Source: Verrucomicrobiota bacterium
GTDB taxonomy: Bacteria > Verrucomicrobiota > Verrucomicrobiia > Limisphaerales > UBA1096
Assembly: GCA_014382705.1 (NCBI GenBank)
Contig: JACNJE010000095.1
Location: forward strand, 303-64,302
DNA length: 64,000 nucleotides
Direction of reading: 5' to 3'
Shown piece after piece: positions 1-64,000 of the stretch. Positions within the stretch are counted from its first letter, which is position 1. Each line of letters starts with the position of its first letter. The notes under the pieces were generated by a model that searched no databases, had not been told where the DNA came from, and saw only the letters and a list, made by a program, of their open reading frames with translations. Both the position numbers and the translations under genes were made by a program.

Positions 1-100
1 GAGCAAATAATGAACCCGTCCAAACTAACGAAAGCTTTGGCCCAGTTTGGGTAACTCGATCAGCTCCCTTCCTAATCAGGCCAAATTAAAAAAATAAAAT

Positions 101-1402
101 TTATGCGGCTAGCTGGTTAGTTTTTATCAAGTCCGCCGGAGGTAGAATTTCCCAATAAACTTCAGCCTCTTTTGGCGCAATTGCTCTGATGTAATGCTTC
201 CGAAGAACCTCTACTGAGTTACCCATAAGCCTCTCTAGCGCGTTTAACCCCCTCTCAGAGTGAGTAGCATACCAATTGCTTGCGTAGGTATGCCGCAACA
301 CATCCGGAGCCCAATTCCCCGGTCCCAATCCGACCTTCCCCCTTACTCTCTCAAGGGCATTCTCATGTGTCTTGATCGGCCCTTTTTTCTTTGCGCACAG
401 TTTTAACCACTCAATACCGGTTGGATGAAGCTCTGCATAATGGAATCTTGTCTTAGATTTGCGGACTTTGATTGTTAGCGATCCGTTAGGGTTGATTAAA
501 TTCCAGTCAATATCCTCCCAATACATCTTGGCAGCTTCAGACCAAGGTCTAAGGCCAGCAAACAACGAAAGTACAATCCCGGGCAAAGCGTAATCTCGGC
601 CACACAATCTACGGCGACTGGTATCGATGTCATTCCAAGCAGCGTGGAGCAACCGAGCAACATTGTCGTTTGCCAATGTTTGAACTTCACCCCGATCAAC
701 CGTGAAGGAAAGGTCATCACAAGGATTCTCAGTAATCCATTTGCGTTTAGGACTCATACACCATTTGAAAAACATTTTGAATTGTGTCAGTCGAGTTCTT
801 CGCGATTGTTGGCTTAATGGTTTGCCATCCAGTCGCCTTGCCGTTTTAAGGTAAGCCTCGACCATCTGATGTGTGACAGCATTCACTTTCCTCCAAGGCC
901 AAGCCTTCGTGAGGTATTTTTTTGTCTGCTGTGCCTCTCGTTTCCCATCCTTCGATAATGTTTTCCCTCCCTTGCCGCCATATGGTGCTATCTTCTCCTT
1001 ATAGTACTGATCGGCTGCAAGAGGCACCGTGGGTACTTGGCTCTCCTTAGCGGCTTTGGCTTTAGCCTTTTGTCCCTCCCGAGCAAGTTCAATCAACGAC
1101 TCCAAGGACAACTCTGGCAATTTAAATTCTTTACATGTTTGCTGAATCAAGCTGCTCCAAGCTTTGAAAGTAGCATAATCCTTTTCTTTAAACGCGGCTG
1201 ATTGAGAACCGAGACTCCAACAGTCACTGGCAATCTGCTCAGCCTTGTTCTTCGCCAGCGCTTTTGTCGGAAACCATTCTCTCTGTTTACCCCTCCAACC
1301 GTTTCCACGAGCATCAACAACATAGCCCGACTTGCCATGCTTCTGCTCAGCCCTAACTCTAGGCCAAGTTGCACGAATCAATTTGGAGGATTGGACTGCC
1401 AC
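101..1402 (-). CDS. tyrosine recombinase / phage-type integrase (433 aa, GTG start)
   Basis: The C-terminal catalytic region carries ...GLRPWSEA..., ...VLRHTYASNW... and ...VLRKHYIRA, the R..HxxR..Y pattern of tyrosine recombinases. The gene is AT-rich relative to the window and its start lies 235 bp from the 3' end of a tRNA gene. Confidence 0.85.
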   Translation of the reverse strand: MAVQSSKLIRATWPRVRAEQKHGKSGYVVDARGNGWRGKQREWFPTKALAKNKAEQIASDCWSLGSQSAAFKEKDYATFKAWSSLIQQTCKEFKLPELSLESLIELAREGQKAKAKAAKESQVPTVPLAADQYYKEKIAPYGGKGGKTLSKDGKREAQQTKKYLTKAWPWRKVNAVTHQMVEAYLKTARRLDGKPLSQQSRRTRLTQFKMFFKWCMSPKRKWITENPCDDLSFTVDRGEVQTLANDNVARLLHAAWNDIDTSRRRLCGRDYALPGIVLSLFAGLRPWSEAAKMYWEDIDWNLINPNGSLTIKVRKSKTRFHYAELHPTGIEWLKLCAKKKGPIKTHENALERVRGKVGLGPGNWAPDVLRHTYASNWYATHSERGLNALERLMGNSVEVLRKHYIRAIAPKEAEVYWEILPPADLIKTNQLAA

Positions 1403-1428
1403 TTCCTCCTTTCTTAGTTTGGGAATTC

Positions 1429-1635
1429 GGGGTTAAAAGTCAAGAACATTCTTTACTTAATATTATTAAGTCTATAAATATCATATTATTAAAATCTTAC
1501 TTTTAAAGGATCTCAAATACAGCAGAGCGCAGAAAGTTGGCACCAATTTGGCACCAAGATCTGAAAAGTGTGAGAAGATAGAAAAAGGCTCTGCGCGGGA
1601 ATTCACGCAAAGCCTTTAAATACGGGGGTTAAAAG
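1429..1635. repeat. 11-bp direct repeat GGGGTTAAAAG (1429-1439 and 1625-1635) bracketing the AT-rich int-tRNA spacer
   Basis: Exact 11-mer read twice. The second copy abuts the tRNA 3' CCA end (1637). Possible att-core remnant. Confidence 0.4.
1537..1557. repeat. tandem direct repeat TTGGCACCAA-T-TTGGCACCAA
   Basis: Read directly at 1537-1546 and 1548-1557. Possible recombinase or excisionase arm-type binding sites. Confidence 0.35.
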
Positions 1636-1636
1636 A

Positions 1637-1711
1637 TGGAGCCAGTGAGTGGGATTGAACCACCGACCTGCTGTTTACGAAACAGCTGCTCTACCACTGA
1701 GCTACACTGGC
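1637..1711 (-). tRNA. tRNA-Thr (anticodon CGU), 75 nt including encoded CCA
   Basis: The minus-strand sequence GCCAGTG-TA-GCTC-AGTGGTA-GAGC-A-GCTGT-TTCGTAA-ACAGC-AGGTC-GGTGG-TTCAATC-CCACT-CACTGGC-T-CCA folds as a canonical cloverleaf. The anticodon loop TTCGTAA gives anticodon CGT. Confidence 0.9.
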
Positions 1712-1717
1712 TTGTGG

Positions 1718-1731
1718 CGCTTGGCCAAGCG
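1718..1731. repeat. first copy of the highly iterated palindrome CGCTTGGCCAAGCG
   Basis: Perfect 14-mers by eye start at 1718, 4286, 7628, 10040, 11638, 14210, 17921, 19724, 20416, 22604, 25882, 26942, 30737, 32915, 36226, 41627, 45367, 47798, 50930, 56035, 59928 and 61372. Two degenerate copies follow within 90 bp of this one (1741, 1803). Confidence 0.95.
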
Positions 1732-1815
1732 GTGGTTGCCCGCTGGCCAAGCGGGCGGGGACAGTATCCGCCGACTCCAAACGGGTCAAGATTGCCCGCC
1801 AGTTGGCCAAGGCCG

Positions 1816-1902
1816 CGATTTGACTCAAAAAGAATGTTACCGAAGCGGAGGCGCGGGGCTGCTTGGGCGGCCCGGTTGACTCAAAAATGGGTGTTACCGA
1901 AG
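1816..1902 (+). repeat. two imperfect tandem copies of TTGACTCAAAAA-N4/5-GTTACCGAAG (1820-1845, 1876-1902); a 16-nt part CGATTTGACTCAAAAA recurs exactly at 2262-2277
   Basis: Read directly. The copies sit immediately upstream of the transposase fragment, and the third copy is at its truncation point. Possible IS terminal sequence. Confidence 0.6.
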
Positions 1903-1903
1903 A

Positions 1904-2269
1904 ATGAACACCGATATGAGCCAAAAGAGCCGTCAGGAACTACTGATACAGATGCGCCGGCGCTACCTCCGCGCCGGGCGAACCTACAAGGCCCGACTGC
2001 TCGACCAACTGGTCGAGCTCTTCGGCTACCATCGCAAGGCCGCCGTGCGCGCCTTGCGCCCCAAACCGCCGCCAGCCCGAGCCCCGTTCGCGCGCGGTCG
2101 GCCCAGGACGTATGACCCGGGTAAGCTGCTGCCGCCGCTCAAGGCGATCTGGCTGGCAGCGCTGCAGCCGTGTGGGGTGCGCCTCAAGGCCTGCTTGCCC
2201 GACTGGGTGCCGGCCTATGAAGAGGAGCATCGCCAGCTTGATCCCGACGTGCGCCAGGCGTCGATTTGA
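1904..2269 (+). pseudogene. N-terminal fragment (about 120 aa) of a DDE (rve-type) transposase, family uncertain
   Basis: MSQKSRQELLIQMRRRYLRAGRTYKARLLDQLVELFGYHRKAAVRALR...LKAIWLAALQPCGVRLKACLPDWVPAY resembles, from memory, the HTH N-terminus of integrase-core transposases. No catalytic domain follows. The ORF ends at the 16-nt repeat. Confidence 0.5.
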
Positions 2270-2277
2270 CTCAAAAA

Positions 2278-2852
2278 ATCAGTTTGAAACCATCCATCCG
2301 TTCTTGGATGGCAACGGGAGGATTGGGCGGCTGTTGATCCCCCTGTTTCTTTGTGATCGCGGGAGCCTCTCGCAACCGCTGCTCTATTTGTCCGGTTTCT
2401 TTGACGAAACACGGGACGACTACTACCGCCACTTGCTGGAGGTCAGCCAAACGGGACGTTGGCGGGAATGGGTTGAATGCTTTCTCCGCGGAGTACGCTT
2501 GCAGGCCAAACGCGCGTTGGAGGATACGGAACGCATTCTGGCGTGCTATGGCCAATATCAAACACGGTTGAAAGCAGGAAAACGGGTTCCGCAGGAGGCG
2601 GCCCGTGTTCTCGACCAAGTCTTCGCCAACCCCTTTCTCTCCATCGCCAAACATGCGAAGCGAGTCGGGATCACTTATCCAAGGGCCAAACGCGGAGTGG
2701 ATTTCTGGATCAACGAGGGGCTGTTGGTGGAAACCACCGGGCAACGCCGCAATCGCTTCTACGTGGCGGATGAACTTCTCCAGATCATGTCGCCCCCTTC
2801 ATCACCCGTGAACGCGACGCTTCCGGATGACAACGCGGAAGAGCAACCATGA
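2278..2852 (+). pseudogene. 5'-truncated Fic/DOC family protein (C-terminal about 190 aa)
   Basis: The Fic motif HPFLDGNGRIGR begins only about 5 codons after the junction repeat. A C-terminal winged-helix-like tail is present (RRNRFYVADELL). The whole N-terminal half of a normal Fic protein is missing. Confidence 0.75.
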
Positions 2853-2898
2853 TGATCCATGCCATTCGCCCCCAACGCCCCCGCAGGAGATATGCACC

Positions 2899-3816
2899 AT
2901 GAAAGATCAGGCCGCCTTGGAAGAATTCGTGAACGATGTCATCCAGACGGAAGGACTTGACGTGGGCATCGATGCCAAGGTGGCTCTGTTAAGTTACGCC
3001 ATGGACGAACTGCAACGCTCCCGTTCCGTCAAAAAGCCCCCGGTACGATTTGAAGAATACGTCCAATGCGAGCGGTTTGCCGACTTAGGCACACTTTGGT
3101 TCACCGCCCCAAAACATTTCGAGGATAACGGCACCGGCACGGCACCCATCCGATTGCAGGCGCCGCTACTGCTGTTTCTGCTTATTCACCATCACCAAAA
3201 ACGGCCGGTCTTCGACCTGATTGGGAGGTTCATCGACAAGGTCACCCCGAGACTGAAGCCGTTGGATTTCAAAAAGACAAAAACCGGTGTTACCCGTTGC
3301 CACACGAACACTCGATTCGCAGCCAACGTCCTCCGAAAATACGGCCTGCTCAAATATACCCAACGCGAAGCTTTCAAAACGTGGGAACTCTCCATCGCCG
3401 GTTGCCTTGCCGCCGCAAAGATCTACCAACGTTGCGTGAACGAAAGCGAATCGTGGACGATTCCATCGCACAAAAAGTGCGGCAACTTCGATCTTCAGGA
3501 AGAGATCAGGGCGGCATGGGAGGGACTTGCCGACTACGATTCGTTCGTGAAAAGGCTGGCGTCCATTTGCATACCTGACGCAAATGTGTTCAAGACATTC
3601 AAACCCACGCTCGAATACGCTTACAAACTGTTGAAGGAGTATTGGGAAAACATCAACAACCCGAGTATCACTCAAAAAGAACGACGCGGAATCAGCTGGG
3701 AGAAGATCATCCAGCTAGAGGCACAAGACGCAGACAACGAGTTTTACGAAGACTTCTCCAGTTGCATCCAAATCAACGCACTGCTCGATCAACTCTCCTC
3801 AACTCATCAAGGGTAA
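2899..3816 (+). CDS. hypothetical protein (305 aa from the ATG at 2899)
   Basis: Long ORF with an AGGAG motif 10 nt upstream of the ATG. GC is lower than the window average and it contains no palindrome copy. No domain recognised. Confidence 0.5.
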   Translation: MKDQAALEEFVNDVIQTEGLDVGIDAKVALLSYAMDELQRSRSVKKPPVRFEEYVQCERFADLGTLWFTAPKHFEDNGTGTAPIRLQAPLLLFLLIHHHQKRPVFDLIGRFIDKVTPRLKPLDFKKTKTGVTRCHTNTRFAANVLRKYGLLKYTQREAFKTWELSIAGCLAAAKIYQRCVNESESWTIPSHKKCGNFDLQEEIRAAWEGLADYDSFVKRLASICIPDANVFKTFKPTLEYAYKLLKEYWENINNPSITQKERRGISWEKIIQLEAQDADNEFYEDFSSCIQINALLDQLSSTHQG

Positions 3817-4140
3817 TACCCGTGCACCTGTTGACAAGACAAGGGTCGCAAAATCACTATCTCCTTCCGCCCAACGAATAAGGACCGCCCATTTGGTGGA
3901 TTTTGTGTGAGCGGGAATCCATTTCCATCCAACCTCCCGTCGAAAAATCGCAACCCCCTCCAGCCCTGTCCATGAGGACATTTTAAAAGAGTTTTGACAG
4001 TGAAGTCTCGCCCGGGGTTCCCGGCCGCCGGGGCGTAGCCGAGTCCGGAAAGCGGCGGTACCGCTCAGGCGGACGGGGTGAGCTACGGGATTTGTTTGGG
4101 TTGCCATCCGGCGGAAGTTGGGTATCTTCCCGCCAAACGA

Positions 4141-6246
4141 ATGGTTTGGTTGATGATGACCCCTCGTACCATACTTATTCTGGCCTGTGCCGTGATGTTT
4201 CATGGAGCAGCCGTTGGTGTGTCGTTGTCGGCCTCGCGCGTGGACGCGCTGCTGGCGACAGACAACCAGGGCGGCGGCGGGGTGGCGCTTGGCCAAGCGC
4301 TGGACGACCTGGCCTTTCTGCGCAAGGCCACCCTCGACATGGTGGGGCGGATCCCGACTCACGCGGAAATTCTGCAGTATCAGCGGTGGCCGTTGGCCAA
4401 GCGGCGGGCGATGCTGGTTGAGCGGCTGCTCAAGGATGACGGGTTCGCCGACCGCTGGACGGTGTTCTTCGCGGACCTGCTGCGCATCCGCAGCCGGGCC
4501 GAGGGTGGCAACCGGCTGCTCGCTTACGTGCACCAGTCGATCGAGTCCGGCAAGCCGTGGGATATCATGACGCGGGAATTGATCGCGTCCAGCGGCTCGG
4601 CCGGCAAGGCCCCGTCGGTCGGGTTCTTGTTGGCGGACGATTCCGACCCGATGGCGATGGCTGCCGCCACGGGGCAGATTTTCATGGGCGTGCGCATGGC
4701 CTGCGCGCAGTGCCACAACCACCCGTTCGACAAGTGGCGCCAAAAACAGTTTTACGAGCTGGCCGGTTTCTTCGGAAAAACCCGGCAGGTCGAAAGCCGG
4801 CTCAGCAATAAGACCTACGTCACCGAGGGGGAGGAAATGAAGGTGCTGTGGCCGCCGGAACGCCGCAAGCCGAAGCAGCGGTTCCCGGTGGCACCCAAGT
4901 TTCCGTTCCCGATCGATGACACTGCGGCCAAGCCGGACCACCTGAAACGACTCGAGGCGTTGCGGGCCGGGGAACTGAATGCGGACAAAAAGCAGAGGGA
5001 AACCGACGCGCTGGATGCGTTGATCGATGCCGTGGGCGCACCCGAATCGCCCGGAGCCGAGCCGGCCGGCCTCGACGTGGCCCGTGAAGCGAAGGCGGAC
5101 ATCCGCAAACTCAATGTCCAGGGCGACCTGTACCGGCGCAGCGAGTTGCGCACCGAGTTGGCCCGGATGGTGACCCATCCCCAAAACCGCTACTTCGCGC
5201 GAAACCTCGTCAACCGCGTCTGGGCAGAATTGCTGGGGCGCGGCTTTTACATGCCGATCGACGACTACCAGGGCGAGGTCACGCACCCGAAAACCGTCGA
5301 GCACCTGTGCGACGAGTTCGTCGCCAACGGCTATGATGTGCGATTCCTTTTCCGGACGATTCTGGAAACCGACGCGTACGCCCGCGCGCCGCTCGGTGCG
5401 GAGGCCGGGAACGAGGCGCGGGAGGCGTCGCAGGCGGCTTTCGCCTCCGGCATCACGCGCCGGATGGTGAGCGAGGTGCTCTACGACAGCATCGTGATCG
5501 CCGGTCACCTGCAGGATTACAAATGGCCGAAGGGCGCCAACGTGCGGGCGTTCGAGCGGCGGGTGCGCGTGCCGCTCGACCCCGATCCCGAGGCGGCGGC
5601 ACCGGCGGAAGCCGAAGCGGAGCTTGGCCAAGCGGAGATAAAAATGGCCGCCAAGCCCAAGCCGTACGACTTGGAGCAGGTCATCTCGCTGAACTTCGAC
5701 AAGTTGGCGACGTCCGATCTGGAACAGGACTTGGGCCGGATGAAGGTGATGTCGGATCAGGAACTCGAGGCCAAGCGGATGGCCGAGATGGCCCGGAAGA
5801 AAAAATCGCTCCGCCGCCGGTACACCTACAAGACCGTGACGGAGGAGGTCGACGACAACCCGCGCTTCTCCAGCTCGATGCGCATGGCCACCCCGGCCGC
5901 GCCGTCGCATTTTCTGCGCGTATTCGGGCAGCCGTCCCGCGACGGGCTGGGCGAGTTCCGCGAGCACACCCCGTCGATGCGCCAGGCGCTGATGATGCTC
6001 AACGGCAAGGCCACGCACGAGGCGTCGCGCGTCGGGCCTTACGAGCCGATCCACCGGCTGCTGACCGGCGAAGGCAAAAACTTGGCCAAGGCGGTGGAGC
6101 TGGCCTACCTCGAGACCCTGACCCGCAGGCCAAGCGCGGAGGAACAGGCCGAGGCATTGGCCGTGCTTGGCCAAGCGCCGCTGGAGGGGATGGCCGACCT
6201 GCGCTGGGTGCTGCTCAACAGCCACGAATTCCGTTACCTCCCGTAA
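4141..6246 (+). CDS. DUF1549/DUF1553 (PSD1) domain protein, secreted
   Basis: Signal peptide MMTPRTILILACAVMFHGAAVG, the CAQCHNHPFDKW motif typical of DUF1549, and a C-terminal ...LRWVLLNSHEFRYLP typical of DUF1553. The start is chosen at the Met preceding the signal peptide; the ORF opens at 4078. Confidence 0.85.
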   Translation: MVWLMMTPRTILILACAVMFHGAAVGVSLSASRVDALLATDNQGGGGVALGQALDDLAFLRKATLDMVGRIPTHAEILQYQRWPLAKRRAMLVERLLKDDGFADRWTVFFADLLRIRSRAEGGNRLLAYVHQSIESGKPWDIMTRELIASSGSAGKAPSVGFLLADDSDPMAMAAATGQIFMGVRMACAQCHNHPFDKWRQKQFYELAGFFGKTRQVESRLSNKTYVTEGEEMKVLWPPERRKPKQRFPVAPKFPFPIDDTAAKPDHLKRLEALRAGELNADKKQRETDALDALIDAVGAPESPGAEPAGLDVAREAKADIRKLNVQGDLYRRSELRTELARMVTHPQNRYFARNLVNRVWAELLGRGFYMPIDDYQGEVTHPKTVEHLCDEFVANGYDVRFLFRTILETDAYARAPLGAEAGNEAREASQAAFASGITRRMVSEVLYDSIVIAGHLQDYKWPKGANVRAFERRVRVPLDPDPEAAAPAEAEAELGQAEIKMAAKPKPYDLEQVISLNFDKLATSDLEQDLGRMKVMSDQELEAKRMAEMARKKKSLRRRYTYKTVTEEVDDNPRFSSSMRMATPAAPSHFLRVFGQPSRDGLGEFREHTPSMRQALMMLNGKATHEASRVGPYEPIHRLLTGEGKNLAKAVELAYLETLTRRPSAEEQAEALAVLGQAPLEGMADLRWVLLNSHEFRYLP

Positions 6247-6259
6247 CACCAAAACGATC

Positions 6260-7525
6260 ATGAAAGAGACAGGATGCCTTGATTATCAATTGACCCGGCG
6301 GCGCATGATGCAGGCGACCGGGGCGAGCCTTTTGGGGATGCCGGTGGCGCGCCTTCTCGCCGCGCACCACACGTCGGCCGCCGCCAAGGCCAAGCACGTC
6401 ATTCTATTCTGGAACGGCGGCGGCATGAGCCACGTCGACACGTGGGATCCCAAGCCGGGCCGTCCGGTGCAGGGTGACTTTTCCGCCATCAACACCTCCG
6501 CCGACGGCGTCCAGATCAGCAGCATCTTTCCAAACCTCGCCAAGCAGATGCACCACTGCGCGCTCGTGCGATCCATCGCCGGGACGAACGGCGCGCACGG
6601 CCGCGCGACGTACGAGCTGCAGACCAGCTACAACATGGACCCGTCGCTGATCCACCCCGGCCTCGGCTCGATGGTCGTTCACGAGAAGGAACGGCTCGGC
6701 GACCTGCCGTCGTTCATCACCATCAACGGCCAGGCGCCCAGGTCCGGCTACCTCGGCCAGCGCTGTGCCGCCTATTTCATCGGCGAGCCGGGCGAGAAGG
6801 ATCCGTACCTTGCCTTCCCCGCCGGCATCAACCAGTTGCGCGGCAACAAGCGGCTGGACCTGCTGGCCCGCATGAACACCCGCACCACCCGGCGGAGCGG
6901 CAACACCAACTTCAAGGCCACCGAGACGGCCATCAAGGAGGCGGTCGCGCTGATGAAGAGCCCGACACTGAACGTGTTCGACCTCGACAAGGAGAACCCG
7001 GACACGCTGGCCCGCTACGGCGACACCGACTTTGGGCGGGGCGCACTGCTCGCGCGCAAGCTGGTCGAGACCGGCGTGCGCTTCGTGCAGGTAAACCGCG
7101 GCGGCTTTGACACCCACTCCAACAACTTCCCGGCGATGGAAAATCACGGGCTCGAGATGGACCCGGCGCTGGCGGCGCTGATCGAGGACCTGGCCGCCAG
7201 CGGCAAACTCGACTCGACCGTCGTGCTGGTGCTCAGCGAGTTCGGGCGCACCCCGCGCATCAACAACAACGCCGGGCGCGACCACCACGCGAGCTGTTTC
7301 AGCTGCCTGATCGCCGGCGGCGGCATCCGCGGCGGCCGGGTCGTCGGCGCCTCCGACCGGGACGCGATGGAGCCGGCCGAGCGCCCGGTCAAGCCAAGCG
7401 ACCTGCACGCCACCGTCTGCCACGCGCTTGGCATCGACCACGAAAAGGAAGTCTACACCCCGCAGGATCGGCCGATGGTCCTGGTTCGCGAGGGCGCCAA
7501 GCCGGTGAAGGAACTGTTCGCCTGA
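6260..7525 (+). CDS. DUF1501 domain protein (sulfatase-fold, Tat-type signal)
   Basis: TRRRMMQATGASLLGM, VILFWNGGGMSHVDTWDPKP and SEFGRTPRINNNAGRDHH. It lies 13 nt after the PSD1 gene, the canonical PSD1-DUF1501 pairing. Confidence 0.85.
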   Translation: MKETGCLDYQLTRRRMMQATGASLLGMPVARLLAAHHTSAAAKAKHVILFWNGGGMSHVDTWDPKPGRPVQGDFSAINTSADGVQISSIFPNLAKQMHHCALVRSIAGTNGAHGRATYELQTSYNMDPSLIHPGLGSMVVHEKERLGDLPSFITINGQAPRSGYLGQRCAAYFIGEPGEKDPYLAFPAGINQLRGNKRLDLLARMNTRTTRRSGNTNFKATETAIKEAVALMKSPTLNVFDLDKENPDTLARYGDTDFGRGALLARKLVETGVRFVQVNRGGFDTHSNNFPAMENHGLEMDPALAALIEDLAASGKLDSTVVLVLSEFGRTPRINNNAGRDHHASCFSCLIAGGGIRGGRVVGASDRDAMEPAERPVKPSDLHATVCHALGIDHEKEVYTPQDRPMVLVREGAKPVKELFA

Positions 7526-9963
7526 TGCCGGGACCCATGCCACGACCGCGCCGCCGTCCATGGCGGCGTTTTTGTGTCGGGCGGCTTTTGTTGCCCGCGT
7601 TGGGCGGCGCCTTGGCCGTTTCACTCGCGCTTGGCCAAGCGGCGAAGGAGACCAAGCCGGGGCCACCGCGCGGGTCGATCGTCGAGGATCGCGCCGCACG
7701 CAGGCTGCTCGAGGCCGGGGATCTGCGGATGGATGCCGGAGAGAGCGACAAGGGACTCGAGCTGTGGCGCTCGGTCATCGAACGGTATCCTCTGAGCAAA
7801 GTCCGGTTCCTGGCCCACATGAAACTGGGTGAGCACCATCTCACCGTGCTGGCGGATCATGCCAAGGCGCGCGCCCACTTCGAGGCGGTTTATTCGGTCG
7901 AAAACCGGGACGAAGACCAGCGGGCGCTGGCCCTGTTGAAGACCGGTGTCTGCCTGTACGAGGCCCGGCAGTACGGGCAATGCTTCAAGATTTTCCGGCA
8001 AGTCATCGGGGACTACCCCGTGTCGCGGCACGTGAACCGCGCCTACTACTTCATCGGCCTCGGCCACTTCAAGCAGGGCCACTACGGGCGCGCAATCGAC
8101 GCGCTGGAAAAGGTCGGCACGGTGACCTCAACCAACCGGCTTGGCCAAGCGAAGCTCGAGATCGGCAAGCGCCTGTTCATCAAGGTCGAGGACGCCGATC
8201 TCGCGGTGCTGAAAAAGGACGAGACCGTTCGGGCAACCTGCAAAACCACCGGCGGCGATGAGGAAACGGTCGACTGCCTCCCGCTTGGCCGCAACGTGCG
8301 GGTGGTGCTCGGCTCCACTGCCACCCGGCTGGGCCGCCCGAGCGCGAACAACGGCGTGTTGGAGGTTTCCGGCCGGGATGAAATCAGCGTCCGCTACAGC
8401 GACGAGCACACGGCCGGCGGCCAGTTGAACCAGGAACGCCTTCGCAGGCTCACCGTTGCGGGCAACGCCGCGGCGCGGATCATGGACGGCGCCTTCGTCG
8501 ATCCCATGGACGGCGTGGTCGTTGGCAAACAGGTGAACGTCGAGATTGTGGATGCGGACCGGGACCAGACGGATGACGCCGACTGGGTAGAGGCACAGGT
8601 GAAGCTGTACCGGAAAAAAACCGCTGCCGAGATTGAGGAGGAGGCCAACGAGCGCGCCGCCGAGGAGGCGCTTAACAGGGAAGCCGAGGGACGGGTGGTC
8701 GCCGAGGATGCCCCGAAAAAGGAACTCAGCGATGAGGAAAAATTCCAATTGCGACACCACCTGATCGACCAGGCCCGGCTGGTGGCCACCGAGGTCGCGG
8801 TGGAATCGGCCGACAGCGGACCGCCGCCACCCGGCGAACCGGAAGCCCCGGCGGAGGCACTGTCGCCCGGTGACTTGAGCGGCGATGCCAAGCCGAACAG
8901 TGGATTCGTCGCGCTCGTGGAGGAGGAGGCCCGGGACGATTCCATCCACACCGGGTTGTTCCAAGGCTCGCTCCCCGTGCGTCAGGCGCGGGAGGTCGTG
9001 GCCGGCGACGCGGTGCTGCAGGCCGTGCCGGGGGACATCGTGCGGGTCGAGTACCTCGACCAACTCAACACGACGCCGGCACCCCGGCGGCTCTCGGCGC
9101 GCGCGGTCTGCATCGAGGGCAGCCTCGGCGACGTGCGGGTGGCCAAGGCGCAGATTCCCGACGAGGATCTCCGGTTGCGGACGAAGCTCAAGACGGCTCG
9201 CGCCCTGACCAAGATAGGCAGCCATTACAAGGAATTCGGGCTCGACGATCCCGCCCGCATCAAGTTTCGGGAGGCGCTGGAGGTGGCCGAGGAGGCGGCC
9301 GCGCGCGGCCGCGAACTCCAGAGTCCCGTGCTGGAACAATGCTACGTGCAGCTTTGGGAAATCTATTTTGCCCTCGACGACCTGCGCCTCGCGGTGGCGA
9401 TGAGCCAGCGTTTGATGCGCGAGTTTCCGGAGAGCACCTTCATCGACGACGCGATGCTCAAGCAGGCCGAGATCGCCCGCAAACAGGGCGGCTTCCGGGA
9501 AGCCATCGCGCTCTACGGCAGCCTGCTCAAGCTCAACGCGAGCACCCTGCGCGACGAGGCGCAGTTCGGCATCGCCGTGTGCTATGAAAAAATGGCGGAA
9601 GCCGCCACCGGCTCGCGTTCGCAGTCGTACTACGAGAAGGCGTTCGAGAATTACCAGAAAGTGTACGAGCAGTTCCCGGAGAGCGGCCGGGTCGGGGATG
9701 CCGTGGCGCGGGCGGCGAACTACTTTTACCAGCGCCAGGATTACCAGCGGGCCATCGACGTGTTCGAAGGCGTCATCGCCAACCACCCGGACGCCAACTT
9801 CCTCGATGTCATCCATTTCAACTACGGCCGCTGCCTGTACCGCGTCGACCGCAAAAACGCCGCCCGCCAGCAATTCGACCTGCTGGTGGCCGATTATCCG
9901 GAGAGTAAACTGGCCGAGGAGGCCAAGCGCATCAGCGACGCCCTCGTAAAGGCCGGGTTTTAA
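7525..9963 (+). CDS. secreted TPR-repeat protein (812 aa) with central DxDxD beta modules
   Basis: The start overlaps the DUF1501 stop by 1 nt. Signal peptide ends ...AVSLALGQA. TPR-like helices sit at both ends. Central modules include FIKVEDADLAV...ISVRYSDEH and VNVEIVDADRDQTDD. Confidence 0.8.
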   Translation: MPGPMPRPRRRPWRRFCVGRLLLPALGGALAVSLALGQAAKETKPGPPRGSIVEDRAARRLLEAGDLRMDAGESDKGLELWRSVIERYPLSKVRFLAHMKLGEHHLTVLADHAKARAHFEAVYSVENRDEDQRALALLKTGVCLYEARQYGQCFKIFRQVIGDYPVSRHVNRAYYFIGLGHFKQGHYGRAIDALEKVGTVTSTNRLGQAKLEIGKRLFIKVEDADLAVLKKDETVRATCKTTGGDEETVDCLPLGRNVRVVLGSTATRLGRPSANNGVLEVSGRDEISVRYSDEHTAGGQLNQERLRRLTVAGNAAARIMDGAFVDPMDGVVVGKQVNVEIVDADRDQTDDADWVEAQVKLYRKKTAAEIEEEANERAAEEALNREAEGRVVAEDAPKKELSDEEKFQLRHHLIDQARLVATEVAVESADSGPPPPGEPEAPAEALSPGDLSGDAKPNSGFVALVEEEARDDSIHTGLFQGSLPVRQAREVVAGDAVLQAVPGDIVRVEYLDQLNTTPAPRRLSARAVCIEGSLGDVRVAKAQIPDEDLRLRTKLKTARALTKIGSHYKEFGLDDPARIKFREALEVAEEAAARGRELQSPVLEQCYVQLWEIYFALDDLRLAVAMSQRLMREFPESTFIDDAMLKQAEIARKQGGFREAIALYGSLLKLNASTLRDEAQFGIAVCYEKMAEAATGSRSQSYYEKAFENYQKVYEQFPESGRVGDAVARAANYFYQRQDYQRAIDVFEGVIANHPDANFLDVIHFNYGRCLYRVDRKNAARQQFDLLVADYPESKLAEEAKRISDALVKAGF

Positions 9964-9972
9964 AGAAACGAA

Positions 9973-12900
9973 ATGTCCGGACGGATCAACGATTGGGTTC
10001 GAGGCACCGCCGCCGCGGTGATGGCGCTGGCAACGGTCGCGCTTGGCCAAGCGCAAGAGACGCCCGGCCCGGCCAAGACGGCGCAGCAGATCACCGCACT
10101 GCAGCTGAAGCTGCGCCAGTCAGCGGACGATTCAAAACAGGGCGCCAAGCTGCTGCTGGAACTGGCCGACCTGGCCGACGACCACGGCCGGCCGTTCACG
10201 CTGATCCGCGCGGCCAAGCGCTTCGTGGTGGCCCACCCGGGGCACCTGCGCCAGCCGGAACTCATGCTCAAGCTGATCGACGCCCAACTCGTCACCGGCC
10301 GCGACAGCGACGCCCTCTCGACCGCCCGGCAGTTCCTCTCGCGCCATCCCGAACATCCGTCTGTGGCGGAGGTGCACCGGTTGCTCGCCGCGGTGCTGGA
10401 GCGCGACCGGCTGCACAGTTCGGCGGCGGCGGAATGGACCAAGGCGTTCGAGGGCGGCACGGGGCATCCCGGCGACGCGGCGCGCGCGGTGCTGCTCCAT
10501 CGGCGTGAAGGCAGCCACCGGTCGTACGCCGAGGCGGCCGCCCTGTCGGCCCGGCTGCTGACGGAGGACACCGACCCGGCGACACGGCGCGAGGCGGGCT
10601 GGCTCGCGATCGACTCGGCCAGGCGCTCGGCGAATCAAGGCGTCATCATCGAGACGGGCGAGCGCATCGCGGACGCAAATGTGCGCCTGGGCGGAGAGCG
10701 GCAGGTCGCCCTGCACACCGCGTTGGCCGCCGCGTACTGGGGACGGAAGGAAGCCAAGCCGGCCGTCGCCCATTACTCCGAGGCTGTGAAACTCGACCCG
10801 GTGTATCCCCGTTTCAAGGCGTACTTCGAGGTGGCCAACGGCGCCGCGCTGCCCGCGGCCGCCATGCAGTCCATGTTCGACCTGTTTGAGCAGCAGACCT
10901 TTCCCGGCAACGAAACCGCAACGATCCTCGGCTACTTCGCCGCCGCCAAGGCGCGGGAGGAGAAAACCACCGAGGCGGCTGCCATGGCGTTGCGGGCGGC
11001 GAGGATCGCCCCGGCGATCCACCAGTCACCCCGCAAATACGTCCGCTGGGCGGTCGAGACAAGCACCGGCTTTCCCGAGATCGAGCGAAACCTGAAGGCC
11101 ATCATCGACGCCCCCGGGGGCGACCCGTTTTATGCGCACTTCGCGCTGGCCTTCGACCTGTACCGCGACCGGATGAAGCGACCCGGCCTCGCACAGGAGG
11201 CGGTGCGCCGGATGATCACCGAGTCGCCCGCCGACAGCAGCGACATGACGGGGGCGATAAACTGGCTGCTCGCGGCGGCACCGTCCGACGCCATCTTCAA
11301 CGCCGACGCGAAACTCATTCATGACACCGCCGTGCGGCATGTGCGGCTTGCCGCCTTTCGCAATTTCCAGCGGGATTGGCTGAAGCAAAACCGGGGCAAC
11401 AAAAAATGGCGCAGCCGCGTGCAGACAATGAACCGCCTGGCCAAGGATTACGCCGCCCTCCCGGAGGTGAAACTGTGGACCGACAGCACAGCCTCGGGAA
11501 ACAAGGCGGCCGAGGCGCGGGAATCGTTGCTGGCCGGAACCTTGACCGACGCGGCGCGAAACGACCTGCTTGCCCGGCAGGCGTACGACTACCGGCACAG
11601 GCTCAAGCCCCGCGACAAATCGATCGACTATTACCGCCGCTTGGCCAAGCGCGTCCCGGAGGACGCCGCCGTCGGCCGCGCCTGGCTCGATGCCGCCCAC
11701 CACTACGGCGACCACGAGGCACGCGGCGAGGCGATCCGCTTCCTGCTTGGCCAAGCGCCGTCGGCCAACGATCCGCACAGTTGGATCCTGATGCTCGACG
11801 GCAGCGAACGGCTCGGGGACACCGGCTTGGCCAAGGCAGTGTCCGACTGGATCGGCAACTCGCAGGCGCAGCACGGCCCGACCCAGGAACGGGCGGGCGA
11901 GATCGGCGAACGTCTGGGCCGGATGGGACTTGCCGCCGAGGCGGCGGCGCATTGGGAGAAGGCGGCATTCATCGACCTCGGCTCGGACGAGGCCCGGAAA
12001 TGCATCGCCAACCTGTTGAAAGGCGAGCAATCCGCCGAGCACCGGGGCGCGCTTTTGGGCCGCTGCCTCGAGCAAGTCACGGCCAATCACGGCCCATACG
12101 CCGCCTGGCGGGCGGGGGAGTATTTCGAGGCCGCCGATTGGGACGCGTTCGAGAACACGCTGCTGACCGCGCGCCAGGCCAGCGACGAGCACATTTTCTT
12201 CCCGTGGAACATGGGCAGCGACCCGGCGCTGGGCTGGGTGGACGACATTCGCGGCGACGCCGGGATGGATGACGAGACCCGCCGCCGGTTGTTGTCCGTC
12301 ATCGAGTCGGTGCACGCCGGGCTGGCCTCGGCCTCGGCCCGGCTCGCGCTCGAGGAACTCATGGGCGAATCCGGGAGCCCGACGATGGCCAGCCAGAAGG
12401 CGGTCTGGCAGGCGGTCCTCTGGTCGGCGGATCACCCGAGCCATTGGGATCATCTCATGCCGTACGCCCGGCGCTTCGTCTCCACCGGCCGCCATGCCCA
12501 GGCAGCCACCCTGCTCACCGCCATGCTGCACAAGATTCCGCGTGCGGACGAAGGGCGGAAGAAAACCGCGCGCACCATGCTGACCAAGCTGTTCACCGTG
12601 ATGAGCGAAGCGGAGCTGGACCTCGACGAGGACAACCCGCTCGCACCGCTGCTGAAGATTTCGCTGCTGCTGCAGATCGGAGACGCCGAGTCTGCGGCGA
12701 GCCAATACGTGAAACACCGCAGCCTATTCGAGCAACGCTTTCGCGAACTCCCGACCCGCATCCTGCTGTTTGCCGCGCGGACAGAGATGGCCGCCGGCAG
12801 CGAGGAGGGGTTGTCGCGCACCGAGGAGATGCTGCGCCTCTGGCTCGTGCACAACACCGAGAACAAACAGGCCACACCGGAGGACCAGGCGGCGGTGCAA

Positions 12901-15900
12901 CTGCTCCTGGCCAAAACCTATTTTCAGTCCGGCCGGTACGATGTTGCGCGGGGCGAATACACCACCGTACTGAACCAGCATCCGGACACGGCCGCGGCGA
13001 CCGATGCCCGCTTCGGGATCGCGCAGTGTTACGTCGAGCAGAAGGTGTTCGACAAGGCGGAGGAGATCTTCGCCGAACTGCGTGACGACCCGTCGCCCGG
13101 CACCAACCTGCGCGCCGAGTTCCTGATGGGCGTCATGGCCATCCGGCAGGGCGACTACGACATCGCACGGGAGATGTTCCAGGCCGTACTGGAGCGAATG
13201 CCGGACAACGACCTTGCCAACGAGACGCTGTACCACCTGGCCGAGGTGTTCGGGATCGAGCAGCGGTTCCTCGACCAGCTGAACATGCTCCGCACCATCG
13301 GCCGGCTCGGGCAGCGATCCAAGCGATGGCACACGCCCGGCAACTCGCTGTTCATCGTGGTGCACGACAGCGACCTCGGCATCAGCCGCGGCAACGCACG
13401 GATTCCGGTCGATGTCGCTTCCGCCCCGGGCGGCGACACCGAGCGGGTGTTTCTCTCCAGCGGCGGGGCAGGAAAAGGCCTCTTTACGGCGGAAATCGCG
13501 ACGATTCTCGACGAACCGACCGTGAGCGACGGGGTGTTGCAAATCTCCGGGGCGGACACGATCCATGTCGATTACCCGGAGTCGTTCAAGCGGGAATTCA
13601 ACACGGAACTGCCGCAACTCGACGTGATCCGGATCGCCTCGGACGCGACCTTCAAGGCGGCCAGCCGCAAAATTGAGGATGAAAAAAAAGAGACCCTCAC
13701 CGAGCAGTTGACCCGCCAGACAAACCAGCCGGAGGAGGGGGATCGCCGCAAGTCCATCCAGCGCAACGCAAGCCAGATTCGACCCGGCAACTTTGTCTAT
13801 CTTCGCGTGGTGGACTTTGACCGCGACCGGGGCAACGCGCTGGACGAGCTGATGGTGAACCTCACCGCGAGCAACGGCGATGCAGTCACCGGCCGGCTGA
13901 CGGAGACCTCGCCGCACTCCGGCGCCTTTGAGGGGATGGTGCCCACCGCCGAGATGCCGGCGGGGGCCACGGCCACCGATATGGCGATCGACCACGGCCC
14001 GCTGAGGGCGATCGATCACGACCCGGAATCCCGCTGGACGAGCGAGCCGGACGGCATCGCGCCGAAGTGGCTCGCGGTGGACATGAAAGATGTGCACCCG
14101 GTGGACACGGCACAGTTTTCGTTCGGGACAACGCCAAGCCAGGCACCCAAGCGAATGCGGCTGCTCGGCAGCCATGACGGCCGCTTTCTCTACGAGGTCG
14201 CGCGCCATCCGCTTGGCCAAGCGCACGACGCGGCAATGTTCGGCAAAGGCAAGCCGGTGGTGCCACGGCAGTCCGGGTGGCGATACCACGACCTTGGACA
14301 GAACCTTGGCCAAGCGTGGCGCGAACCAAGCCACGACGACAGCGCCTGGCCAAGCGGCAACGGCCCGCTGGGCTACGGCGACCTGGGCAGCCTCAAGCCG
14401 GCGACGACCCTCCACTACGGCGACGATGCCGGCTCGAAGCATCCGACGGCCTACTTCCGCAAGTCGTTCCAGTTTGACCCCGCCAAACTCGGTGCCGCCA
14501 CCGGCATCACCGCCCGCGTGTTGTCCGACGACGGGTTCGTGCTGTACCTCAACGGCACGGAAGTCGCCCGCGACAACATGCCGGACGGCGAGGTCACGTT
14601 CGACACGCTGACACCCGCAAACCGGGCCAGCAACGAAGAGGATTTGTACAAGGAATTCCCCCTGTCCCTCGCCGCACTGCGCCATGGGCGCAACGTCCTC
14701 GCCGCCGAGGTGCACCAGCCCAACAGCACCAGCACCGACCTTGGTTTTGATCTCGAGCTGCTCCTGTTCAGCGACCAATCGCCGCACGGCATCACGCAGC
14801 GGGTGTTCCGCCTAGATAAGGGCGAAACGATCTCCACCTGGAACGACGCGGTCAAAATCGCGATGAATCAACCAGCGACGGAAACCTCTGTGGCCGAGTC
14901 ACTTGAGTGGCAGCCTGAAGCGGAGGAGATCAACGCCAAGCAGCGGGCCAAGCGGTCCAATCTGGTGGTCTGGAGCGGCCATTTCATCCAGCGCCGGCCG
15001 GGCGCGGTGCGGTTCGAGGTGAGCGCCGACGTCGGCGGCGTGATGATCGGAGGCCGGACAGTGGGCCTGACCGGGGAGGAGGAAGGCCCGGCCACATCGC
15101 ATGATATTTTCCTCGAGGCGGGGCGGCACGCCTTCACCGCAATCGCCTGGGTGGCTGACCCGCGGGAGGGCGTCTCCTGTGTGCGCGCCCGTGAAAACCT
15201 GGCCAAGGCGGCCGTGACCCCGGCTCCGTTCCGATTGTCCGATTTTGTGCTGTCGGAGGAGGAGCGCGCCGAGTTCGAGGCAACGGCCGCTGCGTCGCAC
15301 CAACGAACCACGACCGCTGAAATGGAGGAAGACAAGCTCACGTTCGCCTTGGGCGGGTGGAGCCTGCGGCATCTGCGTCTGGTCGTCGACGAGTACACTG
15401 GCAACTCGGTCAGCGTGAAGAATGTCACCGTGGCAGCCGGGGGGCGAACCCTCATCCCGCCGAAGGAGGACGTCCTTGAGTTGGCAAAAAACAGCATCCT
15501 CGAGATTGCCGCGGGCGACTCGATCACGGCGGTTTACATAGACGAACTGACGGACGGCGGTCTCCAGCAAAACCGGCAGTTGGAGCAGACACTGCAGGCC
15601 ACCTATTTCAACGGCGGCATCACGCCGGTCGCGTACGAGTTTCGGCGGCAGGCCGACGGCGGTATCCGGGCGGTCGACCACGAGCTGCTGCGCATGGAGC
15701 CGGGGGAACGCATCGTCGCCGAGGTGACCGACTTCGATCTGGACCGGACTGCGGAACCGGACCGGGTGCCGGTGGAGTTCCAGGTGAACCTTGGCCAAGC
15801 GCTCCGGCTGGAGGCGACCGAGACCGGCCCGAACACCGGCGTATTCCGCGTGGAGATCGACACCGGCAGCGAGGCCGGACCGCCGCCAACGGAAACGGCC

Positions 15901-17817
15901 AAGCCGCCCGCCCCGTCGCTGCCGCTCAAGCGCGGGGATCGGGTGTATCTGCGGTACGTCGACGAGCAAAACACGTTCCCCGGCCACAAACATCCCCGCG
16001 AGTCGGTGGTGTTCGTCAATGAACCCACCGAGGCCAGGGTGCGTGTGTTGGGCACCCGCTGGATTCCGCCGGACATCGACCAGCCGGAGGCCAAGCCAAG
16101 CCACGAATATTTGCTCCTGCCGTTTGCCAGCACCAACGCCTCGCCAGTCTCGGTGCAGATGCCGCTGACCGTCGAGGTGGTGGACCCGGACAGGGCCAAG
16201 ACCAGCGGCAGCCGTGTGACGATCAACCTCGCCGTGGGCGAAAACCGGACTGCCCGCGTGGAGTGCGTGCTGTCGGCCAAGTTCGCCGGTGAGCCGCCGA
16301 AGGAGTATTCCGAGCCGATCACCGCCGGCCAAGCGCTGGTCGAGGGGCGGTTTGTGGGCCAGATGCTGCTCAGTCTCGGCGACGACACGAGCCCGGATCG
16401 GCTGCCCATCACGCCCGAGACGCCCGGCGGCCTGATCGGCCAGGTGATGGCTGCACCCAAGCCCGGCGCGGAGACGGGGGGAAAGTCGGGGGCCGAGGTG
16501 CGGGTGCTGCCGCTCATGGGCGGGGAACTGGCCAAGGCCACCTACCGGGATGAGAGTCGGCCCGGCAGCCCGGCTGTCGTTGCCGGAGCAACGGGTTCGC
16601 TCGTCAGTGACGCCACGCTGCGCATCACCGACTCACAGTACGCGGAGGCGGCGGAGTCGCTACACGCGGGCGAGCGGTTATTCCTGATCGTTGAGGACCG
16701 GGATCAGGATGTCTCCCCGTCACAGGATCAGGTTGTCGTGACGGCCACGAGCACAAGTGGCGAGAGCGAAAGCGTCACCCTCACCGAAACATTGACGCAC
16801 AGCGGCGTGTTCACCGGCTCGTTCCCGCTGCTCGCGCGGAGCCAGCCGAGGCCAAACAGCGGCGACAACAGCATCGAGTGTTTCTTCGGCGACCGGCTTG
16901 ACGTGGTGTACCGCGACCAGTCGAACGCCACCCGGCAGGCGGCGGATCGGCGGGCTCAGGTGTCGATCGCGATTGGCACGGACGGGTTGCTGGCGGCGTT
17001 CAGCAAGTTTTTCGAGGACGTGGATCTGGCAGCGCAAACGCGATTCCACATCGCCGAGAGTTACTTCGAGTTGTTCAAGTCGCAGAAAAAACTGGAGCGC
17101 CCCGAGCAGGCGCAGGCCAACCTCGACCACGGCCGGCGCGTGCTGCGCGAGTTGGCGGAGGATTTCCCGGATGAAAAATATGCCGCACGCGTGAGCTATC
17201 TGCTGGGCCAGTTCGCGCAGGAGCAGGAGGATTGGCCGGGGGCGATCCAGTCGTACCGGGAGATCGTCCGCCGCTTCCCGGACCACGCGCTCGCGCCGGA
17301 CGCCCAGTACAAGCTGGCGCAGTGCCACGAGGAGGCGGGTGACTTTGACCAGGCACTCGAGGAATACGTCGCAATGGCGGCGATCCACCCGGACAGCCCG
17401 CTGATCCCCAAAGTGATGGTCCGCATCAACGAGTATTATTACCTGAAGGAAAACTACCCGGTGGCGGCGCGCGTGTCCGGCAAGTTCATCGAGCGGTTCC
17501 CCGAGCACGAACTGGCCTCGCGGATGGCGTTCCGCTGGGGGCAGTGCCACTACAAGCAGGCGGCCTACACCGAGGCCGCAGAGCGGTTCGAGGAGTTTGC
17601 CAAGCGGTATCCGGACGACAAACTGTGCGCCGAGGCGCTGTTTTGGGCGGGGGAAAGTTTCCGGATGGACAAGGACGTCCCGATGGCGTTTCGCTACTAC
17701 AACCGCTGTCGCTGGGATTACCCGGAATCGGAGGCGGCCAAGTATGCCCGGGGCCGCCTGGCCCTGCCGGAGATGCTGGCCCAGTTCGAGCGCGAGGCGG
17801 ATCTGGAGGACGAATGA
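9973..17817 (+). CDS. giant secreted protein (2614 aa): N- and C-terminal TPR arrays with discoidin-like, PA14-like and repeated DxDxD...ETxxxSGxFxG beta-sandwich modules
   Basis: Uninterrupted 7.8-kb ORF. Signal peptide ends ...ALATVALGQA. PESRWTSEPDGIAPKWLAVDM is an F5/8-type-C-like motif. SGHFIQRRPGAVRFEVSADVGGVMIGGR is PA14-like. The C-terminal YbgF/TPR-like repeats include YLLGQFAQEQEDWPGAIQSYREIVRRFPDH. Confidence 0.85.
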   Translation: MSGRINDWVRGTAAAVMALATVALGQAQETPGPAKTAQQITALQLKLRQSADDSKQGAKLLLELADLADDHGRPFTLIRAAKRFVVAHPGHLRQPELMLKLIDAQLVTGRDSDALSTARQFLSRHPEHPSVAEVHRLLAAVLERDRLHSSAAAEWTKAFEGGTGHPGDAARAVLLHRREGSHRSYAEAAALSARLLTEDTDPATRREAGWLAIDSARRSANQGVIIETGERIADANVRLGGERQVALHTALAAAYWGRKEAKPAVAHYSEAVKLDPVYPRFKAYFEVANGAALPAAAMQSMFDLFEQQTFPGNETATILGYFAAAKAREEKTTEAAAMALRAARIAPAIHQSPRKYVRWAVETSTGFPEIERNLKAIIDAPGGDPFYAHFALAFDLYRDRMKRPGLAQEAVRRMITESPADSSDMTGAINWLLAAAPSDAIFNADAKLIHDTAVRHVRLAAFRNFQRDWLKQNRGNKKWRSRVQTMNRLAKDYAALPEVKLWTDSTASGNKAAEARESLLAGTLTDAARNDLLARQAYDYRHRLKPRDKSIDYYRRLAKRVPEDAAVGRAWLDAAHHYGDHEARGEAIRFLLGQAPSANDPHSWILMLDGSERLGDTGLAKAVSDWIGNSQAQHGPTQERAGEIGERLGRMGLAAEAAAHWEKAAFIDLGSDEARKCIANLLKGEQSAEHRGALLGRCLEQVTANHGPYAAWRAGEYFEAADWDAFENTLLTARQASDEHIFFPWNMGSDPALGWVDDIRGDAGMDDETRRRLLSVIESVHAGLASASARLALEELMGESGSPTMASQKAVWQAVLWSADHPSHWDHLMPYARRFVSTGRHAQAATLLTAMLHKIPRADEGRKKTARTMLTKLFTVMSEAELDLDEDNPLAPLLKISLLLQIGDAESAASQYVKHRSLFEQRFRELPTRILLFAARTEMAAGSEEGLSRTEEMLRLWLVHNTENKQATPEDQAAVQLLLAKTYFQSGRYDVARGEYTTVLNQHPDTAAATDARFGIAQCYVEQKVFDKAEEIFAELRDDPSPGTNLRAEFLMGVMAIRQGDYDIAREMFQAVLERMPDNDLANETLYHLAEVFGIEQRFLDQLNMLRTIGRLGQRSKRWHTPGNSLFIVVHDSDLGISRGNARIPVDVASAPGGDTERVFLSSGGAGKGLFTAEIATILDEPTVSDGVLQISGADTIHVDYPESFKREFNTELPQLDVIRIASDATFKAASRKIEDEKKETLTEQLTRQTNQPEEGDRRKSIQRNASQIRPGNFVYLRVVDFDRDRGNALDELMVNLTASNGDAVTGRLTETSPHSGAFEGMVPTAEMPAGATATDMAIDHGPLRAIDHDPESRWTSEPDGIAPKWLAVDMKDVHPVDTAQFSFGTTPSQAPKRMRLLGSHDGRFLYEVARHPLGQAHDAAMFGKGKPVVPRQSGWRYHDLGQNLGQAWREPSHDDSAWPSGNGPLGYGDLGSLKPATTLHYGDDAGSKHPTAYFRKSFQFDPAKLGAATGITARVLSDDGFVLYLNGTEVARDNMPDGEVTFDTLTPANRASNEEDLYKEFPLSLAALRHGRNVLAAEVHQPNSTSTDLGFDLELLLFSDQSPHGITQRVFRLDKGETISTWNDAVKIAMNQPATETSVAESLEWQPEAEEINAKQRAKRSNLVVWSGHFIQRRPGAVRFEVSADVGGVMIGGRTVGLTGEEEGPATSHDIFLEAGRHAFTAIAWVADPREGVSCVRARENLAKAAVTPAPFRLSDFVLSEEERAEFEATAAASHQRTTTAEMEEDKLTFALGGWSLRHLRLVVDEYTGNSVSVKNVTVAAGGRTLIPPKEDVLELAKNSILEIAAGDSITAVYIDELTDGGLQQNRQLEQTLQATYFNGGITPVAYEFRRQADGGIRAVDHELLRMEPGERIVAEVTDFDLDRTAEPDRVPVEFQVNLGQALRLEATETGPNTGVFRVEIDTGSEAGPPPTETAKPPAPSLPLKRGDRVYLRYVDEQNTFPGHKHPRESVVFVNEPTEARVRVLGTRWIPPDIDQPEAKPSHEYLLLPFASTNASPVSVQMPLTVEVVDPDRAKTSGSRVTINLAVGENRTARVECVLSAKFAGEPPKEYSEPITAGQALVEGRFVGQMLLSLGDDTSPDRLPITPETPGGLIGQVMAAPKPGAETGGKSGAEVRVLPLMGGELAKATYRDESRPGSPAVVAGATGSLVSDATLRITDSQYAEAAESLHAGERLFLIVEDRDQDVSPSQDQVVVTATSTSGESESVTLTETLTHSGVFTGSFPLLARSQPRPNSGDNSIECFFGDRLDVVYRDQSNATRQAADRRAQVSIAIGTDGLLAAFSKFFEDVDLAAQTRFHIAESYFELFKSQKKLERPEQAQANLDHGRRVLRELAEDFPDEKYAARVSYLLGQFAQEQEDWPGAIQSYREIVRRFPDHALAPDAQYKLAQCHEEAGDFDQALEEYVAMAAIHPDSPLIPKVMVRINEYYYLKENYPVAARVSGKFIERFPEHELASRMAFRWGQCHYKQAAYTEAAERFEEFAKRYPDDKLCAEALFWAGESFRMDKDVPMAFRYYNRCRWDYPESEAAKYARGRLALPEMLAQFEREADLEDE

Positions 17818-17822
17818 CCCGG

Positions 17823-17844
17823 AAGCGCCCCGGCGCTTTTGGTT
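17823..17844 (+). terminator. weak hairpin AAGCGCC-CC-GGCGCTT followed by TTGGTT, between the giant gene and exbB
   Basis: A 7-bp inverted repeat read directly 6 nt after the stop codon. The T-run is short, so this may be an attenuator or processing site rather than a full terminator. Confidence 0.25.
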
Positions 17845-17886
17845 CACTTTGGGGGGTGCGCTTGGTACGTTCCGCAGCCGAAACCG

Positions 17887-18696
17887 ATGTTGAACCCGAG
17901 CTTAATTCTGGCGCAGTCCGCGCTTGGCCAAGCGGGCGGCACCAACGCCCCGCCGGCCGATGCCGCCCAGGCGGAACCGGGGCCGTCTGCCGTCGCCGAG
18001 TTTTTCGATTCCGGCGCGCTTGGCCTGCTGCTCGAGGGGGGCTTCTTCATGTGGCCCATCCTGTTGCTGGCACTGGTCGGCTTGGCCGTCATGATCGAGC
18101 GGTGGCGCAGCCTGAAAATGCTGGGCGTCGATGCCGGCGACCTGAAACAGGCGGTGCTCAACGACCTGACCGAGAGCCGGGTTGGCGATGCGCTCGAGCG
18201 GTGCGAACGGGAGCGCGGCCCGGTCGCCGCCATCCTTGCCAACGGCCTCCGCAAATATCTGGTTCTCAGCAAGCTCGATTACGATCCGGCGCGGCTTGAG
18301 GAAAAAGTCGTCAAGAGCATGGAGGGTTACGGCGCGCACATCCTCGCCGCGCTGGAGCGCCACCTGCCCCTGCTGGCCATCGTCGCCAGCGTCGCGCCGA
18401 TGATCGGCTTCCTTGGCACCGTGCAGGGGATGATCGTCGCGTTCAGCGACATCGTCGAGATGGACAAAACCGGCGGCGGCAACATTATCCAGGCGGCGGC
18501 GGCCGGTATCCAGGTGGCGCTGTTGACAACCTGCTTCGGCCTGATCGTCGGCATCCCGGCCTACGTGGCGTTCAACTATTTCTCGAGCGTGATCAACAGT
18601 TTTGTGCTCGAGGTGGAGGAGTCCGCCGCCGAGTTGATGGAGGCGGTCACCCTGCAACTGACCCTCCGCGAGGACAAACCGCCCGACTCACCGTGA
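17887..18696 (+). CDS. exbB: MotA/TolQ/ExbB proton-channel family protein
   Basis: FFMWPILLLALVGLAVMIERW and APMIGFLGTVQGMIVAF signatures, and three TM segments. The N-terminal extension has a signal-like ...SALGQA. An alternative start exists at 17839. Confidence 0.85.
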   Translation: MLNPSLILAQSALGQAGGTNAPPADAAQAEPGPSAVAEFFDSGALGLLLEGGFFMWPILLLALVGLAVMIERWRSLKMLGVDAGDLKQAVLNDLTESRVGDALERCERERGPVAAILANGLRKYLVLSKLDYDPARLEEKVVKSMEGYGAHILAALERHLPLLAIVASVAPMIGFLGTVQGMIVAFSDIVEMDKTGGGNIIQAAAAGIQVALLTTCFGLIVGIPAYVAFNYFSSVINSFVLEVEESAAELMEAVTLQLTLREDKPPDSP

Positions 18697-19112
18697 AACT
18701 GCGCCGACCCAAATACCTCGTCGAGACGCCAACCAGCGCGATGAACGACATCGCGTTCATCCTGATTGTGTTTTTCCTCGTGTGCGCCTCGGTCGAGCCG
18801 GAGGACGGCCGCTCACAGGTGATTCCCCGCAGCGAGAAAAACGAGAAGGCAGAGGCCTCGCAAAGCACCGAGGTTGGCCTCACCCCGGCCACCGTCACCA
18901 TCGACGGCACCCCGTACCGGCTGGAGGAGTTCCCGCCCCGCATCCGGCAGTTGCTCGCGCAAAAGAAAACCGAAGCCGGGCGGGTGGTCGTGCTCAAGAG
19001 CCAGGCCGACGTGCCGTACGCGCACTGGATCGCGATGACCGAAATCATCGAGCAAGCCGGAGGCATCGTCACGCTGCTGCTCGAGGAGGAGCAGGCTGTC
19101 CACCTCAATTAG
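18693..19112 (+). CDS. exbD: ExbD/TolR family biopolymer transport protein
   Basis: 139 aa. N-terminal PTSAMNDIAFILIVFFLV TM helix typical of ExbD. The GTG start overlaps the exbB stop (GTGA). Confidence 0.85.
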   Translation: MKLRRPKYLVETPTSAMNDIAFILIVFFLVCASVEPEDGRSQVIPRSEKNEKAEASQSTEVGLTPATVTIDGTPYRLEEFPPRIRQLLAQKKTEAGRVVVLKSQADVPYAHWIAMTEIIEQAGGIVTLLLEEEQAVHLN

Positions 19113-19115
19113 CGC

Positions 19116-19535
19116 ATGATCCTCCGGCGAAAAACCTTCGAGGCAACCGTGCCATCCATGGCCATGGGCGACATTGCTTTCCTGTTGCTGATCTTCATCG
19201 TCCTGCTGGCCCGGGCGCGCGACGAGAGCCATCTTGTCTGGCAGCCGGCCACTGGCACGGAGCTGGTGAAACCGGCGAACCGAAACGCCAGCGTGGTGAT
19301 CGACAGGCAGAACGTCACCTACCTGAACGGCCGCGCCATCCCGGTCGAGACCCTCGCCGCGGAACTTGAGTCACTGCTGGGCGACCTCCCCGCCGGCGGA
19401 CGCACGGTCCTGTTCAAGGTGCACAAGGACGTGATCGCCGAGTTTTTTGAGCCGGCCATCGAGGCCGTGAGCGAGGCCGGCGGCGAGCTGCACCACGTGC
19501 TGGAACCGGCTTCCAACCCGGCCTCAGCCCCCTAA
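19116..19535 (+). CDS. exbD: ExbD/TolR family biopolymer transport protein (second paralog)
   Basis: 139 aa with SMAMGDIAFLLLIFIVLL. It lies 3 nt after the first exbD. Confidence 0.85.
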   Translation: MILRRKTFEATVPSMAMGDIAFLLLIFIVLLARARDESHLVWQPATGTELVKPANRNASVVIDRQNVTYLNGRAIPVETLAAELESLLGDLPAGGRTVLFKVHKDVIAEFFEPAIEAVSEAGGELHHVLEPASNPASAP

Positions 19536-19539
19536 TCCC

Positions 19540-20217
19540 ATGACCGTTTACCTGCTGAAAGACGGAAACGAAATCGGCCCACTCGAGCCGGCTGAAGTTC
19601 AGGCGTTGATCGACGCCAACTGCATTGCGGCGAGCCAGCCGATCCGCCTCGAAGACGGCACGACCGGGACCGCCGGCACGCTGCCCGGCGTCCGCTTGGC
19701 CAAGCCGGACGCGCCCGCCGCCCCGCTTGGCCAAGCGCCCGCACCGGCCCCCGCACCGATGGCCAGCCTGACGCGGGACGTGAAATCGCTGAAGCGCAAC
19801 AGCGCCGCCGTGTCGGCGGAGCTGAACCAGTTCATGCGGGAAATGCGCGGCAAGTCTCCCCGCGAGATGCTCGGCGCGGTGGCGCGGAGCAGCCTTGTCC
19901 GGAGCGGCTTCACCGCGGCCGGCCTCCTCGCGATCATTCTCTTTTCCGCGACCGTCATCCCGTTTGCGACGCGGAGTGACGCCGAGACAGCGCGACAGCC
20001 CGACACGCCTCAACCGGCCGCACCGGCAAACACGAATGCCCCACCCCCGCCGCCCGCGACCGCCGCACCGGCGCAGACGAACGCCCCGCCCCCCGCCGGT
20101 GACAAGCAAAAGATCGCCGACAAGCTGGGCATCGGCGAAACCAAGCAGGGCCAGCCCAGCGAACCCAACCCGTTCGAGAGCACCGGCGACCTGTTGCAGG
20201 AACTCGAGTCGCCTTGA
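19540..20217 (+). CDS. single-pass membrane protein with an N-terminal GYF_2-like domain and a Pro/Ala-rich tail (occupies the TonB/TolA position, lacks a TonB C-terminal domain)
   Basis: MTVYLLKDGNEIGPLEPAEVQALIDANCI is GYF_2-like from memory. The TM helix is GFTAAGLLAIILFSATVIPFA. It is followed by PDTPQPAAPANTNAPPPPPATAAPAQTNAPPPAGD. Confidence 0.55.
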   Translation: MTVYLLKDGNEIGPLEPAEVQALIDANCIAASQPIRLEDGTTGTAGTLPGVRLAKPDAPAAPLGQAPAPAPAPMASLTRDVKSLKRNSAAVSAELNQFMREMRGKSPREMLGAVARSSLVRSGFTAAGLLAIILFSATVIPFATRSDAETARQPDTPQPAAPANTNAPPPPPATAAPAQTNAPPPAGDKQKIADKLGIGETKQGQPSEPNPFESTGDLLQELESP

Positions 20218-21704
20218 CGGACGCCCCGACAACCGGTCCCGGTGACTGGACGGCGTTCCGGCCGCTGGCCAGCCGCGCGCTCCTTGGCTGGGCGCTGGGC
20301 ATGGCGGTGGTTTGGCTGGATCGGTTCTCCCTTTACCTCCTCCCGGAATGGCTGCTTCTGGTATTGCTCACGGCGGTCGTCGTGGTCGCTGCCCGGTGGG
20401 CCGCTACCGCCCGGCCGCTTGGCCAAGCGCCGTTTCGCGCCGCGGTGTCCGCCGTCATTCTGCCGGTTTGGCTTTGGCTGGTGATGGTGCCGGCGTGGCT
20501 TGGGTGGATGGCGCTGAGTGCCTCGCTCGCGCGGCTTGGCCTCGGGGTGGTGTTTGTGACCGGGCTGGGCTGGGCGGTATGGCTGGTGGAACGCACCTCG
20601 CGGCGGCTCTTGGCCAAGCGCAGTGTCCCCTCCCTGCGGGGCGGCTCGACGGCGGTGCCGTTACTGGCGATGAACGGGGCGCCTGGCCGGGCGGCCGTCC
20701 GTTCGTCCAACCCGCTCGACATCGAGGCGTGGTACTACGGCAGGAAGCGCCGCAAGCTCAACCAGTCCGCCACCACCGTCGCGGCCTACTCGCTCCTGTT
20801 CGCGCTGCTGCTGTTGCTCGCCGGCTTCCTCACCGGTTGCAACGAGATTTACGAGATGCCCGAGGGCGGCGGCGAGCCGCAACTGCGCCAGCAGATCGTG
20901 CGAATCCAGAAAGTGATCCGCAAAAAATACGTCATCAATCCTCTGAGCGCCGTGCTGTTCAACCCGCCACCGATCGAGGAGATCAAGCTTCAGTTGCAGG
21001 AATTGACCCGGCACATCTATCAAGTCGGCCAGGGCGAGGGCAAAAACGCCGGCTTCGAGGGCGGCACCCAGCGCGGCAAGGTGCGTTTCATCCGCCTCAG
21101 CTACCCCGGCGGCGACTGGGAGCAGGACCTCGACCGCAACGCAGATCTGAACATGCTGCTGTGGTACGCGGCCAACACCGGCCAGAAGACCGCCAAAAAG
21201 CCGGAGGTGCGCAGCGTGCGCCAGCTCAAGCGGTTCCCCGCCGGCAAAAGCCCGCCGATGGTGTACATGACCGGCCAGGGCAAGATCAGTCTCGGCGAAA
21301 CAGATCACGGGATTCTCCGCGAATACCTCACCGACAAGCACGGTATGTTGTTTGCCGACAACGGCGGGAGTGCCGGCTGGCACAGCCAGTTTTTTTCGCT
21401 GATGGAGAAGGTGCTGCCGAAGGTCAAGCCGCAGCCGGTACCGCTGGATCATCCCGTTCATTCCGGGGTGCCGTTCCTGCCGGTGGTGGCGCCGCACGGC
21501 GGCCGCACCGCTTGGGGATGGGTAGTCGACGGGCGCCTGGCCGTGTATTACCACCCCGGCGACGTGGGCGACGCCTGGGCTGACGGTCACGCCGGGGTGC
21601 CACGGCAGGTCTGGGAATCCGGCTTTCGCCTAGGCGGCAATATCCTGCTTTATGCACACTCGGAATACAGCCGATGGTTGACCGCAAAAAACAACTCGGA
21701 CTGA
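20214..21704 (+). CDS. polytopic membrane domain fused to a DUF4159-like C-terminal domain (496 aa, TTG start uncertain)
   Basis: Four to six hydrophobic helices in the first 200 aa. The C-terminal VRFIRLSYPGGDWEQDLDRNADLNMLLWY...MVYMTGQGKISL...LFADNGG resembles DUF4159 from memory. Confidence 0.55.
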   Translation: MTDAPTTGPGDWTAFRPLASRALLGWALGMAVVWLDRFSLYLLPEWLLLVLLTAVVVVAARWAATARPLGQAPFRAAVSAVILPVWLWLVMVPAWLGWMALSASLARLGLGVVFVTGLGWAVWLVERTSRRLLAKRSVPSLRGGSTAVPLLAMNGAPGRAAVRSSNPLDIEAWYYGRKRRKLNQSATTVAAYSLLFALLLLLAGFLTGCNEIYEMPEGGGEPQLRQQIVRIQKVIRKKYVINPLSAVLFNPPPIEEIKLQLQELTRHIYQVGQGEGKNAGFEGGTQRGKVRFIRLSYPGGDWEQDLDRNADLNMLLWYAANTGQKTAKKPEVRSVRQLKRFPAGKSPPMVYMTGQGKISLGETDHGILREYLTDKHGMLFADNGGSAGWHSQFFSLMEKVLPKVKPQPVPLDHPVHSGVPFLPVVAPHGGRTAWGWVVDGRLAVYYHPGDVGDAWADGHAGVPRQVWESGFRLGGNILLYAHSEYSRWLTAKNNSD

Positions 21705-23305
21705 TTTGCGCCGTCGCAATTTGGCTGTGCACGCCCGTCGAGCCGACGGCGGCCAAGCTGTCTTGGTTGGAGCAAATCGAGGTCGGGACCTTCGCCGAGC
21801 TGCGCGAAGTGGAGCGGTTCCAGCTCAAGGCGGCCGAGGCGTTTTACACGAAGGGAGAGTTCGCCGCCGCCGGTGCCGAGTACGAGAAATTCATCACCCT
21901 TTACGAGCGCAGCCCCGGTGCGCCGTACGCCCAGCTCATGTGGAGCCACTGCCAGGTCCGGCAACGCAACGTGTACACCGCCATCCGGGATGGCTTCCGC
22001 TCCGTAATCGACTACTGGCCCGAGTCGCGCGAGGCCAAGTTGTCCGCCTACCTCATCGGCCGCTCGTACAAATCGGTGGGGGAAGTGAAGCAGGCCGACG
22101 CCGCCTACGGCAAGGCGATCACGGCTCACCCCGGCGATCACGTTGCTGTGTTGTCCAAATGGGACATGGCCGAGATCGCCCACATTCGGAAAGACACCCA
22201 ACGGCTCGAGCAGGTCTGGAGCGATCTGGTGTTCAACACCAAGCTCAACAAGCAAAACCGAACCTACGTCGAGCGCGCCGCCCAAGGCCTGGCCAAGCAT
22301 CACTTCGCCGGGGCCGACTTCGCCAAGGCCCGCAAGGCGCTCGAGGTGCCCTACAGCGGCGGTGCCGTGCTGGACGCCATTTATCAAAACGCCAAGGGCG
22401 CAATCAGCCGTCTTTGCGGCGATGACCCAACCCGGCGCAGCGGCGAACAACTTGCCGACCGGATCATCACCCTGCTCCTCGACGAAACACTTCACATCCA
22501 GCCAAGCGGCAACGGGACGGATGAAATCCGCGAGCTTCACCGACGCGCCGCCCGGCTGCACGAGCGCGCCGGGCGCGACCTCGACGTCGTCAAGACCTAC
22601 GAGCGCTTGGCCAAGCGCATCGGGATGGATGACGGCGTGCGCGGCAGCATCGCCGCCTGGCACCGTGCAAAAAAACGGCATCCGAAGGCCCGGGAGCTTT
22701 ATGCCCAATTCGAGGACAAAACAGATGGCCTGATCCGGATCGCCGACACTTGGCTCGAGGAAGGGCAGCCGGCCGAGGCGATCCGCCTCTATGACCGCTT
22801 GGCCAAGCTTGAGCCGAACCGGCTCGCCGACTGGAAAAAGGCCATCGGCGGGATTTACACGGACTCGGGCCAGCACGACAAGGCCATCGAGGTTTACCGG
22901 GAACTGATCACAATCGCCCCGGCGGAGGCCAGCACTTGGTACTGGACCATCGGCGGCATTTACGAGCACACCAACCGACTCAAGCTGGCCATCCAGGCCT
23001 ACCGCCAATCCGACCGCTACCCACAGGCCTACTTCCAGATGGCCAAGTGCCATCGAAAACTGAAGGAATACACCGAGGCACTGACGCTGTATCACCAGGC
23101 GCTGGCCACGGAGAAGGTCGCGCCCGACGCCACTCTGGCCATCGGCTACACCTACGAGGAACAGGCCAAAAAGAAGGACGCCATCAAGTGGTTCCAGCGC
23201 ACCTGCAAACTTTACCCCCGCACCCGCAACGCCAGCAAGGCCCACGCCCACCTGCAGAAGGAGTACGGCATCAGCGTCACCCTCGGCGGGTCAAGGGAGA
23301 AATAA
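21674..23305 (+). CDS. TPR-repeat protein (543 aa), secreted
   Basis: N-terminal hydrophobic signal LGLICAVAIWLCTPVEP. Repeated TPR-like A..Y..A/L..P patterns run throughout, for example AIRLYDRLAKLEPN and AIEVYRELITIAP. Confidence 0.75.
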   Translation: MVDRKKQLGLICAVAIWLCTPVEPTAAKLSWLEQIEVGTFAELREVERFQLKAAEAFYTKGEFAAAGAEYEKFITLYERSPGAPYAQLMWSHCQVRQRNVYTAIRDGFRSVIDYWPESREAKLSAYLIGRSYKSVGEVKQADAAYGKAITAHPGDHVAVLSKWDMAEIAHIRKDTQRLEQVWSDLVFNTKLNKQNRTYVERAAQGLAKHHFAGADFAKARKALEVPYSGGAVLDAIYQNAKGAISRLCGDDPTRRSGEQLADRIITLLLDETLHIQPSGNGTDEIRELHRRAARLHERAGRDLDVVKTYERLAKRIGMDDGVRGSIAAWHRAKKRHPKARELYAQFEDKTDGLIRIADTWLEEGQPAEAIRLYDRLAKLEPNRLADWKKAIGGIYTDSGQHDKAIEVYRELITIAPAEASTWYWTIGGIYEHTNRLKLAIQAYRQSDRYPQAYFQMAKCHRKLKEYTEALTLYHQALATEKVAPDATLAIGYTYEEQAKKKDAIKWFQRTCKLYPRTRNASKAHAHLQKEYGISVTLGGSREK

Positions 23306-23390
23306 ACCGGCCCCAGAACGGCCAACCCGTGTCCCGCCGACCTTCATCACCTGTTCATTGGAACGGGCCAAACCCCAAAATAACAGAGAT

Positions 23391-23414
23391 GCAGTATTGC
23401 AGTATTGCAGTATT
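23391..23414 (+). promoter_or_regulatory. 3 x 8-bp perfect tandem repeat GCAGTATT upstream of the antitoxin gene (candidate operator)
   Basis: GCAGTATTGCAGTATTGCAGTATT read directly, 18 nt upstream of the ATG at 23432. Confidence 0.4.
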
Positions 23415-23431
23415 TGAGTACCTTGGGCGTG

Positions 23432-23671
23432 ATGACGAGCGTGAAGTTGAACGAGCGCGGCTCGCTGACATTGCCGAAGCGGTTGCGGGAGAAGTACGCG
23501 ATGGACGGTGACTCCACGGTGATCGTGGAGGATGCCGGCGAGGGCATTCTCGTGCGCCCGGCGGAAGTGGTGCCGGTGGAGATTTACAGCGAGGCACGGC
23601 TGGCGGAGTTCGCCGGGGGGGAGGCGGAGTTGGCCCGGTATCTCAAGTCGAAACCCGGTGGCCGCAAGTAA
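23432..23671 (+). CDS. AbrB/SpoVT (MazE/VapB-type) antitoxin
   Basis: MTSVKLNERGSLTLPKRLREKYAMDGDSTVIVEDAGEGILVRP is a swapped-hairpin AbrB-type DNA-binding fold. The stop is directly followed by the PIN gene ATG (TAAATG). Confidence 0.75.
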   Translation: MTSVKLNERGSLTLPKRLREKYAMDGDSTVIVEDAGEGILVRPAEVVPVEIYSEARLAEFAGGEAELARYLKSKPGGRK

Positions 23672-24100
23672 ATGGGTGCTGAGACGCCACTGCGGGTTTT
23701 CTGCGACGCGAACATGCTCTTTTCTGCGAGCAAGCTGCGCAGTGCCATTCGGCGGCTGGTTCAGGCGCTGATCAAGCGCAAGGCGGCGGTGGCCAGCCGG
23801 TACGCAATCGTGGAGGCGGAGGCGAATCTGCGGGCCAAGCAGCCGGACTGGCTCCCGCATTGGCCAAAACTCCGGGGGAGGTTTCGGGTGCACGATGCAC
23901 GGGCAGAAATCCGGGTGCGCGGGCTGCCAGAAAAAGATTTGCCGATTGTGCAGGCAGCCGTGTTGGCCACGGCCACGCATTTGCTCACGGGCGACCAAAA
24001 ACATTTCGGCTCCCTAATGGGCAAATCGGTACGCAGCGTCAAGGTGGTGTCGCCCCGGATGCTGGCGATGGAACTGGAGGCAATGGGATGGACGGTGTGA
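23672..24100 (+). CDS. PIN-domain toxin (VapC-like)
   Basis: 142 aa. N-terminal VFCDANMLFSA with an acidic Asp, and C-terminal ...LLTGDQKHFG, typical of PIN nucleases. Confidence 0.7.
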   Translation: MGAETPLRVFCDANMLFSASKLRSAIRRLVQALIKRKAAVASRYAIVEAEANLRAKQPDWLPHWPKLRGRFRVHDARAEIRVRGLPEKDLPIVQAAVLATATHLLTGDQKHFGSLMGKSVRSVKVVSPRMLAMELEAMGWTV

Positions 24101-24124
24101 TCTCGCAGCCGCACTTGGCCAAGG

Positions 24125-24952
24125 TCAATGGCTGAAGCCGAAGATGCGGGCTTGGTGGTCGGCGGCGGGGAAGAACTTGGCCAAGGCTTGGCGGAGTTGG
24201 GCAGTGGCGCGCTGGAGGGCGAGGCTGTCGGCGGCGAGTAGTTTGATGCTCCAGCCGGCGGCGACCAAGCGGCTCGCGCCGATCCGGATGGTATCCGACT
24301 GGATGGCGTTGATCTCCCCGATCCAATTGTCGTCCGCCCAAGCGGCCTCGCTGATGACGCAGGCCGAGGCGTAGTGGCCAAGCGGAAACGGCTGCTTCAT
24401 CGCGGCGAAGGCGGGACTGTCCGGCTCGAGCAGGAATCGCTCGCGCAGGACTAGGCGGCCGGCGTAGGTGACGTTGCATTCCCAGTCGATCTCCCTGTAA
24501 CTGAACGACTCGCCGTGTGCGACACGGCCGGGTGCGATCGTCTCGAGCAGGAGCAGTTCGCCTCCCTCATCGATGCTGATGTCGGCGGACTGCTTGTAGC
24601 GGCTGAGTCGCTGCGGGATGAATGGCGCGGGGCAAAACTCGAGCCGAGCGCCCTTGGCCAAGCGGAAGCGCTGCCGCAGCTCCGCACCGTCGCCGTTCAT
24701 CGTATGGGCTCGCCCGGCGCTTGGCGTGATGATGCGCAGGCTCGCGCCCTCGTCGAGGTTGACGCAGCTGGTGAGCCGGTCGCCGCCGAACAGCCCGGGC
24801 GTCGGGCTGGCGAGTTGCAGGAGCAACGCGTCGCCGTCCCAATACGGTTTACTGATGTGAAACGGCGCGGAGAAAGACTGCTCGCGGAGGTAGCTGCGGC
24901 CGGTCGTGTCACGGGCGCAGGTGAGGTCAAGATGGCCGGCGAGCGTGGGCAT
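24125..24952 (-). CDS. ureD: urease accessory protein UreD
   Basis: [38 protein letters not shown]...LQLASPTPGLFGGD is the UreD/UreH family. The ATG at 24952 overlaps the ureG stop by 1 nt. An upstream in-frame Met at 24988 is less likely. Confidence 0.85.
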   Translation of the reverse strand: MPTLAGHLDLTCARDTTGRSYLREQSFSAPFHISKPYWDGDALLLQLASPTPGLFGGDRLTSCVNLDEGASLRIITPSAGRAHTMNGDGAELRQRFRLAKGARLEFCPAPFIPQRLSRYKQSADISIDEGGELLLLETIAPGRVAHGESFSYREIDWECNVTYAGRLVLRERFLLEPDSPAFAAMKQPFPLGHYASACVISEAAWADDNWIGEINAIQSDTIRIGASRLVAAGWSIKLLAADSLALQRATAQLRQALAKFFPAADHQARIFGFSH

Positions 24953-25581
24953 CACGTCGCCTCGAACAGGCATTCGCGCTGAATCCACGCCACCACGTCG
25001 TCGAGTCCCTTGTGCGACTTAAGATCGCAGAACAGCGTTGGCCGATCGCCGCGCATGGTTTTCGAGTCACGCTCCATCACGCCCAGATCGGCGCCGACGT
25101 ACGGGGCGAGGTCGGTCTTGTTGACGATCATCAGGTCGCTGAACCGGATCGCCGGGCCGCCTTTGCGCGGGATCTTGTCGCCCTCCGAAACGTCGATGAT
25201 GTAGATGAACGAGTCGACCAGCTCCGGCGAAAAGGTCGCCGACAGGTTGTCGCCGCCGCTCTCGACAAGGATCAGCTCGAGGTCGCCGTGGCGTTCCTCC
25301 ATTTGCGCGATGGCCTGATTGTTCATCGTCGTGTCGTCGCGGATCGCGGTGTGCGGACAGCCGCCGGTCTCGACGCCGACGATGCGTTCCTCGCCGAGCG
25401 CGCCGTTCTTCACGAGGAACTGCGCGTCCTCGAGCGTGTAAATGTCGTTGGTGATGACGGCCATGCTGTAGTCGTCGCGGAGCGCCTCGCACAGCCGCAG
25501 GGCGAGCATGGTCTTGCCGGAGCCAACCGGCCCGCCGAGGCCGATCCGCACCGGCCGGTCAAATCGTTTGTTGCTGCTCAT
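24952..25581 (-). CDS. ureG: urease accessory GTPase UreG
   Basis: P-loop GGPVGSGKT, ...ESGGDNL..., ...NKTDLAP. Confidence 0.95.
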
Positions 25582-26264
25582 GAGATAAAAAGTCGGCTGA
25601 AAGCGGTCTCGTGCCGGGCGCTGCTGATGTCGAGCGCGGGGCAGAGCCAGCCCATGTCATCCGTCGAAATCTGTTTCGCATTCTCGACCACCTCGGCCGT
25701 TTGCGCCAAAGCACCAGAGAGAATTTTTTGGCAGGCGAGCTGGCCCATCCGGACGAGCTTGAGCGCGGCGTTCACGAACGGCGTGAGCCCGTGATAAAAT
25801 GCGAGGCCCAGCGTGTCGTCGAGCGGCATTTGGCCCAGCGCGCCCTGCGTGCCGAGGACGATTGGCTCATACGCCTCCAGGCGCTTGGCCAAGCGGGCCT
25901 GCTCGATGTCTCGCCAAAACGGCTCGCGGGTCAACTCGAGATTCAGCGCCAGCCGCTGGCGGCCGGTGCGGGCGGTGGCTTCGCGAAGTTCGCGCGACGG
26001 CTTCATCGCGCCGTACAGCTGATCGAGTTCGCAGAGCTTGGCCAAGTCGGCGTCCTGCGCCGCCGCAAACGCCGCCGCCGCCGTGGGCAGCTCCAGCTTC
26101 TCAAGGCCGGGGATGACCATGTCGTGGAGGAACTCTCGGAAGTCGCCCTCGCTGTCGATCAGCCCGTCCTGTACCGCACCCTCCATGCCGTACGAGTGGG
26201 CGTAGGCGCCAGTCGGGAACATCGAGTCGGAGCGTTGCAGCAGTTGTGGCAGCCACGTGTTCAT
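25578..26264 (-). CDS. ureF: urease accessory protein UreF
   Basis: [21 protein letters not shown] is the UreF N-terminal motif. Position between ureE and ureG. Confidence 0.9.
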
Positions 26265-26276
26265 CGGTCGCCCCGG

Positions 26277-26765
26277 TCAGCCGTGAGTGTGGTCGTGGCT
26301 GTGTTCAATGCCGTGATCGTGCGAGTGGTCGTGACTGTGTCCGGCACCGATCGAGCCTTTCATCGGCTGAAAAATCTCGTCCTTAATTTCAAACGCGATG
26401 CCCATGCTGGTGAACAGTTGGCACACCGCCGGATCATCCCCAACGCGAATTTCGTCCGCGGCGACTTGCACCGGCATATGGAGGTTGCCGATCTGCCATC
26501 CGGTCTCGGCCGCTTCGATGGCGTCGCCGGCCAAGCGGATTGCGAGCACCGGCTCGGGCGTCTGCCGGATGCGATAACGATGCGTCGCGGACTCATAAAA
26601 AACCGCGCCGTGGCCAAGCGGCTCGGCCAACTCAAAACCGAAGTCGGCACCGTCCTCCGCCGCGCCGCGCCAGCGACGCTTCTGCAACTTGAACCGGTCA
26701 GCGACCAACTCGACTTCAGGTAATTCGGCTTCGCTTGCCTCGATGGATTGCCTGACGAGTTGCAT
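26277..26765 (-). CDS. ureE: urease accessory metallochaperone UreE
   Basis: IGNLHMPVQV motif and a His-rich tail GHSHDHSHDHGIEHSHDHTHG. Confidence 0.9.
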   Translation of the reverse strand: MQLVRQSIEASEAELPEVELVADRFKLQKRRWRGAAEDGADFGFELAEPLGHGAVFYESATHRYRIRQTPEPVLAIRLAGDAIEAAETGWQIGNLHMPVQVAADEIRVGDDPAVCQLFTSMGIAFEIKDEIFQPMKGSIGAGHSHDHSHDHGIEHSHDHTHG

Positions 26766-26766
26766 T

Positions 26767-28533
26767 TCAGAAAAGGAAATAGCGCTGGGCCAACGGCAGC
26801 TCTGTTGCCGGTTCGCAGGTCAACACTTCGCCATCGGCCTTGACGGTGTACGTCTCGGGATCGACCTCGATTTTCGGCAACTTGTCGTTGAGCACCATGT
26901 CGGCCTTGCCGATGTTGCGCGTGTTGCGAACCGGCTCAACACGCTTGGCCAAGCGCACCTGATCGGCCAAGCCGGCGTCAATCGCCGCTTGGCTGACGAA
27001 GGTCACGCAGGTCTCGAACTTGGCCCGGCCGTGAGCGGCGAATTGCGGTCGGTAAAACGTCGGCTGCGGCGTCGGGATGGAGGCATTCGGGTCGCCCATG
27101 TTGGCGCAGGCAATCATGCCACCTTTGAGGATTAACTCCGGTTTTACACCGAAAAACGCCGGTTTCCACAAAACCAAGTCGGCCAGCTTGCCGACCTCGA
27201 CCGAGCCGATCATGTGGGACATCCCATGCGCGACGGCCGGATTGATGGTGTATTTGGCAATGTAGCGCAGCGCGCGGAAATTGTCAGCGGCCGGGTGGTC
27301 GGGGGAGTCAAGCTTGCCGAATTGCTGTTTCATTTTGTGCGCCGTCTGCCACGTGCGTATGACAACTTCGCCGACGCGGCCCATCGCCTGGCTGTCGCTC
27401 GACATGATCGAGAACGCGCCGATGTCGTGCAGGATATCCTCGGCCGCGATCGTCTCCGGCCGGATGCGCGACTCGGCGAACGCGACGTCCTCGGGAATCT
27501 TCGAGTCGAGGTGATGACAGACCATCAACATGTCGAGATGCTCCTCGATCGTGTTGACGGTAAATGGCCGCGTTGGGTTGGTCGAGGACGGCAGGACGTT
27601 GGCCTCGCCGCAGACACGGATGATGTCCGGTGCATGCCCACCGCCCGCGCCCTCGGAGTGGAAGGTGTGAATCGTGCGCCCCTTGAACGCCGCGATGGAG
27701 TCCTCGACAAAACCGGATTCGTTGAGGGTGTCGGTGTGGATGGCGACCTGCACGTCGAGTTCGTCGGCGACGCCGAGGCAGCAATCGATCGCCGCCGGAG
27801 TCGTGCCCCAGTCCTCGTGCAGCTTGAGGCCGATCGCGCCGGCGAGCACCTGTTCGCGCAGCGGCTCGGCGGTCGAGCAGTTGCCCTTGCCGAGGAATCC
27901 GAGGTTCATGGGGTATTCGTCGGAAGCCTCGAGCATGCGGTGGATGTTCCAGATGCCGGGCGTGCAGGTGGTGGCGTTGGTGCCGGTGGCCGGACCGGTG
28001 CCGCCGCCGGTCATCGTCGTGATGCCGCTGGCCAACGCCTCGTCGATCTGCTGTGCGCAGATGAAATGAATGTGGCAGTCGTAACCGCCCGCCGTGAGAA
28101 TTGCGCCCTCGCCGGCGATTGCCTCGGTCGCCGCACCGATGGTCATTGGGTTGCGCTGGCCGGTTTCGGGGTCGGCGAACACCGAGCCAAGCCCGTCCTG
28201 AATACCGGGGTTTCCCGCGTGGCCAATGCCGACGATGCGGCCGGCCTTGATGCCGATATCGGCCTTCACGACGCCCAGCTTGGCATCGAGGATCAATGCG
28301 TTGGTGATGACCACGTCGAGCGACTCGGCGTCCTTGGCCAAGGGCGATTGGCCCATGCCGTCGCGAATCACCTTGCCGCCGCCGAACTTGACCTCGTTGC
28401 CATAGCCGCCGCCCTCGGCGATGAGGTCGCGCTCGACCTCGATGAACAGGTCGGTGTCGCCGAGGCGCACTTGGTCACCCACGGTCGGCCCGTATATTTC
28501 CGCGTACTGCTGTCGTGTAAGGGTGAGGGGCAT
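26767..28533 (-). CDS. ureC: urease alpha subunit UreC (588 aa)
   Basis: [69 protein letters not shown], ...LAQRYFLF. Confidence 0.97.
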
Positions 28534-28548
28534 GGGAATCGTTCTTGG

Positions 28549-28859
28549 TTATGCCGGTAGCGGGCCGTTGACCTTGGCGTTGAGGCCGTGGACTTCGCGG
28601 CTGCCGGCGAGAGCGACGAGCTCGACTTCGCGCGCCATTCCGGGCTCAAAGCGAACTGCCGTGCCGGCCGCGATGTTCAGCCGGAAGCCAAGCGCTTGGC
28701 CACGGTCGAACTCCAGCGCGGAGTTGACCTCGTAAAAATGAAAGTGGCTGCCGACTTGGATCGGCCGGTCGCCGGTGTTGGAGACCGGCAACGTCCGGGT
28801 CTCAAGATTTTCGTTCGCCGCGAGCGGCCTTGCCTCTGCCACCTTTATTTCGCCGGGGA

Positions 28860-28863
<4 letters not shown>
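28549..28863 (-). CDS. ureB: urease beta subunit UreB (104 aa)
   Basis: MIPGEIKV...[19 protein letters not shown]. The ATG at 28863 overlaps the ureA stop. The ORF track shows a longer spurious upstream extension. Confidence 0.95.
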
Positions 28864-29162
<299 letters not shown>

Positions 29163-29226
29163 GGCAAGCGGTCGGAGAGTCTATGGTTGGTTCAATAGGC
29201 GTGCGAGCCAAAACCGCTGCGTTCAA

Positions 29227-29922
29227 TCAAACGCTGAGGTGCTGGCGCACGATGGACTCGCTGAGCTGCGGGGTGTCGCCGTTGGCCACGACGCGGCCAC
29301 GATTCATGATGTAAAAATGATCGCCAAACTCCTTGATGAAATCGACGTACTGCTCGACCAGCACGACGGTCATCTCCTTCTCCTTGACAAGTCGCCGCAG
29401 CACTTGACCGATCGCCTGGATGATGTTGGGCTGAATGCCCTCGGTCGGCTCGTCGAGCAACAGCACACGCGGATCGCCCACCAGCGCGCGACCGATGGCC
29501 AATTGCTGCTGTTGCCCACCGGAAAGGTTGCCTCCCTGCCGGGCGCCCATTTCATGGAGCACGGGGAACAACTCATAAATCTCCTCCGGAATCGTGCGGC
29601 ACCCATCGGTGCGGGCAGACAGCCCGACCTCCAGGTTTTCCCTGACCGACAGCCGCGGGAAAATCATCCGCCCCTGTGGCACCAGTGCGAGGCCGGATTG
29701 GGCACGCATTCTCGCCGGTTGCTTGCTGATGTTCCGGCCGTCGAGGGTGACGCTTCCTTTGGAGGCTTTCTCGAGGCCGACAATGTTGCGCATGAGCGTG
29801 GTTTTGCCGACGCCATTGCGTCCCATCACGCAAACAACCTTGGCCTTGGGCACCTCGATGCTGACCTCGTGGAGCACCTGAACGGAGCCATAGGCGAAAT
29901 GGATATTGCTGCAGCTTAACAT
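29227..29922 (-). CDS. urtE: urea ABC transporter ATP-binding protein UrtE
   Basis: Walker A GRNGVGKTT, signature LSGGQQQQL, Walker B LLLDEP. Last gene of the urt block next to the ure genes. The start at 29922 lies 1 nt after the urtD stop; the ORF opens at 29946. Confidence 0.85.
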   Translation of the reverse strand: MLSCSNIHFAYGSVQVLHEVSIEVPKAKVVCVMGRNGVGKTTLMRNIVGLEKASKGSVTLDGRNISKQPARMRAQSGLALVPQGRMIFPRLSVRENLEVGLSARTDGCRTIPEEIYELFPVLHEMGARQGGNLSGGQQQQLAIGRALVGDPRVLLLDEPTEGIQPNIIQAIGQVLRRLVKEKEMTVVLVEQYVDFIKEFGDHFYIMNRGRVVANGDTPQLSESIVRQHLSV

Positions 29923-29923
29923 G

Positions 29924-30724
29924 TCATCTCCCGAGGTAGGCCTCAATGACCTCCTCGTTCGCGGTGAGTTCGTTGATGTCGCCCTCGGCGAGGATGCGGC
30001 CCTCGTTCAGCACGGTGACCTTGCTGTCGAGTTGACGGACAAAATCCATGTCGTGCTCGATCACGATGACGGTGTGCTCATCCTTCAACTCGAGCAGCAA
30101 TTCGGCGGTCAACTCCGTCTCGAGATCGGTCAACCCGGCCGCCGGTTCATCAACCAGCAGTAGCTTGGGGCTGGAGAGGATCAGCATGCTGATCGCAAGC
30201 CATTGGCGCTGGCCATGGCTGAGGTGCTTGGCCTCCGTGTGCCGGTCGTCCTTCAAACGCACCCGCTCGAGAATCTGCACAATTTTCTCGTTCTCCGCGC
30301 TGCTGGCGGAACGCCCGAAAAACCGGCGCACCTTTCGGCTGCCCGGCAGGGCGAGTTCCATGTTCTCGAATGTGGTCAGACTGTCGTACACACGGGGTGT
30401 CTGAAATTTGCGGCCGATACCGCGCAGGGCGATGTCCGCTTCCAACTCGTTTGTGATGTCGTCGCCCTCGAAAAATACCGTGCCCGTGGTCGGCCGGGTC
30501 TTGCCGCTGACCAAGTCGCACAGCGTGGTTTTGCCGGCGCCGTTCGGCCCGATGACCACGCGCAACTCGTTGCGCTTAACGCCCCAAGCCCCGATGTCTA
30601 CCGCTTTGAATCCATCAAATACCGCCGTCAAATCCTCGACGAACAGGAGAAAATCGCGCGCTCCGATCCGGTTGATCCGCGGACTAAATTCCCGGTATTC
30701 GGCAATGAGTTCGGTCGTGTTCAT
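29924..30724 (-). CDS. urtD: urea ABC transporter ATP-binding protein UrtD
   Basis: Walker A GPNGAGKTT, signature LSHGQRQWL, Walker B LLVDEP. ATGA overlap with urtC. Confidence 0.85.
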   Translation of the reverse strand: MNTTELIAEYREFSPRINRIGARDFLLFVEDLTAVFDGFKAVDIGAWGVKRNELRVVIGPNGAGKTTLCDLVSGKTRPTTGTVFFEGDDITNELEADIALRGIGRKFQTPRVYDSLTTFENMELALPGSRKVRRFFGRSASSAENEKIVQILERVRLKDDRHTEAKHLSHGQRQWLAISMLILSSPKLLLVDEPAAGLTDLETELTAELLLELKDEHTVIVIEHDMDFVRQLDSKVTVLNEGRILAEGDINELTANEEVIEAYLGR

Positions 30725-31836
30725 GCCTCAACGTTGCGCTTGGCCAAGCGCTTGAAACGGATCAAGTCCAGCAGGCCGGCGATGCCTTTTGGAAACAGCA
30801 GCACCACGCCGACGAACAGCAAACCCTGCACAAACGGCCAGGCCTCCGGCCAGCTAGTAGTCAGAAAATTATAAACCAAGTTTACGCCAAGCGCCCCAAG
30901 CACTGCGCCCGACAACGTGCCCCGGCCGCCGACCGCCACCCAGATCACAAACAGGATCGACCACTTGGCCGTCATGTATTCCGGCGTGATGATGCCCATC
31001 TGCGGCGTGTACAGCATCCCGCCCAAGCCACCCAATGCTGCGGCCAAGGCGAAAACGAACATCTTGAACATGTACGGCTTGTAGCCAAAGAAACGGAGGT
31101 TCGTCTCGTCGTCGCGCACCGCCACCAGCACCCGGCCAAGCCGGGTGCTGACCAAGAAACGGCAAAAGCAAAACACGCCGATCAAGCAAACCAAGGTCAG
31201 CAGATAGAGGCCAAACTTGACGCCGTGACTGGATAACTCAAATCCTGCGATCGTATTGAAGCGAGTCAACCCGTTGGTGCCGCACAACTTCATGTTGTTC
31301 ATGCAAAACACCAGCCAACCGGCAACCGTGATCGCCTGCGTCAAAATTGCAAAGTAGACGCCTCGCACGCGACTTCGAAAACCAAAGTACCCGATCACCG
31401 CCGCCACCACACCGGGCAACGCCATACCCAGCAACACCGTCAGCGGCAGGCTGAAAAACGGTTTCCAAAACCAAGGCACCATTGCGTCTCCTGGTGCCTC
31501 ACCAACCTCGTACGGATACACGACGAATAGGCAGGCGGGGAGTTTCCAGCCATCCTTGTCAACGATGCCCTCCGGCCCGCCGTGGTGCGCCAGATACATC
31601 CCCATCGCGTAGCCGCCCAGCGCAAAAAAAAGCGCCTGACACAGGCTCAAAACACCACAGTAGCCCCAGATCAAATCCAATCCGATCGCCGCAATGGCAA
31701 ACGCCAGATAGCGGCCGAGCATGTTGACCGTGTCGATCGAGATTGTGCCGGAGAAATACAGCGCCGGGATGCCGATCAGCCCGAACAGGAACAGCGCCCA
31801 GACACAACGCACGTGGTTCGGCTTGTCCCTAAACAT
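30721..31836 (-). CDS. urtC: urea ABC transporter permease UrtC
   Basis: Polytopic branched-chain-type permease. The start at MFRDKPNH... overlaps the urtB stop by 8 nt. Confidence 0.8.
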   Translation of the reverse strand: MFRDKPNHVRCVWALFLFGLIGIPALYFSGTISIDTVNMLGRYLAFAIAAIGLDLIWGYCGVLSLCQALFFALGGYAMGMYLAHHGGPEGIVDKDGWKLPACLFVVYPYEVGEAPGDAMVPWFWKPFFSLPLTVLLGMALPGVVAAVIGYFGFRSRVRGVYFAILTQAITVAGWLVFCMNNMKLCGTNGLTRFNTIAGFELSSHGVKFGLYLLTLVCLIGVFCFCRFLVSTRLGRVLVAVRDDETNLRFFGYKPYMFKMFVFALAAALGGLGGMLYTPQMGIITPEYMTAKWSILFVIWVAVGGRGTLSGAVLGALGVNLVYNFLTTSWPEAWPFVQGLLFVGVVLLFPKGIAGLLDLIRFKRLAKRNVEA

Positions 31837-33547
31837 CAGCCAGCCTTCCCTTCGGCGGGAACAGACCGGCCGGCTTGAATTGTATGAACGCCACCACGCA
31901 GGCCAGCACAAAAACCTTGGCCCAAATCGCCTCGACGGTGAAATCGCCGAACTGCATCGGCTCGATCACCTTGGTCGCCACGCCGAGGCCCAGCCCGGAA
32001 CAGATCACGCCGAGCAACTCGCCCACGCCACCGGTCACCACCACGAGGAACGACTCGACGATGTAGTTTTGTCCCATGTCCGGTGTCACGCCGCCGATCA
32101 GTGTCAACGCATAGCCGGCCAGCCCGGCCAGCCCGGAGCCAAACGCAAACGTGTAGCTATCGATGCGCCGGGTGTTGACGCCGAGGCTGTCAGCCATGTC
32201 GCGATTCTGCATCGTGGCGCGCATTCGCAGGCCAAGTTTGGTCCGGTTGATCAGCGTGTAAATCATCGCCACGCACAAGGCGCACAGGGTGATGATGAAG
32301 AGCCGGTTGTAAGGCAGGTTGACATCCTGCATGACCTCGGCGCTGCCGACCAGCCAGGTTGGGCTGTTCACGCCGATGTTGTCGCCAAAGATGAGCCGGG
32401 CGCTCTGGATCAGCAGGATGCTCACGCCCCACGTCGCCAGCAGCGACTCGAGTGGCCGACGGTACAGGTGCCGCACGACCGCGAGTTCGATCAGCCAGCC
32501 GACAAACGCCGCCGCCAGAAACGCAGATGGAAGCGCCACAACGTAATACCAGTTGAACAGCCCCTCCGGCAGATGGTTCACAAATAGTTGCTGGATGACG
32601 TAGGTGGTGAACGCGCCAACCATCATCAGTTCGCCGTGCGCCATGTTGATGACGCCCATCAGGCCGAAGGTGATCGCGAGGCCAAGCGCCATGATAATGA
32701 GGATCGAGCCAAGCGAGAGTCCCTGAAACACATAGCCCACCCAGTTCACAAACGACTGATGGCTGTTGATCGATGCGACGGCATTCTCGCACTGCTCACG
32801 GGCCGCCTGGCCGTGTTTTGAAAATCCCCCGTCTCGCAGCAACTCTTCGAGAACCGGCAGCGCACGCAGGCTCTTCATCCCGGCGAGCTGCCCGGCGGCG
32901 GCCCAGCGCTCCTGCGCTTGGCCAAGCGGGACGTCCGTGCCCAGGCGGATGAGCAGCAAACTCTCCCTGGCGGTAAATTGTATTTTTTCATCCGGGTCGT
33001 TCTCCGCCATGTCGGTGAGGAATGGGATCGACTCGGCGTTGTACGGTGGCGTGCCGCTTTTCTTCACGGCAACCAGTCGCGACTCCCGATCCGGTGATGA
33101 CAGTTTTAAAAGGAAGAGAGCGCTGCGGGCGGCCAATCGCCCGGCCCTGTCCGGACTCATGTCCTCCAAGTCCAGAATGTCCGGCTTGGCTTGGTTGCCG
33201 TCTTCGCCCAACACCGGCTCGCCGGTCAGCGGGTGGGTCAACGGCGCCAGTTCGTTAAAGTCTTCGTCCTCCTCCGTCTCCGTGCAGACGACAATCTGCC
33301 CATTCCAGAGGTAGACGCTGCCGCTGCGGTAATTCTCAAGGAAGGCCTCGAGGCGAGAGTCGCCACTCTTGGCCAGGTCGAACAGCACCTGCTTGCGCAA
33401 GGCGGCATCGTCACTGGCGAGCTTGGCCATCTGCTCCAGCAGCGCCGTGTCGTTGGCGGTGTCGGCAGAAGAATCGGCCGCCGCAACAGGCTGGCTGAGC
33501 ATCCAACCGGTCGCGACGGCCATGAAAAAGGCCAAGCTATGTCTCAT
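31829..33547 (-). CDS. urtB: urea ABC transporter permease UrtB with a long N-terminal periplasmic extension (572 aa)
   Basis: Signal peptide, an N-terminal soluble region of about 250 aa, then a LivH-type permease core (GVINMAHGELMMVGAF). Confidence 0.8.
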   Translation of the reverse strand: MRHSLAFFMAVATGWMLSQPVAAADSSADTANDTALLEQMAKLASDDAALRKQVLFDLAKSGDSRLEAFLENYRSGSVYLWNGQIVVCTETEEDEDFNELAPLTHPLTGEPVLGEDGNQAKPDILDLEDMSPDRAGRLAARSALFLLKLSSPDRESRLVAVKKSGTPPYNAESIPFLTDMAENDPDEKIQFTARESLLLIRLGTDVPLGQAQERWAAAGQLAGMKSLRALPVLEELLRDGGFSKHGQAAREQCENAVASINSHQSFVNWVGYVFQGLSLGSILIIMALGLAITFGLMGVINMAHGELMMVGAFTTYVIQQLFVNHLPEGLFNWYYVVALPSAFLAAAFVGWLIELAVVRHLYRRPLESLLATWGVSILLIQSARLIFGDNIGVNSPTWLVGSAEVMQDVNLPYNRLFIITLCALCVAMIYTLINRTKLGLRMRATMQNRDMADSLGVNTRRIDSYTFAFGSGLAGLAGYALTLIGGVTPDMGQNYIVESFLVVVTGGVGELLGVICSGLGLGVATKVIEPMQFGDFTVEAIWAKVFVLACVVAFIQFKPAGLFPPKGRLADV

Positions 33548-33671
33548 TCTGTCTCAGGAGGAACTACTTGAACACAAGCCGACCAAGACGGTTCAGCAGG
33601 CGGGCCGAATCATCGACCTATAGAGCAAAGACCTATATCCAAGCCCGCCCGCGAACCGCTAAAACGGTGGA

Positions 33672-34937
33672 TTATCCTTTCTTTTTCGGTCCGCCGGTCG
33701 GTTTCGGGTAGTCGCCGTCCGGGTGCAAATACCGGCTGTAGGAGTCCGGCGACACGAGGCCGTCGCTCTCCCACACGATCTTGAACTGGCCGTTCTTGAG
33801 AATCTCGCCAACATACACCGGCTTGAGGGTGTGCTGGTTGGAGTCGTGCATGCGCTTCTTGCCACCCGGAGCGTCGAACTCCAGTCCGTAAACCGCCTGA
33901 CGAACCTTGTCCACGTCGAACGTGCCGGCCTTCTCAACAGCCGCCTTCCAAACATACACGCCGAAGTAGGCCGCCTCGATCGGGTCGTCGGTGACACGCT
34001 TCGAACCACCCGGCAGTTTGTTCTTTTTGCAGTAGCTCTTGAAGGCACGGACAAACTTGCGGTTGTCCGAGGATCTCACGCTCTGGAAATAATTCCAGGC
34101 AGCCAGATGCCCGACCAGCGGCGGGACATCCATCGCGCGCAACTCGTCCTCCGCAACGGAGAAGGCCATGATCGGGCAGTCGTCAGACGACAAACCCTGG
34201 TTGGCGAACTCCTTGTAGAACGGCACGTTGCTGTCGCCGTTGATCGTGGAGAGTACGCAGGCATTCCCGCCGGCGGCGAATTTCTTGATCTTGCCGACGA
34301 TCGTCTGGTAGTCCTGATGATGGAACGGCGTGTACTCCTCGATGATATTCGCCTCTGGCACGCCCTTGGTCAGCAGGAACGCCTTGAGCACCTTGTTTGC
34401 CGTACGCGGGAAGACGTAGTCGGTGCCAAGCAGGTAGAACTTCTTCATGCCCAACTCGCCCATCATGTATTCCGCAGCCGGGATGAGTTGCTGATTCGGG
34501 GACGCCGCCGTGTAGAACACGTTCAGCGACTGCTCCTCGCCCTCGTACTGGACCGGGTAAAACAGCAACTGGTTGTACTCCTCGAACACCGGCAGGCACG
34601 ACTTGCGACTCACCGAAGTCCAGCAACCAAACGTCACCGCGACCTTGTGCTGGTTGATCAGCTCCTTGGCCTTTTCCGCAAAGAGCGGCCAATCCGAGGC
34701 GGGATCCACCACGACCGGCTCGATTTTTTTGCCGAGCACGCCGCCTTTCTTGTTGATCTCCTCGGCTGCCATCAGAACGACATCCTTCAGGGATGTTTCC
34801 GAGATGGCCATCGTACCGCTGAGCGAATGCAGGACGCCGATCTTCACCGTGTCGGCCGCCTGGCCAAGCGGCTTGGCCAAGCCAAACACGCCGACAAGAG
34901 CCAACACACCTATCGTTTTTATGTAATTTTTCAACAT
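33672..34937 (-). CDS. urtA: urea-binding periplasmic protein UrtA
   Basis: Signal peptide, then [19 protein letters not shown]...[12 protein letters not shown], the UrtA/amide-binding family. Confidence 0.85.
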
Positions 34938-34961
34938 CTTTTCTGTTTAAAGGGTTTACGA

Positions 34962-35918
34962 TTAGAACGAATACAGCACCCGTGCTGCCAGCAGATCCTC
35001 ATCGGCGCCGCCAACATCGTAGTCGCGATGGCGATACTCGGTGATGACGGACACACTGTCGGAAATCACGAAGCGGGGGCTGATGGTGAACTCATCGATC
35101 TCGGCCCAGTCGGCATCCACATGGGCGTACCGCAGAGTGGTGTTGAACGTTTCGGTGAAGGCGTAGTTGCCCATCAGCATGTAGGCATCGCCATCGGCGC
35201 CGGCCGCCCCATAATCCTCGAGCGAGCTGTATTCCGCCGCCACGGTGAGTGAATCCACCGAGTAACCGGCCCACAGGTTGACCATCGACTTGTCGTAGAC
35301 AGCGCCGCTTTCCGTTGCGTAGCCCAGCTTGATGGTCAATCCCTCCGCCGGTGAGGTGAACACCTGCACCTCGTAGCCGAGGTCGTCCGTATCACCGTCA
35401 GCACTCCAGGTGCCGTCCACCACGGAGCCGTACACGCCAAACGTGTCGCCGCTGTACACGCCCGCCAATCCGGTGTGAAAGCCCGGATAAATTCCTGCCG
35501 TACTCGCTGCATGCGAGAATTGGTTCAAGGTGTTCACATCGTACGATTCGTAGCCGATGCTGCTGAGGAATTTGCCCGCCTTGAGGCTGAACTGGTCCGA
35601 CACCGCAAAGCCGACGAACGCCTGCTCGAGGTCCACTCCGCCGTCCCCCGGCCCGTAGTCCCGACCGGCTGATCTGTAGTTCAGGTCAACCTGTGCGTTG
35701 ATAGAGTCATCACCATAAAGGAGATCTATCTCGAACTCGCTTAACTCGGCCGTGCTCTTGGTGTCTTTGCCATCCACATCGGAACTTGAAGCCGATACAT
35801 CCAGAAAGCCCTGCAGAGAAAGGCCTTCTGCCAACTCGATCTCCGCCTGGGCGGTGACCGATGCAACGGCTGCCATCGCAACGGCAGCCCGTGTCATTTT
35901 TTTATTTCGTATTTTCAT
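34962..35918 (-). CDS. outer-membrane beta-barrel porin, first gene of the urea cluster
   Basis: Signal peptide ...AAVASVTAQA. The sequence is Gly/Asp/Tyr-rich with alternating beta-strand patterns and ends in a C-terminal aromatic ...ARVLYSF. Function is inferred from context only. Confidence 0.5.
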   Translation of the reverse strand: MKIRNKKMTRAAVAMAAVASVTAQAEIELAEGLSLQGFLDVSASSSDVDGKDTKSTAELSEFEIDLLYGDDSINAQVDLNYRSAGRDYGPGDGGVDLEQAFVGFAVSDQFSLKAGKFLSSIGYESYDVNTLNQFSHAASTAGIYPGFHTGLAGVYSGDTFGVYGSVVDGTWSADGDTDDLGYEVQVFTSPAEGLTIKLGYATESGAVYDKSMVNLWAGYSVDSLTVAAEYSSLEDYGAAGADGDAYMLMGNYAFTETFNTTLRYAHVDADWAEIDEFTISPRFVISDSVSVITEYRHRDYDVGGADEDLLAARVLYSF

Positions 35919-36022
35919 TATTCAAAACCCAAGCCAAACGGGAATCCCGCACGACCCTGTGGATTATTCAATTCTGTCCCGGAGGAACAAATCACCCCTG
36001 TCAGGAACCTGCCACGGCCTTT

Positions 36023-36038
36023 AGCACCCAGTATGCCA
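36023..36038 (-). promoter_or_regulatory. candidate sigma-54 promoter TGGCAT-N5-GTGCT about 105 nt upstream of the porin-urt-ure cluster
   Basis: The minus strand reads TGGCATACTGGGTGCT. The GG and GC dinucleotides have the correct -24/-12 spacing and 2 mismatches to TGGCAC-N5-TTGCW. Confidence 0.35.
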
Positions 36039-36224
36039 TCCACTCGAAGCCGCCGCGTCCGGAGATCGGAAAAAACCCATTTTTCCGCTGAAAATAAGCC
36101 TTTTTTCACGTTCTGGCGATTTCGCCTGCACACCGCATGAGCCAGTCACTTGGCTTTATATTGGCAGCAGAGATGATTAAAATGCTTCAAACTGTCTACA
36201 TTTATCCAGCAACAAACCGAAGCA

Positions 36225-36240
36225 CCGCTTGGCCAAGCGG
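36225..36240. repeat. intergenic copy of the iterated palindrome extended to 16 bp (CCGCTTGGCCAAGCGG)
   Basis: Read directly in the divergent promoter region between the porin gene and the ORF at 36315. Confidence 0.9.
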
Positions 36241-36314
36241 GTCGGTTGGGAAGATGCGCCTTCCCAATGTCGGGCCGGTTGGATAGGTTTGCGTGACTTC
36301 AAGCCACTACCAAC

Positions 36315-37595
36315 ATGAAGACGACTCGACGTTCATTTCTGGGGAGCTGCGGACTGCTGGCGGGAGCCGCGGTGGCGGTTCCGGGAGTTGCGCTTGGCCA
36401 AGGTGGAGCCAAGCGGAAACGAATCGCCTTCCTCGGCACCGAGGTGCGCACGCACTCGCACGCGCAGCATTTTCTCGACCGGCTGGCGCTGGGCTACGGC
36501 TGGCGGGGTAAATGGCAGGAGCCACGCGTGGACATCGCCTCGGTTTACATCGACCAATTCCCCGAAAGCAGCGACCTTGGCCGCAGCCGCGTGAAGCGTT
36601 ACGGGCTGAAACTTTACCCGAGCATCGAGGAGGCGCTGACGCTGGGCACCGTAAAACTCGCGGTCGATGGCGTGGTCATCATCGCCGAGCACGGGAACTA
36701 TCCGAACAACGAAAAGGGCCAGAAACTGTATCCACGCTACGAGTGGTTCAAGCGCTGCGTGAAGGTGTTCGAGAAGAGCGGCCGCGGGGTGCCGGTCTTC
36801 AACGACAAGCATCTGTCGACAACTTGGGCGCGCTGCAAGGAGATGGTCGATGATGCGCACCGCTTAAAGTTCCCGTTTTTTGCCGGGTCCTCGCTGCCGG
36901 TGACCCGACGCATGCCGTCGATCGACATGCCGCACAATGTGCCGTTGAAAGAGAGTGTTTGTGTGGCTTACGGCGGGGTGGACAGTTATGACATTCACGC
37001 ACTGGAGACGGCGCAGTGCATGTCCGAGCGGCGGCGGGGCGGCGAGGTCGGTATCCGGCAGGTGCATGCGTTGCGTGGTGCAAAAATGTGGGAACGCTTG
37101 GCCAAGCCGGAGCACGCGGACACGCGGCGACTCGTCGTCTCGGCCTACACGCGCAGCCACAACCTGCCGGTCGAGGGCGGCTACTACACCGGCAAGGTCA
37201 CGTTCGAGTGGGCGCGCAAGACCTTCCCTAACTCACTGGCTTATTTCATCGAGCACCGGGATGGCTTCCGCACGACGATGATCCTGACGCAGATTCAAGA
37301 TTTCAACTACGCCGGCCTTCGCGCCGACACCGGCGAGATCGTCTCCACGCAAATGTACCTCCCGATGCCGGGACACGGCTCAACGACGGCGGACTTTTTC
37401 CATCCACTTTGCCGCCACATCGAGGATTCGGTGATCACCGGCAAGGTGCCTTATCCAGCCGAGCGCACGCTGTTGACCTCCGGCATGACGCTCGCCGGCG
37501 TCGAGTCGCTGCACAGGGGGCAGGTGCCGATCAAGACGCCGCAGATGAACGTCCGCTACTCGGTTGGCCCCGAGTCCACCTACTGGCGCGACTGA
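36315..37595 (+). CDS. Tat-signal periplasmic protein, possibly a Gfo/Idh/MocA-like fold (function unknown)
   Basis: MKTTRRSFLGSCGLLAGAAVA is a twin-arginine signal. The RIAFLGTE...DGVVIIAEHGNYP layout loosely resembles Rossmann-type oxidoreductases. No firm motif. Confidence 0.4.
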   Translation: MKTTRRSFLGSCGLLAGAAVAVPGVALGQGGAKRKRIAFLGTEVRTHSHAQHFLDRLALGYGWRGKWQEPRVDIASVYIDQFPESSDLGRSRVKRYGLKLYPSIEEALTLGTVKLAVDGVVIIAEHGNYPNNEKGQKLYPRYEWFKRCVKVFEKSGRGVPVFNDKHLSTTWARCKEMVDDAHRLKFPFFAGSSLPVTRRMPSIDMPHNVPLKESVCVAYGGVDSYDIHALETAQCMSERRRGGEVGIRQVHALRGAKMWERLAKPEHADTRRLVVSAYTRSHNLPVEGGYYTGKVTFEWARKTFPNSLAYFIEHRDGFRTTMILTQIQDFNYAGLRADTGEIVSTQMYLPMPGHGSTTADFFHPLCRHIEDSVITGKVPYPAERTLLTSGMTLAGVESLHRGQVPIKTPQMNVRYSVGPESTYWRD

Positions 37596-37619
37596 CCCAC
37601 GGAAACCATCGCGGGACTG

Positions 37620-39140
37620 ATGGCAGCTCGGATTGGCGTTGGCGGCATATTCATCGAGTGCAACCACTTTACATCGCAACTCGCGGATCGTGCGGCTTTC
37701 GAACGATCGGAGCGGCTTTGCGGCGGCGAACTGCTTGCCAGGAACACCGGCGTGCTCGGCGGCATGATGTCCGTACTGCGAGCGAATGACTGCGAGCCGG
37801 TTCCGTTGTTGTACGCCAGCGCCTGCCCCAGTGGAGTTGTCCGGGAGGAGGTTTACGATGCGCTAAAAAATGTACTGCTGGAATTGCTCAACAACGCGGT
37901 GCAACTCGACGGCATTCTGCTTTGCCTGCACGGCGCAGGGGCAGCGATCAACGCGCCCGACATGGAGGGTGACTTGACGCGTGCGATTCGCAAGCGGGTG
38001 GGTGATGAGGTGCCGATCGTCAGCACACTCGACCTGCACGCGCACATCACGCCGGAACTCCTTGCCCACACTGATGTTTTGCTGGCGTGGGAAACGTATC
38101 CGCACGTCGACGCCTTCAAGACTGGCGAACGCGGCGCCCAAGCGATGGTTGATATTTTGGCCGGCCGACTGAAGCCGGTTATGGCCATGGCGAAAGTGCC
38201 GATCATCGTCAGCGCCATTCACGGCCGGACGCAGCAACCGGGGCCTTTCGCCGATGTCATGCACGAAGCCAAGCGACTCGAGGATAGCGGGACGCTTTAT
38301 TCGATTAACCCCATTTTGGTGCATCCTTATTTGAACCTGCCGGACATGGGTGGCGGCGTTTTGGTGGTTGCCAACGAATGCAAGACGGATGCCGTCGACG
38401 CGGCCAAGCGCTTGGCCTGGCGGTACTGGGAAAATCGCCACGAGCTACAACCGGAGACGCTCAAGCCAAGCGAAGCGGTTCAGCGAGGATTGCAAATCGA
38501 AGGCGGGCCAGTGCTGCTGATCGAGACGGCCGACTGCTGCGGTGGCGGCGCCACCGGTGACAGCGTACACACGCTCAAGGCGCTGCTCGCGGAAGCCCCC
38601 GACCAATCGGCGATTGTTCCCGTGGTCGATCCTGCGGGGGCACGGCGGGCGCACGCTGTGGGCGTGGGACAGACGATTCAACTGCGGCTTGGCCACCGGC
38701 TTGACCCCAATTGGGGCGACCCGGTTACCGTGGACGGCATCGTCACGCGGCTCAGCGATGGGGCGTTCACCTATTGCGGTGGCATCTGGGATGGCCGCTC
38801 CGGTTGTATGGGTCCGACCGCCGTGGTTGAGGTTGGCCCGATTCAAATCGTCATCAGCAGCAACGCCACATACGACTGGATGACGGAACAATTTGACCTG
38901 CTCCGACTGGACATCACGGCCTGCAAATTTATCGTTGCGAAAAATCCGATGAACTACCAACAGGCCTACACAGGGTCAATGAAGGCGGCATTCGTACTGG
39001 ACACACCCGGCCCAACGCCCGCCAACACAAATGCCCTGGCGTACACCGGGATGACCGCCGATTGGTTCCCGAAAAAAACGGGCGTCACCATAGACGAGCC
39101 GACTGTCTTCGTTTCGAGACAACGCGACCTAACCCCCTGA
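37620..39140 (+). CDS. M81 family metallopeptidase (MlrC/microcystinase C-like, DUF1485 + MlrC_C)
   Basis: IGVGGIFIECNHFT..., ...LLCLHGAGAA..., ...WETYPHVD... match my recollection of MlrC-family proteins. Confidence 0.6.
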   Translation: MAARIGVGGIFIECNHFTSQLADRAAFERSERLCGGELLARNTGVLGGMMSVLRANDCEPVPLLYASACPSGVVREEVYDALKNVLLELLNNAVQLDGILLCLHGAGAAINAPDMEGDLTRAIRKRVGDEVPIVSTLDLHAHITPELLAHTDVLLAWETYPHVDAFKTGERGAQAMVDILAGRLKPVMAMAKVPIIVSAIHGRTQQPGPFADVMHEAKRLEDSGTLYSINPILVHPYLNLPDMGGGVLVVANECKTDAVDAAKRLAWRYWENRHELQPETLKPSEAVQRGLQIEGGPVLLIETADCCGGGATGDSVHTLKALLAEAPDQSAIVPVVDPAGARRAHAVGVGQTIQLRLGHRLDPNWGDPVTVDGIVTRLSDGAFTYCGGIWDGRSGCMGPTAVVEVGPIQIVISSNATYDWMTEQFDLLRLDITACKFIVAKNPMNYQQAYTGSMKAAFVLDTPGPTPANTNALAYTGMTADWFPKKTGVTIDEPTVFVSRQRDLTP

Positions 39141-39211
39141 AACTGGACGGCAAGTGAACTTGCGCGGATGAACCATCGCTGCAACAGTTCCCGGCGACAA
39201 AGATCACTTTT

Positions 39212-40261
39212 GTGAAAAACAACCTTCCTCACTGCATCGTCGCACTGATTCTCCTCCTCGGCGGACGCCTTGGCGCTGATGAGCATCGCGACATCAAGAT
39301 TGTCGAAGTTCAGAAAATCTGGGATGCGGCCCCACACAACGCATTTACCGACCTTGAACGGTTCAATGGCAGTTGGTATTGCGCCTTTCGGGAGGGTCAC
39401 GGCCATGCGGGTGGTGGCGATTACGGGAAGATTCGCGTGATTGCCTCCAACAATGGCACAGCATGGAAATCAGTGGCACTGCTCCAGACCAAGGGCGTCG
39501 ATCTGCGCGACGCCAAGCTGTCCATCACACCAACCGGCGAGTTGCTGCTGAACTCCTGTGAATACCGTGTGGACGACGACAGTGCCAACATCCGCAACAA
39601 CACCTCCGTGACGTATCGTTCCAAAAATGGAACCGACTGGTCGGTGGGCACGCAGATTGCTGACAAGGGCTATTGGCTCTGGCAAACGACATGGCGAGGC
39701 GCCACCGGCTACGCGCTGGGCTACCAGTGGGGAAACCGCGATGCGACCCGTTTTTATCGCACAACCGACGGCAATCAGTACACGCTTCATGTTGATCACC
39801 TCCGGCCGCCGGGCGATCGCAGCAACGAACACGCGATGTTCTTCGATGCCGAGGGCCGCGCCCATATGCTTCTGCGCCGCGACAATGCGCCATCGAAAAC
39901 CGGCGGCTACGCCCTGCTTGGCCAAGCGGAACCACCCTACACCGACTGGGAGTGGTGCCGGCTCAACATCACGCTAGGCGGCCCATCGATGATTCAGTTG
40001 CCGGACGGACGCGTTGTCGCCTGTGTCCGCCGCTATGCGGACGAGAACCATCGTAACTGGGGTTCGCAGTGGACCGAACTGGGCTGGATCAACATTCAAA
40101 CCGCCAAATACACCCCGGCGGCCAAGTTACCGAGCGGCGGCGATTCCAGTTACGCAGGCTTGCATTGGCATAACGGGCTGCTCTGGATCAGCTATTACAG
40201 CAGTCACTCGGGAAAGACCTCCATCTATTTGGCCAAGGCCGAAATATCCGGGTTGAAGTAA
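39212..40261 (+). CDS. secreted BNR/Asp-box repeat protein (sialidase-fold glycoside hydrolase-like), GTG start
   Basis: Signal peptide. Asp-box-like motifs SNNGTAWKS, SKNGTDWS and TTDGNQYT. Confidence 0.6.
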   Translation: MKNNLPHCIVALILLLGGRLGADEHRDIKIVEVQKIWDAAPHNAFTDLERFNGSWYCAFREGHGHAGGGDYGKIRVIASNNGTAWKSVALLQTKGVDLRDAKLSITPTGELLLNSCEYRVDDDSANIRNNTSVTYRSKNGTDWSVGTQIADKGYWLWQTTWRGATGYALGYQWGNRDATRFYRTTDGNQYTLHVDHLRPPGDRSNEHAMFFDAEGRAHMLLRRDNAPSKTGGYALLGQAEPPYTDWEWCRLNITLGGPSMIQLPDGRVVACVRRYADENHRNWGSQWTELGWINIQTAKYTPAAKLPSGGDSSYAGLHWHNGLLWISYYSSHSGKTSIYLAKAEISGLK

Positions 40262-40315
40262 TCTCAAACTCCGGCCGCTCTTGTAAAAAAAGGCATTCGA
40301 GGCTAATTATGCCGC

Positions 40316-42751
40316 GTGGACCGCACTCAAACCTTGATCGCCTCGGCGTTCGCACTGGCTCTTGCGCACTCGGCCGTTTCCGCGGCGGAGAAGCCCGTTG
40401 ATTTTGCGCGGGAAATCCTGCCCGTACTGTCGAACAAATGTTTCGTCTGCCACGGGCCGGACACGAAGAAAAAGGATCTTGTCCGGCTTGACTCGTTTGA
40501 GGGGGCAACGCGCGACTTGGGCGGCTACAAAGCCATCGATCCGGCCGCCTTGGCCAAGAGCGAAATCATCGCCCGCATCCATGATGCCGACGATCCCATG
40601 CCGCCGGAGGATGCCGAAAAGCAGCTTACCGCAGACGAACGCAAACTGATCGAACGCTGGGTCAGGGAGGGTGGCAACTATGCCAAGCATTGGGCGTTTG
40701 TGCCTCCGAGGAAGCCGGCTCCGCCCAGCAAGGGGCATCCGATCGATGCCTTCATCGAAAATCAATTTCCGGAAGGAGCCGGTTTTGCATCGACTGCCGA
40801 CACATCCACCCTCGCGCGTCGGCTGGCGCTGGTGCTGACCGGTTTGCCGCCCGAGCCGGAGTTGCTTGAGACTTATTTGAGCGACGATGGCACCAATGCC
40901 TACGAGCGGTTCGTCGAGCAGTTGCTGGCCGACCCGCGCTATGGCGAGCACCAGGCGCGGTACTGGCTCGATGCCGTCCGCTACGGCGACACGCACGGCC
41001 TGCACCTCGACAACAAGCGGGGCATTTACCCGTACCGCGACTGGGTGGTGCGCGCGTTGAACAACAACATGCCGCTCGACCGGTTCATTGAGTGGCAGCT
41101 CGCGGGCGATCTCCAGCCCAAGCCGACGACCGACCAACTCATCGCCACCGGTTACGTGCGGATGAACCCCTCCACCGCGGAGGGCGGGGTGATCCCGGCC
41201 GAGTTTCAGGCGAAGAACAACTTCGACCGCACCGAGACGCTCGGCACGGTGTTCCTCGGCATGACCATGATTTGTTCGCGTTGCCACACGCATAAATATG
41301 ATCCGATCACGCAGACCGAGTACTACGAGCTGATGGCCTTTTTCAACAGCACCGCCGAGGGGCCGCTCGACGGGAACAAATACGAGTACGCCCCGGTCAT
41401 CAAGGTGCCGCGGGATCAGGTTTCGTGGAACGACTGGCAGCGATTGCAAGCCGAACGCGACCAGTTGCTGGCCGAGGCGGCCTTAACGTTTCAAAATCCG
41501 CAGGAGATCCAATCCGAAGCCAAGCAGAAGTGGGACAAGGCCGACAAAGGCGCGCGCTTGGCCATGGTCGTCGATGAAAACGGGCTGTGGAAAACAGCCG
41601 GGCTGACGATTCACGAAACGGCCAAGCGCTTGGCCAAGCGCATTGGGGACGCGGAGAAAGCCTTCACCACCACGCTCGTGGCGAAGGAACTCGGCAAGCC
41701 CCGTGAAACCAAGCTGCTCCAGCGCGGCGAGTACAATCTGCCCATCGGCGACGCACTGCAGCCGGACGTCCTCAGCGTCATGGGTAGCCTGCCCAAGGGC
41801 ACGCCGCGCAACCGGCTCGGCTTGGCCAAGTGGCTCACCAGCCGCGAGCAACCGGTCGTCGCCCGCGTGCTGGTCAACCGGATTTGGCAGCGCGTCTTTG
41901 GCGCGGGGCTCGTGCGAACACCGGAGGATTTTGGACTGCAGGGCCAGCAGCCCACGCACCCGGAACTGCTTGATTGGCTTGCGGTGGAGCTGCAGGACAG
42001 CAATTGGGATTTAAAACACATGCTGCGGCTGATGGTCAGCAGCGAGACATTCCGGCAACGCTCCGCGTTGCGTCACGAGTTGAACGATCCCGAGAACAAA
42101 CTGTTCGCCCGGGGGCCGAGGTACCGGCTCGATGCCGAGGTGCTGCGCGACATCGCCCTTTGGGCCAGCGATCTGCTCGATCCGCACATGGGCGGGGAAG
42201 GGGTGAAACCGTACCAGCCGACCGGTCTTTGGAAGGCGCTGTCGCACCCCGCCAGCAACACCAAGAATTACAAACCCGACACCGGCCGCAGGGTCTATCG
42301 GCGCAGCCTGTACGTTTACTGGAAGCGCACCAGCCCGCACCCGATGATGACGTTGTTCGACGCGCCCAACCGCGAGTCCAGCTGCGTCAAGCGATCCCGC
42401 ACGAATACGCCGTTGCAATCGCTTGGCCTGCTCAACGAGACGCAGCGGGTGGAGATGGCGCGCATGCTGGCCGAGCGATTGCTCAAGGAACGGGCGACCG
42501 ACGATCAGCGGCTGGACTTGATGTTTACACTGCTCGCCTGCCGCGAGCCGAGTGTCATCGAGCGGGAAGCCTGCAACCAGCTTTTGAAAGCGATGCGTGA
42601 CCGCTACGCCGCCGCCGGAAAGGATGCCAACGATTTGCTCAACACCGGCGAAGTACCCCGTGACCAATCCCTGAACGCAACCGACCACGCCGCTTGGACC
42701 CAGATGGCCGCCACGGCCTTGGCTAGCGACCTGGCCCTGATGCTGTTTTAA
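40316..42751 (+). CDS. PSCyt (cytochrome c-like) + DUF1549 + DUF1553 (PSD1) protein, GTG start
   Basis: Signal peptide, N-terminal CFVCHGPD heme-c-type motif, CSRCHTHKYDPI (DUF1549 motif), C-terminal DUF1553-like region. Confidence 0.85.
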   Translation: MDRTQTLIASAFALALAHSAVSAAEKPVDFAREILPVLSNKCFVCHGPDTKKKDLVRLDSFEGATRDLGGYKAIDPAALAKSEIIARIHDADDPMPPEDAEKQLTADERKLIERWVREGGNYAKHWAFVPPRKPAPPSKGHPIDAFIENQFPEGAGFASTADTSTLARRLALVLTGLPPEPELLETYLSDDGTNAYERFVEQLLADPRYGEHQARYWLDAVRYGDTHGLHLDNKRGIYPYRDWVVRALNNNMPLDRFIEWQLAGDLQPKPTTDQLIATGYVRMNPSTAEGGVIPAEFQAKNNFDRTETLGTVFLGMTMICSRCHTHKYDPITQTEYYELMAFFNSTAEGPLDGNKYEYAPVIKVPRDQVSWNDWQRLQAERDQLLAEAALTFQNPQEIQSEAKQKWDKADKGARLAMVVDENGLWKTAGLTIHETAKRLAKRIGDAEKAFTTTLVAKELGKPRETKLLQRGEYNLPIGDALQPDVLSVMGSLPKGTPRNRLGLAKWLTSREQPVVARVLVNRIWQRVFGAGLVRTPEDFGLQGQQPTHPELLDWLAVELQDSNWDLKHMLRLMVSSETFRQRSALRHELNDPENKLFARGPRYRLDAEVLRDIALWASDLLDPHMGGEGVKPYQPTGLWKALSHPASNTKNYKPDTGRRVYRRSLYVYWKRTSPHPMMTLFDAPNRESSCVKRSRTNTPLQSLGLLNETQRVEMARMLAERLLKERATDDQRLDLMFTLLACREPSVIEREACNQLLKAMRDRYAAAGKDANDLLNTGEVPRDQSLNATDHAAWTQMAATALASDLALMLF

Positions 42752-42752
42752 A

Positions 42753-44240
42753 ATGAATCCTATACGCGAAACCGACTTGATGATGACGCGCCGGCAGTTG
42801 TTCGGCCGCGCAGCGCTTGGCTTGGGTACGGCCGCCTTGGCCAACGTGCTTGGCCCGGGCTTGCTGGCCAACGCTAGGGGCCAGGCACCCGGCACCCACT
42901 TCGCCCCCAAGGCCAAGCGGGTGATCTATCTGTTCATGAGCGGTGGGCCAAGCCATCACGATCTATGGGATTACAAACCGAAGATGCGCGAGATGTTTGG
43001 CAAGGACTTGCCGGAGCACGTGCGCGACGGCCAGCGCATTACCGGGATGACTTCGGGGCAAAAGACGCTGCCGGTTTGCCCGAGCAAATACACCTTCACC
43101 AAGCACGAAAACAACGACCGCGGCTTGTGGGTGAGCGAACTGCTCCCGTACACCGCCAAGGTTGCGAAGGAACTTGCGGTTGTTTACAGCACCTACACCG
43201 AGGCGATCAACCACGACCCGGCAATCACGTACATCCAGACCGGCAGCCAGATTCCCGGCCGCCCGAGCCTGGGCGCCTGGCTCAGCTACGGCTTGGGCCG
43301 GGTGAATGAGAATCTGCCCGGCTACGTTGTGATGCATGCCCGCTCAAAGTTCCCGGAGCAGAGCCTGTTTGGCCGCCTGTGGGGAACCGGCTTCATGCCG
43401 TCCGAGCATCAGGGCGTCTTGCTGCGCAGCGAAGGGGACCCGGTGCTTTATCTCAAAAATCCGGCCGGCGTCTCCGGCAGGGATCGTCGCGCGCAACTCG
43501 ACACGCTCGCAGCGTTAAATCAGGAACAGTACAAACAGTTTGTCGACCCGGAAATCTTGGCCCGCATCAAGCAGCACGAACTGGCCTATCGCATGCAGAC
43601 CTCGGTGCCGGAGTTGATGGATCTCTCCGGCGAAAGCGATGCGACGTTCGAGTTGTACGGTGAAGAGGCGCGTCAGGCCGGCAGCTTCGCCGCTTGTTGC
43701 CTCAACGCCCGCCGCCTGGCAGAGCGCGGTGTGCGCAACATCCAGATTTTTCACCGTGGCTGGGATGCCCACGGCAGCCTGCCCCGCGAGCACGAGTCCC
43801 AGTGCAAAGACATCGACCAAGGCTGCTACGCGCTGATCAAAGACCTCCGGCAACGCGGCATGCTCGATGAGACCCTCGTGGTCTGGGGCGGGGAATTTGG
43901 CCGCACCTCCTATTGTCAGGGCAAACTGACCAAGGAGAATTACGGGCGCGACCACCACCCGCGCTGTTTCACCACATGGATGGCCGGGGGCGGCATCAAG
44001 CCCGGCATCACCTACGGACGGACGGACGATTACGCCTACAACATCACCGACGCCGACGGAAACATGATCCGGCCCACCAAGGACAAATGGACGCCGGGCA
44101 CGATGCACATCCACGACCTCAACGCCACGCTTCTCCATCTGCTGGGCATCAACCACGAACGGTTGACCTACCGCTACCAGGGCCGCGACTTCCGACTGAC
44201 TGACGTCCACGGCCACGTCATCAACGACCTCGTCGCATGA
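42753..44240 (+). CDS. DUF1501 domain protein (Tat signal)
   Basis: [50 protein letters not shown]...GRDHHP. It lies 1 nt after the PSD1 gene. Confidence 0.85.
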
Positions 44241-45358
44241 GCGTTCCCAAAGTCCCCGCCGCCTTTTCGCCGCCGAACCGCCTCCTGCTTGGCCCCGGGC
44301 CGAGCAACGCTGCACCCACCGTGCTCGACGCCATGCAGCGTCCGGTCGTTGGCCACCTCGACCCGGCGTTCATCGGCATGATGGAGGAAATCAAATCGAT
44401 GCTGCGGCACGTGTTCCAAACTGAAAACGAGATGACGTTTCCGGTCAGCGCCACCGGCAGCGCCGGGATGGAAGCCTGCTTCGTCAACCTGCTCGAGCCG
44501 GGCGACCAGGTGGTCATCGGCGTCAACGGCGTGTTCGGCATGCGCATGTGCGACGTCGCCGAGCGGTGCGGCGCCACGGTCACCAAAGTCGAGGCCGACT
44601 GGGGCACGATCATCGAGCCGTCGGCCGTCGCTGCTGCGCTCGAGGGACGCCAGCCCAAGCTCGTCGCCATCGTCCATGCCGAGACCTCCACCGGGACGCT
44701 CACACCGGTCGAGGACATCTCGCGCCTGGCCCGCGACGCCGGAGCGTTGTTCCTGCTCGACACCGTCACGTCGCTTGGCGGCTGCCCGGTGGCCATCGAC
44801 GACTGGCAGGTCGACGCCGTTTACAGCGGCACCCAAAAATGCCTGAGCTGCCCGCCGGGCCTCGCGCCGGTCTCGTTCAGCCCACGCGCGATGGACGTCA
44901 TCACCGGCCGAAAAACCAAGGTGCAAAGCTGGTATCTCGACGTGAATTTTCTTGCCAGCTACTGGGGCTCGGAGCGCGTGTATCATCACACCGCGCCGAT
45001 CTCGATGAACTACGCGCTGCACGAGGCGCTGCGCTTGGTTTTGGAGGAAGGCCTCGCGGCACGATGGGCGCGGCACCAACAGGCGTACGAGATGCTCAAG
45101 GCCGGCTTGGCCAAGCTGGGCCTCTCGATCACCTCGCAGGAGGGGCATCAGCTTTGGCAACTCAACGCCGTCGGCGTGCCGGATGGCGCGGACGAAGCCG
45201 GCGTGCGCGGCCGGTTGCTCAGCGACTTCGGCATCGAGGTCGGTCCCGGCCTTGGCCCGATGAAGGGCAAAATCTGGCGCGTCGGCCTCATGGGCCACAA
45301 CGCCACCCCGGCCAATGTCGAGCGCTTCCTCGACGCCCTTGGTCAATGCCTCGGGTAA
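44237..45358 (+). CDS. class-V aminotransferase (alanine-glyoxylate / serine-pyruvate aminotransferase family)
   Basis: [43 protein letters not shown] (PLP lysine context). ATGA overlap with the DUF1501 stop. Confidence 0.8.
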
Positions 45359-45364
45359 CAATAA

Positions 45365-45382
45365 GCCGCTTGGCCAAGCGGC
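45365..45382. repeat. 18-bp perfect palindrome GCCGCTTGGCCAAGCGGC between convergent genes
   Basis: Read directly. It nearly fills the 27-nt gap between the stops at 45358 (+) and 45386 (-). No T-tract. Confidence 0.9.
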
Positions 45383-45385
45383 GCT

Positions 45386-46318
45386 TCAGTGCATCTCGAC
45401 GGCGCAGGTGCCGAGGCCGCCTCGGTAGTAGTTGAACTGCACGTTCGGGTGGTCGGCGAGGAGCGACATCGGCACGGCCGAGTCGGTGACGCCCTTGGAA
45501 ATCATCAGCGCGGTGAGCCGTTGGCCAAGCGGGTTGTCGTGCGTGCCGGCGTGCCAGATGCTGACCTTCTCCGCCTGCCACGTCTCGACCGGGCCAACGG
45601 TGACGGCACGCGGCGGCACCATGGTGATGTTGCCGCCGCCGGAGGTGCGGGCGTTTTGCGCGAGGGTGATCGGGTGCAACTCGACAATGCGCGTGGCGAG
45701 TTTGCGGTATTCTTCCGGTGACGGCGGTGCGTCGGCGTGAGCGCCTTCACGGCGAAGCGGGTCATTGAACGCCCAATGCTTAATGTCGCCCTGGCCGCCC
45801 TGCATCACGGCGCAGCGCACGCCGTCCCAGCTCGCGCGGAACGCCCCGGTGTCGGCGGTGGGGAAATGCAGGTTTTCCTCCGGCATCGCTTGGCCGGGTG
45901 CGATGCGGTCGAAGCACAACTCGCGGTCGGCCCGCTCAAACGACAGCGGGTGGTCGGTCGGCACGGCGCGGCCGTCGGCACCGATCCATTCGTCCATGCC
46001 CCAAAAATGCGCGTGCTGCAGCGCTTGGCCCAGCTCATTGACGAGCCGGGCGACGAGCGGCAGTTGCTCGGTCGGGCCGATCGGGCCGCAGATGCCGACC
46101 GGATTGTCGGCGGTCGCTTGGCCCCAAGCGTGAATGTACTCGAGCGCCTCGGCCAAATAAAAATCCTCGAGCGTGTCGTACATCACCACGCGGAAGCCGG
46201 GCCGCGACAGTTGCTCAAGGTCATGCGGCGTGAGCGCGGCGGCGTCGCGGATGAGGTCCTCCTCGAGCGTGGTGTAATCCCACCAATCGGGCGCGACGGA
46301 ACTGAACTTGCGCGGCAT
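45386..46318 (-). CDS. NagB/6-phosphogluconolactonase superfamily protein (glucosamine-6-phosphate deaminase-like)
   Basis: ...[11 protein letters not shown]...HFWGMDEW... resembles the G-x-TP / F-x-x-DE motifs of the family. Assignment is tentative. Confidence 0.45.
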
Positions 46319-46321
46319 GGC

Positions 46322-47857
46322 TTACCGGGCGCCTTTGTTGATCGGCTCGTCCACGACGAGATTGCTCGGGAAGGCACCCGGCTTGGAGCGCGACTTAAGC
46401 CGTTTATTTTGTGAGCCGCCCCTCGGCTGGTTGAGCGGGATGAACATCCCCCCGCTCTCGGCCAGCATGCCGTACAGCTTGTTTTCCATCTCACGAACAA
46501 CCGGTTTAAGCTTGGCGTCGGCGATGAGGTTTTTGGTTTCGCCGGGGTCGCTGCGGATGTCGTACAGCTCGTCGGTATCCCACAGGCCGTAGTAGGTGAT
46601 GTATTTGTAGCGGTCGCCCCGCAGCGCAAACACCGTCGGCGACTGCGGAAAATTTTTCTCCCAGTAATAAACGTAAAGAAAATAATCGCGCCACGAAACG
46701 TCCTTCCCTTGGCCAAGCGGGATGAAGCTCAAGCCGTCCATGTAGCTGGGAGTCTTGACGCCGGCGGCCTCGAACACTGTCGGGGCAATGTCGATGTTGG
46801 CGACGACCTGGTCGACAACCTGGCCGCCCTCGAACAGTGCCGGGCATTGCATCACCATCGGCACGCGGATGGAGGTCTCGTACGCGACGCGCTTGTCGAT
46901 CAACCCGTGCTCGCCGAACATGAAGCCATTGTCGCCCATGTAAACCACCAGCGTGTCGTCGTGCACGCCCATCTCCTTGAGTGTCTTGAGCACCCGGCCG
47001 ATGCTGTCGTCCACCGCGAGAAACGCCTCGCAGTAATCCTTGTAAAATTTCTCGACGTCGATGCCGCTGTGGTAGGCGAAGTCGACGCCGTGCCAACTGT
47101 TGCGCTGATCTTTCAGCCAGCGCGGCTTGCCGTCGTAGTTTGCCGGCGAGTCGGCCTGCGACTTGGGCGGCACAACGTTCGCATCGGCGTACCTGCCTTG
47201 GTGCCGCTCGGCCGGCGTGAACTGCGCGTGCACCGCCTTGTGCGAGAGATACAGGAAAAACGGCTTGTCCCGCTTGCGGCTGCGCAGCCAGTCCACTGCG
47301 TAGTCGGTCAACTCGTCGGTGATATAGCCTTTCTGCGGCACTTTTTTACCGTTGACGTTGAGCCCATTGCGCGACGGCAGATATGTTCCCTGTCCGCGAA
47401 AACTGACCCAGTGATCGAACCCCGGCCGGGGCTGGTCGGTGCTGCCCCCCATGTGCCACTTGCCGATGTACGCCGTCTCGTAGCCGGCTTTCTGCAGATG
47501 TTGCGGGAAGAAAACCGTCCCCTCCGGCACAAGCCGGTTGTTATCGATCACCCGGTGCTTGTGCGTGTACAGCCCGGTGAGGATCGACGCCCGGCTCGGC
47601 GAACAGAGCGACGTCGTGACGAACGCATTCTTCAAGTGCACACCGTTCCGGGCGATCGAGTCAAGGTGCGGCGTCTTTAAAAACGGATGCCCCATGAAGC
47701 CCATCGCGTCGTAGCGATGATCGTCAGTCAGAATGAAGACCACGTTGCGCGGCTTGGCGCCGGGCACACGCTCGATGGCCAGCTTGTCGCCGACCACCGC
47801 TTGGCCAAGCGCCGCCCAGCCTAGCGCGACGCAAACGAAGAGGGGTAGTTTTCTCAT
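46322..47857 (-). CDS. sulfatase (formylglycine-dependent, Cys-type)
   Basis: Signal peptide ...AALGQA. NVVFILTDDHRYD and the SLCSPSRASILTG (C-x-P-x-R) motif. Confidence 0.9.
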   Translation of the reverse strand: MRKLPLFVCVALGWAALGQAVVGDKLAIERVPGAKPRNVVFILTDDHRYDAMGFMGHPFLKTPHLDSIARNGVHLKNAFVTTSLCSPSRASILTGLYTHKHRVIDNNRLVPEGTVFFPQHLQKAGYETAYIGKWHMGGSTDQPRPGFDHWVSFRGQGTYLPSRNGLNVNGKKVPQKGYITDELTDYAVDWLRSRKRDKPFFLYLSHKAVHAQFTPAERHQGRYADANVVPPKSQADSPANYDGKPRWLKDQRNSWHGVDFAYHSGIDVEKFYKDYCEAFLAVDDSIGRVLKTLKEMGVHDDTLVVYMGDNGFMFGEHGLIDKRVAYETSIRVPMVMQCPALFEGGQVVDQVVANIDIAPTVFEAAGVKTPSYMDGLSFIPLGQGKDVSWRDYFLYVYYWEKNFPQSPTVFALRGDRYKYITYYGLWDTDELYDIRSDPGETKNLIADAKLKPVVREMENKLYGMLAESGGMFIPLNQPRGGSQNKRLKSRSKPGAFPSNLVVDEPINKGAR

Positions 47858-47938
47858 GATAAAATGGGTACGGCTGCAGGCTGCAGCTCGGCCGGGGAGA
47901 GTGGCGGTCGCGCTTGGCCCTGTAAAGCCGGATCGCCG

Positions 47939-48604
47939 CTACTCGCGGTGGAGCCGCCAAAACTGCACGCGGCCTTCAACCCGCAGGAAGGTGGACACCG
48001 CGCCGCCGGTTCCGACCACCGCCTCGACGGTCTCCCAACTCTCGAGGTCGTCCGATTTCTGCAGCAGGAACTCGTCGCCGTCCGTACCCTCCCACTGAAT
48101 CTCCACCGCTCGGTGAACACCGGTCAACTTGCCAGCCGGCTCCTCACCGCCACGGCCGCCGACATCGACCGGGTCGCCGCTGGGTTTCTTTTTAGCGAGC
48201 TTGGTGGCGAGCGTGAGGGCTATAGCGTCGTCATCCGTGCCGACGAAAATTTTCTGAAATCCGTCGATAAAATAATGTTGATCGCCGCCCTTCCTCGAAT
48301 AGGCGCGGATGGACAGGTAGTAATTCATGCGCGGCTTGCGCTGGGCCGAGAAATGCACGTCGAGCATCGAGTCCGCCGTGATGCTGAGGTCGAGATCCTC
48401 GAACACGACCTGGTCCACCAGCGTCGCCGGGAAATCCGCCAGCAGCGGGTCATACTCGTAGAGCCGTGCATCCACGTAGATGCCGAGCATCTTCTGCTTG
48501 GTCAGCGGGAACGTCAGGTGCACCACCCCCTCCAGCGGCCCCGCCTGCACCTTGGCCAAGCCGGCGGCAAAAAAGGCGGCAACCAAAATCAGTCGCAAGT
48601 TCAT
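47939..48604 (-). CDS. hypothetical secreted protein
   Basis: Signal peptide MNLRLILVAAFFAAGLAKVQA. No recognised domain. Sits in the operon between the DUF1552 and sulfatase genes. Confidence 0.5.
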   Translation of the reverse strand: MNLRLILVAAFFAAGLAKVQAGPLEGVVHLTFPLTKQKMLGIYVDARLYEYDPLLADFPATLVDQVVFEDLDLSITADSMLDVHFSAQRKPRMNYYLSIRAYSRKGGDQHYFIDGFQKIFVGTDDDAIALTLATKLAKKKPSGDPVDVGGRGGEEPAGKLTGVHRAVEIQWEGTDGDEFLLQKSDDLESWETVEAVVGTGGAVSTFLRVEGRVQFWRLHRE

Positions 48605-48634
48605 CGTCGCAGAGACTCCAAGCCCACCCAAGCG

Positions 48635-49945
48635 TTACACTTCATCCAACGGCTTCGTGGCGTCGCCGAAGGTTTTGGGGTGGACGTCCATTTTGTCCAT
48701 CATGCTGAGGAAAAGGCGGGACATTTGGCGGTTGGGTTTGCCGAGGTAATCCAGATTCTGCCCGCCCTTGATGCGGTCACCGCCCCCGCCGAGCAGCACG
48801 ACTGGCAACTGCTTGGCGTCGTGATGGCCGTTAATCATGCTGGAGCAGAGCATCAACATGGAGTTGTCGAGCGCGGTGCGTTCGCCTTCCTGAATGCCGT
48901 CAAGCCGCTTGGCGATGTAGGCCATTTGCTCGAGGAAAAACTGGTTCACTTTCAGCCAGTCTTCGGTGTCGCTGTGGGAGAGCAAATGGTGAATCATGTA
49001 ATCCACGCCAAGGTGCGGGAAGCGCAGCGTGCCGTGGTCGTTGTTTAATTTGAGCGTGCAGACGCGCGTGGTGTCCGTCTGAAACGCCAGCACGAGCAGG
49101 TCGCTCATCAGCCGCATGTGCTCGACGATATCCTGCGGGTAGCCGTCTTTCGGGCGCGGCATGTTCGGCTTGGTCAACGTCGGCCTCCAGCCCTGCAGTT
49201 CGCCGCGTTTGCCGGCGCTTTCGATTCGTTGTTCGACCTCGCGAACGGAGTTCAAATATTCATCGAGCTTCTGCTGGTCGAGCCGGCTGATGTTACGGCG
49301 CAAATCCTTCGCGTCCGACAGCACGGCGTCGAGCACGCTTTGGTCGCCGACCTGTGCCTTGTCCTTGAACATCTGGTCGAACGCCAGCGCAGGATAGACC
49401 TCAAGCGGCGTCGGCGTGGTCGGGCTGCTCCATGAGATGTGCGAGCTGTACAGCATCGAGTAATCCTTGTGCACGGAGGGGTTCGCCTTCTCGCAGCCCA
49501 ACACCAAACTCGGCAGCTTGGTGCGGTGGCCAATGTGTTGCGCGACATACTGATCGACGCTTGTGCCGGATTGAATCCGCCCGCCCGAGGCCAACGGCGC
49601 GCCGGAGAGCAGGTTCCCGGTCTGCGAACTGTGGATGTTGCCCTTGAGCGCCTCGGCGTTGTAGAGGCCGCGGATGAACACCATCCGGTCGCGGAAATCG
49701 TTGAGCGGATGGAGCACCTTGCCCAGCTGCATTTTGGCACCCTCACCCTTGGCCCACCACTCGTGCCGATGAAATCCGCAGCCGGCGAACAAGATCGCCA
49801 TGCGGGTTGGTGCCTCGCTCGACTGCTTGGCTTCGCGCCGGGTGTCGCCCCACACGCGAAGAGATTCCATCCATGGCAGCGCCATCGTCACGCCCAAGCC
49901 ATGTAGCATGGTGCGCCGGGAAAGTTGATGATGCACAGTTTTCAT
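48635..49945 (-). CDS. DUF1552 domain protein (Tat-like signal)
   Basis: SRRTMLHGLGVTMALPWMESL and the overall DUF1552 pattern. Directly downstream of a DUF1592-family gene, the canonical pairing. Confidence 0.8.
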   Translation of the reverse strand: MKTVHHQLSRRTMLHGLGVTMALPWMESLRVWGDTRREAKQSSEAPTRMAILFAGCGFHRHEWWAKGEGAKMQLGKVLHPLNDFRDRMVFIRGLYNAEALKGNIHSSQTGNLLSGAPLASGGRIQSGTSVDQYVAQHIGHRTKLPSLVLGCEKANPSVHKDYSMLYSSHISWSSPTTPTPLEVYPALAFDQMFKDKAQVGDQSVLDAVLSDAKDLRRNISRLDQQKLDEYLNSVREVEQRIESAGKRGELQGWRPTLTKPNMPRPKDGYPQDIVEHMRLMSDLLVLAFQTDTTRVCTLKLNNDHGTLRFPHLGVDYMIHHLLSHSDTEDWLKVNQFFLEQMAYIAKRLDGIQEGERTALDNSMLMLCSSMINGHHDAKQLPVVLLGGGGDRIKGGQNLDYLGKPNRQMSRLFLSMMDKMDVHPKTFGDATKPLDEV

Positions 49946-49987
49946 TTTAGTTCGTTTCGACTGATGCTGAATCGGTGACGCCGTGAG

Positions 49988-52900
49988 TCAATCCTCGTTT
50001 TTGGCCAGTTGACCCCGGATTTTGCGGAACTGCGGGCTGAGCACGATTGTCTCGACTGCGGCGCTAAACCGGTAGTCGTTCGCCTTGAGACGCTTCTGCA
50101 TTTCCTCGATCAACAGCAAATCCGATAGCGCCACCTCTCGGCCCAGCGCGTAGCCGAGCAGCTTGCGGCAGAATTGCTCAAGCACATCGTCCATGCGCTC
50201 GGTGGCGAGATGCTCGCGCAGACCGATCAGTCCCTCAATGCGAGTGCCGTCGGTGAGCTGCGTCCGGGTGTCGACCGCGGCGGGGCGCTGCCGCCCGATC
50301 GGGTCGAACTGTTCCAGTGCGAAGCCGTACGGGTCGATGCGTTCGTGGCATTTGGCGCATTCCGGCACAGAGCTGTGCTGCTCGATGAGCTGCCGCGCGG
50401 TCAGTCCGCTGGGCACGCTCTCCGGCAACTGCGGCACGTCCGCCGGAGGCCGGGGCAGCTTCTCGCCGAGCAATGTTTCGTAAACCCAGTTGCCGCGCAG
50501 GATCGGGCTGGTTCGCGACGCGCCGGAGTTCACCGCCAGCACCGTGGCCAAGCCGAGCACGCCGCCGCGTCCCTTGGCCTGCATGCCGTCCACGCGCTGC
50601 CACGCCTCGCCGCTCACGCCGTCGATGCTGTAGAGCTTGGCCAAGCGCCCGTTCAAAAACGTGTGATCCGCGGTCAGCAGATCGAGCACCGAGCCGTCAT
50701 TGCGAAACAGGTCTTCAAAAAAACGAACCGATTCCTCGTACATGTCGCCGCGCAGCGTGGCGAACTCGGGAAAGCGCTGCTCGTTTTTGTCATCGTTTTG
50801 GTCGAACCCGCGGATGTGCAGCCATTGGCAGGCGAACTGTTCGGCCAAGCGGCGGGTGCGCGGGTCGCGGAGCATCCGTCGCGCTTGGCCAAGCAGCGCG
50901 TCGTCATTGGTCAAAATACCGTCGGCGGCCGCTTGGCCAAGCGCGGCATCCGGAACGGAAGACCACAAAAAATAACTCAGCCGCGTGGCCAGCTCTGTCG
51001 CGGTCACGGCCACCGGCTTGGCTCCCTCTCCGGCCTGTTCGCGCCGGTACAAAAACGCGGGTGAGGTCAGCACACGCGCGAGCGTCAACTGGATCGCTTT
51101 TTCATGGTCGATCTCGCGCTCGCGCAGCGCTTGGTACAGCTCGCGCAATCCGTCCTGATCGTCCTCTGTCAACGGCCGGCGCCACGCTTGGTTGGCCCAG
51201 TCGATCACTGCGTCGAGTTGCTTTGGTTCATCCGCCAGCAACCGCGCACGAAACGCCGCCACCTCGTCCAGCAGGATCGGTTTGTACGGCTTCCATGCGA
51301 TGACGAGGTCCGGCCGGTCCTGCGTCGAAAACTCGACGATCTGCTCGTAGGCGACCTCCTTCTTGAACGGCTCCTTGGTGATGTACAGCAACTCGTCCCA
51401 CAGCCGATCCAGTTCGGCTTTCTCGGTTTCGTTGAGCATGAGGCGCTGCATCGGTTCGTCTTCGCGGAAGTACAGCGACAGCGTGACCACTTCATCGACC
51501 GGCACGATTTGCGGGTAACAGATCGAGGCCGGGAACAGGTCGCGGAAATCGTCGAACCCGGCGTTGATGCGCTTCTCCGTGGCGCTGCCGGTCGTGGTGA
51601 TGATGGGCTGCGTCGGCGACAATGCAGCCGCCCCGCCCCGGGCCAAGCCGGCTGCCAACTGCACGCTGCCATCGCGGCCGTGCTCCGGTTCCAGATCCCC
51701 CGAGACAACAAGCGTGCGGCCCTCGGCCAGCGAGGCCGGGATGCGCAGCTCGACCTCCTGCGGCGCCTTTACGATGAGGTCGGCAGAGACCACCGTGTGC
51801 CCGAGGGGATGCCTGCCAAATCGCTCATCCGGTTTCACCGACTTGAGCAATTTTTCGTAGCGGCTCGGGACGGCGATTTTGTGCAGGTGCGATAGCAACT
51901 CCGCGTCGGGTGAACCGGCTTCCGGCTGCGTTGCCCCGATCGCGAGCGCCTGAATTTTCCCGGCCAACGCCGCGCGATTGATCGCGTCCGATTCGTCCCG
52001 CCACTCCGCGAGCAGCGACTCCGCCGGCACACTCAACGCATCGCTGCTCACCTTGGCTACATCCGCTACGTTGCCGCTGTAAAAATGCCAGACCGCATCG
52101 TGGCCGTGCCGGTCCTTCAGCGGATTGCCCTCGAGGATTCTGCTGGAGATGTCTTTTGAAATGTCCCACACCCGCTTGGCCCCGCCGATCTCGGTCAGCG
52201 TCATGTCGGCGTGCGTGAGGTCGCAGGCGTGACTGCCATCTTTTGGCCCGACGACCAGTCGAACCACGTCGCCGCGGTGTACCTGCAGTGTCTGCGTTTT
52301 TAACTCGCCGTTGCCGCCCGCGTTGTAAACCCCGTGCCCGAGGTTGCCGGTCTTGCGGCGGGTCTGGTGTTGCACCCACCACTCGCCGCCGTTGCCGCAG
52401 TTCGCGTGGGCGTCGGCGATTTTTGCCGAGACGGTAACCTGCCCGTCGATCGGGCTTTTCCAGCCGACGGCGACGAACAGTGTCGGTGAGGGATGCACCT
52501 CGACTCCGTGCGGCCGGGCGAGCCCCGGGATGCGATACTCGGCGTCGGAAGAATTCGCCACGACGCTTGGCGTCTCAGGCAGACCCCAGCCGTTGACGTA
52601 AGCGGAGCCACCGACACGCTCCATTTTTCTCGTGAACAAACCGGTGACAGTCACCGGTTTTGGCGGGCCAAGCGCGAGGTAATCGAGCCAGGCGGAGAGT
52701 ACGTCGGCTTCAAGATTGTGGTGCTTCGCCATGCGGTTTACATCCGCTTGGCCAGATTCGGCCTCGATGGCTGCGTCGAGGTAGCGTGCCGTGAGCGCAA
52801 GCGATTCGTGGCGCAACTTGGCCAAGCGCTTGACCAGGCCGGGCACGTCCCGCAGCGCCAAATCCGGCTTGTTGTCACCGGTCAACCGCGGGTTTCGCCA

Positions 52901-54127
52901 GCGCACAAAATCGTTCGCGGCCCCGTCCCCCGCGTTGGTTGCCGAGAGAAAAACGACCACATCGCCGCCGTTCGGTGGGGGGGTGAGCTTGATGCTGAAA
53001 TCCTGTGTCGACTGCGTGACGTATTTGGGATTCATCCATCCCGTTGGCCCGCCCTCCCGTCCGATGTGGCCGATCGGGTCGAACCGCCACAACGCCTGCT
53101 GCCACTGGTGAATCATCTCGACGAACGGCTTGGCGTCCGTGCCCTTGGTGGCATGCCACAGTTCGCGAATGCGGTTGAGCACCAGCGACCCGCCGGGCGC
53201 GACTTCCTGATGAAGCATGCCCCACAGCGTCTGAAAATATTTTGCATTCAGCCCGTGCTCGGCCGCTGCGGCCCCGATGGTTATCCGCCCTTGGCCAAGC
53301 GCCTCGCGTTCGGCCAGTGCGGCAGCGAAATAAGCCTCGAGCGGAATGCTGCCGTTGCGGCGGATCACGTTGGCTTTGGCCGTCGCGGGGTCGTCCCACG
53401 TGTCCCCCAACTGCCGGTTGACGTTCACGTGTCGCGCGTAAAACTGGTGAATGCGCGCCATGAGTTCGTCCGCCCGGTCGCGCTCGGTCGTGTGTTCAGA
53501 AAACCGGATGCCGTCCGGCAGCAGCACGACGTGCCGGGCGACCTCCTTGCCGGCCTCGAGAAATTTATCGACCAGCGCGGGTGACATCCCAAGCGCATCG
53601 CCGGCGTTGGTGAAGCCCTCCCCCGCCGCGCCGTCGACCGGGAATTCGCGGGTGGGATTCAGCGTTGCCACGCCAGTGAGGTCTCGCACGGAAAAGTTGT
53701 ACTCGTCGTTGTTGAGTCGGCGCAGCACCACCCGGCCGGGGTCGCCGGCCAACGCTCTGGCTTCCTCGATCAGGAATCTTTTCACCCATTGCTGAAGCGT
53801 GTCCCGCTGCGTGTCGCTGGGTTGATCCGATTTTTTCGGGGGCATCTGCCGGCTCGACAGCATGTCCTCGACCTTCACCCAGACCTTGGCGTTGCGCCGG
53901 AGATCGGCGAGCGACCGGAACGAATCGAGATCCACCTCCGCCTCGGCGTCCTCCCCGGAATGGCAGTCGAAACAAAACTGATCGAGCAGCGGACGGATCG
54001 ATTTGGAATAGGCGGCGCCCAAGTCCTCGGCAGCCGCCGGCCGAAGGGGCGAGGCGGCGAGCCAACAAGATGCCATCACCAGCAGGAAAACTGAGTCTCG
54101 CTTCGGGAAAAACTGGGGGGACGACAT
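49988..54127 (-). CDS. DUF1592/DUF1595/DUF1588/DUF1587/DUF1585-family protein with an N-terminal cytochrome c-like motif (1379 aa)
   Basis: Signal peptide, CFDCHSGED, ...FLYRRE..., ...SRTSPILRGNWV..., ...CAKCHERIDPYGFALEQFDPIGRQR. Confidence 0.8.
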   Translation of the reverse strand: MSSPQFFPKRDSVFLLVMASCWLAASPLRPAAAEDLGAAYSKSIRPLLDQFCFDCHSGEDAEAEVDLDSFRSLADLRRNAKVWVKVEDMLSSRQMPPKKSDQPSDTQRDTLQQWVKRFLIEEARALAGDPGRVVLRRLNNDEYNFSVRDLTGVATLNPTREFPVDGAAGEGFTNAGDALGMSPALVDKFLEAGKEVARHVVLLPDGIRFSEHTTERDRADELMARIHQFYARHVNVNRQLGDTWDDPATAKANVIRRNGSIPLEAYFAAALAEREALGQGRITIGAAAAEHGLNAKYFQTLWGMLHQEVAPGGSLVLNRIRELWHATKGTDAKPFVEMIHQWQQALWRFDPIGHIGREGGPTGWMNPKYVTQSTQDFSIKLTPPPNGGDVVVFLSATNAGDGAANDFVRWRNPRLTGDNKPDLALRDVPGLVKRLAKLRHESLALTARYLDAAIEAESGQADVNRMAKHHNLEADVLSAWLDYLALGPPKPVTVTGLFTRKMERVGGSAYVNGWGLPETPSVVANSSDAEYRIPGLARPHGVEVHPSPTLFVAVGWKSPIDGQVTVSAKIADAHANCGNGGEWWVQHQTRRKTGNLGHGVYNAGGNGELKTQTLQVHRGDVVRLVVGPKDGSHACDLTHADMTLTEIGGAKRVWDISKDISSRILEGNPLKDRHGHDAVWHFYSGNVADVAKVSSDALSVPAESLLAEWRDESDAINRAALAGKIQALAIGATQPEAGSPDAELLSHLHKIAVPSRYEKLLKSVKPDERFGRHPLGHTVVSADLIVKAPQEVELRIPASLAEGRTLVVSGDLEPEHGRDGSVQLAAGLARGGAAALSPTQPIITTTGSATEKRINAGFDDFRDLFPASICYPQIVPVDEVVTLSLYFREDEPMQRLMLNETEKAELDRLWDELLYITKEPFKKEVAYEQIVEFSTQDRPDLVIAWKPYKPILLDEVAAFRARLLADEPKQLDAVIDWANQAWRRPLTEDDQDGLRELYQALREREIDHEKAIQLTLARVLTSPAFLYRREQAGEGAKPVAVTATELATRLSYFLWSSVPDAALGQAAADGILTNDDALLGQARRMLRDPRTRRLAEQFACQWLHIRGFDQNDDKNEQRFPEFATLRGDMYEESVRFFEDLFRNDGSVLDLLTADHTFLNGRLAKLYSIDGVSGEAWQRVDGMQAKGRGGVLGLATVLAVNSGASRTSPILRGNWVYETLLGEKLPRPPADVPQLPESVPSGLTARQLIEQHSSVPECAKCHERIDPYGFALEQFDPIGRQRPAAVDTRTQLTDGTRIEGLIGLREHLATERMDDVLEQFCRKLLGYALGREVALSDLLLIEEMQKRLKANDYRFSAAVETIVLSPQFRKIRGQLAKNED

Positions 54128-54195
54128 GCGGTTGCGGTTTGGATTGCAGGCGTCATCCTTCCCTCAACGTTGCCGCCCGTCAAGCCGCGCCGGGG

Positions 54196-54846
54196 TTATT
54201 CGGACTTGGCCGGGAATCGCTTGTCGATGATCGATGTGTGTGCCGGCAGTTGGATCCGGTTGAGGTCGATCCGTTTTCCGTCGACGATCAATTCGATATC
54301 GCACCGCGCACGCCGGAGATCCAACCGCCGTCCGTCGCCCTCCTTGTAAACCTTCCACTTGCCATTCGCGTTGTGGACAAATTCCGGCAGATGCCCGTTT
54401 TTGTCGCGGAGCGAGTCCGGCCAGGGCGGCCCGATAGTCAGCACACTTTCGCCGGTCACATTGGGCTTGGTATTTGGGGGATAACTTTTGTTGTCCGGCG
54501 TGATCTTTGTGCCGGTTAAAGGCGAGATGATCCGCACGCCGGTCTTCATCGTGGTGCCTAGTTTTTTGTTCGGGCTGCTGTGCAGCGTCAACGTGCCGCC
54601 CTTGCTTTTGAACTTGAGCAGATGGGGCCAGATGATCTCGAACTCCCTGCGGTTGGTGATGTTTATCTCGTGAATCTCGAACGCCGAGTGCACCAGCGTG
54701 CGCGACTGTTTTCGCAGCGGCTCAAACTCCTTCGGCCACGACTTGGGCCAAGCCCCCTCGCTCATGACTCCGAACAGCGCAAACACCCCATTCGCCGCCG
54801 CCGTGAGCGCGACCAAAAACAACAACCTCCGGATGGTTTGCTTCAT
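54196..54846 (-). CDS. hypothetical secreted protein
   Basis: Signal peptide MKQTIRRLLFLVALTAAANG. GC lower than its neighbours. No recognised domain. Confidence 0.45.
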   Translation of the reverse strand: MKQTIRRLLFLVALTAAANGVFALFGVMSEGAWPKSWPKEFEPLRKQSRTLVHSAFEIHEINITNRREFEIIWPHLLKFKSKGGTLTLHSSPNKKLGTTMKTGVRIISPLTGTKITPDNKSYPPNTKPNVTGESVLTIGPPWPDSLRDKNGHLPEFVHNANGKWKVYKEGDGRRLDLRRARCDIELIVDGKRIDLNRIQLPAHTSIIDKRFPAKSE

Positions 54847-54889
54847 AAAAGCAAGACGCAGGGTTTCCGGAAATCTTAGGAGCTACGGC

Positions 54890-55822
54890 TTATTTTTTTT
54901 CGGTCGCCTGAAAGCGGTCGAGGGATTTTTGCAGCTGTACTTTTTCCTGCTGATCCCGGGCGAGGCTGACCGCCTTTTTTTGCAGCGTGATCGCTTCGTC
55001 GACTTTGCCGCTCTCGAACAACGCCAACGCGTAGGTGTCGATGATCTGCGGGTGGCTGCCTTTGGTGAGGTCGTACGCCGCCTTGGCTGCGGCCCGGGCA
55101 AAGTCGAGATCGCGATATTTTAGCGCATCATCGGTCAGCACTGCCCAGGCGATGTTGCTGGACACCTCGGCGTTTGCCTTCACGAGGCTCAAAAGTTCTT
55201 TGCCAATCTTTCGTGTCTCGTCGTCTTTTTTGCCCTCAACGAGGCGTTCCCAGTACTCGACGGAAAGTTGCTGCAGCCGAATCTGCGCGCGTTCCTTGGC
55301 GATCTCTTCCTCGAGGTCGAAGGTGCCTTTCACGAGCCGGTCGATCACGTCGTCGAGACCGCTCTTCGGGTGGCCGACCCAGACGATGCGGTCTTTTTGA
55401 TCGACGACGAACGTTGCCGGGATGCCGGTCTGCCCGAAGGCGCGCATGTAGGCTTGAGACATCGTGTCGCCTTTCTCGATGGCGACGGTGTACTCCATCT
55501 GTTTGCCCAATCGGCGGACGAACCGCTCGACGGTGGCCTTGGGCTCGTCGGTGATGCCGACCACGGTCACGCCCTTGCCCTTGTATTTTTCCTGCAGCTG
55601 GGTCAGGTGCGGGATGCTGTCGCGGCACGGCCCGCACCACGTGGCCCAAAACTCGAGGATGTGGATTTTCTTTTCGCCCGCCTTGGCCAAGTCCACCGGC
55701 TTGCCCTTGACCCAGTGCTCGATCTGCAGCTTGGGCGCCTTGGAGCCGATGTTGGCCGCGTCGGTGGTCGAGATGGCTCCGGCCAAGGCCGTGCCGAGGA
55801 GGGTTGAAAAAATCGTTCTCAT
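54890..55822 (-). CDS. TlpA/redoxin-type thiol:disulfide oxidoreductase fused to a C-terminal TPR-like helical domain
   Basis: Signal peptide, the FWATWCGPCRDSIPHL (WCxxC) motif, and a helical C-terminal half. Confidence 0.75.
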   Translation of the reverse strand: MRTIFSTLLGTALAGAISTTDAANIGSKAPKLQIEHWVKGKPVDLAKAGEKKIHILEFWATWCGPCRDSIPHLTQLQEKYKGKGVTVVGITDEPKATVERFVRRLGKQMEYTVAIEKGDTMSQAYMRAFGQTGIPATFVVDQKDRIVWVGHPKSGLDDVIDRLVKGTFDLEEEIAKERAQIRLQQLSVEYWERLVEGKKDDETRKIGKELLSLVKANAEVSSNIAWAVLTDDALKYRDLDFARAAAKAAYDLTKGSHPQIIDTYALALFESGKVDEAITLQKKAVSLARDQQEKVQLQKSLDRFQATEKK

Positions 55823-56030
55823 ATTGCTGGCCGGGCAGTCTTGGCCAACCGGCTGCGCGTGGCGAACTCATTTTCGGCCCTGGCCAAAAAAACTGCCGGT
55901 CGAATGGTCGTGATTGAGCGTGCCGGGTTCATTGGGTTGGCTGTTTTTGGCGTTGCGCGCATCAACGAGGCTTTAGCATACCGCCGCTCCGAATTGGCAT
56001 GATGCATGCCTTTCGGTTCATCTATCTCCG

Positions 56031-56052
56031 GCCCCGCTTGGCCAAGCGGGGC
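56031..56052. repeat. 22-bp perfect palindrome GCCCCGCTTGGCCAAGCGGGGC immediately 3' of the ORF ending at 56055
   Basis: Read directly. It starts 3 nt after the stop codon. No T-tract. Confidence 0.9.
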
Positions 56053-56054
56053 GG

Positions 56055-56510
56055 CTAAATATTCTCCTTTGACGCGTCGGGGTCTTCCCCGGCCGGCTTC
56101 TTTGCGCCGGGGGGCGGCTCGACCACGACAACCGGCAATGGGTACCGCAACTTCATTACGTCGTCGACGATCACCTCCACGGTGTACACGCCGGGTGCCT
56201 CAAACTTGGTGCCGGCGAACACCGCGATGTTGGTCGCGTGATGCGCCGGGTCGCGCAGCATAAACTTGGTCTCGCACTTGCGGATGACCGTCTCCTGGTC
56301 AGGCGCGGTGAGGCGAATGTTCTCGTGGAATTCGCCCACACCGGCGACCCAGCGGGTGAACACGCACAGTTTGCCGGCGACGATCGGCAGCTTGGGCACG
56401 CGGATGGCACCGATGATGCCCAGCGCGATAAAGTTGCCGGTGACCTCCTGCCGCACGTCTTCGCACAGCACGGAGCATTGCAGGTCGGGGAGTATTCGGG
56501 AGGCTTGCAT
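56055..56510 (-). CDS. hypothetical protein (151 aa)
   Basis: Clean ORF with a plausible beta-rich sequence. No motif recognised with confidence. Confidence 0.5.
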   Translation of the reverse strand: MQASRILPDLQCSVLCEDVRQEVTGNFIALGIIGAIRVPKLPIVAGKLCVFTRWVAGVGEFHENIRLTAPDQETVIRKCETKFMLRDPAHHATNIAVFAGTKFEAPGVYTVEVIVDDVMKLRYPLPVVVVEPPPGAKKPAGEDPDASKENI

Positions 56511-56522
56511 TCTGTTGTAAAA

Positions 56523-57422
56523 CTATCGGCCGCCCCCGCCGGTTTGCTGCCCGGCGGCGCGGACGGTGTTGCGCATCAGCATGGCGATCGTCATCGGGCC
56601 GACGCCGCCGGGGTTCGGGGTGATTTTTCCGGCGACCGGCTGCACGGCGGTGAAGTCGATGTCGCCCACGAGCCGGTAACCCTTCTCGGCGGCGGGATCC
56701 TCGACGCGATTGACGCCAACGTCGATCACCGTCGCGCCCGGCTTGACCATGTCGGCCTTGACGAACCCGGCCACGCCCATCGCCGCCACAAGGATGTCCG
56801 CCCGCCGGCAATGCCCCGCCACGTCTCGGCTGCGCGAATGGCAGAGGGTGACCGTGGCGTTGGCGTGCTGTTTTTTTTGGCAAAGAATCGCCGCCATCGG
56901 CTTGCCGACAATGTTGCCCCGGCCGAGGATCACCACCTCCACGCCCTCGATGGTCACACCGGAGCGAATCAGCAACTCGTGCACGCCGCCGGGGGTGCAC
57001 GGCACGAAGCCGCCGGCCTCGCCGAGCATCAGTTTGCCGGCGTTCACCGGGTGAAAGCCGTCGACATCCTTCGCCGGCGACACGGTGGAGAACACCTTCG
57101 TCTCGTCGATGTGCCCCGGCAGCGGTGCCTGCACGAGCACGCCGTGCACGGCGGGGTCGATGTTGAGTTTTTCGAGCAGCTCCAGCAGTTCCGCCTCCGG
57201 CGTCTCCTCCGGCAGCACGGTAGTCTCGGAGCGGATGCCCAGTTTGGCCGCAGCCCGTTCCTTCATGCCGACGTACGCCCTCGACGCCGGATCGTCGCCG
57301 ACGCGGACGAACCGAAGCCCCGGCTCGACGCCGGCCGACTTGAGCGCGACGACACGGGACTCGGTGTCCGCGTGAACTTCCTGGGCGATCGCGCGGCCGT
57401 CTATCAGGTTATCCGCCGGCAT
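56523..57422 (-). CDS. folD: bifunctional methylenetetrahydrofolate dehydrogenase / methenyl-THF cyclohydrolase
   Basis: ...VGDDPASRAYVGMK..., ...PLPGHID..., ...GRGNIVGKPMA..., ...PGGVGPMTIAML. Confidence 0.95.
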   Translation of the reverse strand: MPADNLIDGRAIAQEVHADTESRVVALKSAGVEPGLRFVRVGDDPASRAYVGMKERAAAKLGIRSETTVLPEETPEAELLELLEKLNIDPAVHGVLVQAPLPGHIDETKVFSTVSPAKDVDGFHPVNAGKLMLGEAGGFVPCTPGGVHELLIRSGVTIEGVEVVILGRGNIVGKPMAAILCQKKQHANATVTLCHSRSRDVAGHCRRADILVAAMGVAGFVKADMVKPGATVIDVGVNRVEDPAAEKGYRLVGDIDFTAVQPVAGKITPNPGGVGPMTIAMLMRNTVRAAGQQTGGGGR

Positions 57423-58582
57423 CAGGGAATGGTCTTGAGCGTGCGCACGTCGAGCAGCGGCAGCGCGGGCCAGCGCGGATCGATAGCCTCGATGCCGGTG
57501 AGGACAACCCGGCGGTTGCGCAGCATGCTCATCAGCCGCTCGAAGGTGATCGGCTCGCCGTCGCCGCTGTCGGCGGTCTTGAGCGGCCCGGAGTCGGAGG
57601 AGTAAAGATAGTTGATCGTCCGGCCGTTGTCGTCGAGCAGCTCGAACCGGCTCGGGGCCTTTGGGCTTCGGAAAAAGCGCCGCTTGATTCTGCCTTCGCG
57701 GGTGACGATGCGTGGCGGCGGCACCGGCAGCTTCGCCTCGGTGACGGCGGGGGCCGTTTCCAGCTTGGCTTCCTCGGCGTCCTCCGGGTTGCCCATCGGC
57801 GGCTTTTGCGTTTCGGCGGCCTCGGTACCGTCGGCGGCTTCGACCACGACGACCTCCGGCTCTGGCGGGTCCGGCATGTCCCCGGGCTCGGGTGTTGTCT
57901 CTGGTTCGCCCTTGACCTCGGCGACCGCTTCCGGTTCGGCCGAGGTTTCCGCCGACTCCGTTGCTTCAGCAACGTCTGCATTGCCCGGCTTGGCCTCGGG
58001 GGCCGCTTGCGGCTCTTCCGTTTCGGCCGCCTCGGCCGGTTTGGCCTCGGGCGTTTCCTCCGGCTGGGTCTCTTCGGCCGCCTCCGCTTGGCCAAGCTCA
58101 ACGAACTGGGCCGCGATGTAGGCGTGCGCGCCGGCGGGATGCTCGATCTCAATCCAGTCGCCGGCGGTGCGTTTTTCCTTCACGGCATCGCCCTTGGCCA
58201 AGCGCCCGACGATGCTGAACCGCTCGCCGCCCCCGGCGCGGACGTTGAGCTTGCTGGTGGTCACCTTGCCCTCCTTGACGAAACTCATGTGCACCCACGT
58301 TTGCCCGGCGGCCGGCATGGCGATCCTGAGCCAGTCGGCCGGCTCGCCGTCGCGCGGCGGGGCGACGGTCACCTTGGCCAGCACCGTCACCCGGTCGCCC
58401 TTTCGCAACTGGGTGACACGCTCGCCGATCAGGCTGGCCCGGGCGCGGACGTTGACGCGGTCGGCTGAGACGGTGGCCGATTCGGGGGGGGCGACTTCGC
58501 TGACAACCTCCTTGGCGCTCAGGCCTGAAACGGCCACGAGCCAAGCCAGCGCTGGGACGGGGAAACGGCCAACTGCTTTCAT
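57422..58582 (-). CDS. secreted SH3b-domain protein with a long acidic Glu/Pro/Ala-rich linker
   Basis: Signal peptide MKAVGRFPVPALAWLVAVSGLSA. Two SH3b-like segments (VNVRARAS...GDRVTVL and LNVRAGGG...GDAVKE). A low-complexity run of about 110 aa. The ORF-track N-terminal extension to 58771 is judged spurious. Confidence 0.7.
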   Translation of the reverse strand: MKAVGRFPVPALAWLVAVSGLSAKEVVSEVAPPESATVSADRVNVRARASLIGERVTQLRKGDRVTVLAKVTVAPPRDGEPADWLRIAMPAAGQTWVHMSFVKEGKVTTSKLNVRAGGGERFSIVGRLAKGDAVKEKRTAGDWIEIEHPAGAHAYIAAQFVELGQAEAAEETQPEETPEAKPAEAAETEEPQAAPEAKPGNADVAEATESAETSAEPEAVAEVKGEPETTPEPGDMPDPPEPEVVVVEAADGTEAAETQKPPMGNPEDAEEAKLETAPAVTEAKLPVPPPRIVTREGRIKRRFFRSPKAPSRFELLDDNGRTINYLYSSDSGPLKTADSGDGEPITFERLMSMLRNRRVVLTGIEAIDPRWPALPLLDVRTLKTIP

Positions 58583-58616
58583 TGGACGCCGAGTGTGAAA
58601 CGACCCCGCACCCGTG

Positions 58617-59360
58617 TCAATTCCGCCGGGCGGCTCGCGGCGTTTTTCCGGGCGGCCTGAGACACGACGCGACCTCGGTCCGGCTGAGCGGACGCCACTT
58701 TCCGGGAGGCAACTCGCCCAGCTTGACCGGCCCGACCGCCACCCGCTGAAGGCGCAACACCCGGAAGCCAAGCGCTTTAAACATCCGGCGCACCTCGCGG
58801 TTTTTGCCCTCGGCCAGCACCAGTTCCGCCTCGCTGCGGCTGTTGTTGGCGGTCAGGAGCCGGGCGCGCTTGGCCTTCAAAAAATCCCGCTTGTCGCGCA
58901 GGCCGGCCGTGAGCCGCTCCAGCGCCTCCGGCCCGAGCCGCTTGGCCACGGTCACCCGGTACGTTTTGAGCAGGCCGTGACTCGGGTGCGCCACTCGCTG
59001 GCAAAACTCCCCGTCATTGGTCAGCAGGATCAGTCCCTCGCTGTCGGCGTCGAGCCGGCCAACGGTGTAAAGGTGTCCCCAGTCCGCCGGCAACAGGTCG
59101 AACACCGTCCGGCGATCATGCGTGTCGCGGCGGGTGCAGAGAAACTTGGGCGGCTTGTTCAGGGCGACGAAGCGCTTGGCCAACGGCTTGAGCGGCCGGC
59201 CGTCGAGCGACACCGCGCTCGTCGCGGGATCCACCTTCGTGCCGAGCAGCCGGACGACCTGGCCATCGACAGTGACGCGGCCGGCGACGATCAGCTTCTC
59301 GCCTTCGCGGCGTGAAGCCACTCCGGCCTCGGAGAGATATTTTTGGAGTCGAACCGTCAC
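58617..59360 (-). CDS. RsuA/RluB-family pseudouridine synthase (S4 domain + catalytic domain)
   Basis: RLQKYLSEAGVASRREGEKLIVAGRVTVDG (S4 domain). ...VGRLDADSEGLILLTNDGEF is the catalytic Asp motif. Confidence 0.9.
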   Translation of the reverse strand: MTVRLQKYLSEAGVASRREGEKLIVAGRVTVDGQVVRLLGTKVDPATSAVSLDGRPLKPLAKRFVALNKPPKFLCTRRDTHDRRTVFDLLPADWGHLYTVGRLDADSEGLILLTNDGEFCQRVAHPSHGLLKTYRVTVAKRLGPEALERLTAGLRDKRDFLKAKRARLLTANNSRSEAELVLAEGKNREVRRMFKALGFRVLRLQRVAVGPVKLGELPPGKWRPLSRTEVASCLRPPGKTPRAARRN

Positions 59361-59418
59361 CGCCGGGAGAGGGTGCGCGGTGGGATCGGGGTCGGGCGGG
59401 CGTGGGAACCGTGGACGA

Positions 59419-59574
59419 TTATTCCTCCGGCTTGGTCTTTTTCAGGCCGGTGATGCGGTCGCCCTCCTTGAGTTCGCCGCGTTTGCGCAGCAACTCCACG
59501 CGCTCATACCGGGTGAGCACAGTGCGCTTGGCTTCCGCCGCGCCGCCGACTTTCAGGCTGGGATGTTGTGACAT
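59419..59574 (-). CDS. small basic protein (51 aa), below the ORF-track size cutoff
   Basis: My translation is MSQHPSLKVGGAAEAKRTVLTRYERVELLRKRGELKEGDRITGLKKTKPEE. It resembles, from memory, the conserved 'small basic protein' family found in PVC bacteria. Confidence 0.55.
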   Translation of the reverse strand: MSQHPSLKVGGAAEAKRTVLTRYERVELLRKRGELKEGDRITGLKKTKPEE

Positions 59575-59690
59575 TTTCTTAAAAAACAGGCGATTTGGAG
59601 TCCCGCCGCCGAATTGCGGGCGCGGGAACCTACCACACCCCGCCCCGATTGCAACGGGTATTTTTTGGGCGGAGTTTTAAGTTTGAAGTT

Positions 59691-59870
59691 TCAAGTTTTC
59701 AGTAATACTTGAAGGTACTCCTTGATGGCGACTTGGATATTTTTCAGGGCCTCCTCTTCGGTCGCACCTTGGGACCAGCAGCCGGGCAAGGCCGGGCAAC
59801 CGACCGCGTAACCCTCTTCCGATGCCTTCAAGATCACTGGATAATCCAAGCACACACCGCCAAAGTTCAC
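59691..59870 (-). CDS. HicB-like (UPF0150) antitoxin-family small protein, non-ATG start, no adjacent hicA
   Basis: My translation is (V)NFGGVCLDYPVILKASEEGYAVGCPALPGCWSQGATEEEALKNIQVAIKEYLQVLLKT. The GY.A..P.LPGC.SQG.T.EEAL.N motif is characteristic of HicB/UPF0150. The start could be GTG at 59870 or the TTG at the L of LDYPV. Confidence 0.6.
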   Translation of the reverse strand: MNFGGVCLDYPVILKASEEGYAVGCPALPGCWSQGATEEEALKNIQVAIKEYLQVLLKT

Positions 59871-59943
59871 CCTTCGAGCAGGCTCGTCAAGGAATCAAAT
59901 TAGACTCAAGGTCGTTTCGAAACCCAGCGCTTGGCCAAGCGGT

Positions 59944-61428
59944 TTAGTTGAGTTCGCCGGGGGGGATTTCGTTGAGGGTGTAGTAGCCGACCGGGTGCAG
60001 GATCGGCAGGCCGTTGGCCGAGCGGACGCCCTCGGCGTGCAGCTCGTGGACATTCCCATGGATGAGGCTGTCCACGGTGAGGCGCACGGTTTTCGGGCCG
60101 GTGACCTCAACGCCCGTGATCTTCGGGGCCGTTTTGTCGACGACCGGGCTGCCGTAGTCGGCGCGGTAAATATAGGTGTAGGCGCTCATGCTGTAGGAAG
60201 CCAGGTCGCCGGCACTCACGGCGTCCACCTCATGCGTGAAGGTCAGTTCAAAGCCGTCCGGCTTGGCGCGCATCTCGTGGATCTCGAACGGCACGCCGCC
60301 CTTCCACGTGACGCGGTCGAGCGCGAACCGCTTGCCGCCCCGGGCGCCCCAGCCGCGGTCAGTGCCGCCGACAAACAGCGTGCCATTGGGATGCATATAG
60401 GCGCTGATGTTCCCGGAGCCGAAGCCCTTTAAAAACGAGAATGCCGCGCCCTGGTAGACGCCGTTGACCTTCTCGAGAAAGGCACGATTGACCACCGAGA
60501 AGGTCTGGTCGCAAACGAGCAACTGGTTCTTGAACGGGCCGAATTTGCCGTTGCTGTCGTAGGCGAAACCGCTGGTCGAGTTGCCCAGGATGCCGTGCGG
60601 GAACACGATGGCCGACGGCACGAGATTGGGGATTTTTGCCCGCTCGGCCACCCACCGGCTGTTGGTCTTCGGTTCGGTGGGGCGCTTGCCCATCGACGCC
60701 TTCGCCGCCGCAGTGTCGTACCAGCGGAAGCCCCCGGGGTGGCCTTGGAACGTCCCGTGCGAGAGTGGCTTGAGCGAGCTGGAGCCGTTCCACGGGCCTT
60801 GGTTGTCGGCGTAAAACGCCTCGCCCAAATGATTGAGACCGATGCCGCCCGGCGAGCGGATGCCGCTGGCGGTCGGGATGAGTTCGCCCTCTTTCGTCAC
60901 GCGCACGCACCAGCCACGATAGTCAATCTGGCTGGAAAACGAACCGGTGAGGCAGAGCACGATCCACATGTCGCCGTTCGGGTCGGGCCGGGTGCCGAAG
61001 GCGTACTCGTGGTAGTCGCCGGTGATGCCCCAGCCGTCATTAACCGTCTCGAAAACGTCGGCGCGGTCGTCGCCGTTGACGTCCCTCATGCGGGTCAACT
61101 CGCCGCGCTGGGTGCAGTAGAGCCAGCCGTCGGTGAAGGCGAGATTCAGCGGCTCGTGCAACCCCTCGGCGTAGAGGGCCCACTCGATCTTGTCCGGCGG
61201 GCCGAACGGGTCGGACAATACATAGACGTTACCGCGGCGGCCGCAGATCGCCAGCTTGCCGCCCGGCATCATCTCGATGCCGCTGGTCTCCACCACGACA
61301 CCGTCCGGCATCGGGATGGCGTCGATCTGGTAATAGTCGGACTCGGCCGGGTCGGCGGCGCGCGGGGCGACCGCTTGGCCAAGCGCAAGGCCGGCCAGCA
61401 GTGTGAAGCGTGTCACTTGGTTTATCAT
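59944..61428 (-). CDS. secreted beta-propeller 'membrane-bound dehydrogenase domain'-like protein (PQQ/sugar dehydrogenase-like fold)
   Basis: Signal peptide MINQVTRFTLLAGLALGQA. DYYQIDAIPMPDGVVVETSGIEMMPGGKLAICGRRGNVYV resembles the PVC putative dehydrogenase family. The ORF-track extension to 61989 is judged spurious. Confidence 0.65.
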   Translation of the reverse strand: MINQVTRFTLLAGLALGQAVAPRAADPAESDYYQIDAIPMPDGVVVETSGIEMMPGGKLAICGRRGNVYVLSDPFGPPDKIEWALYAEGLHEPLNLAFTDGWLYCTQRGELTRMRDVNGDDRADVFETVNDGWGITGDYHEYAFGTRPDPNGDMWIVLCLTGSFSSQIDYRGWCVRVTKEGELIPTASGIRSPGGIGLNHLGEAFYADNQGPWNGSSSLKPLSHGTFQGHPGGFRWYDTAAAKASMGKRPTEPKTNSRWVAERAKIPNLVPSAIVFPHGILGNSTSGFAYDSNGKFGPFKNQLLVCDQTFSVVNRAFLEKVNGVYQGAAFSFLKGFGSGNISAYMHPNGTLFVGGTDRGWGARGGKRFALDRVTWKGGVPFEIHEMRAKPDGFELTFTHEVDAVSAGDLASYSMSAYTYIYRADYGSPVVDKTAPKITGVEVTGPKTVRLTVDSLIHGNVHELHAEGVRSANGLPILHPVGYYTLNEIPPGELN

Positions 61429-61454
61429 TTTAAAATCTCCTTTGTTTTCAGGGG

Positions 61455-63038
61455 TTACAGGTTCCACTCGTACTGCTGCTTGAGGGTCGCCTGGCCATCG
61501 ACGTTTAGCTTGATGAGCAGTTCCTTGCGGCCGCCGCTCGTGCGGATCAGCGGCTTGGCCTCGAGTTCCGGGAAGCTGACGCGCAGCATCGAGCCGCCGA
61601 TGTTGTAGCCGCCATCCTGCTCGGTGATCGAGTCGGCGGCGGCGGCGAGGTACCACACCTCGCCGGTTCCGCGGATGCGAAGCCGGCGGGTGACCGACGG
61701 CAGCGCGCCGGCCTTCGGTTCGGCGTAGTCGGCCACCTGCAGGTCGTCCCCGATCTTGTATCCGAAGATCGGGCGCCGGTGCTCTGGGAGAAGAAAGTAG
61801 CCACGAAACTTCAGGCCCTTGGCGCGGGTGTCGCGGCCCTCGGCCCTTGGCCAAGCGGCGTCCGCGCTGTCGAGTTGCGCGAACGGCTGGTCGCGGGTGA
61901 GCTGGATCAGGTAGTGGCCGGACGGTCGCTGGAAGCCTTGGCCGCGGCCGTTCCAATGCCGCGCCGCATCCATGAACGCGCCGTGCCACAGCATCGCGAT
62001 CTGCATCGTGTTGGCGTCGAAACAGAGGTTTACTTTTTCCGGATAGCCGACGCCGATGCCGCGCGGGCTGGCACCCTCGATGAAGTTGCGGTAGACGCGC
62101 GCCTCGTCGTTGACGGCGATCGGATTGCCGGTCGGGAAGGCCGGCCCCCGGCGCGGCGGCTGGATGGTCTGCTTGGCCAACTGCAGGCGCTTGATGCCAG
62201 GGCCGGACATGTCGAGCGCGAGCTGCTCCTCGCCGCCTTTCTCGAAATACTCCAGCCTCAACTTCGCGGTGCCCGGCTCGAGGGCGATGCTGCCTTTCTT
62301 GGCCCGCATGCTGTGGACGCCGTCGTTGTCCACGACCAGCTTGCTGTTGATGTAAAGGCGCGAGCCGTCATCGGAGCCGAGGTTAAACGCGTAGTCGCCC
62401 TTCCGGGCGATGTCGATGTCGCCCTCGAACACCACGCCAAAATTTTCGCCCACGCCGGCCAAGCCGGGGTCGGCCGTGCCGCTCTCAGCCTTGCCGGTCT
62501 TGAACGGCTTGAGCTTGGAGAAGTCCGGCAACTTGTCCCACGATCCCTTGTAGGCGGCGAAGGTGAATCGGTTGATTTTGCCCTTGGCGATGAGGCCGTC
62601 GGGATCCTCCGTGCTGCCGCCCTCGCTGAGCGAGCGCACGTAGGCGATGAGCGCCTTCATCTCCGCGTCGTTCACGGCGGGCGGCGGCGGCATCGGCGCG
62701 GCGGCCTCCTTGGACACCTTGTCCATCGGCTTGCGGATCGACTCAGCGAAATACGCCTCGTCAAACGTCACCGTGGCGTCCGGGCCGCCGTAGCCGATCG
62801 TCACGGTGCGTTTTTTGCCCCAAAAACCGCCGATAAACTTCGGCGCTTTCATGGCGATCCCGGCCGGCGCGGGCACGCTCTCGTCCACCTGATGGCAGGT
62901 GAAACAGATTTTTGCCTGAAAGAGCGCCTTGCCCTCGGCGATCAATTTCGCGTCATCCGCAGCCTGTGCCGGCAGTAATAATCCGGCCGCCGCCAGGCTG
63001 ATGACGCACAACGATTGGCCTCGCTTGGTTCTATGCAT
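61455..63038 (-). CDS. secreted cytochrome c domain + PA14 domain protein
   Basis: Signal peptide, CFTCH heme-binding motif, and a PA14-like segment GVVFEGDIDIARKGDYAFNLGSDDGSRLYINSKLVVDNDG. The ORF-track extension to 63284 is judged spurious. Confidence 0.7.
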   Translation of the reverse strand: MHRTKRGQSLCVISLAAAGLLLPAQAADDAKLIAEGKALFQAKICFTCHQVDESVPAPAGIAMKAPKFIGGFWGKKRTVTIGYGGPDATVTFDEAYFAESIRKPMDKVSKEAAAPMPPPPAVNDAEMKALIAYVRSLSEGGSTEDPDGLIAKGKINRFTFAAYKGSWDKLPDFSKLKPFKTGKAESGTADPGLAGVGENFGVVFEGDIDIARKGDYAFNLGSDDGSRLYINSKLVVDNDGVHSMRAKKGSIALEPGTAKLRLEYFEKGGEEQLALDMSGPGIKRLQLAKQTIQPPRRGPAFPTGNPIAVNDEARVYRNFIEGASPRGIGVGYPEKVNLCFDANTMQIAMLWHGAFMDAARHWNGRGQGFQRPSGHYLIQLTRDQPFAQLDSADAAWPRAEGRDTRAKGLKFRGYFLLPEHRRPIFGYKIGDDLQVADYAEPKAGALPSVTRRLRIRGTGEVWYLAAAADSITEQDGGYNIGGSMLRVSFPELEAKPLIRTSGGRKELLIKLNVDGQATLKQQYEWNL

Positions 63039-63146
63039 GCGTGGCGCGGATGGTGCACACCCGCGCCGGTCTGTCGAGCCGTTCCTCAAAAAAGTCCATC
63101 GGGACTCGACGGCCAAGCCGCTTTTCCGTAACCAACCGGGCAGTTC

Positions 63147-64000
63147 ATGTTTCCGGTCGGTCTCTACCTGTTGGCGCTCGTCGGGGGCGCGGTGATTTCC
63201 GCGGCCTCGCTGCCGCTGTGGAAACGCTGGTGCGAACATATCGGGCTGCTGGACGCGCCAGGCCACCGGAAAATTCACGACCACCCTGTGCCGCTGGCCG
63301 GCGGCTTGGCCGTGGTCACCGGCTTGGCCGCGCCGATCCTCGCCGCCGCCGCGTGGATTTGGCTTGGCCCGTTGCCGGAATCATTCTCGCACGTCGTGGC
63401 CCACGGCTTGGCCAAGCGGGGCTGGCAACTGGCCGCCATCCTCGGCGGCGCGGTGGCCATGCTGGCGCTGGGCATTTTGGATGACCGACGCGACCTGTCG
63501 GCCAATTGGAAGTTTGCTGGCCAACTGCTGATTGCGGTCGCGGTTGCCGCCAGCGGCATCCGCGTGACGGTGTTCGTCGAGAGCCCAGTGTTCAGCTACG
63601 CCGTCACGGTGCTGTGGATTTTGACCGTCACCAACGCCGTCAATTTTCAGGACAACATGAACGGCCTGTGCGCCGGGCTGGGGCTGGTCGGTGGCTGGTT
63701 CTTCGCGTGGCACGCCGGGCTGGAGGGACAGTACCTCGTCGCGTCGCTGGCGTTTCTGTTCACTGGCGCACTGGCCGGTTTTCTGCCGTTCAACTTCCCG
63801 CGCGGCGGCGTGTTCCTCGGAGACGGCGGCAGCCACGTCGTCGGTTTCCTGCTCGCCGTGCTGGCGATCCTCCCCGATTTTCACTCTTCGGCCAGCCAGC
63901 CCAAGTGGCTCGTGCTCGCGCCGCTGCTCGTGCTCGCCGTGCCGCTGGCCGACTTGGTTTCGGTGATCCTCATCCGCCGCCGACTTGGCCAAGCGGTGTG
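63147..64000 (+). CDS. MraY/WecA-family polyprenyl-phosphate N-acetylhexosamine-1-phosphate transferase (GT4 family), 3'-partial
   Basis: My translation is MFPVGLYLLALVGGAVISAASLPLWKRWCEHIGLLDAPGHRKIHDHPVPLAGG...LGILDDRRDL...TNAVNFQDNMNGL...VFLGDGGSHVVGF. These are hallmark motifs of the family. The ORF runs off the window and is not in the ORF track. Confidence 0.85.
   Translation, partial: MFPVGLYLLALVGGAVISAASLPLWKRWCEHIGLLDAPGHRKIHDHPVPLAGGLAVVTGLAAPILAAAAWIWLGPLPESFSHVVAHGLAKRGWQLAAILGGAVAMLALGILDDRRDLSANWKFAGQLLIAVAVAASGIRVTVFVESPVFSYAVTVLWILTVTNAVNFQDNMNGLCAGLGLVGGWFFAWHAGLEGQYLVASLAFLFTGALAGFLPFNFPRGGVFLGDGGSHVVGFLLAVLAILPDFHSSASQPKWLVLAPLLVLAVPLADLVSVILIRRRLGQAV

Follow-up and report, generated by a model that had tools for sequence, protein, structure and literature searches.

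A hyper-abundant palindromic word tags the genomes of an uncultured marine Verrucomicrobiota clade

The stretch of DNA analysed here, 64,000 nucleotides long (the window), is a metagenome contig from an uncultured marine Verrucomicrobiota clade, and it carries a palindromic word that is a lineage-specific genome tag confined to this clade. The word overrides codon preference and sometimes alters amino acids, in contexts that tolerate it. It adds a second and independent example to the genome tags, long unexplained, known as highly iterated palindromes or DNA uptake sequences, and the evidence leans toward an uptake or recombination signal, which the first-pass annotation had listed as an alternative.

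The perfect 14-mer CGCTTGGCCAAGCG occurs 22 times in the window, compared with 0.00 expected from 100 dinucleotide shuffles. The 12-mer GCTTGGCCAAGC occurs 36 times and the 10-mer CTTGGCCAAG 57 times, the latter against 0.10 ± 0.30 expected and a shuffle maximum of 1; across the three words the expectation is 0.0-0.1. The counts work out at about 1.1 kb of DNA per 10-mer and 2.8 kb per perfect 14-mer. The shorter words TTGGCCAA and TGGCCA were counted 66 and 121 times, respectively (20.6 expected for TGGCCA). Near-copies of the 14-mer were also in excess, with 20 one-mismatch copies (0.05 expected) and 15 two-mismatch copies (0.95 expected), and the one-mismatch copies deviate almost solely at the two outermost positions. 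The consensus is a 14-16-bp palindrome, sCGCTTGGCCAAGCGs, in which the core TTGGCCAA is almost invariant and information falls off outwards. In 792 kb of pooled DNA, consisting of the window and 81 metagenome loci of the same lineage, the 10-mer was found 669 times against 3.8 expected, a 177-fold excess. The first-pass annotation had given the counts and start positions of the three nested words, a chance expectation of about 0.1 for the 10-mer and many one-mismatch variants; all of these were correct, with the 22 14-mers at exactly the listed starts, and the over-representation extends beyond the window. The 57 copies, themselves unstranded, are as follows, with the strand of the gene in parentheses.

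1718..1731, perfect 14-mer, intergenic, 7 nt from tRNA-Thr (1637-1711)
4286..4299, 14-mer, PSCyt2/PSD1 gene 4078-6246(+), CTT-GGC-CAA (LGQ)
5622..5633, 12-mer, PSCyt2/PSD1 gene 4078-6246(+), LGQ frame
6081..6090, 10-mer, PSCyt2/PSD1 gene 4078-6246(+), TTG-GCC-AAG (LAK)
6165..6176, 12-mer, end of gene 4078-6246(+), conserved in 6/6 motif-bearing relatives
7628..7641, 14-mer, TPR gene 7525-9963(+), LGQ frame, conserved in 5/6 relatives
8139..8150, 12-mer, TPR gene 7525-9963(+), LGQ frame
10040..10053, 14-mer, 2614-aa TPR gene 9973-17817(+), LGQ, shared with L343/L345 (67% aa identity)
11638..11651, 14-mer, TPR gene 9973-17817(+), RLAKR frame, shared with L343/L345
11745..11756, 12-mer, TPR gene 9973-17817(+), LGQ frame
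11826..11835, 10-mer, TPR gene 9973-17817(+), LAK frame
14210..14223, 14-mer, TPR gene 9973-17817(+), LGQ frame, conserved in 5/7 lineages
14305..14314, 10-mer, TPR gene 9973-17817(+), LGQ frame, conserved in 7/7 motif-bearing lineages
15790..15799, 10-mer, TPR gene 9973-17817(+), LGQ frame
17921..17934, 14-mer, ExbB/MotA gene 17839-18696(+), LGQ frame
19694..19705, 12-mer, ORF 19540-20217(+), LAK frame
19724..19737, 14-mer, ORF 19540-20217(+), LGQ frame
20416..20429, 14-mer, DUF4159 gene 20214-21704(+), LGQ frame
20609..20618, 10-mer, DUF4159 gene 20214-21704(+), LAK frame
22604..22617, 14-mer, TPR gene 21674-23305(+), RLAKR frame
22797..22808, 12-mer, TPR gene 21674-23305(+), LAK frame
24114..24123, 10-mer, intergenic, between convergent genes 23672-24100(+) and 24125-24988(-)
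24176..24185, 10-mer, UreD gene 24125-24988(-), LAK frame
24653..24662, 10-mer, UreD gene 24125-24988(-), LAK frame
25882..25895, 14-mer, UreF gene 25578-26264(-), RLAKR frame
26037..26046, 10-mer, UreF gene 25578-26264(-), LAK frame
26942..26955, 14-mer, urease alpha gene 26767-28533(-), RLAKR frame
28333..28342, 10-mer, urease alpha gene 26767-28533(-), LAK frame
30737..30750, 14-mer, ABC-transporter permease gene 30721-31911(-), RLAKR frame
32915..32928, 14-mer, permease gene 31829-33547(-), LGQ frame
34871..34882, 12-mer, periplasmic binding protein gene 33672-34937(-), LAK frame
36226..36239, 14-mer (16-bp palindrome), intergenic, between divergent genes
36393..36402, 10-mer, ORF 36315-37595(+), LGQ frame
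37096..37107, 12-mer, ORF 36315-37595(+), LAK frame
39916..39927, 12-mer, ORF 39212-40261(+), LGQ frame
40549..40558, 10-mer, PSCyt/PSD gene 40316-42751(+), LAK frame
41627..41640, 14-mer, PSCyt/PSD gene 40316-42751(+), RLAKR frame
41821..41830, 10-mer, PSCyt/PSD gene 40316-42751(+), LAK frame
45105..45116, 12-mer, aminotransferase gene 44237-45358(+), LAK frame
45367..45380, 14-mer in 18-bp palindrome, between convergent genes, terminator-like hairpin, -10.2 kcal/mol
46708..46717, 10-mer, sulfatase gene 46322-47857(-), LGQ frame
47798..47811, 14-mer, sulfatase gene 46322-47857(-), LGQ frame
48551..48560, 10-mer, ORF 47939-48631(-), LAK frame
50635..50646, 12-mer, 1379-aa PSD gene 49988-54127(-), LAK frame
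50883..50894, 12-mer, 1379-aa PSD gene 49988-54127(-), LGQ frame
50930..50943, 14-mer, 1379-aa PSD gene 49988-54127(-), LGQ frame
52817..52826, 10-mer, 1379-aa PSD gene 49988-54127(-), LAK frame
53290..53299, 10-mer, 1379-aa PSD gene 49988-54127(-), LGQ frame
55682..55691, 10-mer, thioredoxin-like gene 54890-55822(-), LAK frame
56035..56048, 14-mer in 22-bp palindrome, just 3' of gene 56055-56510(-), relatives have CTTCGCCAAG instead
58086..58097, 12-mer, SH3 gene 57422-58771(-), relatives have half-site GCTTGGCC + CAG only
58193..58202, 10-mer, SH3 gene 57422-58771(-), from synonymous CTG to TTG versus L123/L126
59928..59941, 14-mer, intergenic, immediately 3' of gene 59944-61989(-)
61372..61385, 14-mer, DUF7133 gene 59944-61989(-), LGQ frame
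61846..61855, 10-mer, overlap of ORFs 59944-61989 and 61455-63284
63406..63417, 12-mer, glycosyl transferase 4 gene 63132-63998(+), LAK frame
63984..63993, 10-mer, glycosyl transferase 4 gene 63132-63998(+), LGQ frame

The copies had been described as lying inside unrelated genes on both strands, which applies to 51 of the 57; the other six are intergenic, and the copy at 1718, which adjoins tRNA-Thr, does not lie in a gene. Coding copies use both strands and just two of the three reading frames, in the contexts LGQ(A) (CTT-GGC-CAA) and (R)LAK(R) (TTG-GCC-AAG). LAK was written TTG-GCC-AAG in 28 of 44 cases and LGQ was written CTT-GGC-CAA in 25 of 34, and LGQA is found 24 times where about 0.65 would be expected. 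The codons in the word are non-preferred ones: TTG and CTT account for 18% and 10% of Leu codons, and CAA for 32% of Gln codons. Because coding sequence contains 54 copies where shuffling of synonymous codons predicts 1.7, and the word is built with rare codons and amino-acid changes, the force acts at the DNA level.

Copies differ from their orthologues by substitutions, such as CTG to TTG, CAG to CAA and AAG to TTG, and when only one partner had the copy, an alignment gap was present in the other partner's sequence in 8 of 100 comparisons. On the question of substitution or insertion, raised in the first-pass annotation, the alignments show that the word was written in place via point substitution. 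They also show that it is retained at orthologous positions over deep divergence: at loci picked independently of the word, pairwise comparison found 196 of 363 copies identical (54%, against 9.4% for background 10-mers), and 8 of 13 were identical in lineages of only about 67% nucleotide identity. Per-base identity was 0.91 within copies and 0.81 in flanks. Part of this conservation could be repeated re-creation at a few permissive positions. From lineage to lineage, copies flicker between perfect and one-off forms in proportion to how dense the word is across the genome of the lineage concerned. A mosaic recombination tract flanked by copies is present in the locus; this is a single anecdote, and the tract ends coincide with gene boundaries too.

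As previously claimed, there are no conserved flanks, with no information past about ±8 bases of the copies. The spacing, previously called irregular, is not merely so. Gaps between perfect 14-mers are far more uniform than random placement gives, at 692-5401 bp with a CV of 0.43 compared with 0.96, which 0 of 20,000 simulations matched (P<1e-4), and relatives showed the same trend (mean CV 0.71 vs 0.89, P=0.03). The low-GC, possibly acquired stretch at 1-3800 contains 1 copy against about 3.4 expected, a difference that is not significant.

The nearest FolD relatives are Verrucomicrobiota MAGs (84-88% identity) and the window genes bear PSCyt/PSD/DUF1501 domains, in agreement with the initial placement of the DNA outside cyanobacteria. 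Relatives within the clade carry the 10-mer at 0.5-1.6 per kb, and the word persists as far as lineages in which the 2614-aa protein has 67% amino-acid identity; it is absent from the next outgroups and from 76 other, more distant genomes. In IMG/VR, every 14-mer copy was single among the first 120 matches listed, and just 1 of 18 double-word matches had a host-like density.

The word was first called HIP1-like, and it is indeed dispersed, palindromic, hyper-abundant and without flanks, as is cyanobacterial HIP1. [quoted passage not shown] The DUS is conserved, occupies core-genome regions that tolerate it and is spaced like conversion tracts; it is also found at gene 3' ends in hairpins, like the intergenic copies here, which lie at gene 3' ends within extended hairpins (PMC2397512). 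Two other Verrucomicrobiota lineages have asymmetric, non-palindromic words of their own, AAGATCGACA and GCCTAACGA. Both are without flanks, occur in either orientation and in several frames, and have a density of about 0.9 per kb. They show the USS/DUS pattern, and their presence at about 1 per kb fits the reading of the clade word as an uptake or recombination tag. From the even spacing, deep conservation, permissive coding contexts and asymmetric sister words at equal density, we consider it plausible, with somewhat less than even confidence, that the clade word is a self-DNA tag spread via biased uptake or recombination, as USS/DUS and, on the current view, HIP1 are. However, known USS and DUS are asymmetric whereas the clade word is palindromic, and the turnover of copies in two close pairs (96-97% identity) is about that expected under neutrality.

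The mechanism we infer follows that of DNA uptake sequences in the Pasteurellaceae and Neisseriaceae and of HIP1 as currently read. When conspecific DNA is taken in or integrated by recombination, a step that depends on sequence would prefer word-bearing fragments, so word-creating substitutions would be preferentially passed on. This molecular drive, possibly strengthened by selection for "safe" exchange, would reach saturation once each fragment of recombination size carries roughly one good copy, and even spacing would follow. As for the two-fold symmetry, a homodimer may read the word as duplex DNA, or the unit may be the 9-mer GGCCAAGCG, able to overlap its own reverse complement via GGCC. 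Recognition may also involve methylation of the TGGCCA/GGCC core, as in HIP1.

The core is itself a well-known recognition site of type II enzymes (HaeIII, GGCC; MscI/BalI, TGGCCA), and a methylation-coupled repair ratchet, either the Elhai HIP model or a Dcm/Vsr-like very-short-patch bias, is a possible but doubtful alternative to the self-DNA tag. An orphan methyltransferase would mark the TGGCCA or GGCC core, and mismatch repair keyed to the mark would fix site-extending changes until the genome saturates near one site per kb. The Elhai ratchet predicts this saturation, even spacing and one-off variants concentrated at outer positions, and a matching methyltransferase is known for every HIP studied so far (PMC4390886); the density near 1 per kb, the even spacing and the outermost mismatches of the 14-mer seen here agree with it. 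However, core variants with T for C in GGCC are not depleted and are if anything the commonest (CTTGACCAAG, 18 copies, vs 8 and 5 for transversions at the same position), the near-invariant 10-bp core graded to 16 bp exceeds usual methyltransferase sites, and a palindromic type II methyltransferase would not explain the asymmetric sister-lineage words. A search of about 0.8 Mb of lineage DNA recovered no m5C or N6/N4 methyltransferase and no Vsr gene, a weak test because the expected yield of a single-copy gene is only about 0.2. The very-short-patch-like repair with a cytosine methyltransferase suggested at first is unsupported. It is less likely again that the copies are individually selected sites of an abundant homodimeric DNA-binding protein for nucleoid organisation, segregation or occlusion (cf. 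Noc, ParB, SlmA), as the graded palindrome resembling a helix-turn-helix dimer operator, the even spacing of perfect sites and their retention at orthologous positions might suggest. Known systems of this kind work with tens of sites rather than one in every kb. Here a genome would have thousands, each adding a tiny benefit yet costing rare codons and residue changes, so per-site selection would need implausible effectiveness, and flicker that tracks lineage density looks like genome-wide pressure and not site-specific selection.

A function in RNA, as a hairpin, terminator, dimerisation site or RNase site, appears very improbable. Being palindromic, the word is identical in transcripts of either strand, and the extended intergenic copies at gene ends fold at -10 to -17 kcal/mol, but the 14-mer by itself makes a weak hairpin (-3.5 kcal/mol, z = -1), and about 90% of copies are intragenic, where a terminator would harm. 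Terminator-like matches were not in excess (27 vs 19.6 ± 4.9), and variation is not compensatory; the sequence itself is conserved, not pairing alone. The many copies and palindromic form recall a miniature mobile element (MITE, REP, REPIN) or other inserted repeat, which the alignments refute: conserved flanks are lacking, about 90% of copies sit in open frames and orthologues show substitutions, not a 14-bp gap. The flank and orthologue comparisons thereby uphold the original exclusion of a MITE/REP element, CRISPR repeat or gene duplication. Equally refuted is an origin as a side effect of codon usage or protein motifs. Although the word encodes common residues (L, A, K, G, Q, R), it occupies two frames, both strands and intergenic DNA, and the shuffling result and non-preferred codons speak against this origin. 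An assembly or adapter artefact is likewise refuted, as orthologous positions carry the word in independent ENA, JGI, NCBI and Tara assemblies.

The 14-mer palindrome CGCTTGGCCAAGCG occurs 22 times in the window, against 0.00 expected from dinucleotide-preserving shuffles, and its inner 10-mer CTTGGCCAAG occurs 57 times, against 0.10 expected and a shuffle maximum of 1. The first-pass annotation had described this palindrome from the sequence alone; its counts and start positions for both words were exact, and its description is confirmed and extended here. The copies form a nested series, with 5 of the 16-mer, 22 of the 14-mer, 36 of the 12-mer, 57 of the 10-mer, 66 of TTGGCCAA and 121 of TGGCCA (20.6 expected). 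Near-copies of the 14-mer were also in excess, 20 having one mismatch (0.05 expected) and 15 having two (0.95 expected), and nearly all the single mismatches lie at the two outermost positions. Conditioned on the core, information decays outward through T (0.87 bit), C (0.53), G (0.58), C (0.41) and S (0.19) and is nil past ±8 bases, so the copies have no conserved flanks. Below, a copy means the 10-mer or longer.

The gene content of the window is typical of the Planctomycetes-Verrucomicrobia group (PSCyt1/2, PSD1-5, DUF1501, DUF1552 and giant TPR proteins). A FolD search using one genome per GTDB species gave 80 loci, of which the four best (84-88% identity) are marine Verrucomicrobiota MAGs; the next relatives, at 73% identity or less, include Limisphaerales, Chthoniobacterales and Akkermansiaceae. 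Only the four closest loci contain the word, at 0-0.37 10-mers per kb, and the remaining 76 have essentially zero copies. A second series of relatives was chosen through a 2614-aa TPR protein, without regard to the word. Relatives with protein identities of 88, 81, 80, 70, 67 and 67% (GC 0.54-0.61) had 0.48-0.84 10-mers per kb, and the word was absent from the next two, at 61% (GC 0.41) and 42%, which places a sharp phylogenetic boundary between 67% and 61%. The closest word-less lineage (ERZ23498572 scaffold_1785; 61% identity in the 2614-aa protein) has a GC of 0.41 compared with 0.54-0.66, so base composition shifts greatly at the point where the word is lost or absent.

Metagenomes were scanned for two copies 20-50 bp apart, which gave at least 119 loci (923 kb), mostly from marine projects. 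Among the loci listed, 81 (728 kb, GC 0.50-0.65) have at least four copies and a host-like density. Pooled with the window (792 kb), these 81 loci contain 669 10-mers against 3.8 expected, so the over-representation extends well outside the window. Given its presence in the FolD, TPR and metagenome relatives and its absence beyond them, the word characterizes whole genomes of a marine clade that is abundant and fairly broad, and it characterizes nothing else that was sampled. As a k-mer, it marks this clade almost perfectly and can serve to bin and track it in ocean metagenomes. The 81 loci showed no flank 'dialects': CGC is the top flank everywhere, and its strength alone varies.

A scan of IMG/VR with the 14-mer found single chance copies among the matches listed, and a double-word scan found 18 loci, mostly short tandem repeats, of which one has a host-like density. 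This 104.7-kb 'viral' contig (IMGVR_UViG_3300025936_000016, 1918-5321) has six 10-mers in 5.4 kb. That stretch is a TerD/vWA island, looks like host DNA and codes for TerD, a vWA-TerF-like protein and a SLOG-family protein rather than phage structural genes; the contig may be host DNA that was misclassified, or the region may be a prophage. Five metagenome loci (L205, L215, L258, L268 and L273; GC 0.44-0.48) contain tandem arrays with a 42-bp period, whose unit has CTTGGCCAAG within a longer near-palindrome, TAACCAATCTTGGCCAAGATTGGTTA. These arrays were rejected as instances of the dispersed word because their flanks are conserved, and they represent an unrelated conventional repeat.

Features of the window referred to in the text
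1-4000, region of GC 0.52 (0.59-0.67 elsewhere in the window)
101-1402, minus strand, integrase-like ORF
1637-1711, minus strand, tRNA-Thr
2112-2852, plus strand, Fic/DOC ORF
6167-7525, DUF1501 gene
24125-35918, complete urease operon (ureABC, ureEFGD) beside genes for an ABC transporter of the urea/branched-chain type and a porin-like protein; relatives retain part of this arrangement (UreD in the relative L341)

In the window, 51 of the 57 copies are intragenic; they lie in unrelated genes on both strands and always in one of two frames. According to the gene calls, CTT-GGC-CAA-GCG (LGQA) accounts for about 24 copies and (CGC)-TTG-GCC-AAG-(CGC) ((R)LAK(R)) for about 26, and the third frame, GCT-TGG-CCA (AWP), is not used at all. 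These spellings rely on codons that are not the preferred ones: TTG and CTT make up 18% and 10% of Leu codons, and CAA makes up 32% of Gln codons. Of 44 LAK peptides, 28 are written TTG-GCC-AAG, and of 34 LGQ peptides, 25 are written CTT-GGC-CAA. Synonymous-codon shuffling within genes predicted 1.7 copies (maximum 6), compared with 54 observed, and the LGQA peptide itself is enriched (24 against about 0.65 expected from residue frequencies). The codon-shuffle excess, the rare codons and the LGQA enrichment together show that the pressure acts on DNA and is strong enough to reshape proteins. Explanations by a protein motif or an artefact were excluded by the codon shuffling, the two frames, the use of both strands and the orthologous sites.

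Of the six intergenic copies, one adjoins tRNA-Thr, and four either sit right at the 3' end of a gene or separate convergent genes. In three of the six the palindrome is longer, at 16-22 bp, and the folding energies of the long ones at gene ends (45367 and 56035) are -10 to -17 kcal/mol. The intragenic copies are unlikely to act as hairpins or in RNA; the folding energy of the bare 14-mer is only -3.5 kcal/mol (z = -1). The low-GC 3.8 kb of the window contains one copy, compared with about 3.4 expected, a difference short of significance; the region 1-4000, with its integrase-like and Fic/DOC ORFs, is probably an integrated element at the tRNA gene.

The origin of the copies was analyzed by comparison with orthologues, and this decided between insertion and point substitution, the two routes that the first-pass annotation had considered, in favor of substitution. 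A codon alignment of 14 kb covering seven word-bearing lineages and two outgroups contained 20 site columns, in which the differences are substitutions, typically CTG/TTG, CAG/CAA and AAG/AAA, with the exception of one column in an indel-rich stretch. A synonymous CTG→TTG change separates the copy at 58193 from relatives; at 58086, where the window reads CAA, the relatives read CAG next to the half-site; and the intergenic hairpin at 56035 is CTTCGCCAAG in relatives. In 100 orthologue comparisons in which only one partner has the copy, the partners differ by one base in 49, two bases in 25 and three or more bases in 16; the partner has an alignment gap in 8, and 2 score zero difference within the ten bases. 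One near-copy was created by AAG→TTG (Lys→Leu), a double change that suggested template switching (quasi-palindrome correction). This was not supported, because the orthologue differences are mostly single and multiple changes are fewer than the neutral expectation.

REP, BIME and REPIN elements and MITEs resemble the palindrome in being numerous palindromic repeats. They measure at least 20-40 bp, lie outside genes, share an extended conserved sequence and depend on RAYT or another transposase for movement or insertion, whereas the palindrome arose by substitution and its copies lie in frame inside genes, without conserved flanks. With neither extended conserved sequence nor presence/absence of insertions, such elements were ruled out, and so was a CRISPR array, as the gaps between 10-mers span 31-3285 bp and fall within genes. 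Both exclusions agree with the first-pass annotation.

Half-sites belong to the same phenomenon. CTTGGCC without a second arm is present in about 100 copies in the window, and these half-sites are 2-6 times above the codon-shuffled expectation. The asymmetric 9-mer half GGCCAAGCG is enriched and conserved independently of the full palindrome, and its density is 1.59 per kb in the window compared with 0.018 per kb in word-less relatives. The palindrome may be this 9-mer, overlapping its own reverse complement via GGCC.

In the alignment of the TPR-series relatives, the 10-mer is intact in 196 of 363 pairwise comparisons (54%), compared with 9.4% for background 10-mers. Eight of 13 window copies are common to lineages at about 67% nucleotide identity, for which background 10-mer identity is 4-5%. 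Conservation in the metagenome loci was at first inflated by ascertainment, the loci having been selected for a copy pair; with the selecting pairs excluded, it was 46-63% against a background of 9-40%, and per-base identity was 0.91 inside copies and 0.81 in the flanks. A first test using the FolD-selected relatives showed no excess (4 of 17 against 29% background) and was superseded by the larger unbiased set. Occupancy 'flickers' among lineages: several columns are filled in the window and in distant word-dense lineages and are one base off in closer, word-poorer ones, and turnover is roughly neutral in two closely related pairs. The pattern is one of a genome-wide pressure of lineage-dependent strength on a limited number of permissive positions, not of simple purifying selection on each site.

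The DUF1501 gene (6167-7525) is about 74% identical to the otherwise closest relative, L340, and about 89% identical to the more distant L341, and the region has a short stretch in which L340 and L341 are 93% alike. Such a mosaic is evidence that diverged lineages have exchanged DNA by homologous recombination. Conserved copies at 6165 and 7628 flank the tract, which is a single case and whose ends also coincide with gene boundaries.

The perfect 14-mers are markedly even in the window, with gaps of 692-5401 bp and a CV of 0.43 compared with 0.96; none of 20,000 random placements matched this (P<1e-4). Evenness is weaker for the 12-mers (CV 0.69, P=0.01) and 10-mers (CV 0.78, P=0.03), and TGGCCA showed none by the same test in the window. 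The 12-mers of the relatives have a mean CV of 0.71 against 0.89 (P=0.03), in loci that partly overlap the same region, and gaps of 100-700 bp between copies are depleted in the metagenome loci.

The first-pass annotation had likened the palindrome to HIP1, the highly iterated palindrome of cyanobacteria, and the likeness holds for every sequence-level property of HIPs: excess (in the window and in the 792 kb alike), flank-less dispersal in coding and non-coding DNA, origin by substitution without indels, conservation above control words and non-random, quasi-regular spacing, the last being weaker in relatives (PMC5861425, PMC4390886). HIP1 and the other cyanobacterial HIPs are short perfect palindromes that are 15- to 300-fold over-represented at about one per kb, lie without conserved flanks in coding and non-coding DNA, arise by substitution without indels, are preferentially conserved and have a quasi-periodic spacing (PMC5861425, PMC4390886, 10.64898/2026.06.24.733823). 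In both cases, one-off variants are mostly at the ends. The palindrome is not HIP1 proper (GCGATCGC in a cyanobacterial genome), as both the word and the host, a member of the Verrucomicrobiota, differ. Its core is TGGCCA/GGCC instead of CGATCG/GATC; 10 bp are near-invariant and 14-16 bp informative, compared with 8-10; it is confined to one family-level clade of another phylum, whereas HIP1 occurs in most of a phylum; no cognate methyltransferase, of the (orphan) kind that recognizes HIP cores in its own genome, was found in about 0.8 Mb of low-coverage lineage DNA; and its half-sites are independently enriched.

The DNA uptake sequences of Pasteurellaceae (USS) and Neisseriaceae (DUS) are a second point of comparison, and Karlin et al. 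reportedly found in 1996 that USS are evenly spaced. Like these, the palindrome occurs at about one per kb in both orientations, is lineage-specific, occupies permissive gene positions, affects the proteome and is highly conserved, and the likeness extends to recombination-tract-related spacing, terminator-like hairpins in intergenic copies and enriched one-off variants (PMC2397512). The known USS and DUS are asymmetric 9-12-mers, whereas the palindrome is perfect. Hosts of USS and DUS are naturally competent and prefer DNA with the word through a specific receptor, and such words are expected to be rare in phages and in DNA of recent acquisition. HIP1 itself has been read as a methylation-dependent uptake or integration signal (10.64898/2026.06.24.733823; 10.1101/2024.09.10.611283), and the HIP and USS/DUS families may therefore converge.

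What makes and keeps the word was weighed among several explanations. The first-pass annotation preferred very-short-patch (VSP)-like repair, in which, as with Dcm/Vsr at CCWGG in enterobacteria, context-specific repair alters the frequency of a palindromic methyltransferase site. Dcm/Vsr changes such frequencies modestly, by a few-fold, with depletion of the T-containing one-off words alongside, whereas the excess of the palindrome is more than 100-fold and T-for-C (equivalently A-for-G) core variants are not depleted. In the 792 kb, all one-off variants are enriched 2-30 fold, and the T-for-C variant CTTGACCAAG occurs 18 times, compared with 8 and 5 for the two transversions at the same position; this preference was therefore not upheld. 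A related explanation is the methylation/mismatch-repair ratchet proposed by Elhai, under which a genome should saturate at close to one site per kb and one-off variants should fall at the ends (PMC4390886); it is viable here, although we regard it as somewhat unlikely. The six-frame ORFs of the 0.8 Mb were screened with regular expressions for m5C motifs I, IV and VI, Vsr GCFWH and the N6/N4 motif (D/N/S)PP(Y/F/W). By motif and Pfam, no m5C methyltransferase or Vsr gene was found in this lineage DNA, which has low coverage per genome; nine NPPY-type ORFs were found, and the five put through Pfam were Omp85, TPR, DUF7133 and similar. Because of the low genome coverage, the screen is uninformative.

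Binding sites for a nucleoid protein would account for a 14-16-bp palindrome read by a dimer and spread along the chromosome, as with Noc NBS, ParB parS, SlmA SBS and MatP matS. Those proteins have fewer than 10 to about 100 sites per genome, whereas the density of the palindrome implies thousands, and we consider this quite improbable. Our own, tentative preference is that the palindrome could be a tag of self DNA, and that a bias in uptake or in recombinational integration, possibly assisted by methylation, would spread and maintain it. For Verrucomicrobiota, we are not aware of a competence phenotype, a biased uptake of DNA or a receptor such as ComP. If uptake or recombination is involved, the word would give the first indication that widespread uncultured Verrucomicrobiota of sea and soil exchange genetic material in a sequence-specific way.

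Three of the 80 FolD loci stand out for other words, likewise dispersed and flank-less. The asymmetric AAGATCGACA has 17 copies in 20.9 kb of Verrucomicrobia bacterium AV19 (L162; QHPX01000034.1, 862-17566) and 4 in 5.8 kb of the related L161 (2738-4386). It is flank-less, mostly intragenic in both orientations (KID. in sense,.VDL in antisense), and more even than chance (CV 0.65, P=0.025). The word (C)GCCTAACGA has 20-22 copies in 20.9 kb of Chthoniobacterales SMAG_U5369 (L178; DASXOB010000007.1, 2785-17101; O/E about 108), in both orientations and several frames, with 6 of 22 intergenic; among 347 loci it is numerous only there, with one or two stray copies in four others. Both words have an O/E of 108-208, about equal orientations, mostly intragenic copies in several frames and confinement to one lineage, and, being asymmetric, they are closer in pattern to USS/DUS than the palindrome is. 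In the literature searched, the palindrome, its core, AAGATCGACA and GCCTAACGA are not described as such words, and the matches were only primers and unrelated uses.

These sequences suggest that lineage-specific genome tags are a habit of Verrucomicrobiota, of which the palindrome may be one dialect. A broader and rather doubtful reading is that the phylum uses lineage-specific 'self' words to bias DNA uptake or recombination, with the palindromic CGCTTGGCCAAGCG in the marine clade and the asymmetric AAGATCGACA and GCCTAACGA in soil Chthoniobacterales. This would be an independent invention of the USS/DUS/HIP principle, acting through a putative receptor. To our knowledge, hyper-abundant short words are known from few groups only, namely HIP1 in cyanobacteria, USS in Pasteurellaceae and DUS in Neisseriaceae, and what the palindromic kind does has been under debate since 1993. 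The palindrome is an independent case in another phylum. Its greater length, its sharp boundary, the differences in density between sister lineages and the different asymmetric words of neighboring lineages provide contrasts for finding the responsible genes by phyletic correlation and for separating drive from selection. If the reading of lineage-specific 'self' words is true, this would be a comparative system for answering the 30-year-old question of HIP function by phyletic correlation.

GGGCCC is strongly avoided, with 1 copy against 40 expected in the window and an O/E of 0.09 in the 728 kb of the 81 metagenome loci. A link to the word was rejected because GGGCCC is also depleted (O/E 0.24) in word-less relatives. 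GAGCTC, TTCGAA and CTAG-containing palindromes are likewise avoided in the window and the metagenome loci, and CTCGAG is in 2.7-fold excess; these may be traces of restriction-modification systems.

Follow-up and report, generated by a model that had tools for sequence, protein, structure and literature searches.

The 64-kb window, by which we mean the whole stretch of DNA analysed, carries a dispersed palindrome family with the common core TTGGCCAA, spread over positions 1718..63417 and assigned to neither strand. Exact counts give 66 copies of the core, 57 of the 10-mer CTTGGCCAAG, 22 of the 14-bp palindrome CGCTTGGCCAAGCG and five of the 16-mer; the 12-mer GCTTGGCCAAGC has 36 copies over the 64 kb, whereas shuffles predict 0.02. 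The 14-mers had been placed between 4286 and 61385, a span that holds 21 of the 22 and leaves out one (1718-1731). Genes were called by codon usage, and most host genes are backed by Pfam or by independent gene calls. Our calls return the same division of the 22 copies that the original prediction gave: 17 genic, with 11 read as LGQA, six as LAKR and none as AWPS, and five intergenic. The LGQ-frame 14-mers have their core starts at 4289, 7631, 10043, 14213, 17924, 19727, 20419, 32918, 47801, 50933 and 61375, the LAK-frame 14-mers at 11641, 22607, 25885, 26945, 30740 and 41630, and the intergenic ones at 1721, 36229, 45370, 56038 and 59931. Non-coding DNA makes up 10.7% of the window and holds about 5-6 of the 22 14-mers, the density of which is approximately 3 times higher in intergenic than in coding DNA; some 83-87% of copies lie in frame within genes. 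Two intergenic copies have extended arms. One, a palindrome of 18 bp, lies between a pair of convergent genes and is terminator-like on the - strand (45365..45382); the other, of 22 bp, follows a stop codon at a distance of about 5-20 nt (56031..56052). The flanks of copies are unrelated to one another. Among the genic copies, a perfect 14-mer on the - strand of urease alpha (26942..26955) is read R-L-A-K-R and aligns to NLRSA of Klebsiella urease, in a non-conserved patch with conserved blocks on either side; both copies in this gene occupy non-conserved patches.

Several copies fall in signal peptides, which were predicted, together with their cleavage sites, from hydropathy, charge, an AxA heuristic and family knowledge. 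Heuristic signal-peptide features are present in an 812-aa TPR protein, a 2614-aa TPR protein, a sulfatase, a DUF7133 protein, UrtA and the protein at 36315. The first four were described as ending their signal peptides in perfect copies (7628, 10040, 47798 and 61372), and the heuristic features fit this description, each predicted peptide having a hydrophobic core that is preceded by a basic start and followed by a small-x-small end. A-L-G-Q-A is encoded at the predicted end in all four: by a + strand 14-mer in the 812-aa protein (7628..7641; ...GGALAVSLALGQA before AKE, with the end ...SLALGQA), by a + strand 16-mer in the 2614-aa protein (10039..10054; MSGRINDWVRGTAAAVMALATVALGQA before QET, with the end ...TVALGQA), by a - strand 14-mer in the sulfatase (47798..47811; MRKLPLFVCVALGWAALGQA before VVG), and by a - strand 14-mer in the DUF7133 protein, a 494-aa call (61372..61385; MINQVTRFTLLAGLALGQA before VAP). 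The sulfatase is an independent 511-aa gene call with its Sulfatase domain beginning at residue 37; in the DUF7133 protein, cleavage could also occur further downstream, following ...PRA or ...LQA. A variant at 36393 was likewise expected to end a signal peptide, and the + strand 10-mer at 36393..36402, one mismatch from the 14-mer, does encode the A-L-G-Q-G that ends a predicted Tat-type signal (MKTTRRSFLG...VPGVALGQG); the matching site in the orthologous locus L121 is a perfect 14-mer. Two further cases hold in part. The N-terminal extension of ExbB, described as having a signal-like end, does contain a perfect + strand 14-mer encoding A-L-G-Q-A (17921..17934; MLNPSLILAQSALGQA before GGT) ahead of the MotA_ExbB domain at residues 111-244, but its N-terminus is uncharged and only weakly signal-like. 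In UrtA, LGQA ends the predicted signal as described, but not through the perfect 12-mer to which it had been ascribed: this copy (34871..34882, - strand, within the called gene and conserved in four orthologous loci) is read G-L-A-K-P in the LAK frame inside the predicted signal peptide, and P-L-G-Q-A at the predicted signal end comes from the one-mismatch 14-mer CGCTTGGCCAGGCG in tandem with it (34857..34870, - strand). The homology of UrtA with solved structures sets in at the A of LGQA (residue 27-28). A 10-mer in the LAK frame also lies inside a predicted signal peptide at 48551..48560 on the - strand (MNLRLILVAAFFAAGLAKVQA before GP). Of some 21 signal peptides predicted in the window, about 6-7, or approximately between a quarter and a third, end in motif-encoded LGQA or LGQG.

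The codons used to spell these peptides are highly uniform. CTT-GGC-CAA, which consists of rare codons, spells 23 of the 31 LGQ tripeptides in the window (0.46 expected), and TTG-GCC-AAG spells 30 of the 41 LAK tripeptides (2.1 expected). Other codon spellings account for just eight of the 31 LGQ tripeptides, and common codons are almost never used. LGQ and LAK tripeptides exceed the expectation from amino acid composition 4-5 times; among tetrapeptides, LGQA is found 22 times against 0.60 expected and LAKR 10 times against 0.63, 15-35 times over composition. There are more perfect 10-mers (57) than one-mismatch variants of every kind combined (22), and the latter are changed mostly at the outer positions (1-2 of each word length) and leave the central four almost invariant; the one-mismatch spectrum displays no clear deamination signature. 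The proposal that a DNA-level process makes the motif is supported, in the sense of generation or maintenance at that level: rare codons are forced, two to three frames are used and intergenic copies are present.

When 185,579 species genomes were scanned for exact matches, these came mainly from marine Verrucomicrobiota MAGs, at several copies per 8 kb, and about 20 such MAGs carry the motif at approximately one copy per kb. Core density is 0.93 per kb over 51 loci of other MAGs, which were ascertained by 14-mer presence and in which gene calls span 73% of the DNA. Other taxa show single chance matches, with 0.04 extra cores per kb. Orthologous sites mostly align without length change and differ by substitutions only. 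Between the window and locus L121 (85% nucleotide identity), seven of nine 10-mers are conserved, against 28% of random 10-mers, in a small sample; against the motif-poor L122 lineage, in a similarly small sample, conservation of 10-mers (two of five, control 35%) shows no excess. Above-background conservation would be expected under biased repair and equally under selection for a DNA function.

Frame usage among genic copies is strongly skewed. Window copies number 31 in the LAK frame, 25 in the LGQ frame and one in the Trp-Pro (WP) frame (1/57); those of other MAGs number 133, 75 and three (3/211). Equal usage, the comparison that had been suggested, is rejected in both sets, with P about 1e-32 for the MAG cores and P ~0.001 for the absence of the WP frame from the 17 genic 14-mers of the window. 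The third frame was claimed to be missing from genes altogether; none of the 14-mers uses it, but a genuine copy read AWPR is present at 61847, so that the frame is rare. This sole true Trp-Pro-frame copy of the window, CGCTTGGCCAAG, lies one mismatch from the 14-mer at 61846..61857 on the - strand, inside a Pfam-supported cytochrome-c/PA14 protein of 518 aa, in its DUF6797 domain, where GCC GCT TGG CCA AGG encodes A-A-W-P-R in the context D-A-A-W-P-R-A-E. A null built from background codon frequencies only, with motif codons masked and codons treated as independent, gives the WP frame a share of 1.3-1.6% in the window and ~2.5% in other MAGs. Under this null 0.23 WP copies are expected among the 17 genic 14-mers (P(0) ~0.8), and 5.2 in other MAGs, where three are seen (P=0.24). 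The 8-mer exceeds its expectation 26 times in the LAK frame, 71 times in the LGQ frame and 40 times in the WP frame of the window (one WP copy), and 23, 32 and 15 times in the pooled data (three WP copies). The over-use of LGQ relative to LAK, despite its need for two rare codons, is in an unexpected direction. The further claim that selection purges the Trp-Pro frame is not supported by these comparisons, as the codon-usage null already predicts its rarity and enrichment is alike in all three frames. The frame bias is the ordinary in-frame rarity of TGG, CCA and GCT, with no motif-specific purge shown, while moderate further depletion or excess in the WP frame, represented by four copies in all, may exist.

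The accumulation of LGQ-frame copies at signal-peptide ends that had been noticed in the window extends to the loci of other MAGs. Across the window and the 51 loci, 15 LGQ-frame copies fall in signal-peptide zones against 3.4 expected (4.4-fold, p=1.4e-6), and LAK-frame copies show no enrichment there (six against 4.7 expected). At least nine loci of other MAGs provide independent examples of LGQ-frame signal ends. At the same sites close orthologues differ, reading AFGQA, IFGQA, ALAQA, PIGQA, PVGQA or LGQS, and the orthologues of UrtA and the DUF7133 protein have signal peptides that are unrelated or drifting next to mature proteins 80-97% identical. Two alternatives had been offered, colonisation of tolerant regions by the motif or its co-option by the secretome. 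The data favour the former, passive colonisation of a tolerant and compatible niche, because orthologues drift, LGQ is rarely otherwise spelled and ~80% of LGQ-frame copies lie outside signal peptides; co-option fits less well.

We propose, with a probability of about 0.72 for the account as a whole, that the motif is a HIP1-like palindrome under DNA-level drive, with acceptance set by codon usage and signal-peptide ends acting as sinks. A genome-wide DNA process would push near-matches to the perfect word and then hold them. Its likeliest driver may be, along the lines suggested for HIP1, site-specific biased repair or conversion tied to a methyltransferase recognising the GGCC/TGGCCA centre, with selection for a DNA-level function as the alternative; a crude motif scan of ~0.5 Mb of MAG fragments, uninformative for whole genomes, saw no methyltransferase or other candidate driver, and the generating mechanism is put forward by analogy rather than from a result. 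Within genes, a copy would arise or persist only where the encoded peptide is acceptable, and ordinary codon and amino acid usage would set the number of near-matches per frame. The GCT-TGG-CCA (Ala-Trp-Pro) frame would then find almost no substrate and receive ~1-2% of copies, the other two frames taking the remainder. A-L-G-Q-A or P-L-G-Q-A, being small and uncharged, would enjoy wider tolerance than R-L-A-K-R, which carries charge. By accident LGQA would also make a legal signal-peptidase site, in which a hydrophobic Leu precedes Gly at -3 and Ala at -1. Rich in Ala, Leu and Gly and otherwise almost unconstrained, signal-peptide ends would therefore serve as sinks for LGQ-frame copies; R-L-A-K-R copies may now and then provide the basic start of a signal peptide.

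A frame-blind DNA process followed by purifying selection specifically against the Ala-Trp-Pro-Ser reading would also yield usage far from 1:1:1 (0/17 14-mers, 3/211 MAG cores), and with intergenic DNA as an unconstrained reference ~15 WP-frame copies are missing. We nevertheless consider it unlikely: codon usage by itself predicts a WP share of 1.3-2.5% where 1.4-1.8% is observed, the WP excess (40 times in the window, 15 times pooled) is comparable in order of magnitude to that of the other frames, and genuine WP copies occur. The supply, moreover, does not look frame-blind, because copies appear to come from near-matches by substitution. It is quite improbable that an independently evolved HIP-type system in a widespread marine Verrucomicrobiota clade, outside cyanobacteria, has rewritten a sizeable share of signal-cleavage regions and that some copies, no longer passive, were retained there for a benefit to export or expression; if so, a shared LGQA cassette, or a DNA or RNA palindrome at the signal-coding end, would aid the export or expression of secreted proteins.

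Outright co-option, in which the secretome uses the motif because signal peptidase favours LGQA, or because a DNA or mRNA palindrome at the signal-coding end serves export or expression, is less probable still. The 4.4-fold LGQ-frame excess in signal-peptide zones, the share of window signal peptides predicted to end in LGQA or LGQG and the retention of the UrtA, 36393 and DUF7133 sites in the closest relatives all speak for it, whereas the close orthologues listed above break the word yet keep the signal peptide and more distant ones have unrelated signal peptides. Common codons hardly ever spell LGQ, most LGQ-frame copies (~80%) sit elsewhere in proteins, and an RNA hairpin would have a weak stem of 5 bp. 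Hardly credible is the view that LGQA and LAKR are selected peptide motifs, as their 15-35-fold excess over composition might suggest, with no DNA motif behind them, or that a miniature mobile element inserts into genes. One word yields two unrelated peptides, codon spelling is invariant against the codon bias, and copies occur in intergenic DNA. A miniature mobile element or REP was rejected, as ~83-87% of copies are genic and in frame, including in conserved genes, orthologues differ by substitution only and at most sites without length change, and inspection of the copy flanks found them unrelated and free of flanking repeats and target duplications.

Found in a marine Verrucomicrobiota clade, the motif behaves like a HIP1-type highly iterated palindrome. 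HIP1 is a palindrome of cyanobacteria, reportedly from the work of Robinson et al. in 1995, and we know of no described association of it with signal-peptide ends. In cyanobacteria HIP1 (GCGATCGC) is documented at ~1 copy per kb, and other highly iterated palindromes are described as alternates to it (Elhai 2015, PMC4390886; Xu et al. 2018, PMC5861425). Like HIP1, the present motif is a short GC-rich palindrome at ~1 per kb in coding and non-coding DNA, far commoner than composition predicts, and above expectation in every reading frame, the WP frame on one and three copies, at the cost of non-preferred codons. One-off variants are infrequent and differ mostly in the outermost positions, and the conservation of sites exceeds that of control words, here against L121 in a small sample. 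The differences are the extension of the TTGGCCAA core to 14 bp (8 in HIP1), the host phylum, Verrucomicrobiota, and a very skewed absolute frame usage, because one frame needs Trp, whereas the HIP1 readings AIA, RS and DR are all easy. The USS and DUS of Pasteurellaceae and Neisseria coevolve with proteomes, and the logic of tolerant positions has been published for these DNA uptake sequences (Findlay & Redfield 2009, PMC2817400). Shared with them are the build-up of an iterated word in genes by DNA-level drive, the inflation of encoded tripeptides (4-5-fold here, ~2-fold there), a frame bias that tracks codon usage and a preference for poorly conserved amino acid positions. USS and DUS are asymmetric, with a known driver in biased DNA uptake and recombination, whereas the motif here is a perfect palindrome. 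They often form inverted pairs at terminators, and some intergenic copies here are terminator-like. Very-short-patch repair by Dcm/Vsr leaves CCWGG over-represented in E. coli. That is a modest 5-mer skew beside the several-thousand-fold 14-mer excess found here, but a repair bias that is linked to a methyltransferase and enriches its palindromic target across the genome offers the simplest precedent for the mechanism we propose.

The palindromic core TTGGCCAA occurs 66 times in the window, and is extended to CTTGGCCAAG in 57 copies, to GCTTGGCCAAGC in 36, to CGCTTGGCCAAGCG in 22 and to a 16-mer in five. Dinucleotide-preserving shuffles of the window yield an expectation of 0.02 copies for the 12-mer. 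Genes were called with an iterated codon-usage model, which placed 89% of the window in 47 genes, at a GC3 of ~0.84; most of the host genes of motif copies are backed by Pfam or independent gene calls. Of the 22 14-mers, five or six fall in non-coding DNA, which amounts to 10.7% of the window. Within the predicted proteins, CTT-GGC-CAA spells 23 of the 31 LGQ tripeptides (0.46 expected) and TTG-GCC-AAG spells 30 of the 41 LAK tripeptides (2.1 expected); outside the motif, CTT accounts for 8% of Leu and CAA for 27% of Gln. Both tripeptides are 4-5 times commoner than the amino acid composition predicts. The rare-codon spelling and the intergenic copies bear out the DNA-level origin of the motif put forward in the original prediction.

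Palindromic arms are generally longer in the intergenic copies at 45365-45382, 56031-56052, 36227-36242 and 59928-59941 (18, 22 and 16 bp) than in genic copies, and three of these intergenic copies follow a stop codon within ~20 nt. By its score, the copy at 45365-45382 resembles an intrinsic terminator on the minus strand, a hairpin followed by a T-rich tail, directly past the gene ending at 45389. Positions 1-4000 have a GC content of 0.52 against ~0.64, a coding signal that is weak or atypical, and a fragment of Fic/DOC at 2112-2852, and are probably an acquired island; the only two motif cores there (1721 and 1803) each fall between ORFs. The genes of the window are of kinds usual in the PVC group, with PSCyt/PSD proteins, DUF1501, sulfatases, N_methyl prepilins and a cluster of urea transporter and urease. 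In essence the window is a contig from a metagenome, matched at 100% by ENA ERZ24794639 NODE_3226 and identical Logan contigs. The four contigs with the same FolD protein (L001-L004) reveal no strain variation, all being 100% identical to the window.

The motif is a property of a marine Verrucomicrobiota clade. Scanning 185,579 species, each represented by one genome, for exact matches returned at least 116 stretches. Among the matches listed, almost all multi-copy stretches belong to marine Verrucomicrobiota metagenome-assembled genomes (MAGs), roughly 20 in number, which include MED711, ARS81, SP274, UBA6775, UBA673, ETNP1_MAG_26, Arabian9_MAG_18, CB6_Bottom.37, GCA_036340115.1 and GCA_018645885.1, together with several Tara bins and a "Pedosphaera" ALOHA bin. 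Core density among these matches is 0.93 per kb in 51 marine Verrucomicrobiota loci (347 kb), against 65 loci of other taxa that hold the selected chance copy alone, with 0.04 extra cores per kb. The GC content of the uncultured marine carriers ranges from 39% to 65%. Nearly all matches in a viral scan are single chance copies; the exception is L196 (IMGVR_UViG_3300032087_002358, 13.7 kb), which has eight TTGGCCAA cores and four 10-mers and is perhaps a phage or prophage from the motif-bearing clade.

Across the clade the word is maintained above neutral expectation. A syntenic orthologous locus with 85% nucleotide identity (L121) keeps seven of nine window 10-mers, against 28% for random 10-mers. 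Two sites are confined to the window and five to L121, usually separated by 2-5 substitutions inside the word. The density of the motif differs sharply between close relatives. A sister lineage at 88% nucleotide identity (L122-L124, compared with window positions 26000-35000) bears fewer copies in the same genes, with three cores in 9.9 kb against five in the window, the missing sites being one or two substitutions off the motif. The 39%-GC relative GCA_902559805.1 has three cores in 21 kb, and a more distant relative (L126) none in 13 kb.

Placing each copy in frame with our own gene calls reproduced the predicted tally of the 22 14-mers: 11 read as [A/P]-L-G-Q-A, six as R-L-A-K-R, none as A-W-P-S, and five intergenic. 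Genic 8-mer cores fall into 31 LAK, 25 LGQ and one WP reading. The claim that the AWPS frame never occurs in genes holds for 14-mers (0 of 17 genic copies) and fails for shorter copies: a real AWPR copy, GCC GCT TGG CCA AGG at 61846-61857, is the sole WP-frame copy in the window and falls within DUF6797 of a cytochrome-c/PA14 protein of 518 aa. Frame usage is, as anticipated, far from 1:1:1 (pooled P ~1e-32). The codon-usage null, which treats codons as independent and takes their frequencies from the genome after masking of motif codons, is itself strongly unequal. It assigns LAK, LGQ and WP shares of 76%, 23% and 1.6% to 8-mers in the window, 73%, 26% and 1.3% to 14-mers in the window, and 70%, 28% and 2.5% to 8-mers in other MAGs. 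Only 0.23 WP copies are expected among the 17 genic 14-mers, and the observed WP share is 1/57 in the window and 3/211 in other MAGs (5.2 expected, P=0.24). The 8-mer exceeds expectation 26x, 71x and 40x in the LAK, LGQ and WP frames of the window, and 23x, 32x and 15x in the pooled set; since these ratios are of similar order, the WP frame appears enriched over its tiny background like the other frames. AWPS is rare because TGG, CCA and GCT are generally rare in frame, and a motif-specific purge is not demonstrable. Selection removing the Trp-Pro frame, as originally proposed, is neither shown nor needed, because the null already predicts the WP share. The frame distribution follows the codon-usage background save in long copies, where LGQ outnumbers LAK by 11 to 6 in the window and by 26 to 13 in other MAGs, against the ~1 to 2.5 expected from the null. 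We infer that more sequence contexts accept the neutral [A/P]LGQA than the triply charged RLAKR.

Signal peptides were predicted by eye and with a heuristic of hydropathy, charge and AxA, which assigns Sec or Tat signals to ~21 of the 47 window proteins. The six predicted signal peptides said to end in the motif were recovered, with motif-encoded LGQ[A/G] in a TPR protein, a 2614-aa protein, a sulfatase, a DUF7133 protein, UrtA and the Tat protein at 36315; ExbB is a weak seventh candidate. The UrtA copy had been misassigned, as the perfect 12-mer reads GLAKP and it is the adjoining one-mismatch copy that gives LGQA. Homology of UrtA to four solved urea-binding proteins starts at residue 27-28, the A of LGQA, and the sulfatase domain starts at residue 37 of its protein. 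One LAK-frame copy (48551-48560) lies in a predicted signal peptide, GLAKVQA/G (slash, predicted cleavage). Predicted signals elsewhere end likewise in ...ISLSLGQALGQA/P (L026), ...LSAPSLGQA/AKM (L042), ...ATVALGQA/QAQ (L045), ...LAGATLGQA/ASQ (L049), ...LSVALGQA/GAK (L052), ...LGLPLGQA/TER (L063) and ...CLVALGQA/AAA (L082), and the pattern is also present in L112 and L114. Pooling the 248 complete genes of the window and 51 loci, LGQ-frame 10-mers number 15 in predicted signal-peptide zones against 3.4 expected (4.4-fold, p=1.4e-6), a count that omits three true window cases because of start-codon calls; LAK-frame copies in the same set show no enrichment (6 against 4.7 expected). The excess at predicted signal-peptide ends is frame-specific. 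In some predicted signals (L045, L085 and L100) the basic n-region is encoded by RLAKR copies, and MKPATFIPKVSRLAKRGGMFLAATVALGQA/QAQ combines both readings in one signal peptide. Tandem copies encode LGQALGQA in L026 and GLAKPLGQA in UrtA (34857-34882).

The original prediction left undecided whether the motif colonises signal peptides or has been co-opted by them; the drift of orthologous UrtA and DUF7133 signals favours colonisation over co-option. UrtA orthologues of 93-97% identity carry LAKP[L/I/V]GQ[A/S], which means that many no longer have the second copy intact; in a lineage whose mature protein is 91-94% identical, the signal is an unrelated one of lipoprotein type, and more distant orthologues end in VSA, AQA and similar. 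DUF7133 orthologues of 90-92% identity end in ALGQA, AFGQA (GCG TTT GGC CAA GCG) or IFGQA; at 86% identity the end is ALAQA, and at 79%, in a 39%-GC genome, it is ALGQL, still with CTTGGCCAA; those of lower identity have unrelated signals. Both LAK copies of urease alpha fall in short non-conserved patches, the surrounding blocks being ~60-100% conserved with Klebsiella urease. These patterns indicate that copies occupy positions the proteins do not care about. The motif is sited at tolerant positions, the LGQA reading does no more than fit the -3/-1 rule, and the orthologue comparisons give no sign of an LGQA preference independent of the DNA word. Two copies 31 bp apart at 19690-19740, in the LAK and then the LGQ frame of a 225-aa protein without a Pfam match, occupy a Pro/Ala-rich low-complexity linker, PGVRLAKPDAPAAPLGQAPAPAPAP, a further case of copies in unconstrained sequence. 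The mature UrtA domains are 81-89% identical to homologues (P0028-P0120) attributed to very different marine groups, such as a SAR202 MAG, a sign that the urea transporter may be strongly conserved or may have spread horizontally.

Codon spelling and orthologue alignments led us to reject both a peptide motif and a mini-transposon as the source of the copies, and a role of the signal-peptide copies as mRNA hairpins was rejected as unsupported, the stem being only 5 bp. By analogy with HIP1 and Dcm/Vsr, we favour biased repair tied to an enzyme, either methyltransferase or endonuclease, that would recognise the GGCC/TGGCCA centre. A crude scan of six-frame translations of the window and ~55 loci, all fragments, found no C5/N-methyltransferase motifs, and the one-mismatch spectrum holds no clear excess or deficit of TTGACCAA/TTGGTCAA as a deamination signature. 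Selection for a DNA-binding or architectural function would leave the same footprint in coding regions as biased repair, and so would an uptake-bias drive. A question the lineages pose is whether a GGCC/TGGCCA-specific methyltransferase tracks motif density among them.

The frame and signal-peptide patterns illustrate, cleanly and in numbers, how a DNA-level drive can reshape proteins wherever they allow it, as far as writing the predicted cleavage sites of secreted proteins. In motif-bearing genomes, LGQA at a signal end or raised LGQ and LAK counts should not be taken as a protein motif. To our knowledge, the purpose and making of HIP1 have been debated for ~30 years on data all from one phylum. 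The Verrucomicrobiota palindrome, a second and unrelated word, offers an independent comparison, with the same dominance of perfect copies, above-background conservation and density varying between close relatives. A full-text literature search found no prior description of TTGGCCAA/GCTTGGCCAAGC as an iterated element, the matches being primers and unrelated surveys; the object is a HIP-like palindrome with a previously unremarked signal-peptide niche. DNA uptake sequences are already known to show a frame bias that follows codon usage, inflated tripeptides and a preference for residues of poor conservation (Findlay & Redfield 2009, PMC2817400). Like HIP1, the palindrome is enriched in all three frames. 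Its density of ~1 per kb equals the apparent saturation level of HIP1, and its one-mismatch variants, 22 in all against 57 perfect 10-mers, deviate at outer positions as HIP1 variants do (Elhai 2015, PMC4390886).

Follow-up and report, generated by a model that had tools for sequence, protein, structure and literature searches.

The core complex of the Agl-Glt machinery is composed of AglR, AglQ, AglS, GltD, GltE, GltC and GltG, whose genes are clustered as one unit in Delta- and Gammaproteobacteria and in Fibrobacter; its function outside myxobacteria is unknown (Luciano et al. 2011, PMC3169522). In PVC bacteria, loci of the type TPR-tolQ-tolR-tolR followed by a gene for a membrane-tethered vWA transducer were proposed to represent a third class of motor-driven systems (Williams-Jones et al. 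2025, PMC12204202; DUF4159 is absent from the main text of that paper). For the PSD1/DUF1501 pair, 41 copies of each domain were counted in R. baltica (PMC2754498) and many locus architectures were described (Kamneva et al. 2012, PMC3542564), in a main text from which the words ExbD, TPR and operon are absent. Our literature search found no paper describing the array considered here, and none of the DUF1501 or DUF1553 papers found mentions TolQ or ExbB.

The window, i.e. the whole stretch of 64,000 nucleotides that was analysed, contains ten genes of the + strand, g1–g10, at positions 4141–23305 according to the list of open reading frames and their translations. The features of this operon-like array are the following.

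4101–4128, + strand: sigma-70-like promoter match just 5' of g1, weak and based on a consensus scan alone (3 sites against 1.5 expected)
g1, 4141–6246, + strand: secreted protein of 701 aa with PSCyt2 (DUF1549) and PSD1 (DUF1553) domains (Pfam)
g2, 6263–7525, + strand: protein of 420 aa, DUF1501 (Pfam, 348 bits), with Tat-like RRR and conserved RR
g3, 7525–9963, + strand: secreted TPR protein of 812 aa, matched by many TPR families (Pfam)
g4, 9973–17817, + strand: secreted giant TPR/beta-rich protein of 2614 aa, matched by many TPR families (Pfam)
17819–17842, + strand: terminator-like hairpin in the 69-nt g4–g5 gap, at the module boundary, of uncertain significance
g5, 17887–18696, + strand: protein of 269 aa, MotA_ExbB (Pfam), a TolQ/ExbB-type proton-channel subunit
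g6, 18693–19112, + strand: ExbD/TolR paralogue 1 (Pfam ExbD)
g7, 19116–19535, + strand: ExbD/TolR paralogue 2 (Pfam ExbD)
g8, 19540–20217, + strand: single-pass membrane protein, N-terminus inside
g9, 20214–21704, + strand: membrane protein with DUF4159 at aa 291–481 (Pfam), after about five hydrophobic helices
g10, 21674–23305, + strand: secreted TPR protein of 543 aa, last in the array, matched by many TPR families (Pfam)

Ten co-directional genes with these domains and spacings had been recognised by the initial annotation, and the open reading frames, translations and Pfam matches agree with it; the intergenic gaps, +16, −1, +9, +69, −4, +3, +4, −4 and −31 nt from g1 to g10, reproduce the range of −31 to +69 given there. 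The reading frame of g1 opens at 4078, and the ATG at 4141 stands before the signal peptide; the start ATG of g5 at 17887 is conserved in relatives. The array falls into two modules, g1–g4 (module A) and g5–g10 (module B). Its upstream neighbour is a low-GC tRNA/integrase/Fic island; on the downstream side there is a urease operon in convergent orientation. Since the outer flanks differ in every locus compared, g1 and g10 were taken as the boundaries of the array. The stem of the hairpin is poorly kept in relatives. In one 77%-identical relative (L006) the array ends directly after g4, at the very g4–g5 junction where the hairpin is located, so that g1–g4 stand apart from the motor.

PSD1 and DUF1501 families are abundant in PVC bacteria yet uncharacterised, and the array provides a first testable context for them. 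In g1 the motif CAQCH(D/N)HPFD is invariant (aa 188–197) and represents a CXXCH haem-c site, which makes g1 a probable haem-c protein; its AF2 model (pLDDT 74) gave no significant fold match in PDB, and the fold thus brings no functional clue. In g2 the motifs GGGxSHxDTWDPKP, FDTH and SEFGRTP...GRDH show no or almost no variation, both the Tat RR and these metal-site-like motifs are conserved, and the top match of a profile search against PDB was GalNAc-6-sulfatase (E=2.7e-4). A Tat-exported sulfatase-like metalloenzyme is therefore predicted, and its activity may be of this kind. A second, canonical PSD1/DUF1501 pair is present in the window at 40316–44240, to which g1 and g2 are only ~28% identical and which scores higher in Pfam (319 vs 134 bits for g1 and 482 vs 348 bits for g2). 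Orthologues of g1 across taxa are 43–95% identical and those of g2 58–96%. The pair of the array is thus a distinct orthologous subfamily, apparently dedicated to it. In a neighbour-joining tree of g2, sequences with Planctomycetota labels are separated from those with Verrucomicrobiota labels, which points to an old and mostly vertical inheritance.

All three TPR proteins, g3, g4 and g10, carry plain type-I signal peptides. The conserved non-TPR middle region of g3 is combined with a CpoB/YbgF-like C-terminal TPR, so that the protein passes the NCBIfam model tol_pal_ybgF TIGR02795 (103 bits, cutoff 90.1); more than 300 full-length homologues at ~50% identity were found, and 'TolA-binding protein' is the JGI label on g3 homologues. 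The giant g4 is partly paralogous to g3 (E=4e-15), and its own CpoB/YbgF-like C-terminal TPR scores 141 bits with TIGR02795, i.e. above the cutoff. It had been annotated as a TPR/beta-sandwich protein; the beta-sandwich part of this assignment is based on weak F5_F8_type_C matches in homologues and a weak match to an S-layer model.

Three strong hydrophobic segments and the conserved motifs GFLGTVxGM and ALLTTxxGL were found in g5, for which TolQ is the best NCBIfam model (100.7 bits, against 67 bits for ExbB, each below its own cutoff). The transmembrane Asp is kept in both g6 and g7 among the orthologues aligned. In g8 the main scan revealed no Pfam domain, and its N-terminus is a degenerate cytoplasmic GYF_2 (E=0.087 here, 1.1e-10 in the L085 orthologue), followed by a conserved juxtamembrane segment, one transmembrane helix, an acidic/Pro-rich periplasmic linker and the conserved C-terminal motif DKLG(I/V)GE.K..P...NPL(D/E)...DLL..L. 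The protein has no globular C-terminal domain; its family comprises 363 representatives, of which the 150 listed span 130–296 aa, and most matches reach the C-terminus. Both features that define TolA and TonB, the SHLS/His transmembrane motif and the C-terminal domain, are absent from g8. In g9 a four-helix membrane bundle is followed by a basic loop, TM5, at the end of which stands an invariant lipobox-like L-x-G-C (G208-C209), and a periplasmic DUF4159, which in the model (pLDDT 77) is GATase1-like alpha/beta; the top PDB match of the model is the DUF4159 protein 4i66, followed by the GATase domain of ADC synthase, and neither Pfam nor the PDB fold search gave a vWA match.

Relatives of g3 were registered by a genome scan in 453 species, and synteny was read in 79 retrieved loci out of these species-level matches, with taxon labels as assigned by the submitters of the MAGs. 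Nearly all sufficiently long contigs preserve the order PSD1-DUF1501-TPR-giant TPR-ExbB-ExbD-ExbD-small TM protein(-DUF4159-TPR). Orthologous g1 and g2 lie immediately 5' of g3 in about 57 of the 62 loci with enough upstream sequence, in genomes labelled Verrucomicrobiota and Planctomycetota alike; the steps from g3 to g4 and from g4 to ExbB are kept in most loci long enough, and ExbB is followed by ExbD in 30 of 37. The same neighbours were met from other starting points: in all three loci picked by similarity to g1, the g1 orthologue precedes DUF1501, a ~750-aa TPR protein and a ~2400-aa giant, and all three g9 orthologues are located in ExbD-ExbD-g8-g9-TPR. That about 70 independent loci at the species level share this order is far beyond what chance would give, and the array clearly passes the synteny check proposed at the outset for the PSD1-DUF1501 pair and the exbBD genes. 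Judged by gene order, the linkage of the array genes is real and ancient, extending over genomes labelled Verrucomicrobiota and Planctomycetota. The overlap of the DUF1501 stop with the TPR start, which had been considered to couple the pair to the motor, does not extend beyond close relatives (the gap is 140–170 nt in L003 and L004).

Rearranged variants, of three kinds, still keep parts of the array linked. At least five of the 62 loci contain g3 without the adjoining pair: L010 retains g3–g7, and in L051, L065, L077 and L082 g3 lacks both the pair on its 5' side and g4 on its 3' side. These loci and the break in L006 show that, as far as linkage goes, co-function of the enzyme pair and the motor is not obligatory. 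In one Planctomycetota subclade g1–g4 and ExbB stay together and the array is cut between the ExbB and ExbD genes; the ExbD-ExbD-g8-g9-g10 block is found elsewhere in L086 and 5' of g1 in L073 (apart from L073, the split halves were seen on different contigs of different MAGs). Motor subunits are therefore divided between two modules, an arrangement suggesting that the modules are interdependent. Across these variants the pair is, in evolutionary terms, linked most tightly to the TPR genes g3 and g4 rather than to the motor.

Based on the gene content, motifs, topology features, deep order conservation and modular splits observed, one can assume, with a probability of roughly 0.55, that g1–g10 represent one ancient PVC-wide, proton-driven envelope system of two modules, similar to Tol-Pal or to the Agl-Glt core. 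Module B would be a proton-driven stator in the inner membrane, belonging to the TolQ/ExbB family, where g5 and the two different ExbD/TolR proteins may assemble into a 5:2 unit whose plug is a heterodimer. The TolA/TonB-like single-pass partner would be g8, devoid of a globular C-terminal domain and ending in a short peptide motif; g9, polytopic and with periplasmic DUF4159, may serve as a second dedicated partner, and the secreted g10 would complete the module. Module A would be periplasmic, uniting the putative haem-c protein g1, the sulfatase-like g2 and two secreted TPR/beta-rich scaffolds, g3 and g4, with C-terminal TPRs resembling CpoB/YbgF, the TolA-binding protein. Proton flow through ExbB-ExbD1/D2 could be converted into conformational work in g8 and/or g9, and the linker and C-terminal motif of g8 may dock into CpoB-like TPR grooves of g3, g4 or g10. 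Such docking would position or regulate the periplasmic scaffold together with its dedicated enzyme pair, which presumably acts on an envelope or periplasmic polymer. Most likely the role is cell-envelope maintenance or remodelling, as for Tol-Pal or the Agl-Glt core, rather than TonB-type import. The initial annotation is partly supported: the linkage it described proved to be conserved and ancient, with a dedicated pair, and its suggestion of an envelope-spanning machine is not supported. Pfam and signal peptide scans revealed no outer-membrane or peptidoglycan-binding component encoded in the array, neither a barrel nor a lipoprotein.

It may be argued that the PSD1/DUF1501 pair and a Tol-like TPR/ExbBD operon are two independent units, whose adjacency was inherited without functional meaning. 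The great number of such pairs in PVC genomes, including the second one in the window and the 41 copies per domain in R. baltica (PMC2754498), the variety of their locus architectures (PMC3542564) and the five loci where the pair is not beside g3 are all compatible with this. However, a dedicated orthologous pair has remained beside g3/g4 in both phyla despite rearrangements of three kinds, and neutral adjacency is not expected to outlast such divergence when all outer flanks have changed, which makes mere co-inheritance unlikely.

The motor might also power import across the outer membrane with the help of a partner whose gene lies elsewhere, and g1/g2 would then bind the substrate in the periplasm and modify it. 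Such an energised uptake or processing of an external polymer, with uptake being one of the options of the initial annotation, seems similarly improbable. It is suggested by ExbB/ExbD homology, by the discoidin-type carbohydrate-binding matches in g4 homologues and by the sulfatase-like g2, with sulfatases and other PSD families nearby in the window. Yet Pfam found no TonB_C, Plug or TonB-dependent receptor domain in the array or the scanned flanking genes, in agreement with the receptor's absence noted earlier; there is no TonB box partner, the g8 family never acquires a C-terminal domain, and the array contains neither transporter genes nor glycoside hydrolases. Besides, 800-aa TPR proteins that are ~50% identical between phyla, taken with the conserved order, fit a housekeeping structure better than a system for a niche substrate.

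GltJ has a GYF domain, as do some g8 orthologues, and the parts list of the Agl-Glt core (one TolQ-like, two TolR-like, one Pro-rich single-pass and three secreted TPR proteins) is matched by the array, so that homology with the gliding complex of Myxococcus, and hence a machine for surface motility or adhesion, might be considered. The array proteins nevertheless do not reach the NCBIfam Glt models (GltE 33.7 bits vs cutoff 225), TonB_C as in GltG and outer-membrane proteins of the GltA/B/H/K type are absent, the core complex alone is insufficient for motility according to Luciano et al. (PMC3169522), and by their labels many carriers are water-column MAGs from lakes and marine sites; this version is therefore highly doubtful. 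Least credible is a PVC version of canonical Tol-Pal, to which the scores of g5, g3 and g4 and the JGI names might lead, since the array has no TolB (PD40), Pal (OmpA-like) or TolA C-terminal domain, contains two ExbD paralogues where Tol-Pal has one TolR, and in at least one carrier (L085) adjoins a separate TPR-ExbB-ExbD-PD40 cluster.

Tests of membership in Tol-Pal, Ton and Agl-Glt placed the array in none of them, and the preferred two-module system is best described by its likeness to several. With the Agl-Glt core it shares one TolQ/ExbB-like and two different TolR/ExbD-like subunits, a Pro-rich partner that crosses the membrane once and has a cytoplasmic domain, and three secreted TPR proteins that differ in size (PMC3169522); it differs in that g8 lacks TonB_C and has GYF in place of FHA, its TPR proteins miss the Glt models, and PSD1, DUF1501 and a polytopic protein with DUF4159 are added, in PVC phyla where the Agl-Glt core is not reported. 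Tol-Pal (TolQ-TolR-TolA-TolB-Pal-CpoB) has in common with it the TolQ-like channel, TolR-like plugs bearing the transmembrane Asp, a transducer extended in the periplasm and TPR modules similar to CpoB/YbgF, whereas the array is devoid of TolB, Pal, the TolA C-terminal domain and the SHLS motif and possesses two TolR paralogues as well as giant TPR scaffolds and the added enzyme pair. It also resembles PVC TPR-tolQ-tolR-tolR clusters with membrane-tethered alpha/beta-domain proteins (PMC12204202). Their downstream proteins, two of which act as such transducers in Tichowtungia, have a single transmembrane segment, the SHLS/His motif and vWA C-terminal domains, in contrast to g8 without a C-terminal domain and the polytopic, DUF4159/GATase1-like g9. 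Finally, g1 and g2 agree with PSCyt/PSD1-DUF1501 modules (PMC3542564) in Pfam membership, the DUF1501 Tat motif, the CXXCH of PSCyt2 and pairwise adjacency, and differ from them as a divergent subfamily tied to TPR and motor genes.

The array between positions 4141 and 23305 of the window proved to be what the initial annotation described, ten co-directional genes on the + strand (g1-g10, numbered in order), with gaps of +16, -1, +9, +69, -4, +3, +4, -4 and -31 nt from g1 to g10 according to the ORF list and translations. The domain assignments offered there for every gene also agreed with Pfam:

g1, + strand: PSCyt2/DUF1549 and PSD1/DUF1553 (Pfam)
g2, + strand: DUF1501 (Pfam)
g3 (812 aa), g4 (2614 aa) and g10 (543 aa), + strand: TPR proteins (Pfam)
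g5, + strand: MotA/TolQ/ExbB (Pfam)
g6 and g7, + strand: ExbD (Pfam)
g8, + strand: Pro-rich membrane protein, no Pfam family
g9, + strand: membrane protein fused to DUF4159 (Pfam)

The GC content of the DNA around the array is 0.65. The following features lie beside the array or inside it:

1-4000: upstream stretch of low GC (0.48-0.55 versus 0.65)
101-1402, - strand: integrase-like ORF, the homologue of which in loci L001/L002 is flagged Phage_integrase
1640-1711, - strand: tRNA gene
2112-2852, + strand: Fic-domain gene
17819-17842, + strand: terminator-like hairpin at the border of two evolutionary modules, immediately 3' of the stop codon of g4
23291-33547, - strand, convergent to the array: urease subunits, ureD/G/F/E accessory genes and a branched-chain/urea-type ABC transporter

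The first 4000 nt look like a tRNA-linked integrated island abutting the array start. No leader RNA was registered in the Rfam scan, the sole match of which was the tRNA of this island, and promoter and terminator scans were overall no better than shuffled controls. Close relatives show good conservation in the 60 nt located 3' of the hairpin and no clear conservation in its stem, and for this reason the hairpin was used as a weak hint only.

For g3 more than 300 full-length homologues with about 50% identity were found, and three of their contexts, labelled Verrucomicrobiota, Kiritimatiellia and Phycisphaera, had in common the order PSD1-DUF1501-TPR-giant TPR-ExbB-ExbD-ExbD-small protein(-DUF4159). 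A scan with one genome per species detected relatives of g3 in 453 species, and the best 79 loci were compared with all ten proteins of the window. Orthologues of both g1 and g2 are situated directly upstream of g3 in about 57 of the 62 loci with enough upstream DNA (an ORF-based count adjusted with the tblastn table). Downstream, nearly every locus with room for g4 has it after g3, ExbB follows g4 in most of them, and ExbD comes after ExbB in 30 of 37. The reciprocal check gave the same picture: downstream of all three g1 orthologues picked by similarity to g1 came DUF1501, then a ~750-aa TPR protein and a giant one of ~2400 aa, while all three orthologues of g9 were found within the order ExbD-ExbD-small protein-DUF4159-TPR. 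Since genes beyond g1 and g10 vary from lineage to lineage, these two can be considered as true boundaries of the array. Thus, synteny of the PSD1-DUF1501 pair with the exbBD block, on which the initial annotation made its proposal depend, is conserved across Verrucomicrobiota- and Planctomycetota-labelled loci, and comparative genomics supports the core of that proposal, namely that the pair would be functionally tied to the TPR proteins and the ExbBD motor.

Exceptions to this order are informative. In the Planctomycetota subclade represented by L046, L050, L070, L071 and L080, g1-g4 and ExbB stay together and are followed by an unrelated gene, while the ExbD-ExbD-g8-g9-g10 block stands by itself in L086 and upstream of g1 in L073. 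The stator thus draws its channel subunit from one module and its plug subunits from the other, an argument for cooperation of the two. L006 is a 77%-identical relative in which the array breaks off behind g4, and the next gene there is a convergent subtilase-like one (20078-22186 of that contig); the junction between g4 and g5 broken there is the same one that holds the terminator-like hairpin in the window. In L061 the usual place of ExbB after g4 is taken by a paralogue of DUF1501 that shares 30% identity with g2 (20804-22237), and L010 begins at g3. In L051, L065, L077 and L082 g3 lacks both the pair on its upstream side and g4 on its downstream side, and in the last of these it resides amid housekeeping genes with g1 7.5 kb off. 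In gene order g1-g2-g3-g4 is the tightest unit, with a strong but not absolute linkage to the motor. Adjacency that was merely inherited, without any shared function of the neighbors, is an improbable explanation for this arrangement.

The pair of the array is not the only one in the window, which also contains:

40316-44240, + strand: canonical PSCyt1-PSCyt2-PSD1 and DUF1501 pair with Pfam scores far above those of g1/g2
46322-54127, - strand: PSD3/PSD5/PSD4/PSCyt3/PSD2 (+PSCyt1) protein of 1379 aa, its DUF1552 (HXXSHH) partner and a true sulfatase

The canonical pair adjoins no motor genes and shares only about 28% identity with g1/g2, while array orthologues across taxa reach 43-95% (g1) and 58-96% (g2). 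The PSD3/PSD5-type protein and its DUF1552 neighbor represent another PVC-typical pair of uncharacterised function. In the neighbor-joining tree of g2, where taxon labels are assignments of MAG submitters, Planctomycetota- and Verrucomicrobiota-labelled loci are set apart, with one paralogue outside both. This split by phylum label indicates an old array with mostly vertical inheritance.

By adjacency, Pfam scores above cutoff, signal peptide, Tat RR and invariant CXXCH, g1 and g2 match PSCyt/PSD1-DUF1501 modules (PMC3542564). The signal peptide of g1 is accompanied by the invariant motif CAQCH(D/N)HPFD, which is a CXXCH haem-c site, and its AF2 model is mostly helical (pLDDT 74). Foldseek comparison of this model with the PDB gave no significant match; the best one, to phycobilisome linker fragments with E=0.2, was dismissed as meaningless. 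Nothing usable was found in the PDB for sequences of g1, g2 and g9, and lenient Pfam scans revealed no further domains in them. In g2 a twin-arginine motif is conserved and metal-site-like motifs are invariant. A profile of its orthologues weakly matched GalNAc-6-sulfatase and arylsulfatases in the PDB, which fits the alkaline-phosphatase/sulfatase superfamily to which DUF1501 is assigned.

The motor genes are recognised at the family level: MotA_ExbB (g5) and ExbD (g6, g7) exceed Pfam cutoffs, while the best NCBIfam model for g5, TolQ, gives 100.7 bits, below its cutoff of 221, and the exbB equivalog gives 67 bits, below 206. Two ExbD proteins are distinct conserved paralogues, both of which retain the transmembrane Asp. 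Each of the three TPR proteins (g3, g4, g10) carries an ordinary type-I signal peptide without a lipobox. Partial paralogy links g3 with g4, and the C-terminal modules of these two much larger proteins pass the CpoB/YbgF model TIGR02795 tol_pal_ybgF of NCBIfam (103 and 141 bits, respectively, cutoff 90.1). Protein g8 is oriented N-in and begins with a GYF_2 domain, clear in the L085 orthologue and degenerate in the window. Behind it come a juxtamembrane segment that is conserved, a single TM helix, a linker of acidic and Pro-rich composition and, at the C-terminus, a conserved peptide motif. An exhaustive search gave 363 representatives of this family; among the 150 matches listed the length is 130-296 aa and most matches extend to the protein C-terminus. 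By these lengths and match ends the family has no globular C-terminal domain, and on the same grounds, again among the listed 150 of 363, g8 as a truncated TonB was ruled out. The Opitutae-labelled contig L085 also carries a divergent cluster adjoining the array (13841-22028, - strand) with genes for a TPR protein (>1000 aa), ExbB, ExbD and a PD40 protein (1268 aa), which may serve these bacteria as their Tol-Pal-like system.

The model of g9 (pLDDT 77) consists of a four-helix membrane bundle, a basic loop, a fifth helix preceded by an RKRRK stretch, and the DUF4159 domain; its best PDB folds are 4i66, an uncharacterised DUF4159 protein, and then GATase1 domains, not vWA. One more feature belongs to the fifth helix:

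20787-20840 (g9 aa 192-209): TM5, ending in a lipobox-like L-x-G-C, with G208 and C209 invariant in 55 homologues

It is an internal lipoprotein-signal-like element placed behind the four-helix membrane domain, and g9 could be cleaved or lipidated there into two products.

What was observed of the mechanism that we favor with a probability of roughly 0.55 comprises gene content, motifs, topology and conservation. A proton-driven ExbB-ExbD1/ExbD2 stator would act through g8 and/or g9; g8 would dock, through its extended linker and C-terminal motif, into a CpoB-like TPR module, be it that of g3, g4 or g10, and the TPR scaffolds would arrange the haem protein together with the sulfatase-like enzyme within the periplasm, the whole serving envelope maintenance. 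Stoichiometry, docking, enzyme chemistry and this maintenance role we infer. As an alternative, energy-driven uptake or processing of a polymer is doubtful. Neither TonB_C nor Plug or receptor domains were registered by Pfam in any of the ten array proteins, and the initial annotation was right that the array is devoid of a TonB-dependent receptor (no Plug/TonB_dep_Rec, Pfam); none was detected in the flanking genes scanned either. An extension of the favored stator-scaffold mechanism can be put forward only tentatively: the array may represent a third class of 5:2-motor envelope machine beside Ton and Tol-Pal, where proton-motive force is passed via g8 and the DUF4159 protein to giant TPR scaffolds holding the haem-c/sulfatase-like pair. 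In the same tentative picture g8, which has no C-terminal domain and ends in a peptide motif, would be the transducer, and PSD1-DUF1501 pairs would be clients of an energised periplasmic scaffold.

PVC-type bacteria have unusual envelopes, the biology of which is still debated. The PSD1/PSCyt and DUF1501 families rank with the most expanded ones of Planctomycetota and Verrucomicrobiota, and since their description no functional handle on them has become available (see PMC3542564). R. baltica has 41 copies of each of these domains (PMC2754498); in this species high salinity induces exbB (RB12053) and exbD (RB12055) along with genes for envelope modification (PMC2754498). Loci with DUF1501/PSCyt/PSD1 were catalogued by Kamneva et al. 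(PMC3542564), in the main text of which the words ExbD, TPR and operon are absent, and no description of the array was found in the literature on DUF1501, DUF1553 or DUF4159 combined with ExbB, ExbD, TolQ or TPR. The array provides a deeply conserved, dedicated orthologue pair linked with a proton-driven motor of recognisable type and with CpoB-like TPR scaffolds, and turns the "function unknown" of PSD1/DUF1501 into a concretely testable matter. If the third-class reading were true, a role would be explained for a protein expansion that ranks with the largest uncharacterised ones of the two phyla.

Among known systems the Agl-Glt core complex consists of one TolQ-like and two TolR-like proteins, three TPR proteins that are secreted, and a Pro-rich partner that crosses the membrane once and has a cytoplasmic domain (Luciano et al., PMC3169522). 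By domain content the array matches this parts list, with g5, g6 and g7 as the motor. However, the gliding_GltE model gives only 33.7 bits for g4 against a cutoff of 225, which is the level of generic TPR, and no match for g3, while TonB_C (GltG/GltJ) and outer-membrane beta-barrel domains (GltA/B/H/K) are absent from the array by Pfam; gliding or adhesion is, in our opinion, very unlikely. Canonical Tol-Pal is hardly credible. The array resembles it in CpoB-like TPR and, at the family level (g5 below the TolQ cutoff, two ExbD/TolR-family genes rather than one), in TolQ/TolR; TolB (PD40) and Pal (OmpA-like) have no Pfam match in the array, and g8 resembles TolA in its TM helix and extended linker but has neither the C-terminal domain nor SHLS/His. 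An anti-phage defence system with a MotA/ExbB-like motor (e.g. Zorya) was rejected because PADLOC gave no match at E<=0.001 for nine of the ten proteins (all but g4). With the Ton system the array shares ExbB/ExbD homologues (one MotA_ExbB and two ExbD genes), but it is without TonB_C, and the TM helix of g8 is without the His of the SHLS/His motif. The same upstream gene order is known for PVC loci with TPR-tolQ-tolR-tolR, after which vWA transducers are encoded (Williams-Jones et al., PMC12204202). These transducers have a single TM helix, the SHLS/His motif and a C-terminal vWA domain, whereas g9 is polytopic, carries DUF4159 and has no vWA match in Pfam; as its model matches only 4i66 and GATase1 domains, g9 was ruled out as a transducer of this type. 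The array belongs with TolQ/ExbB-type motor systems, adds to them a lineage with ExbB and ExbD genes at different loci, and widens the known range of their 5:2 motors by a two-ExbD stator, a transducer family without a C-terminal domain and a DUF4159 membrane partner.
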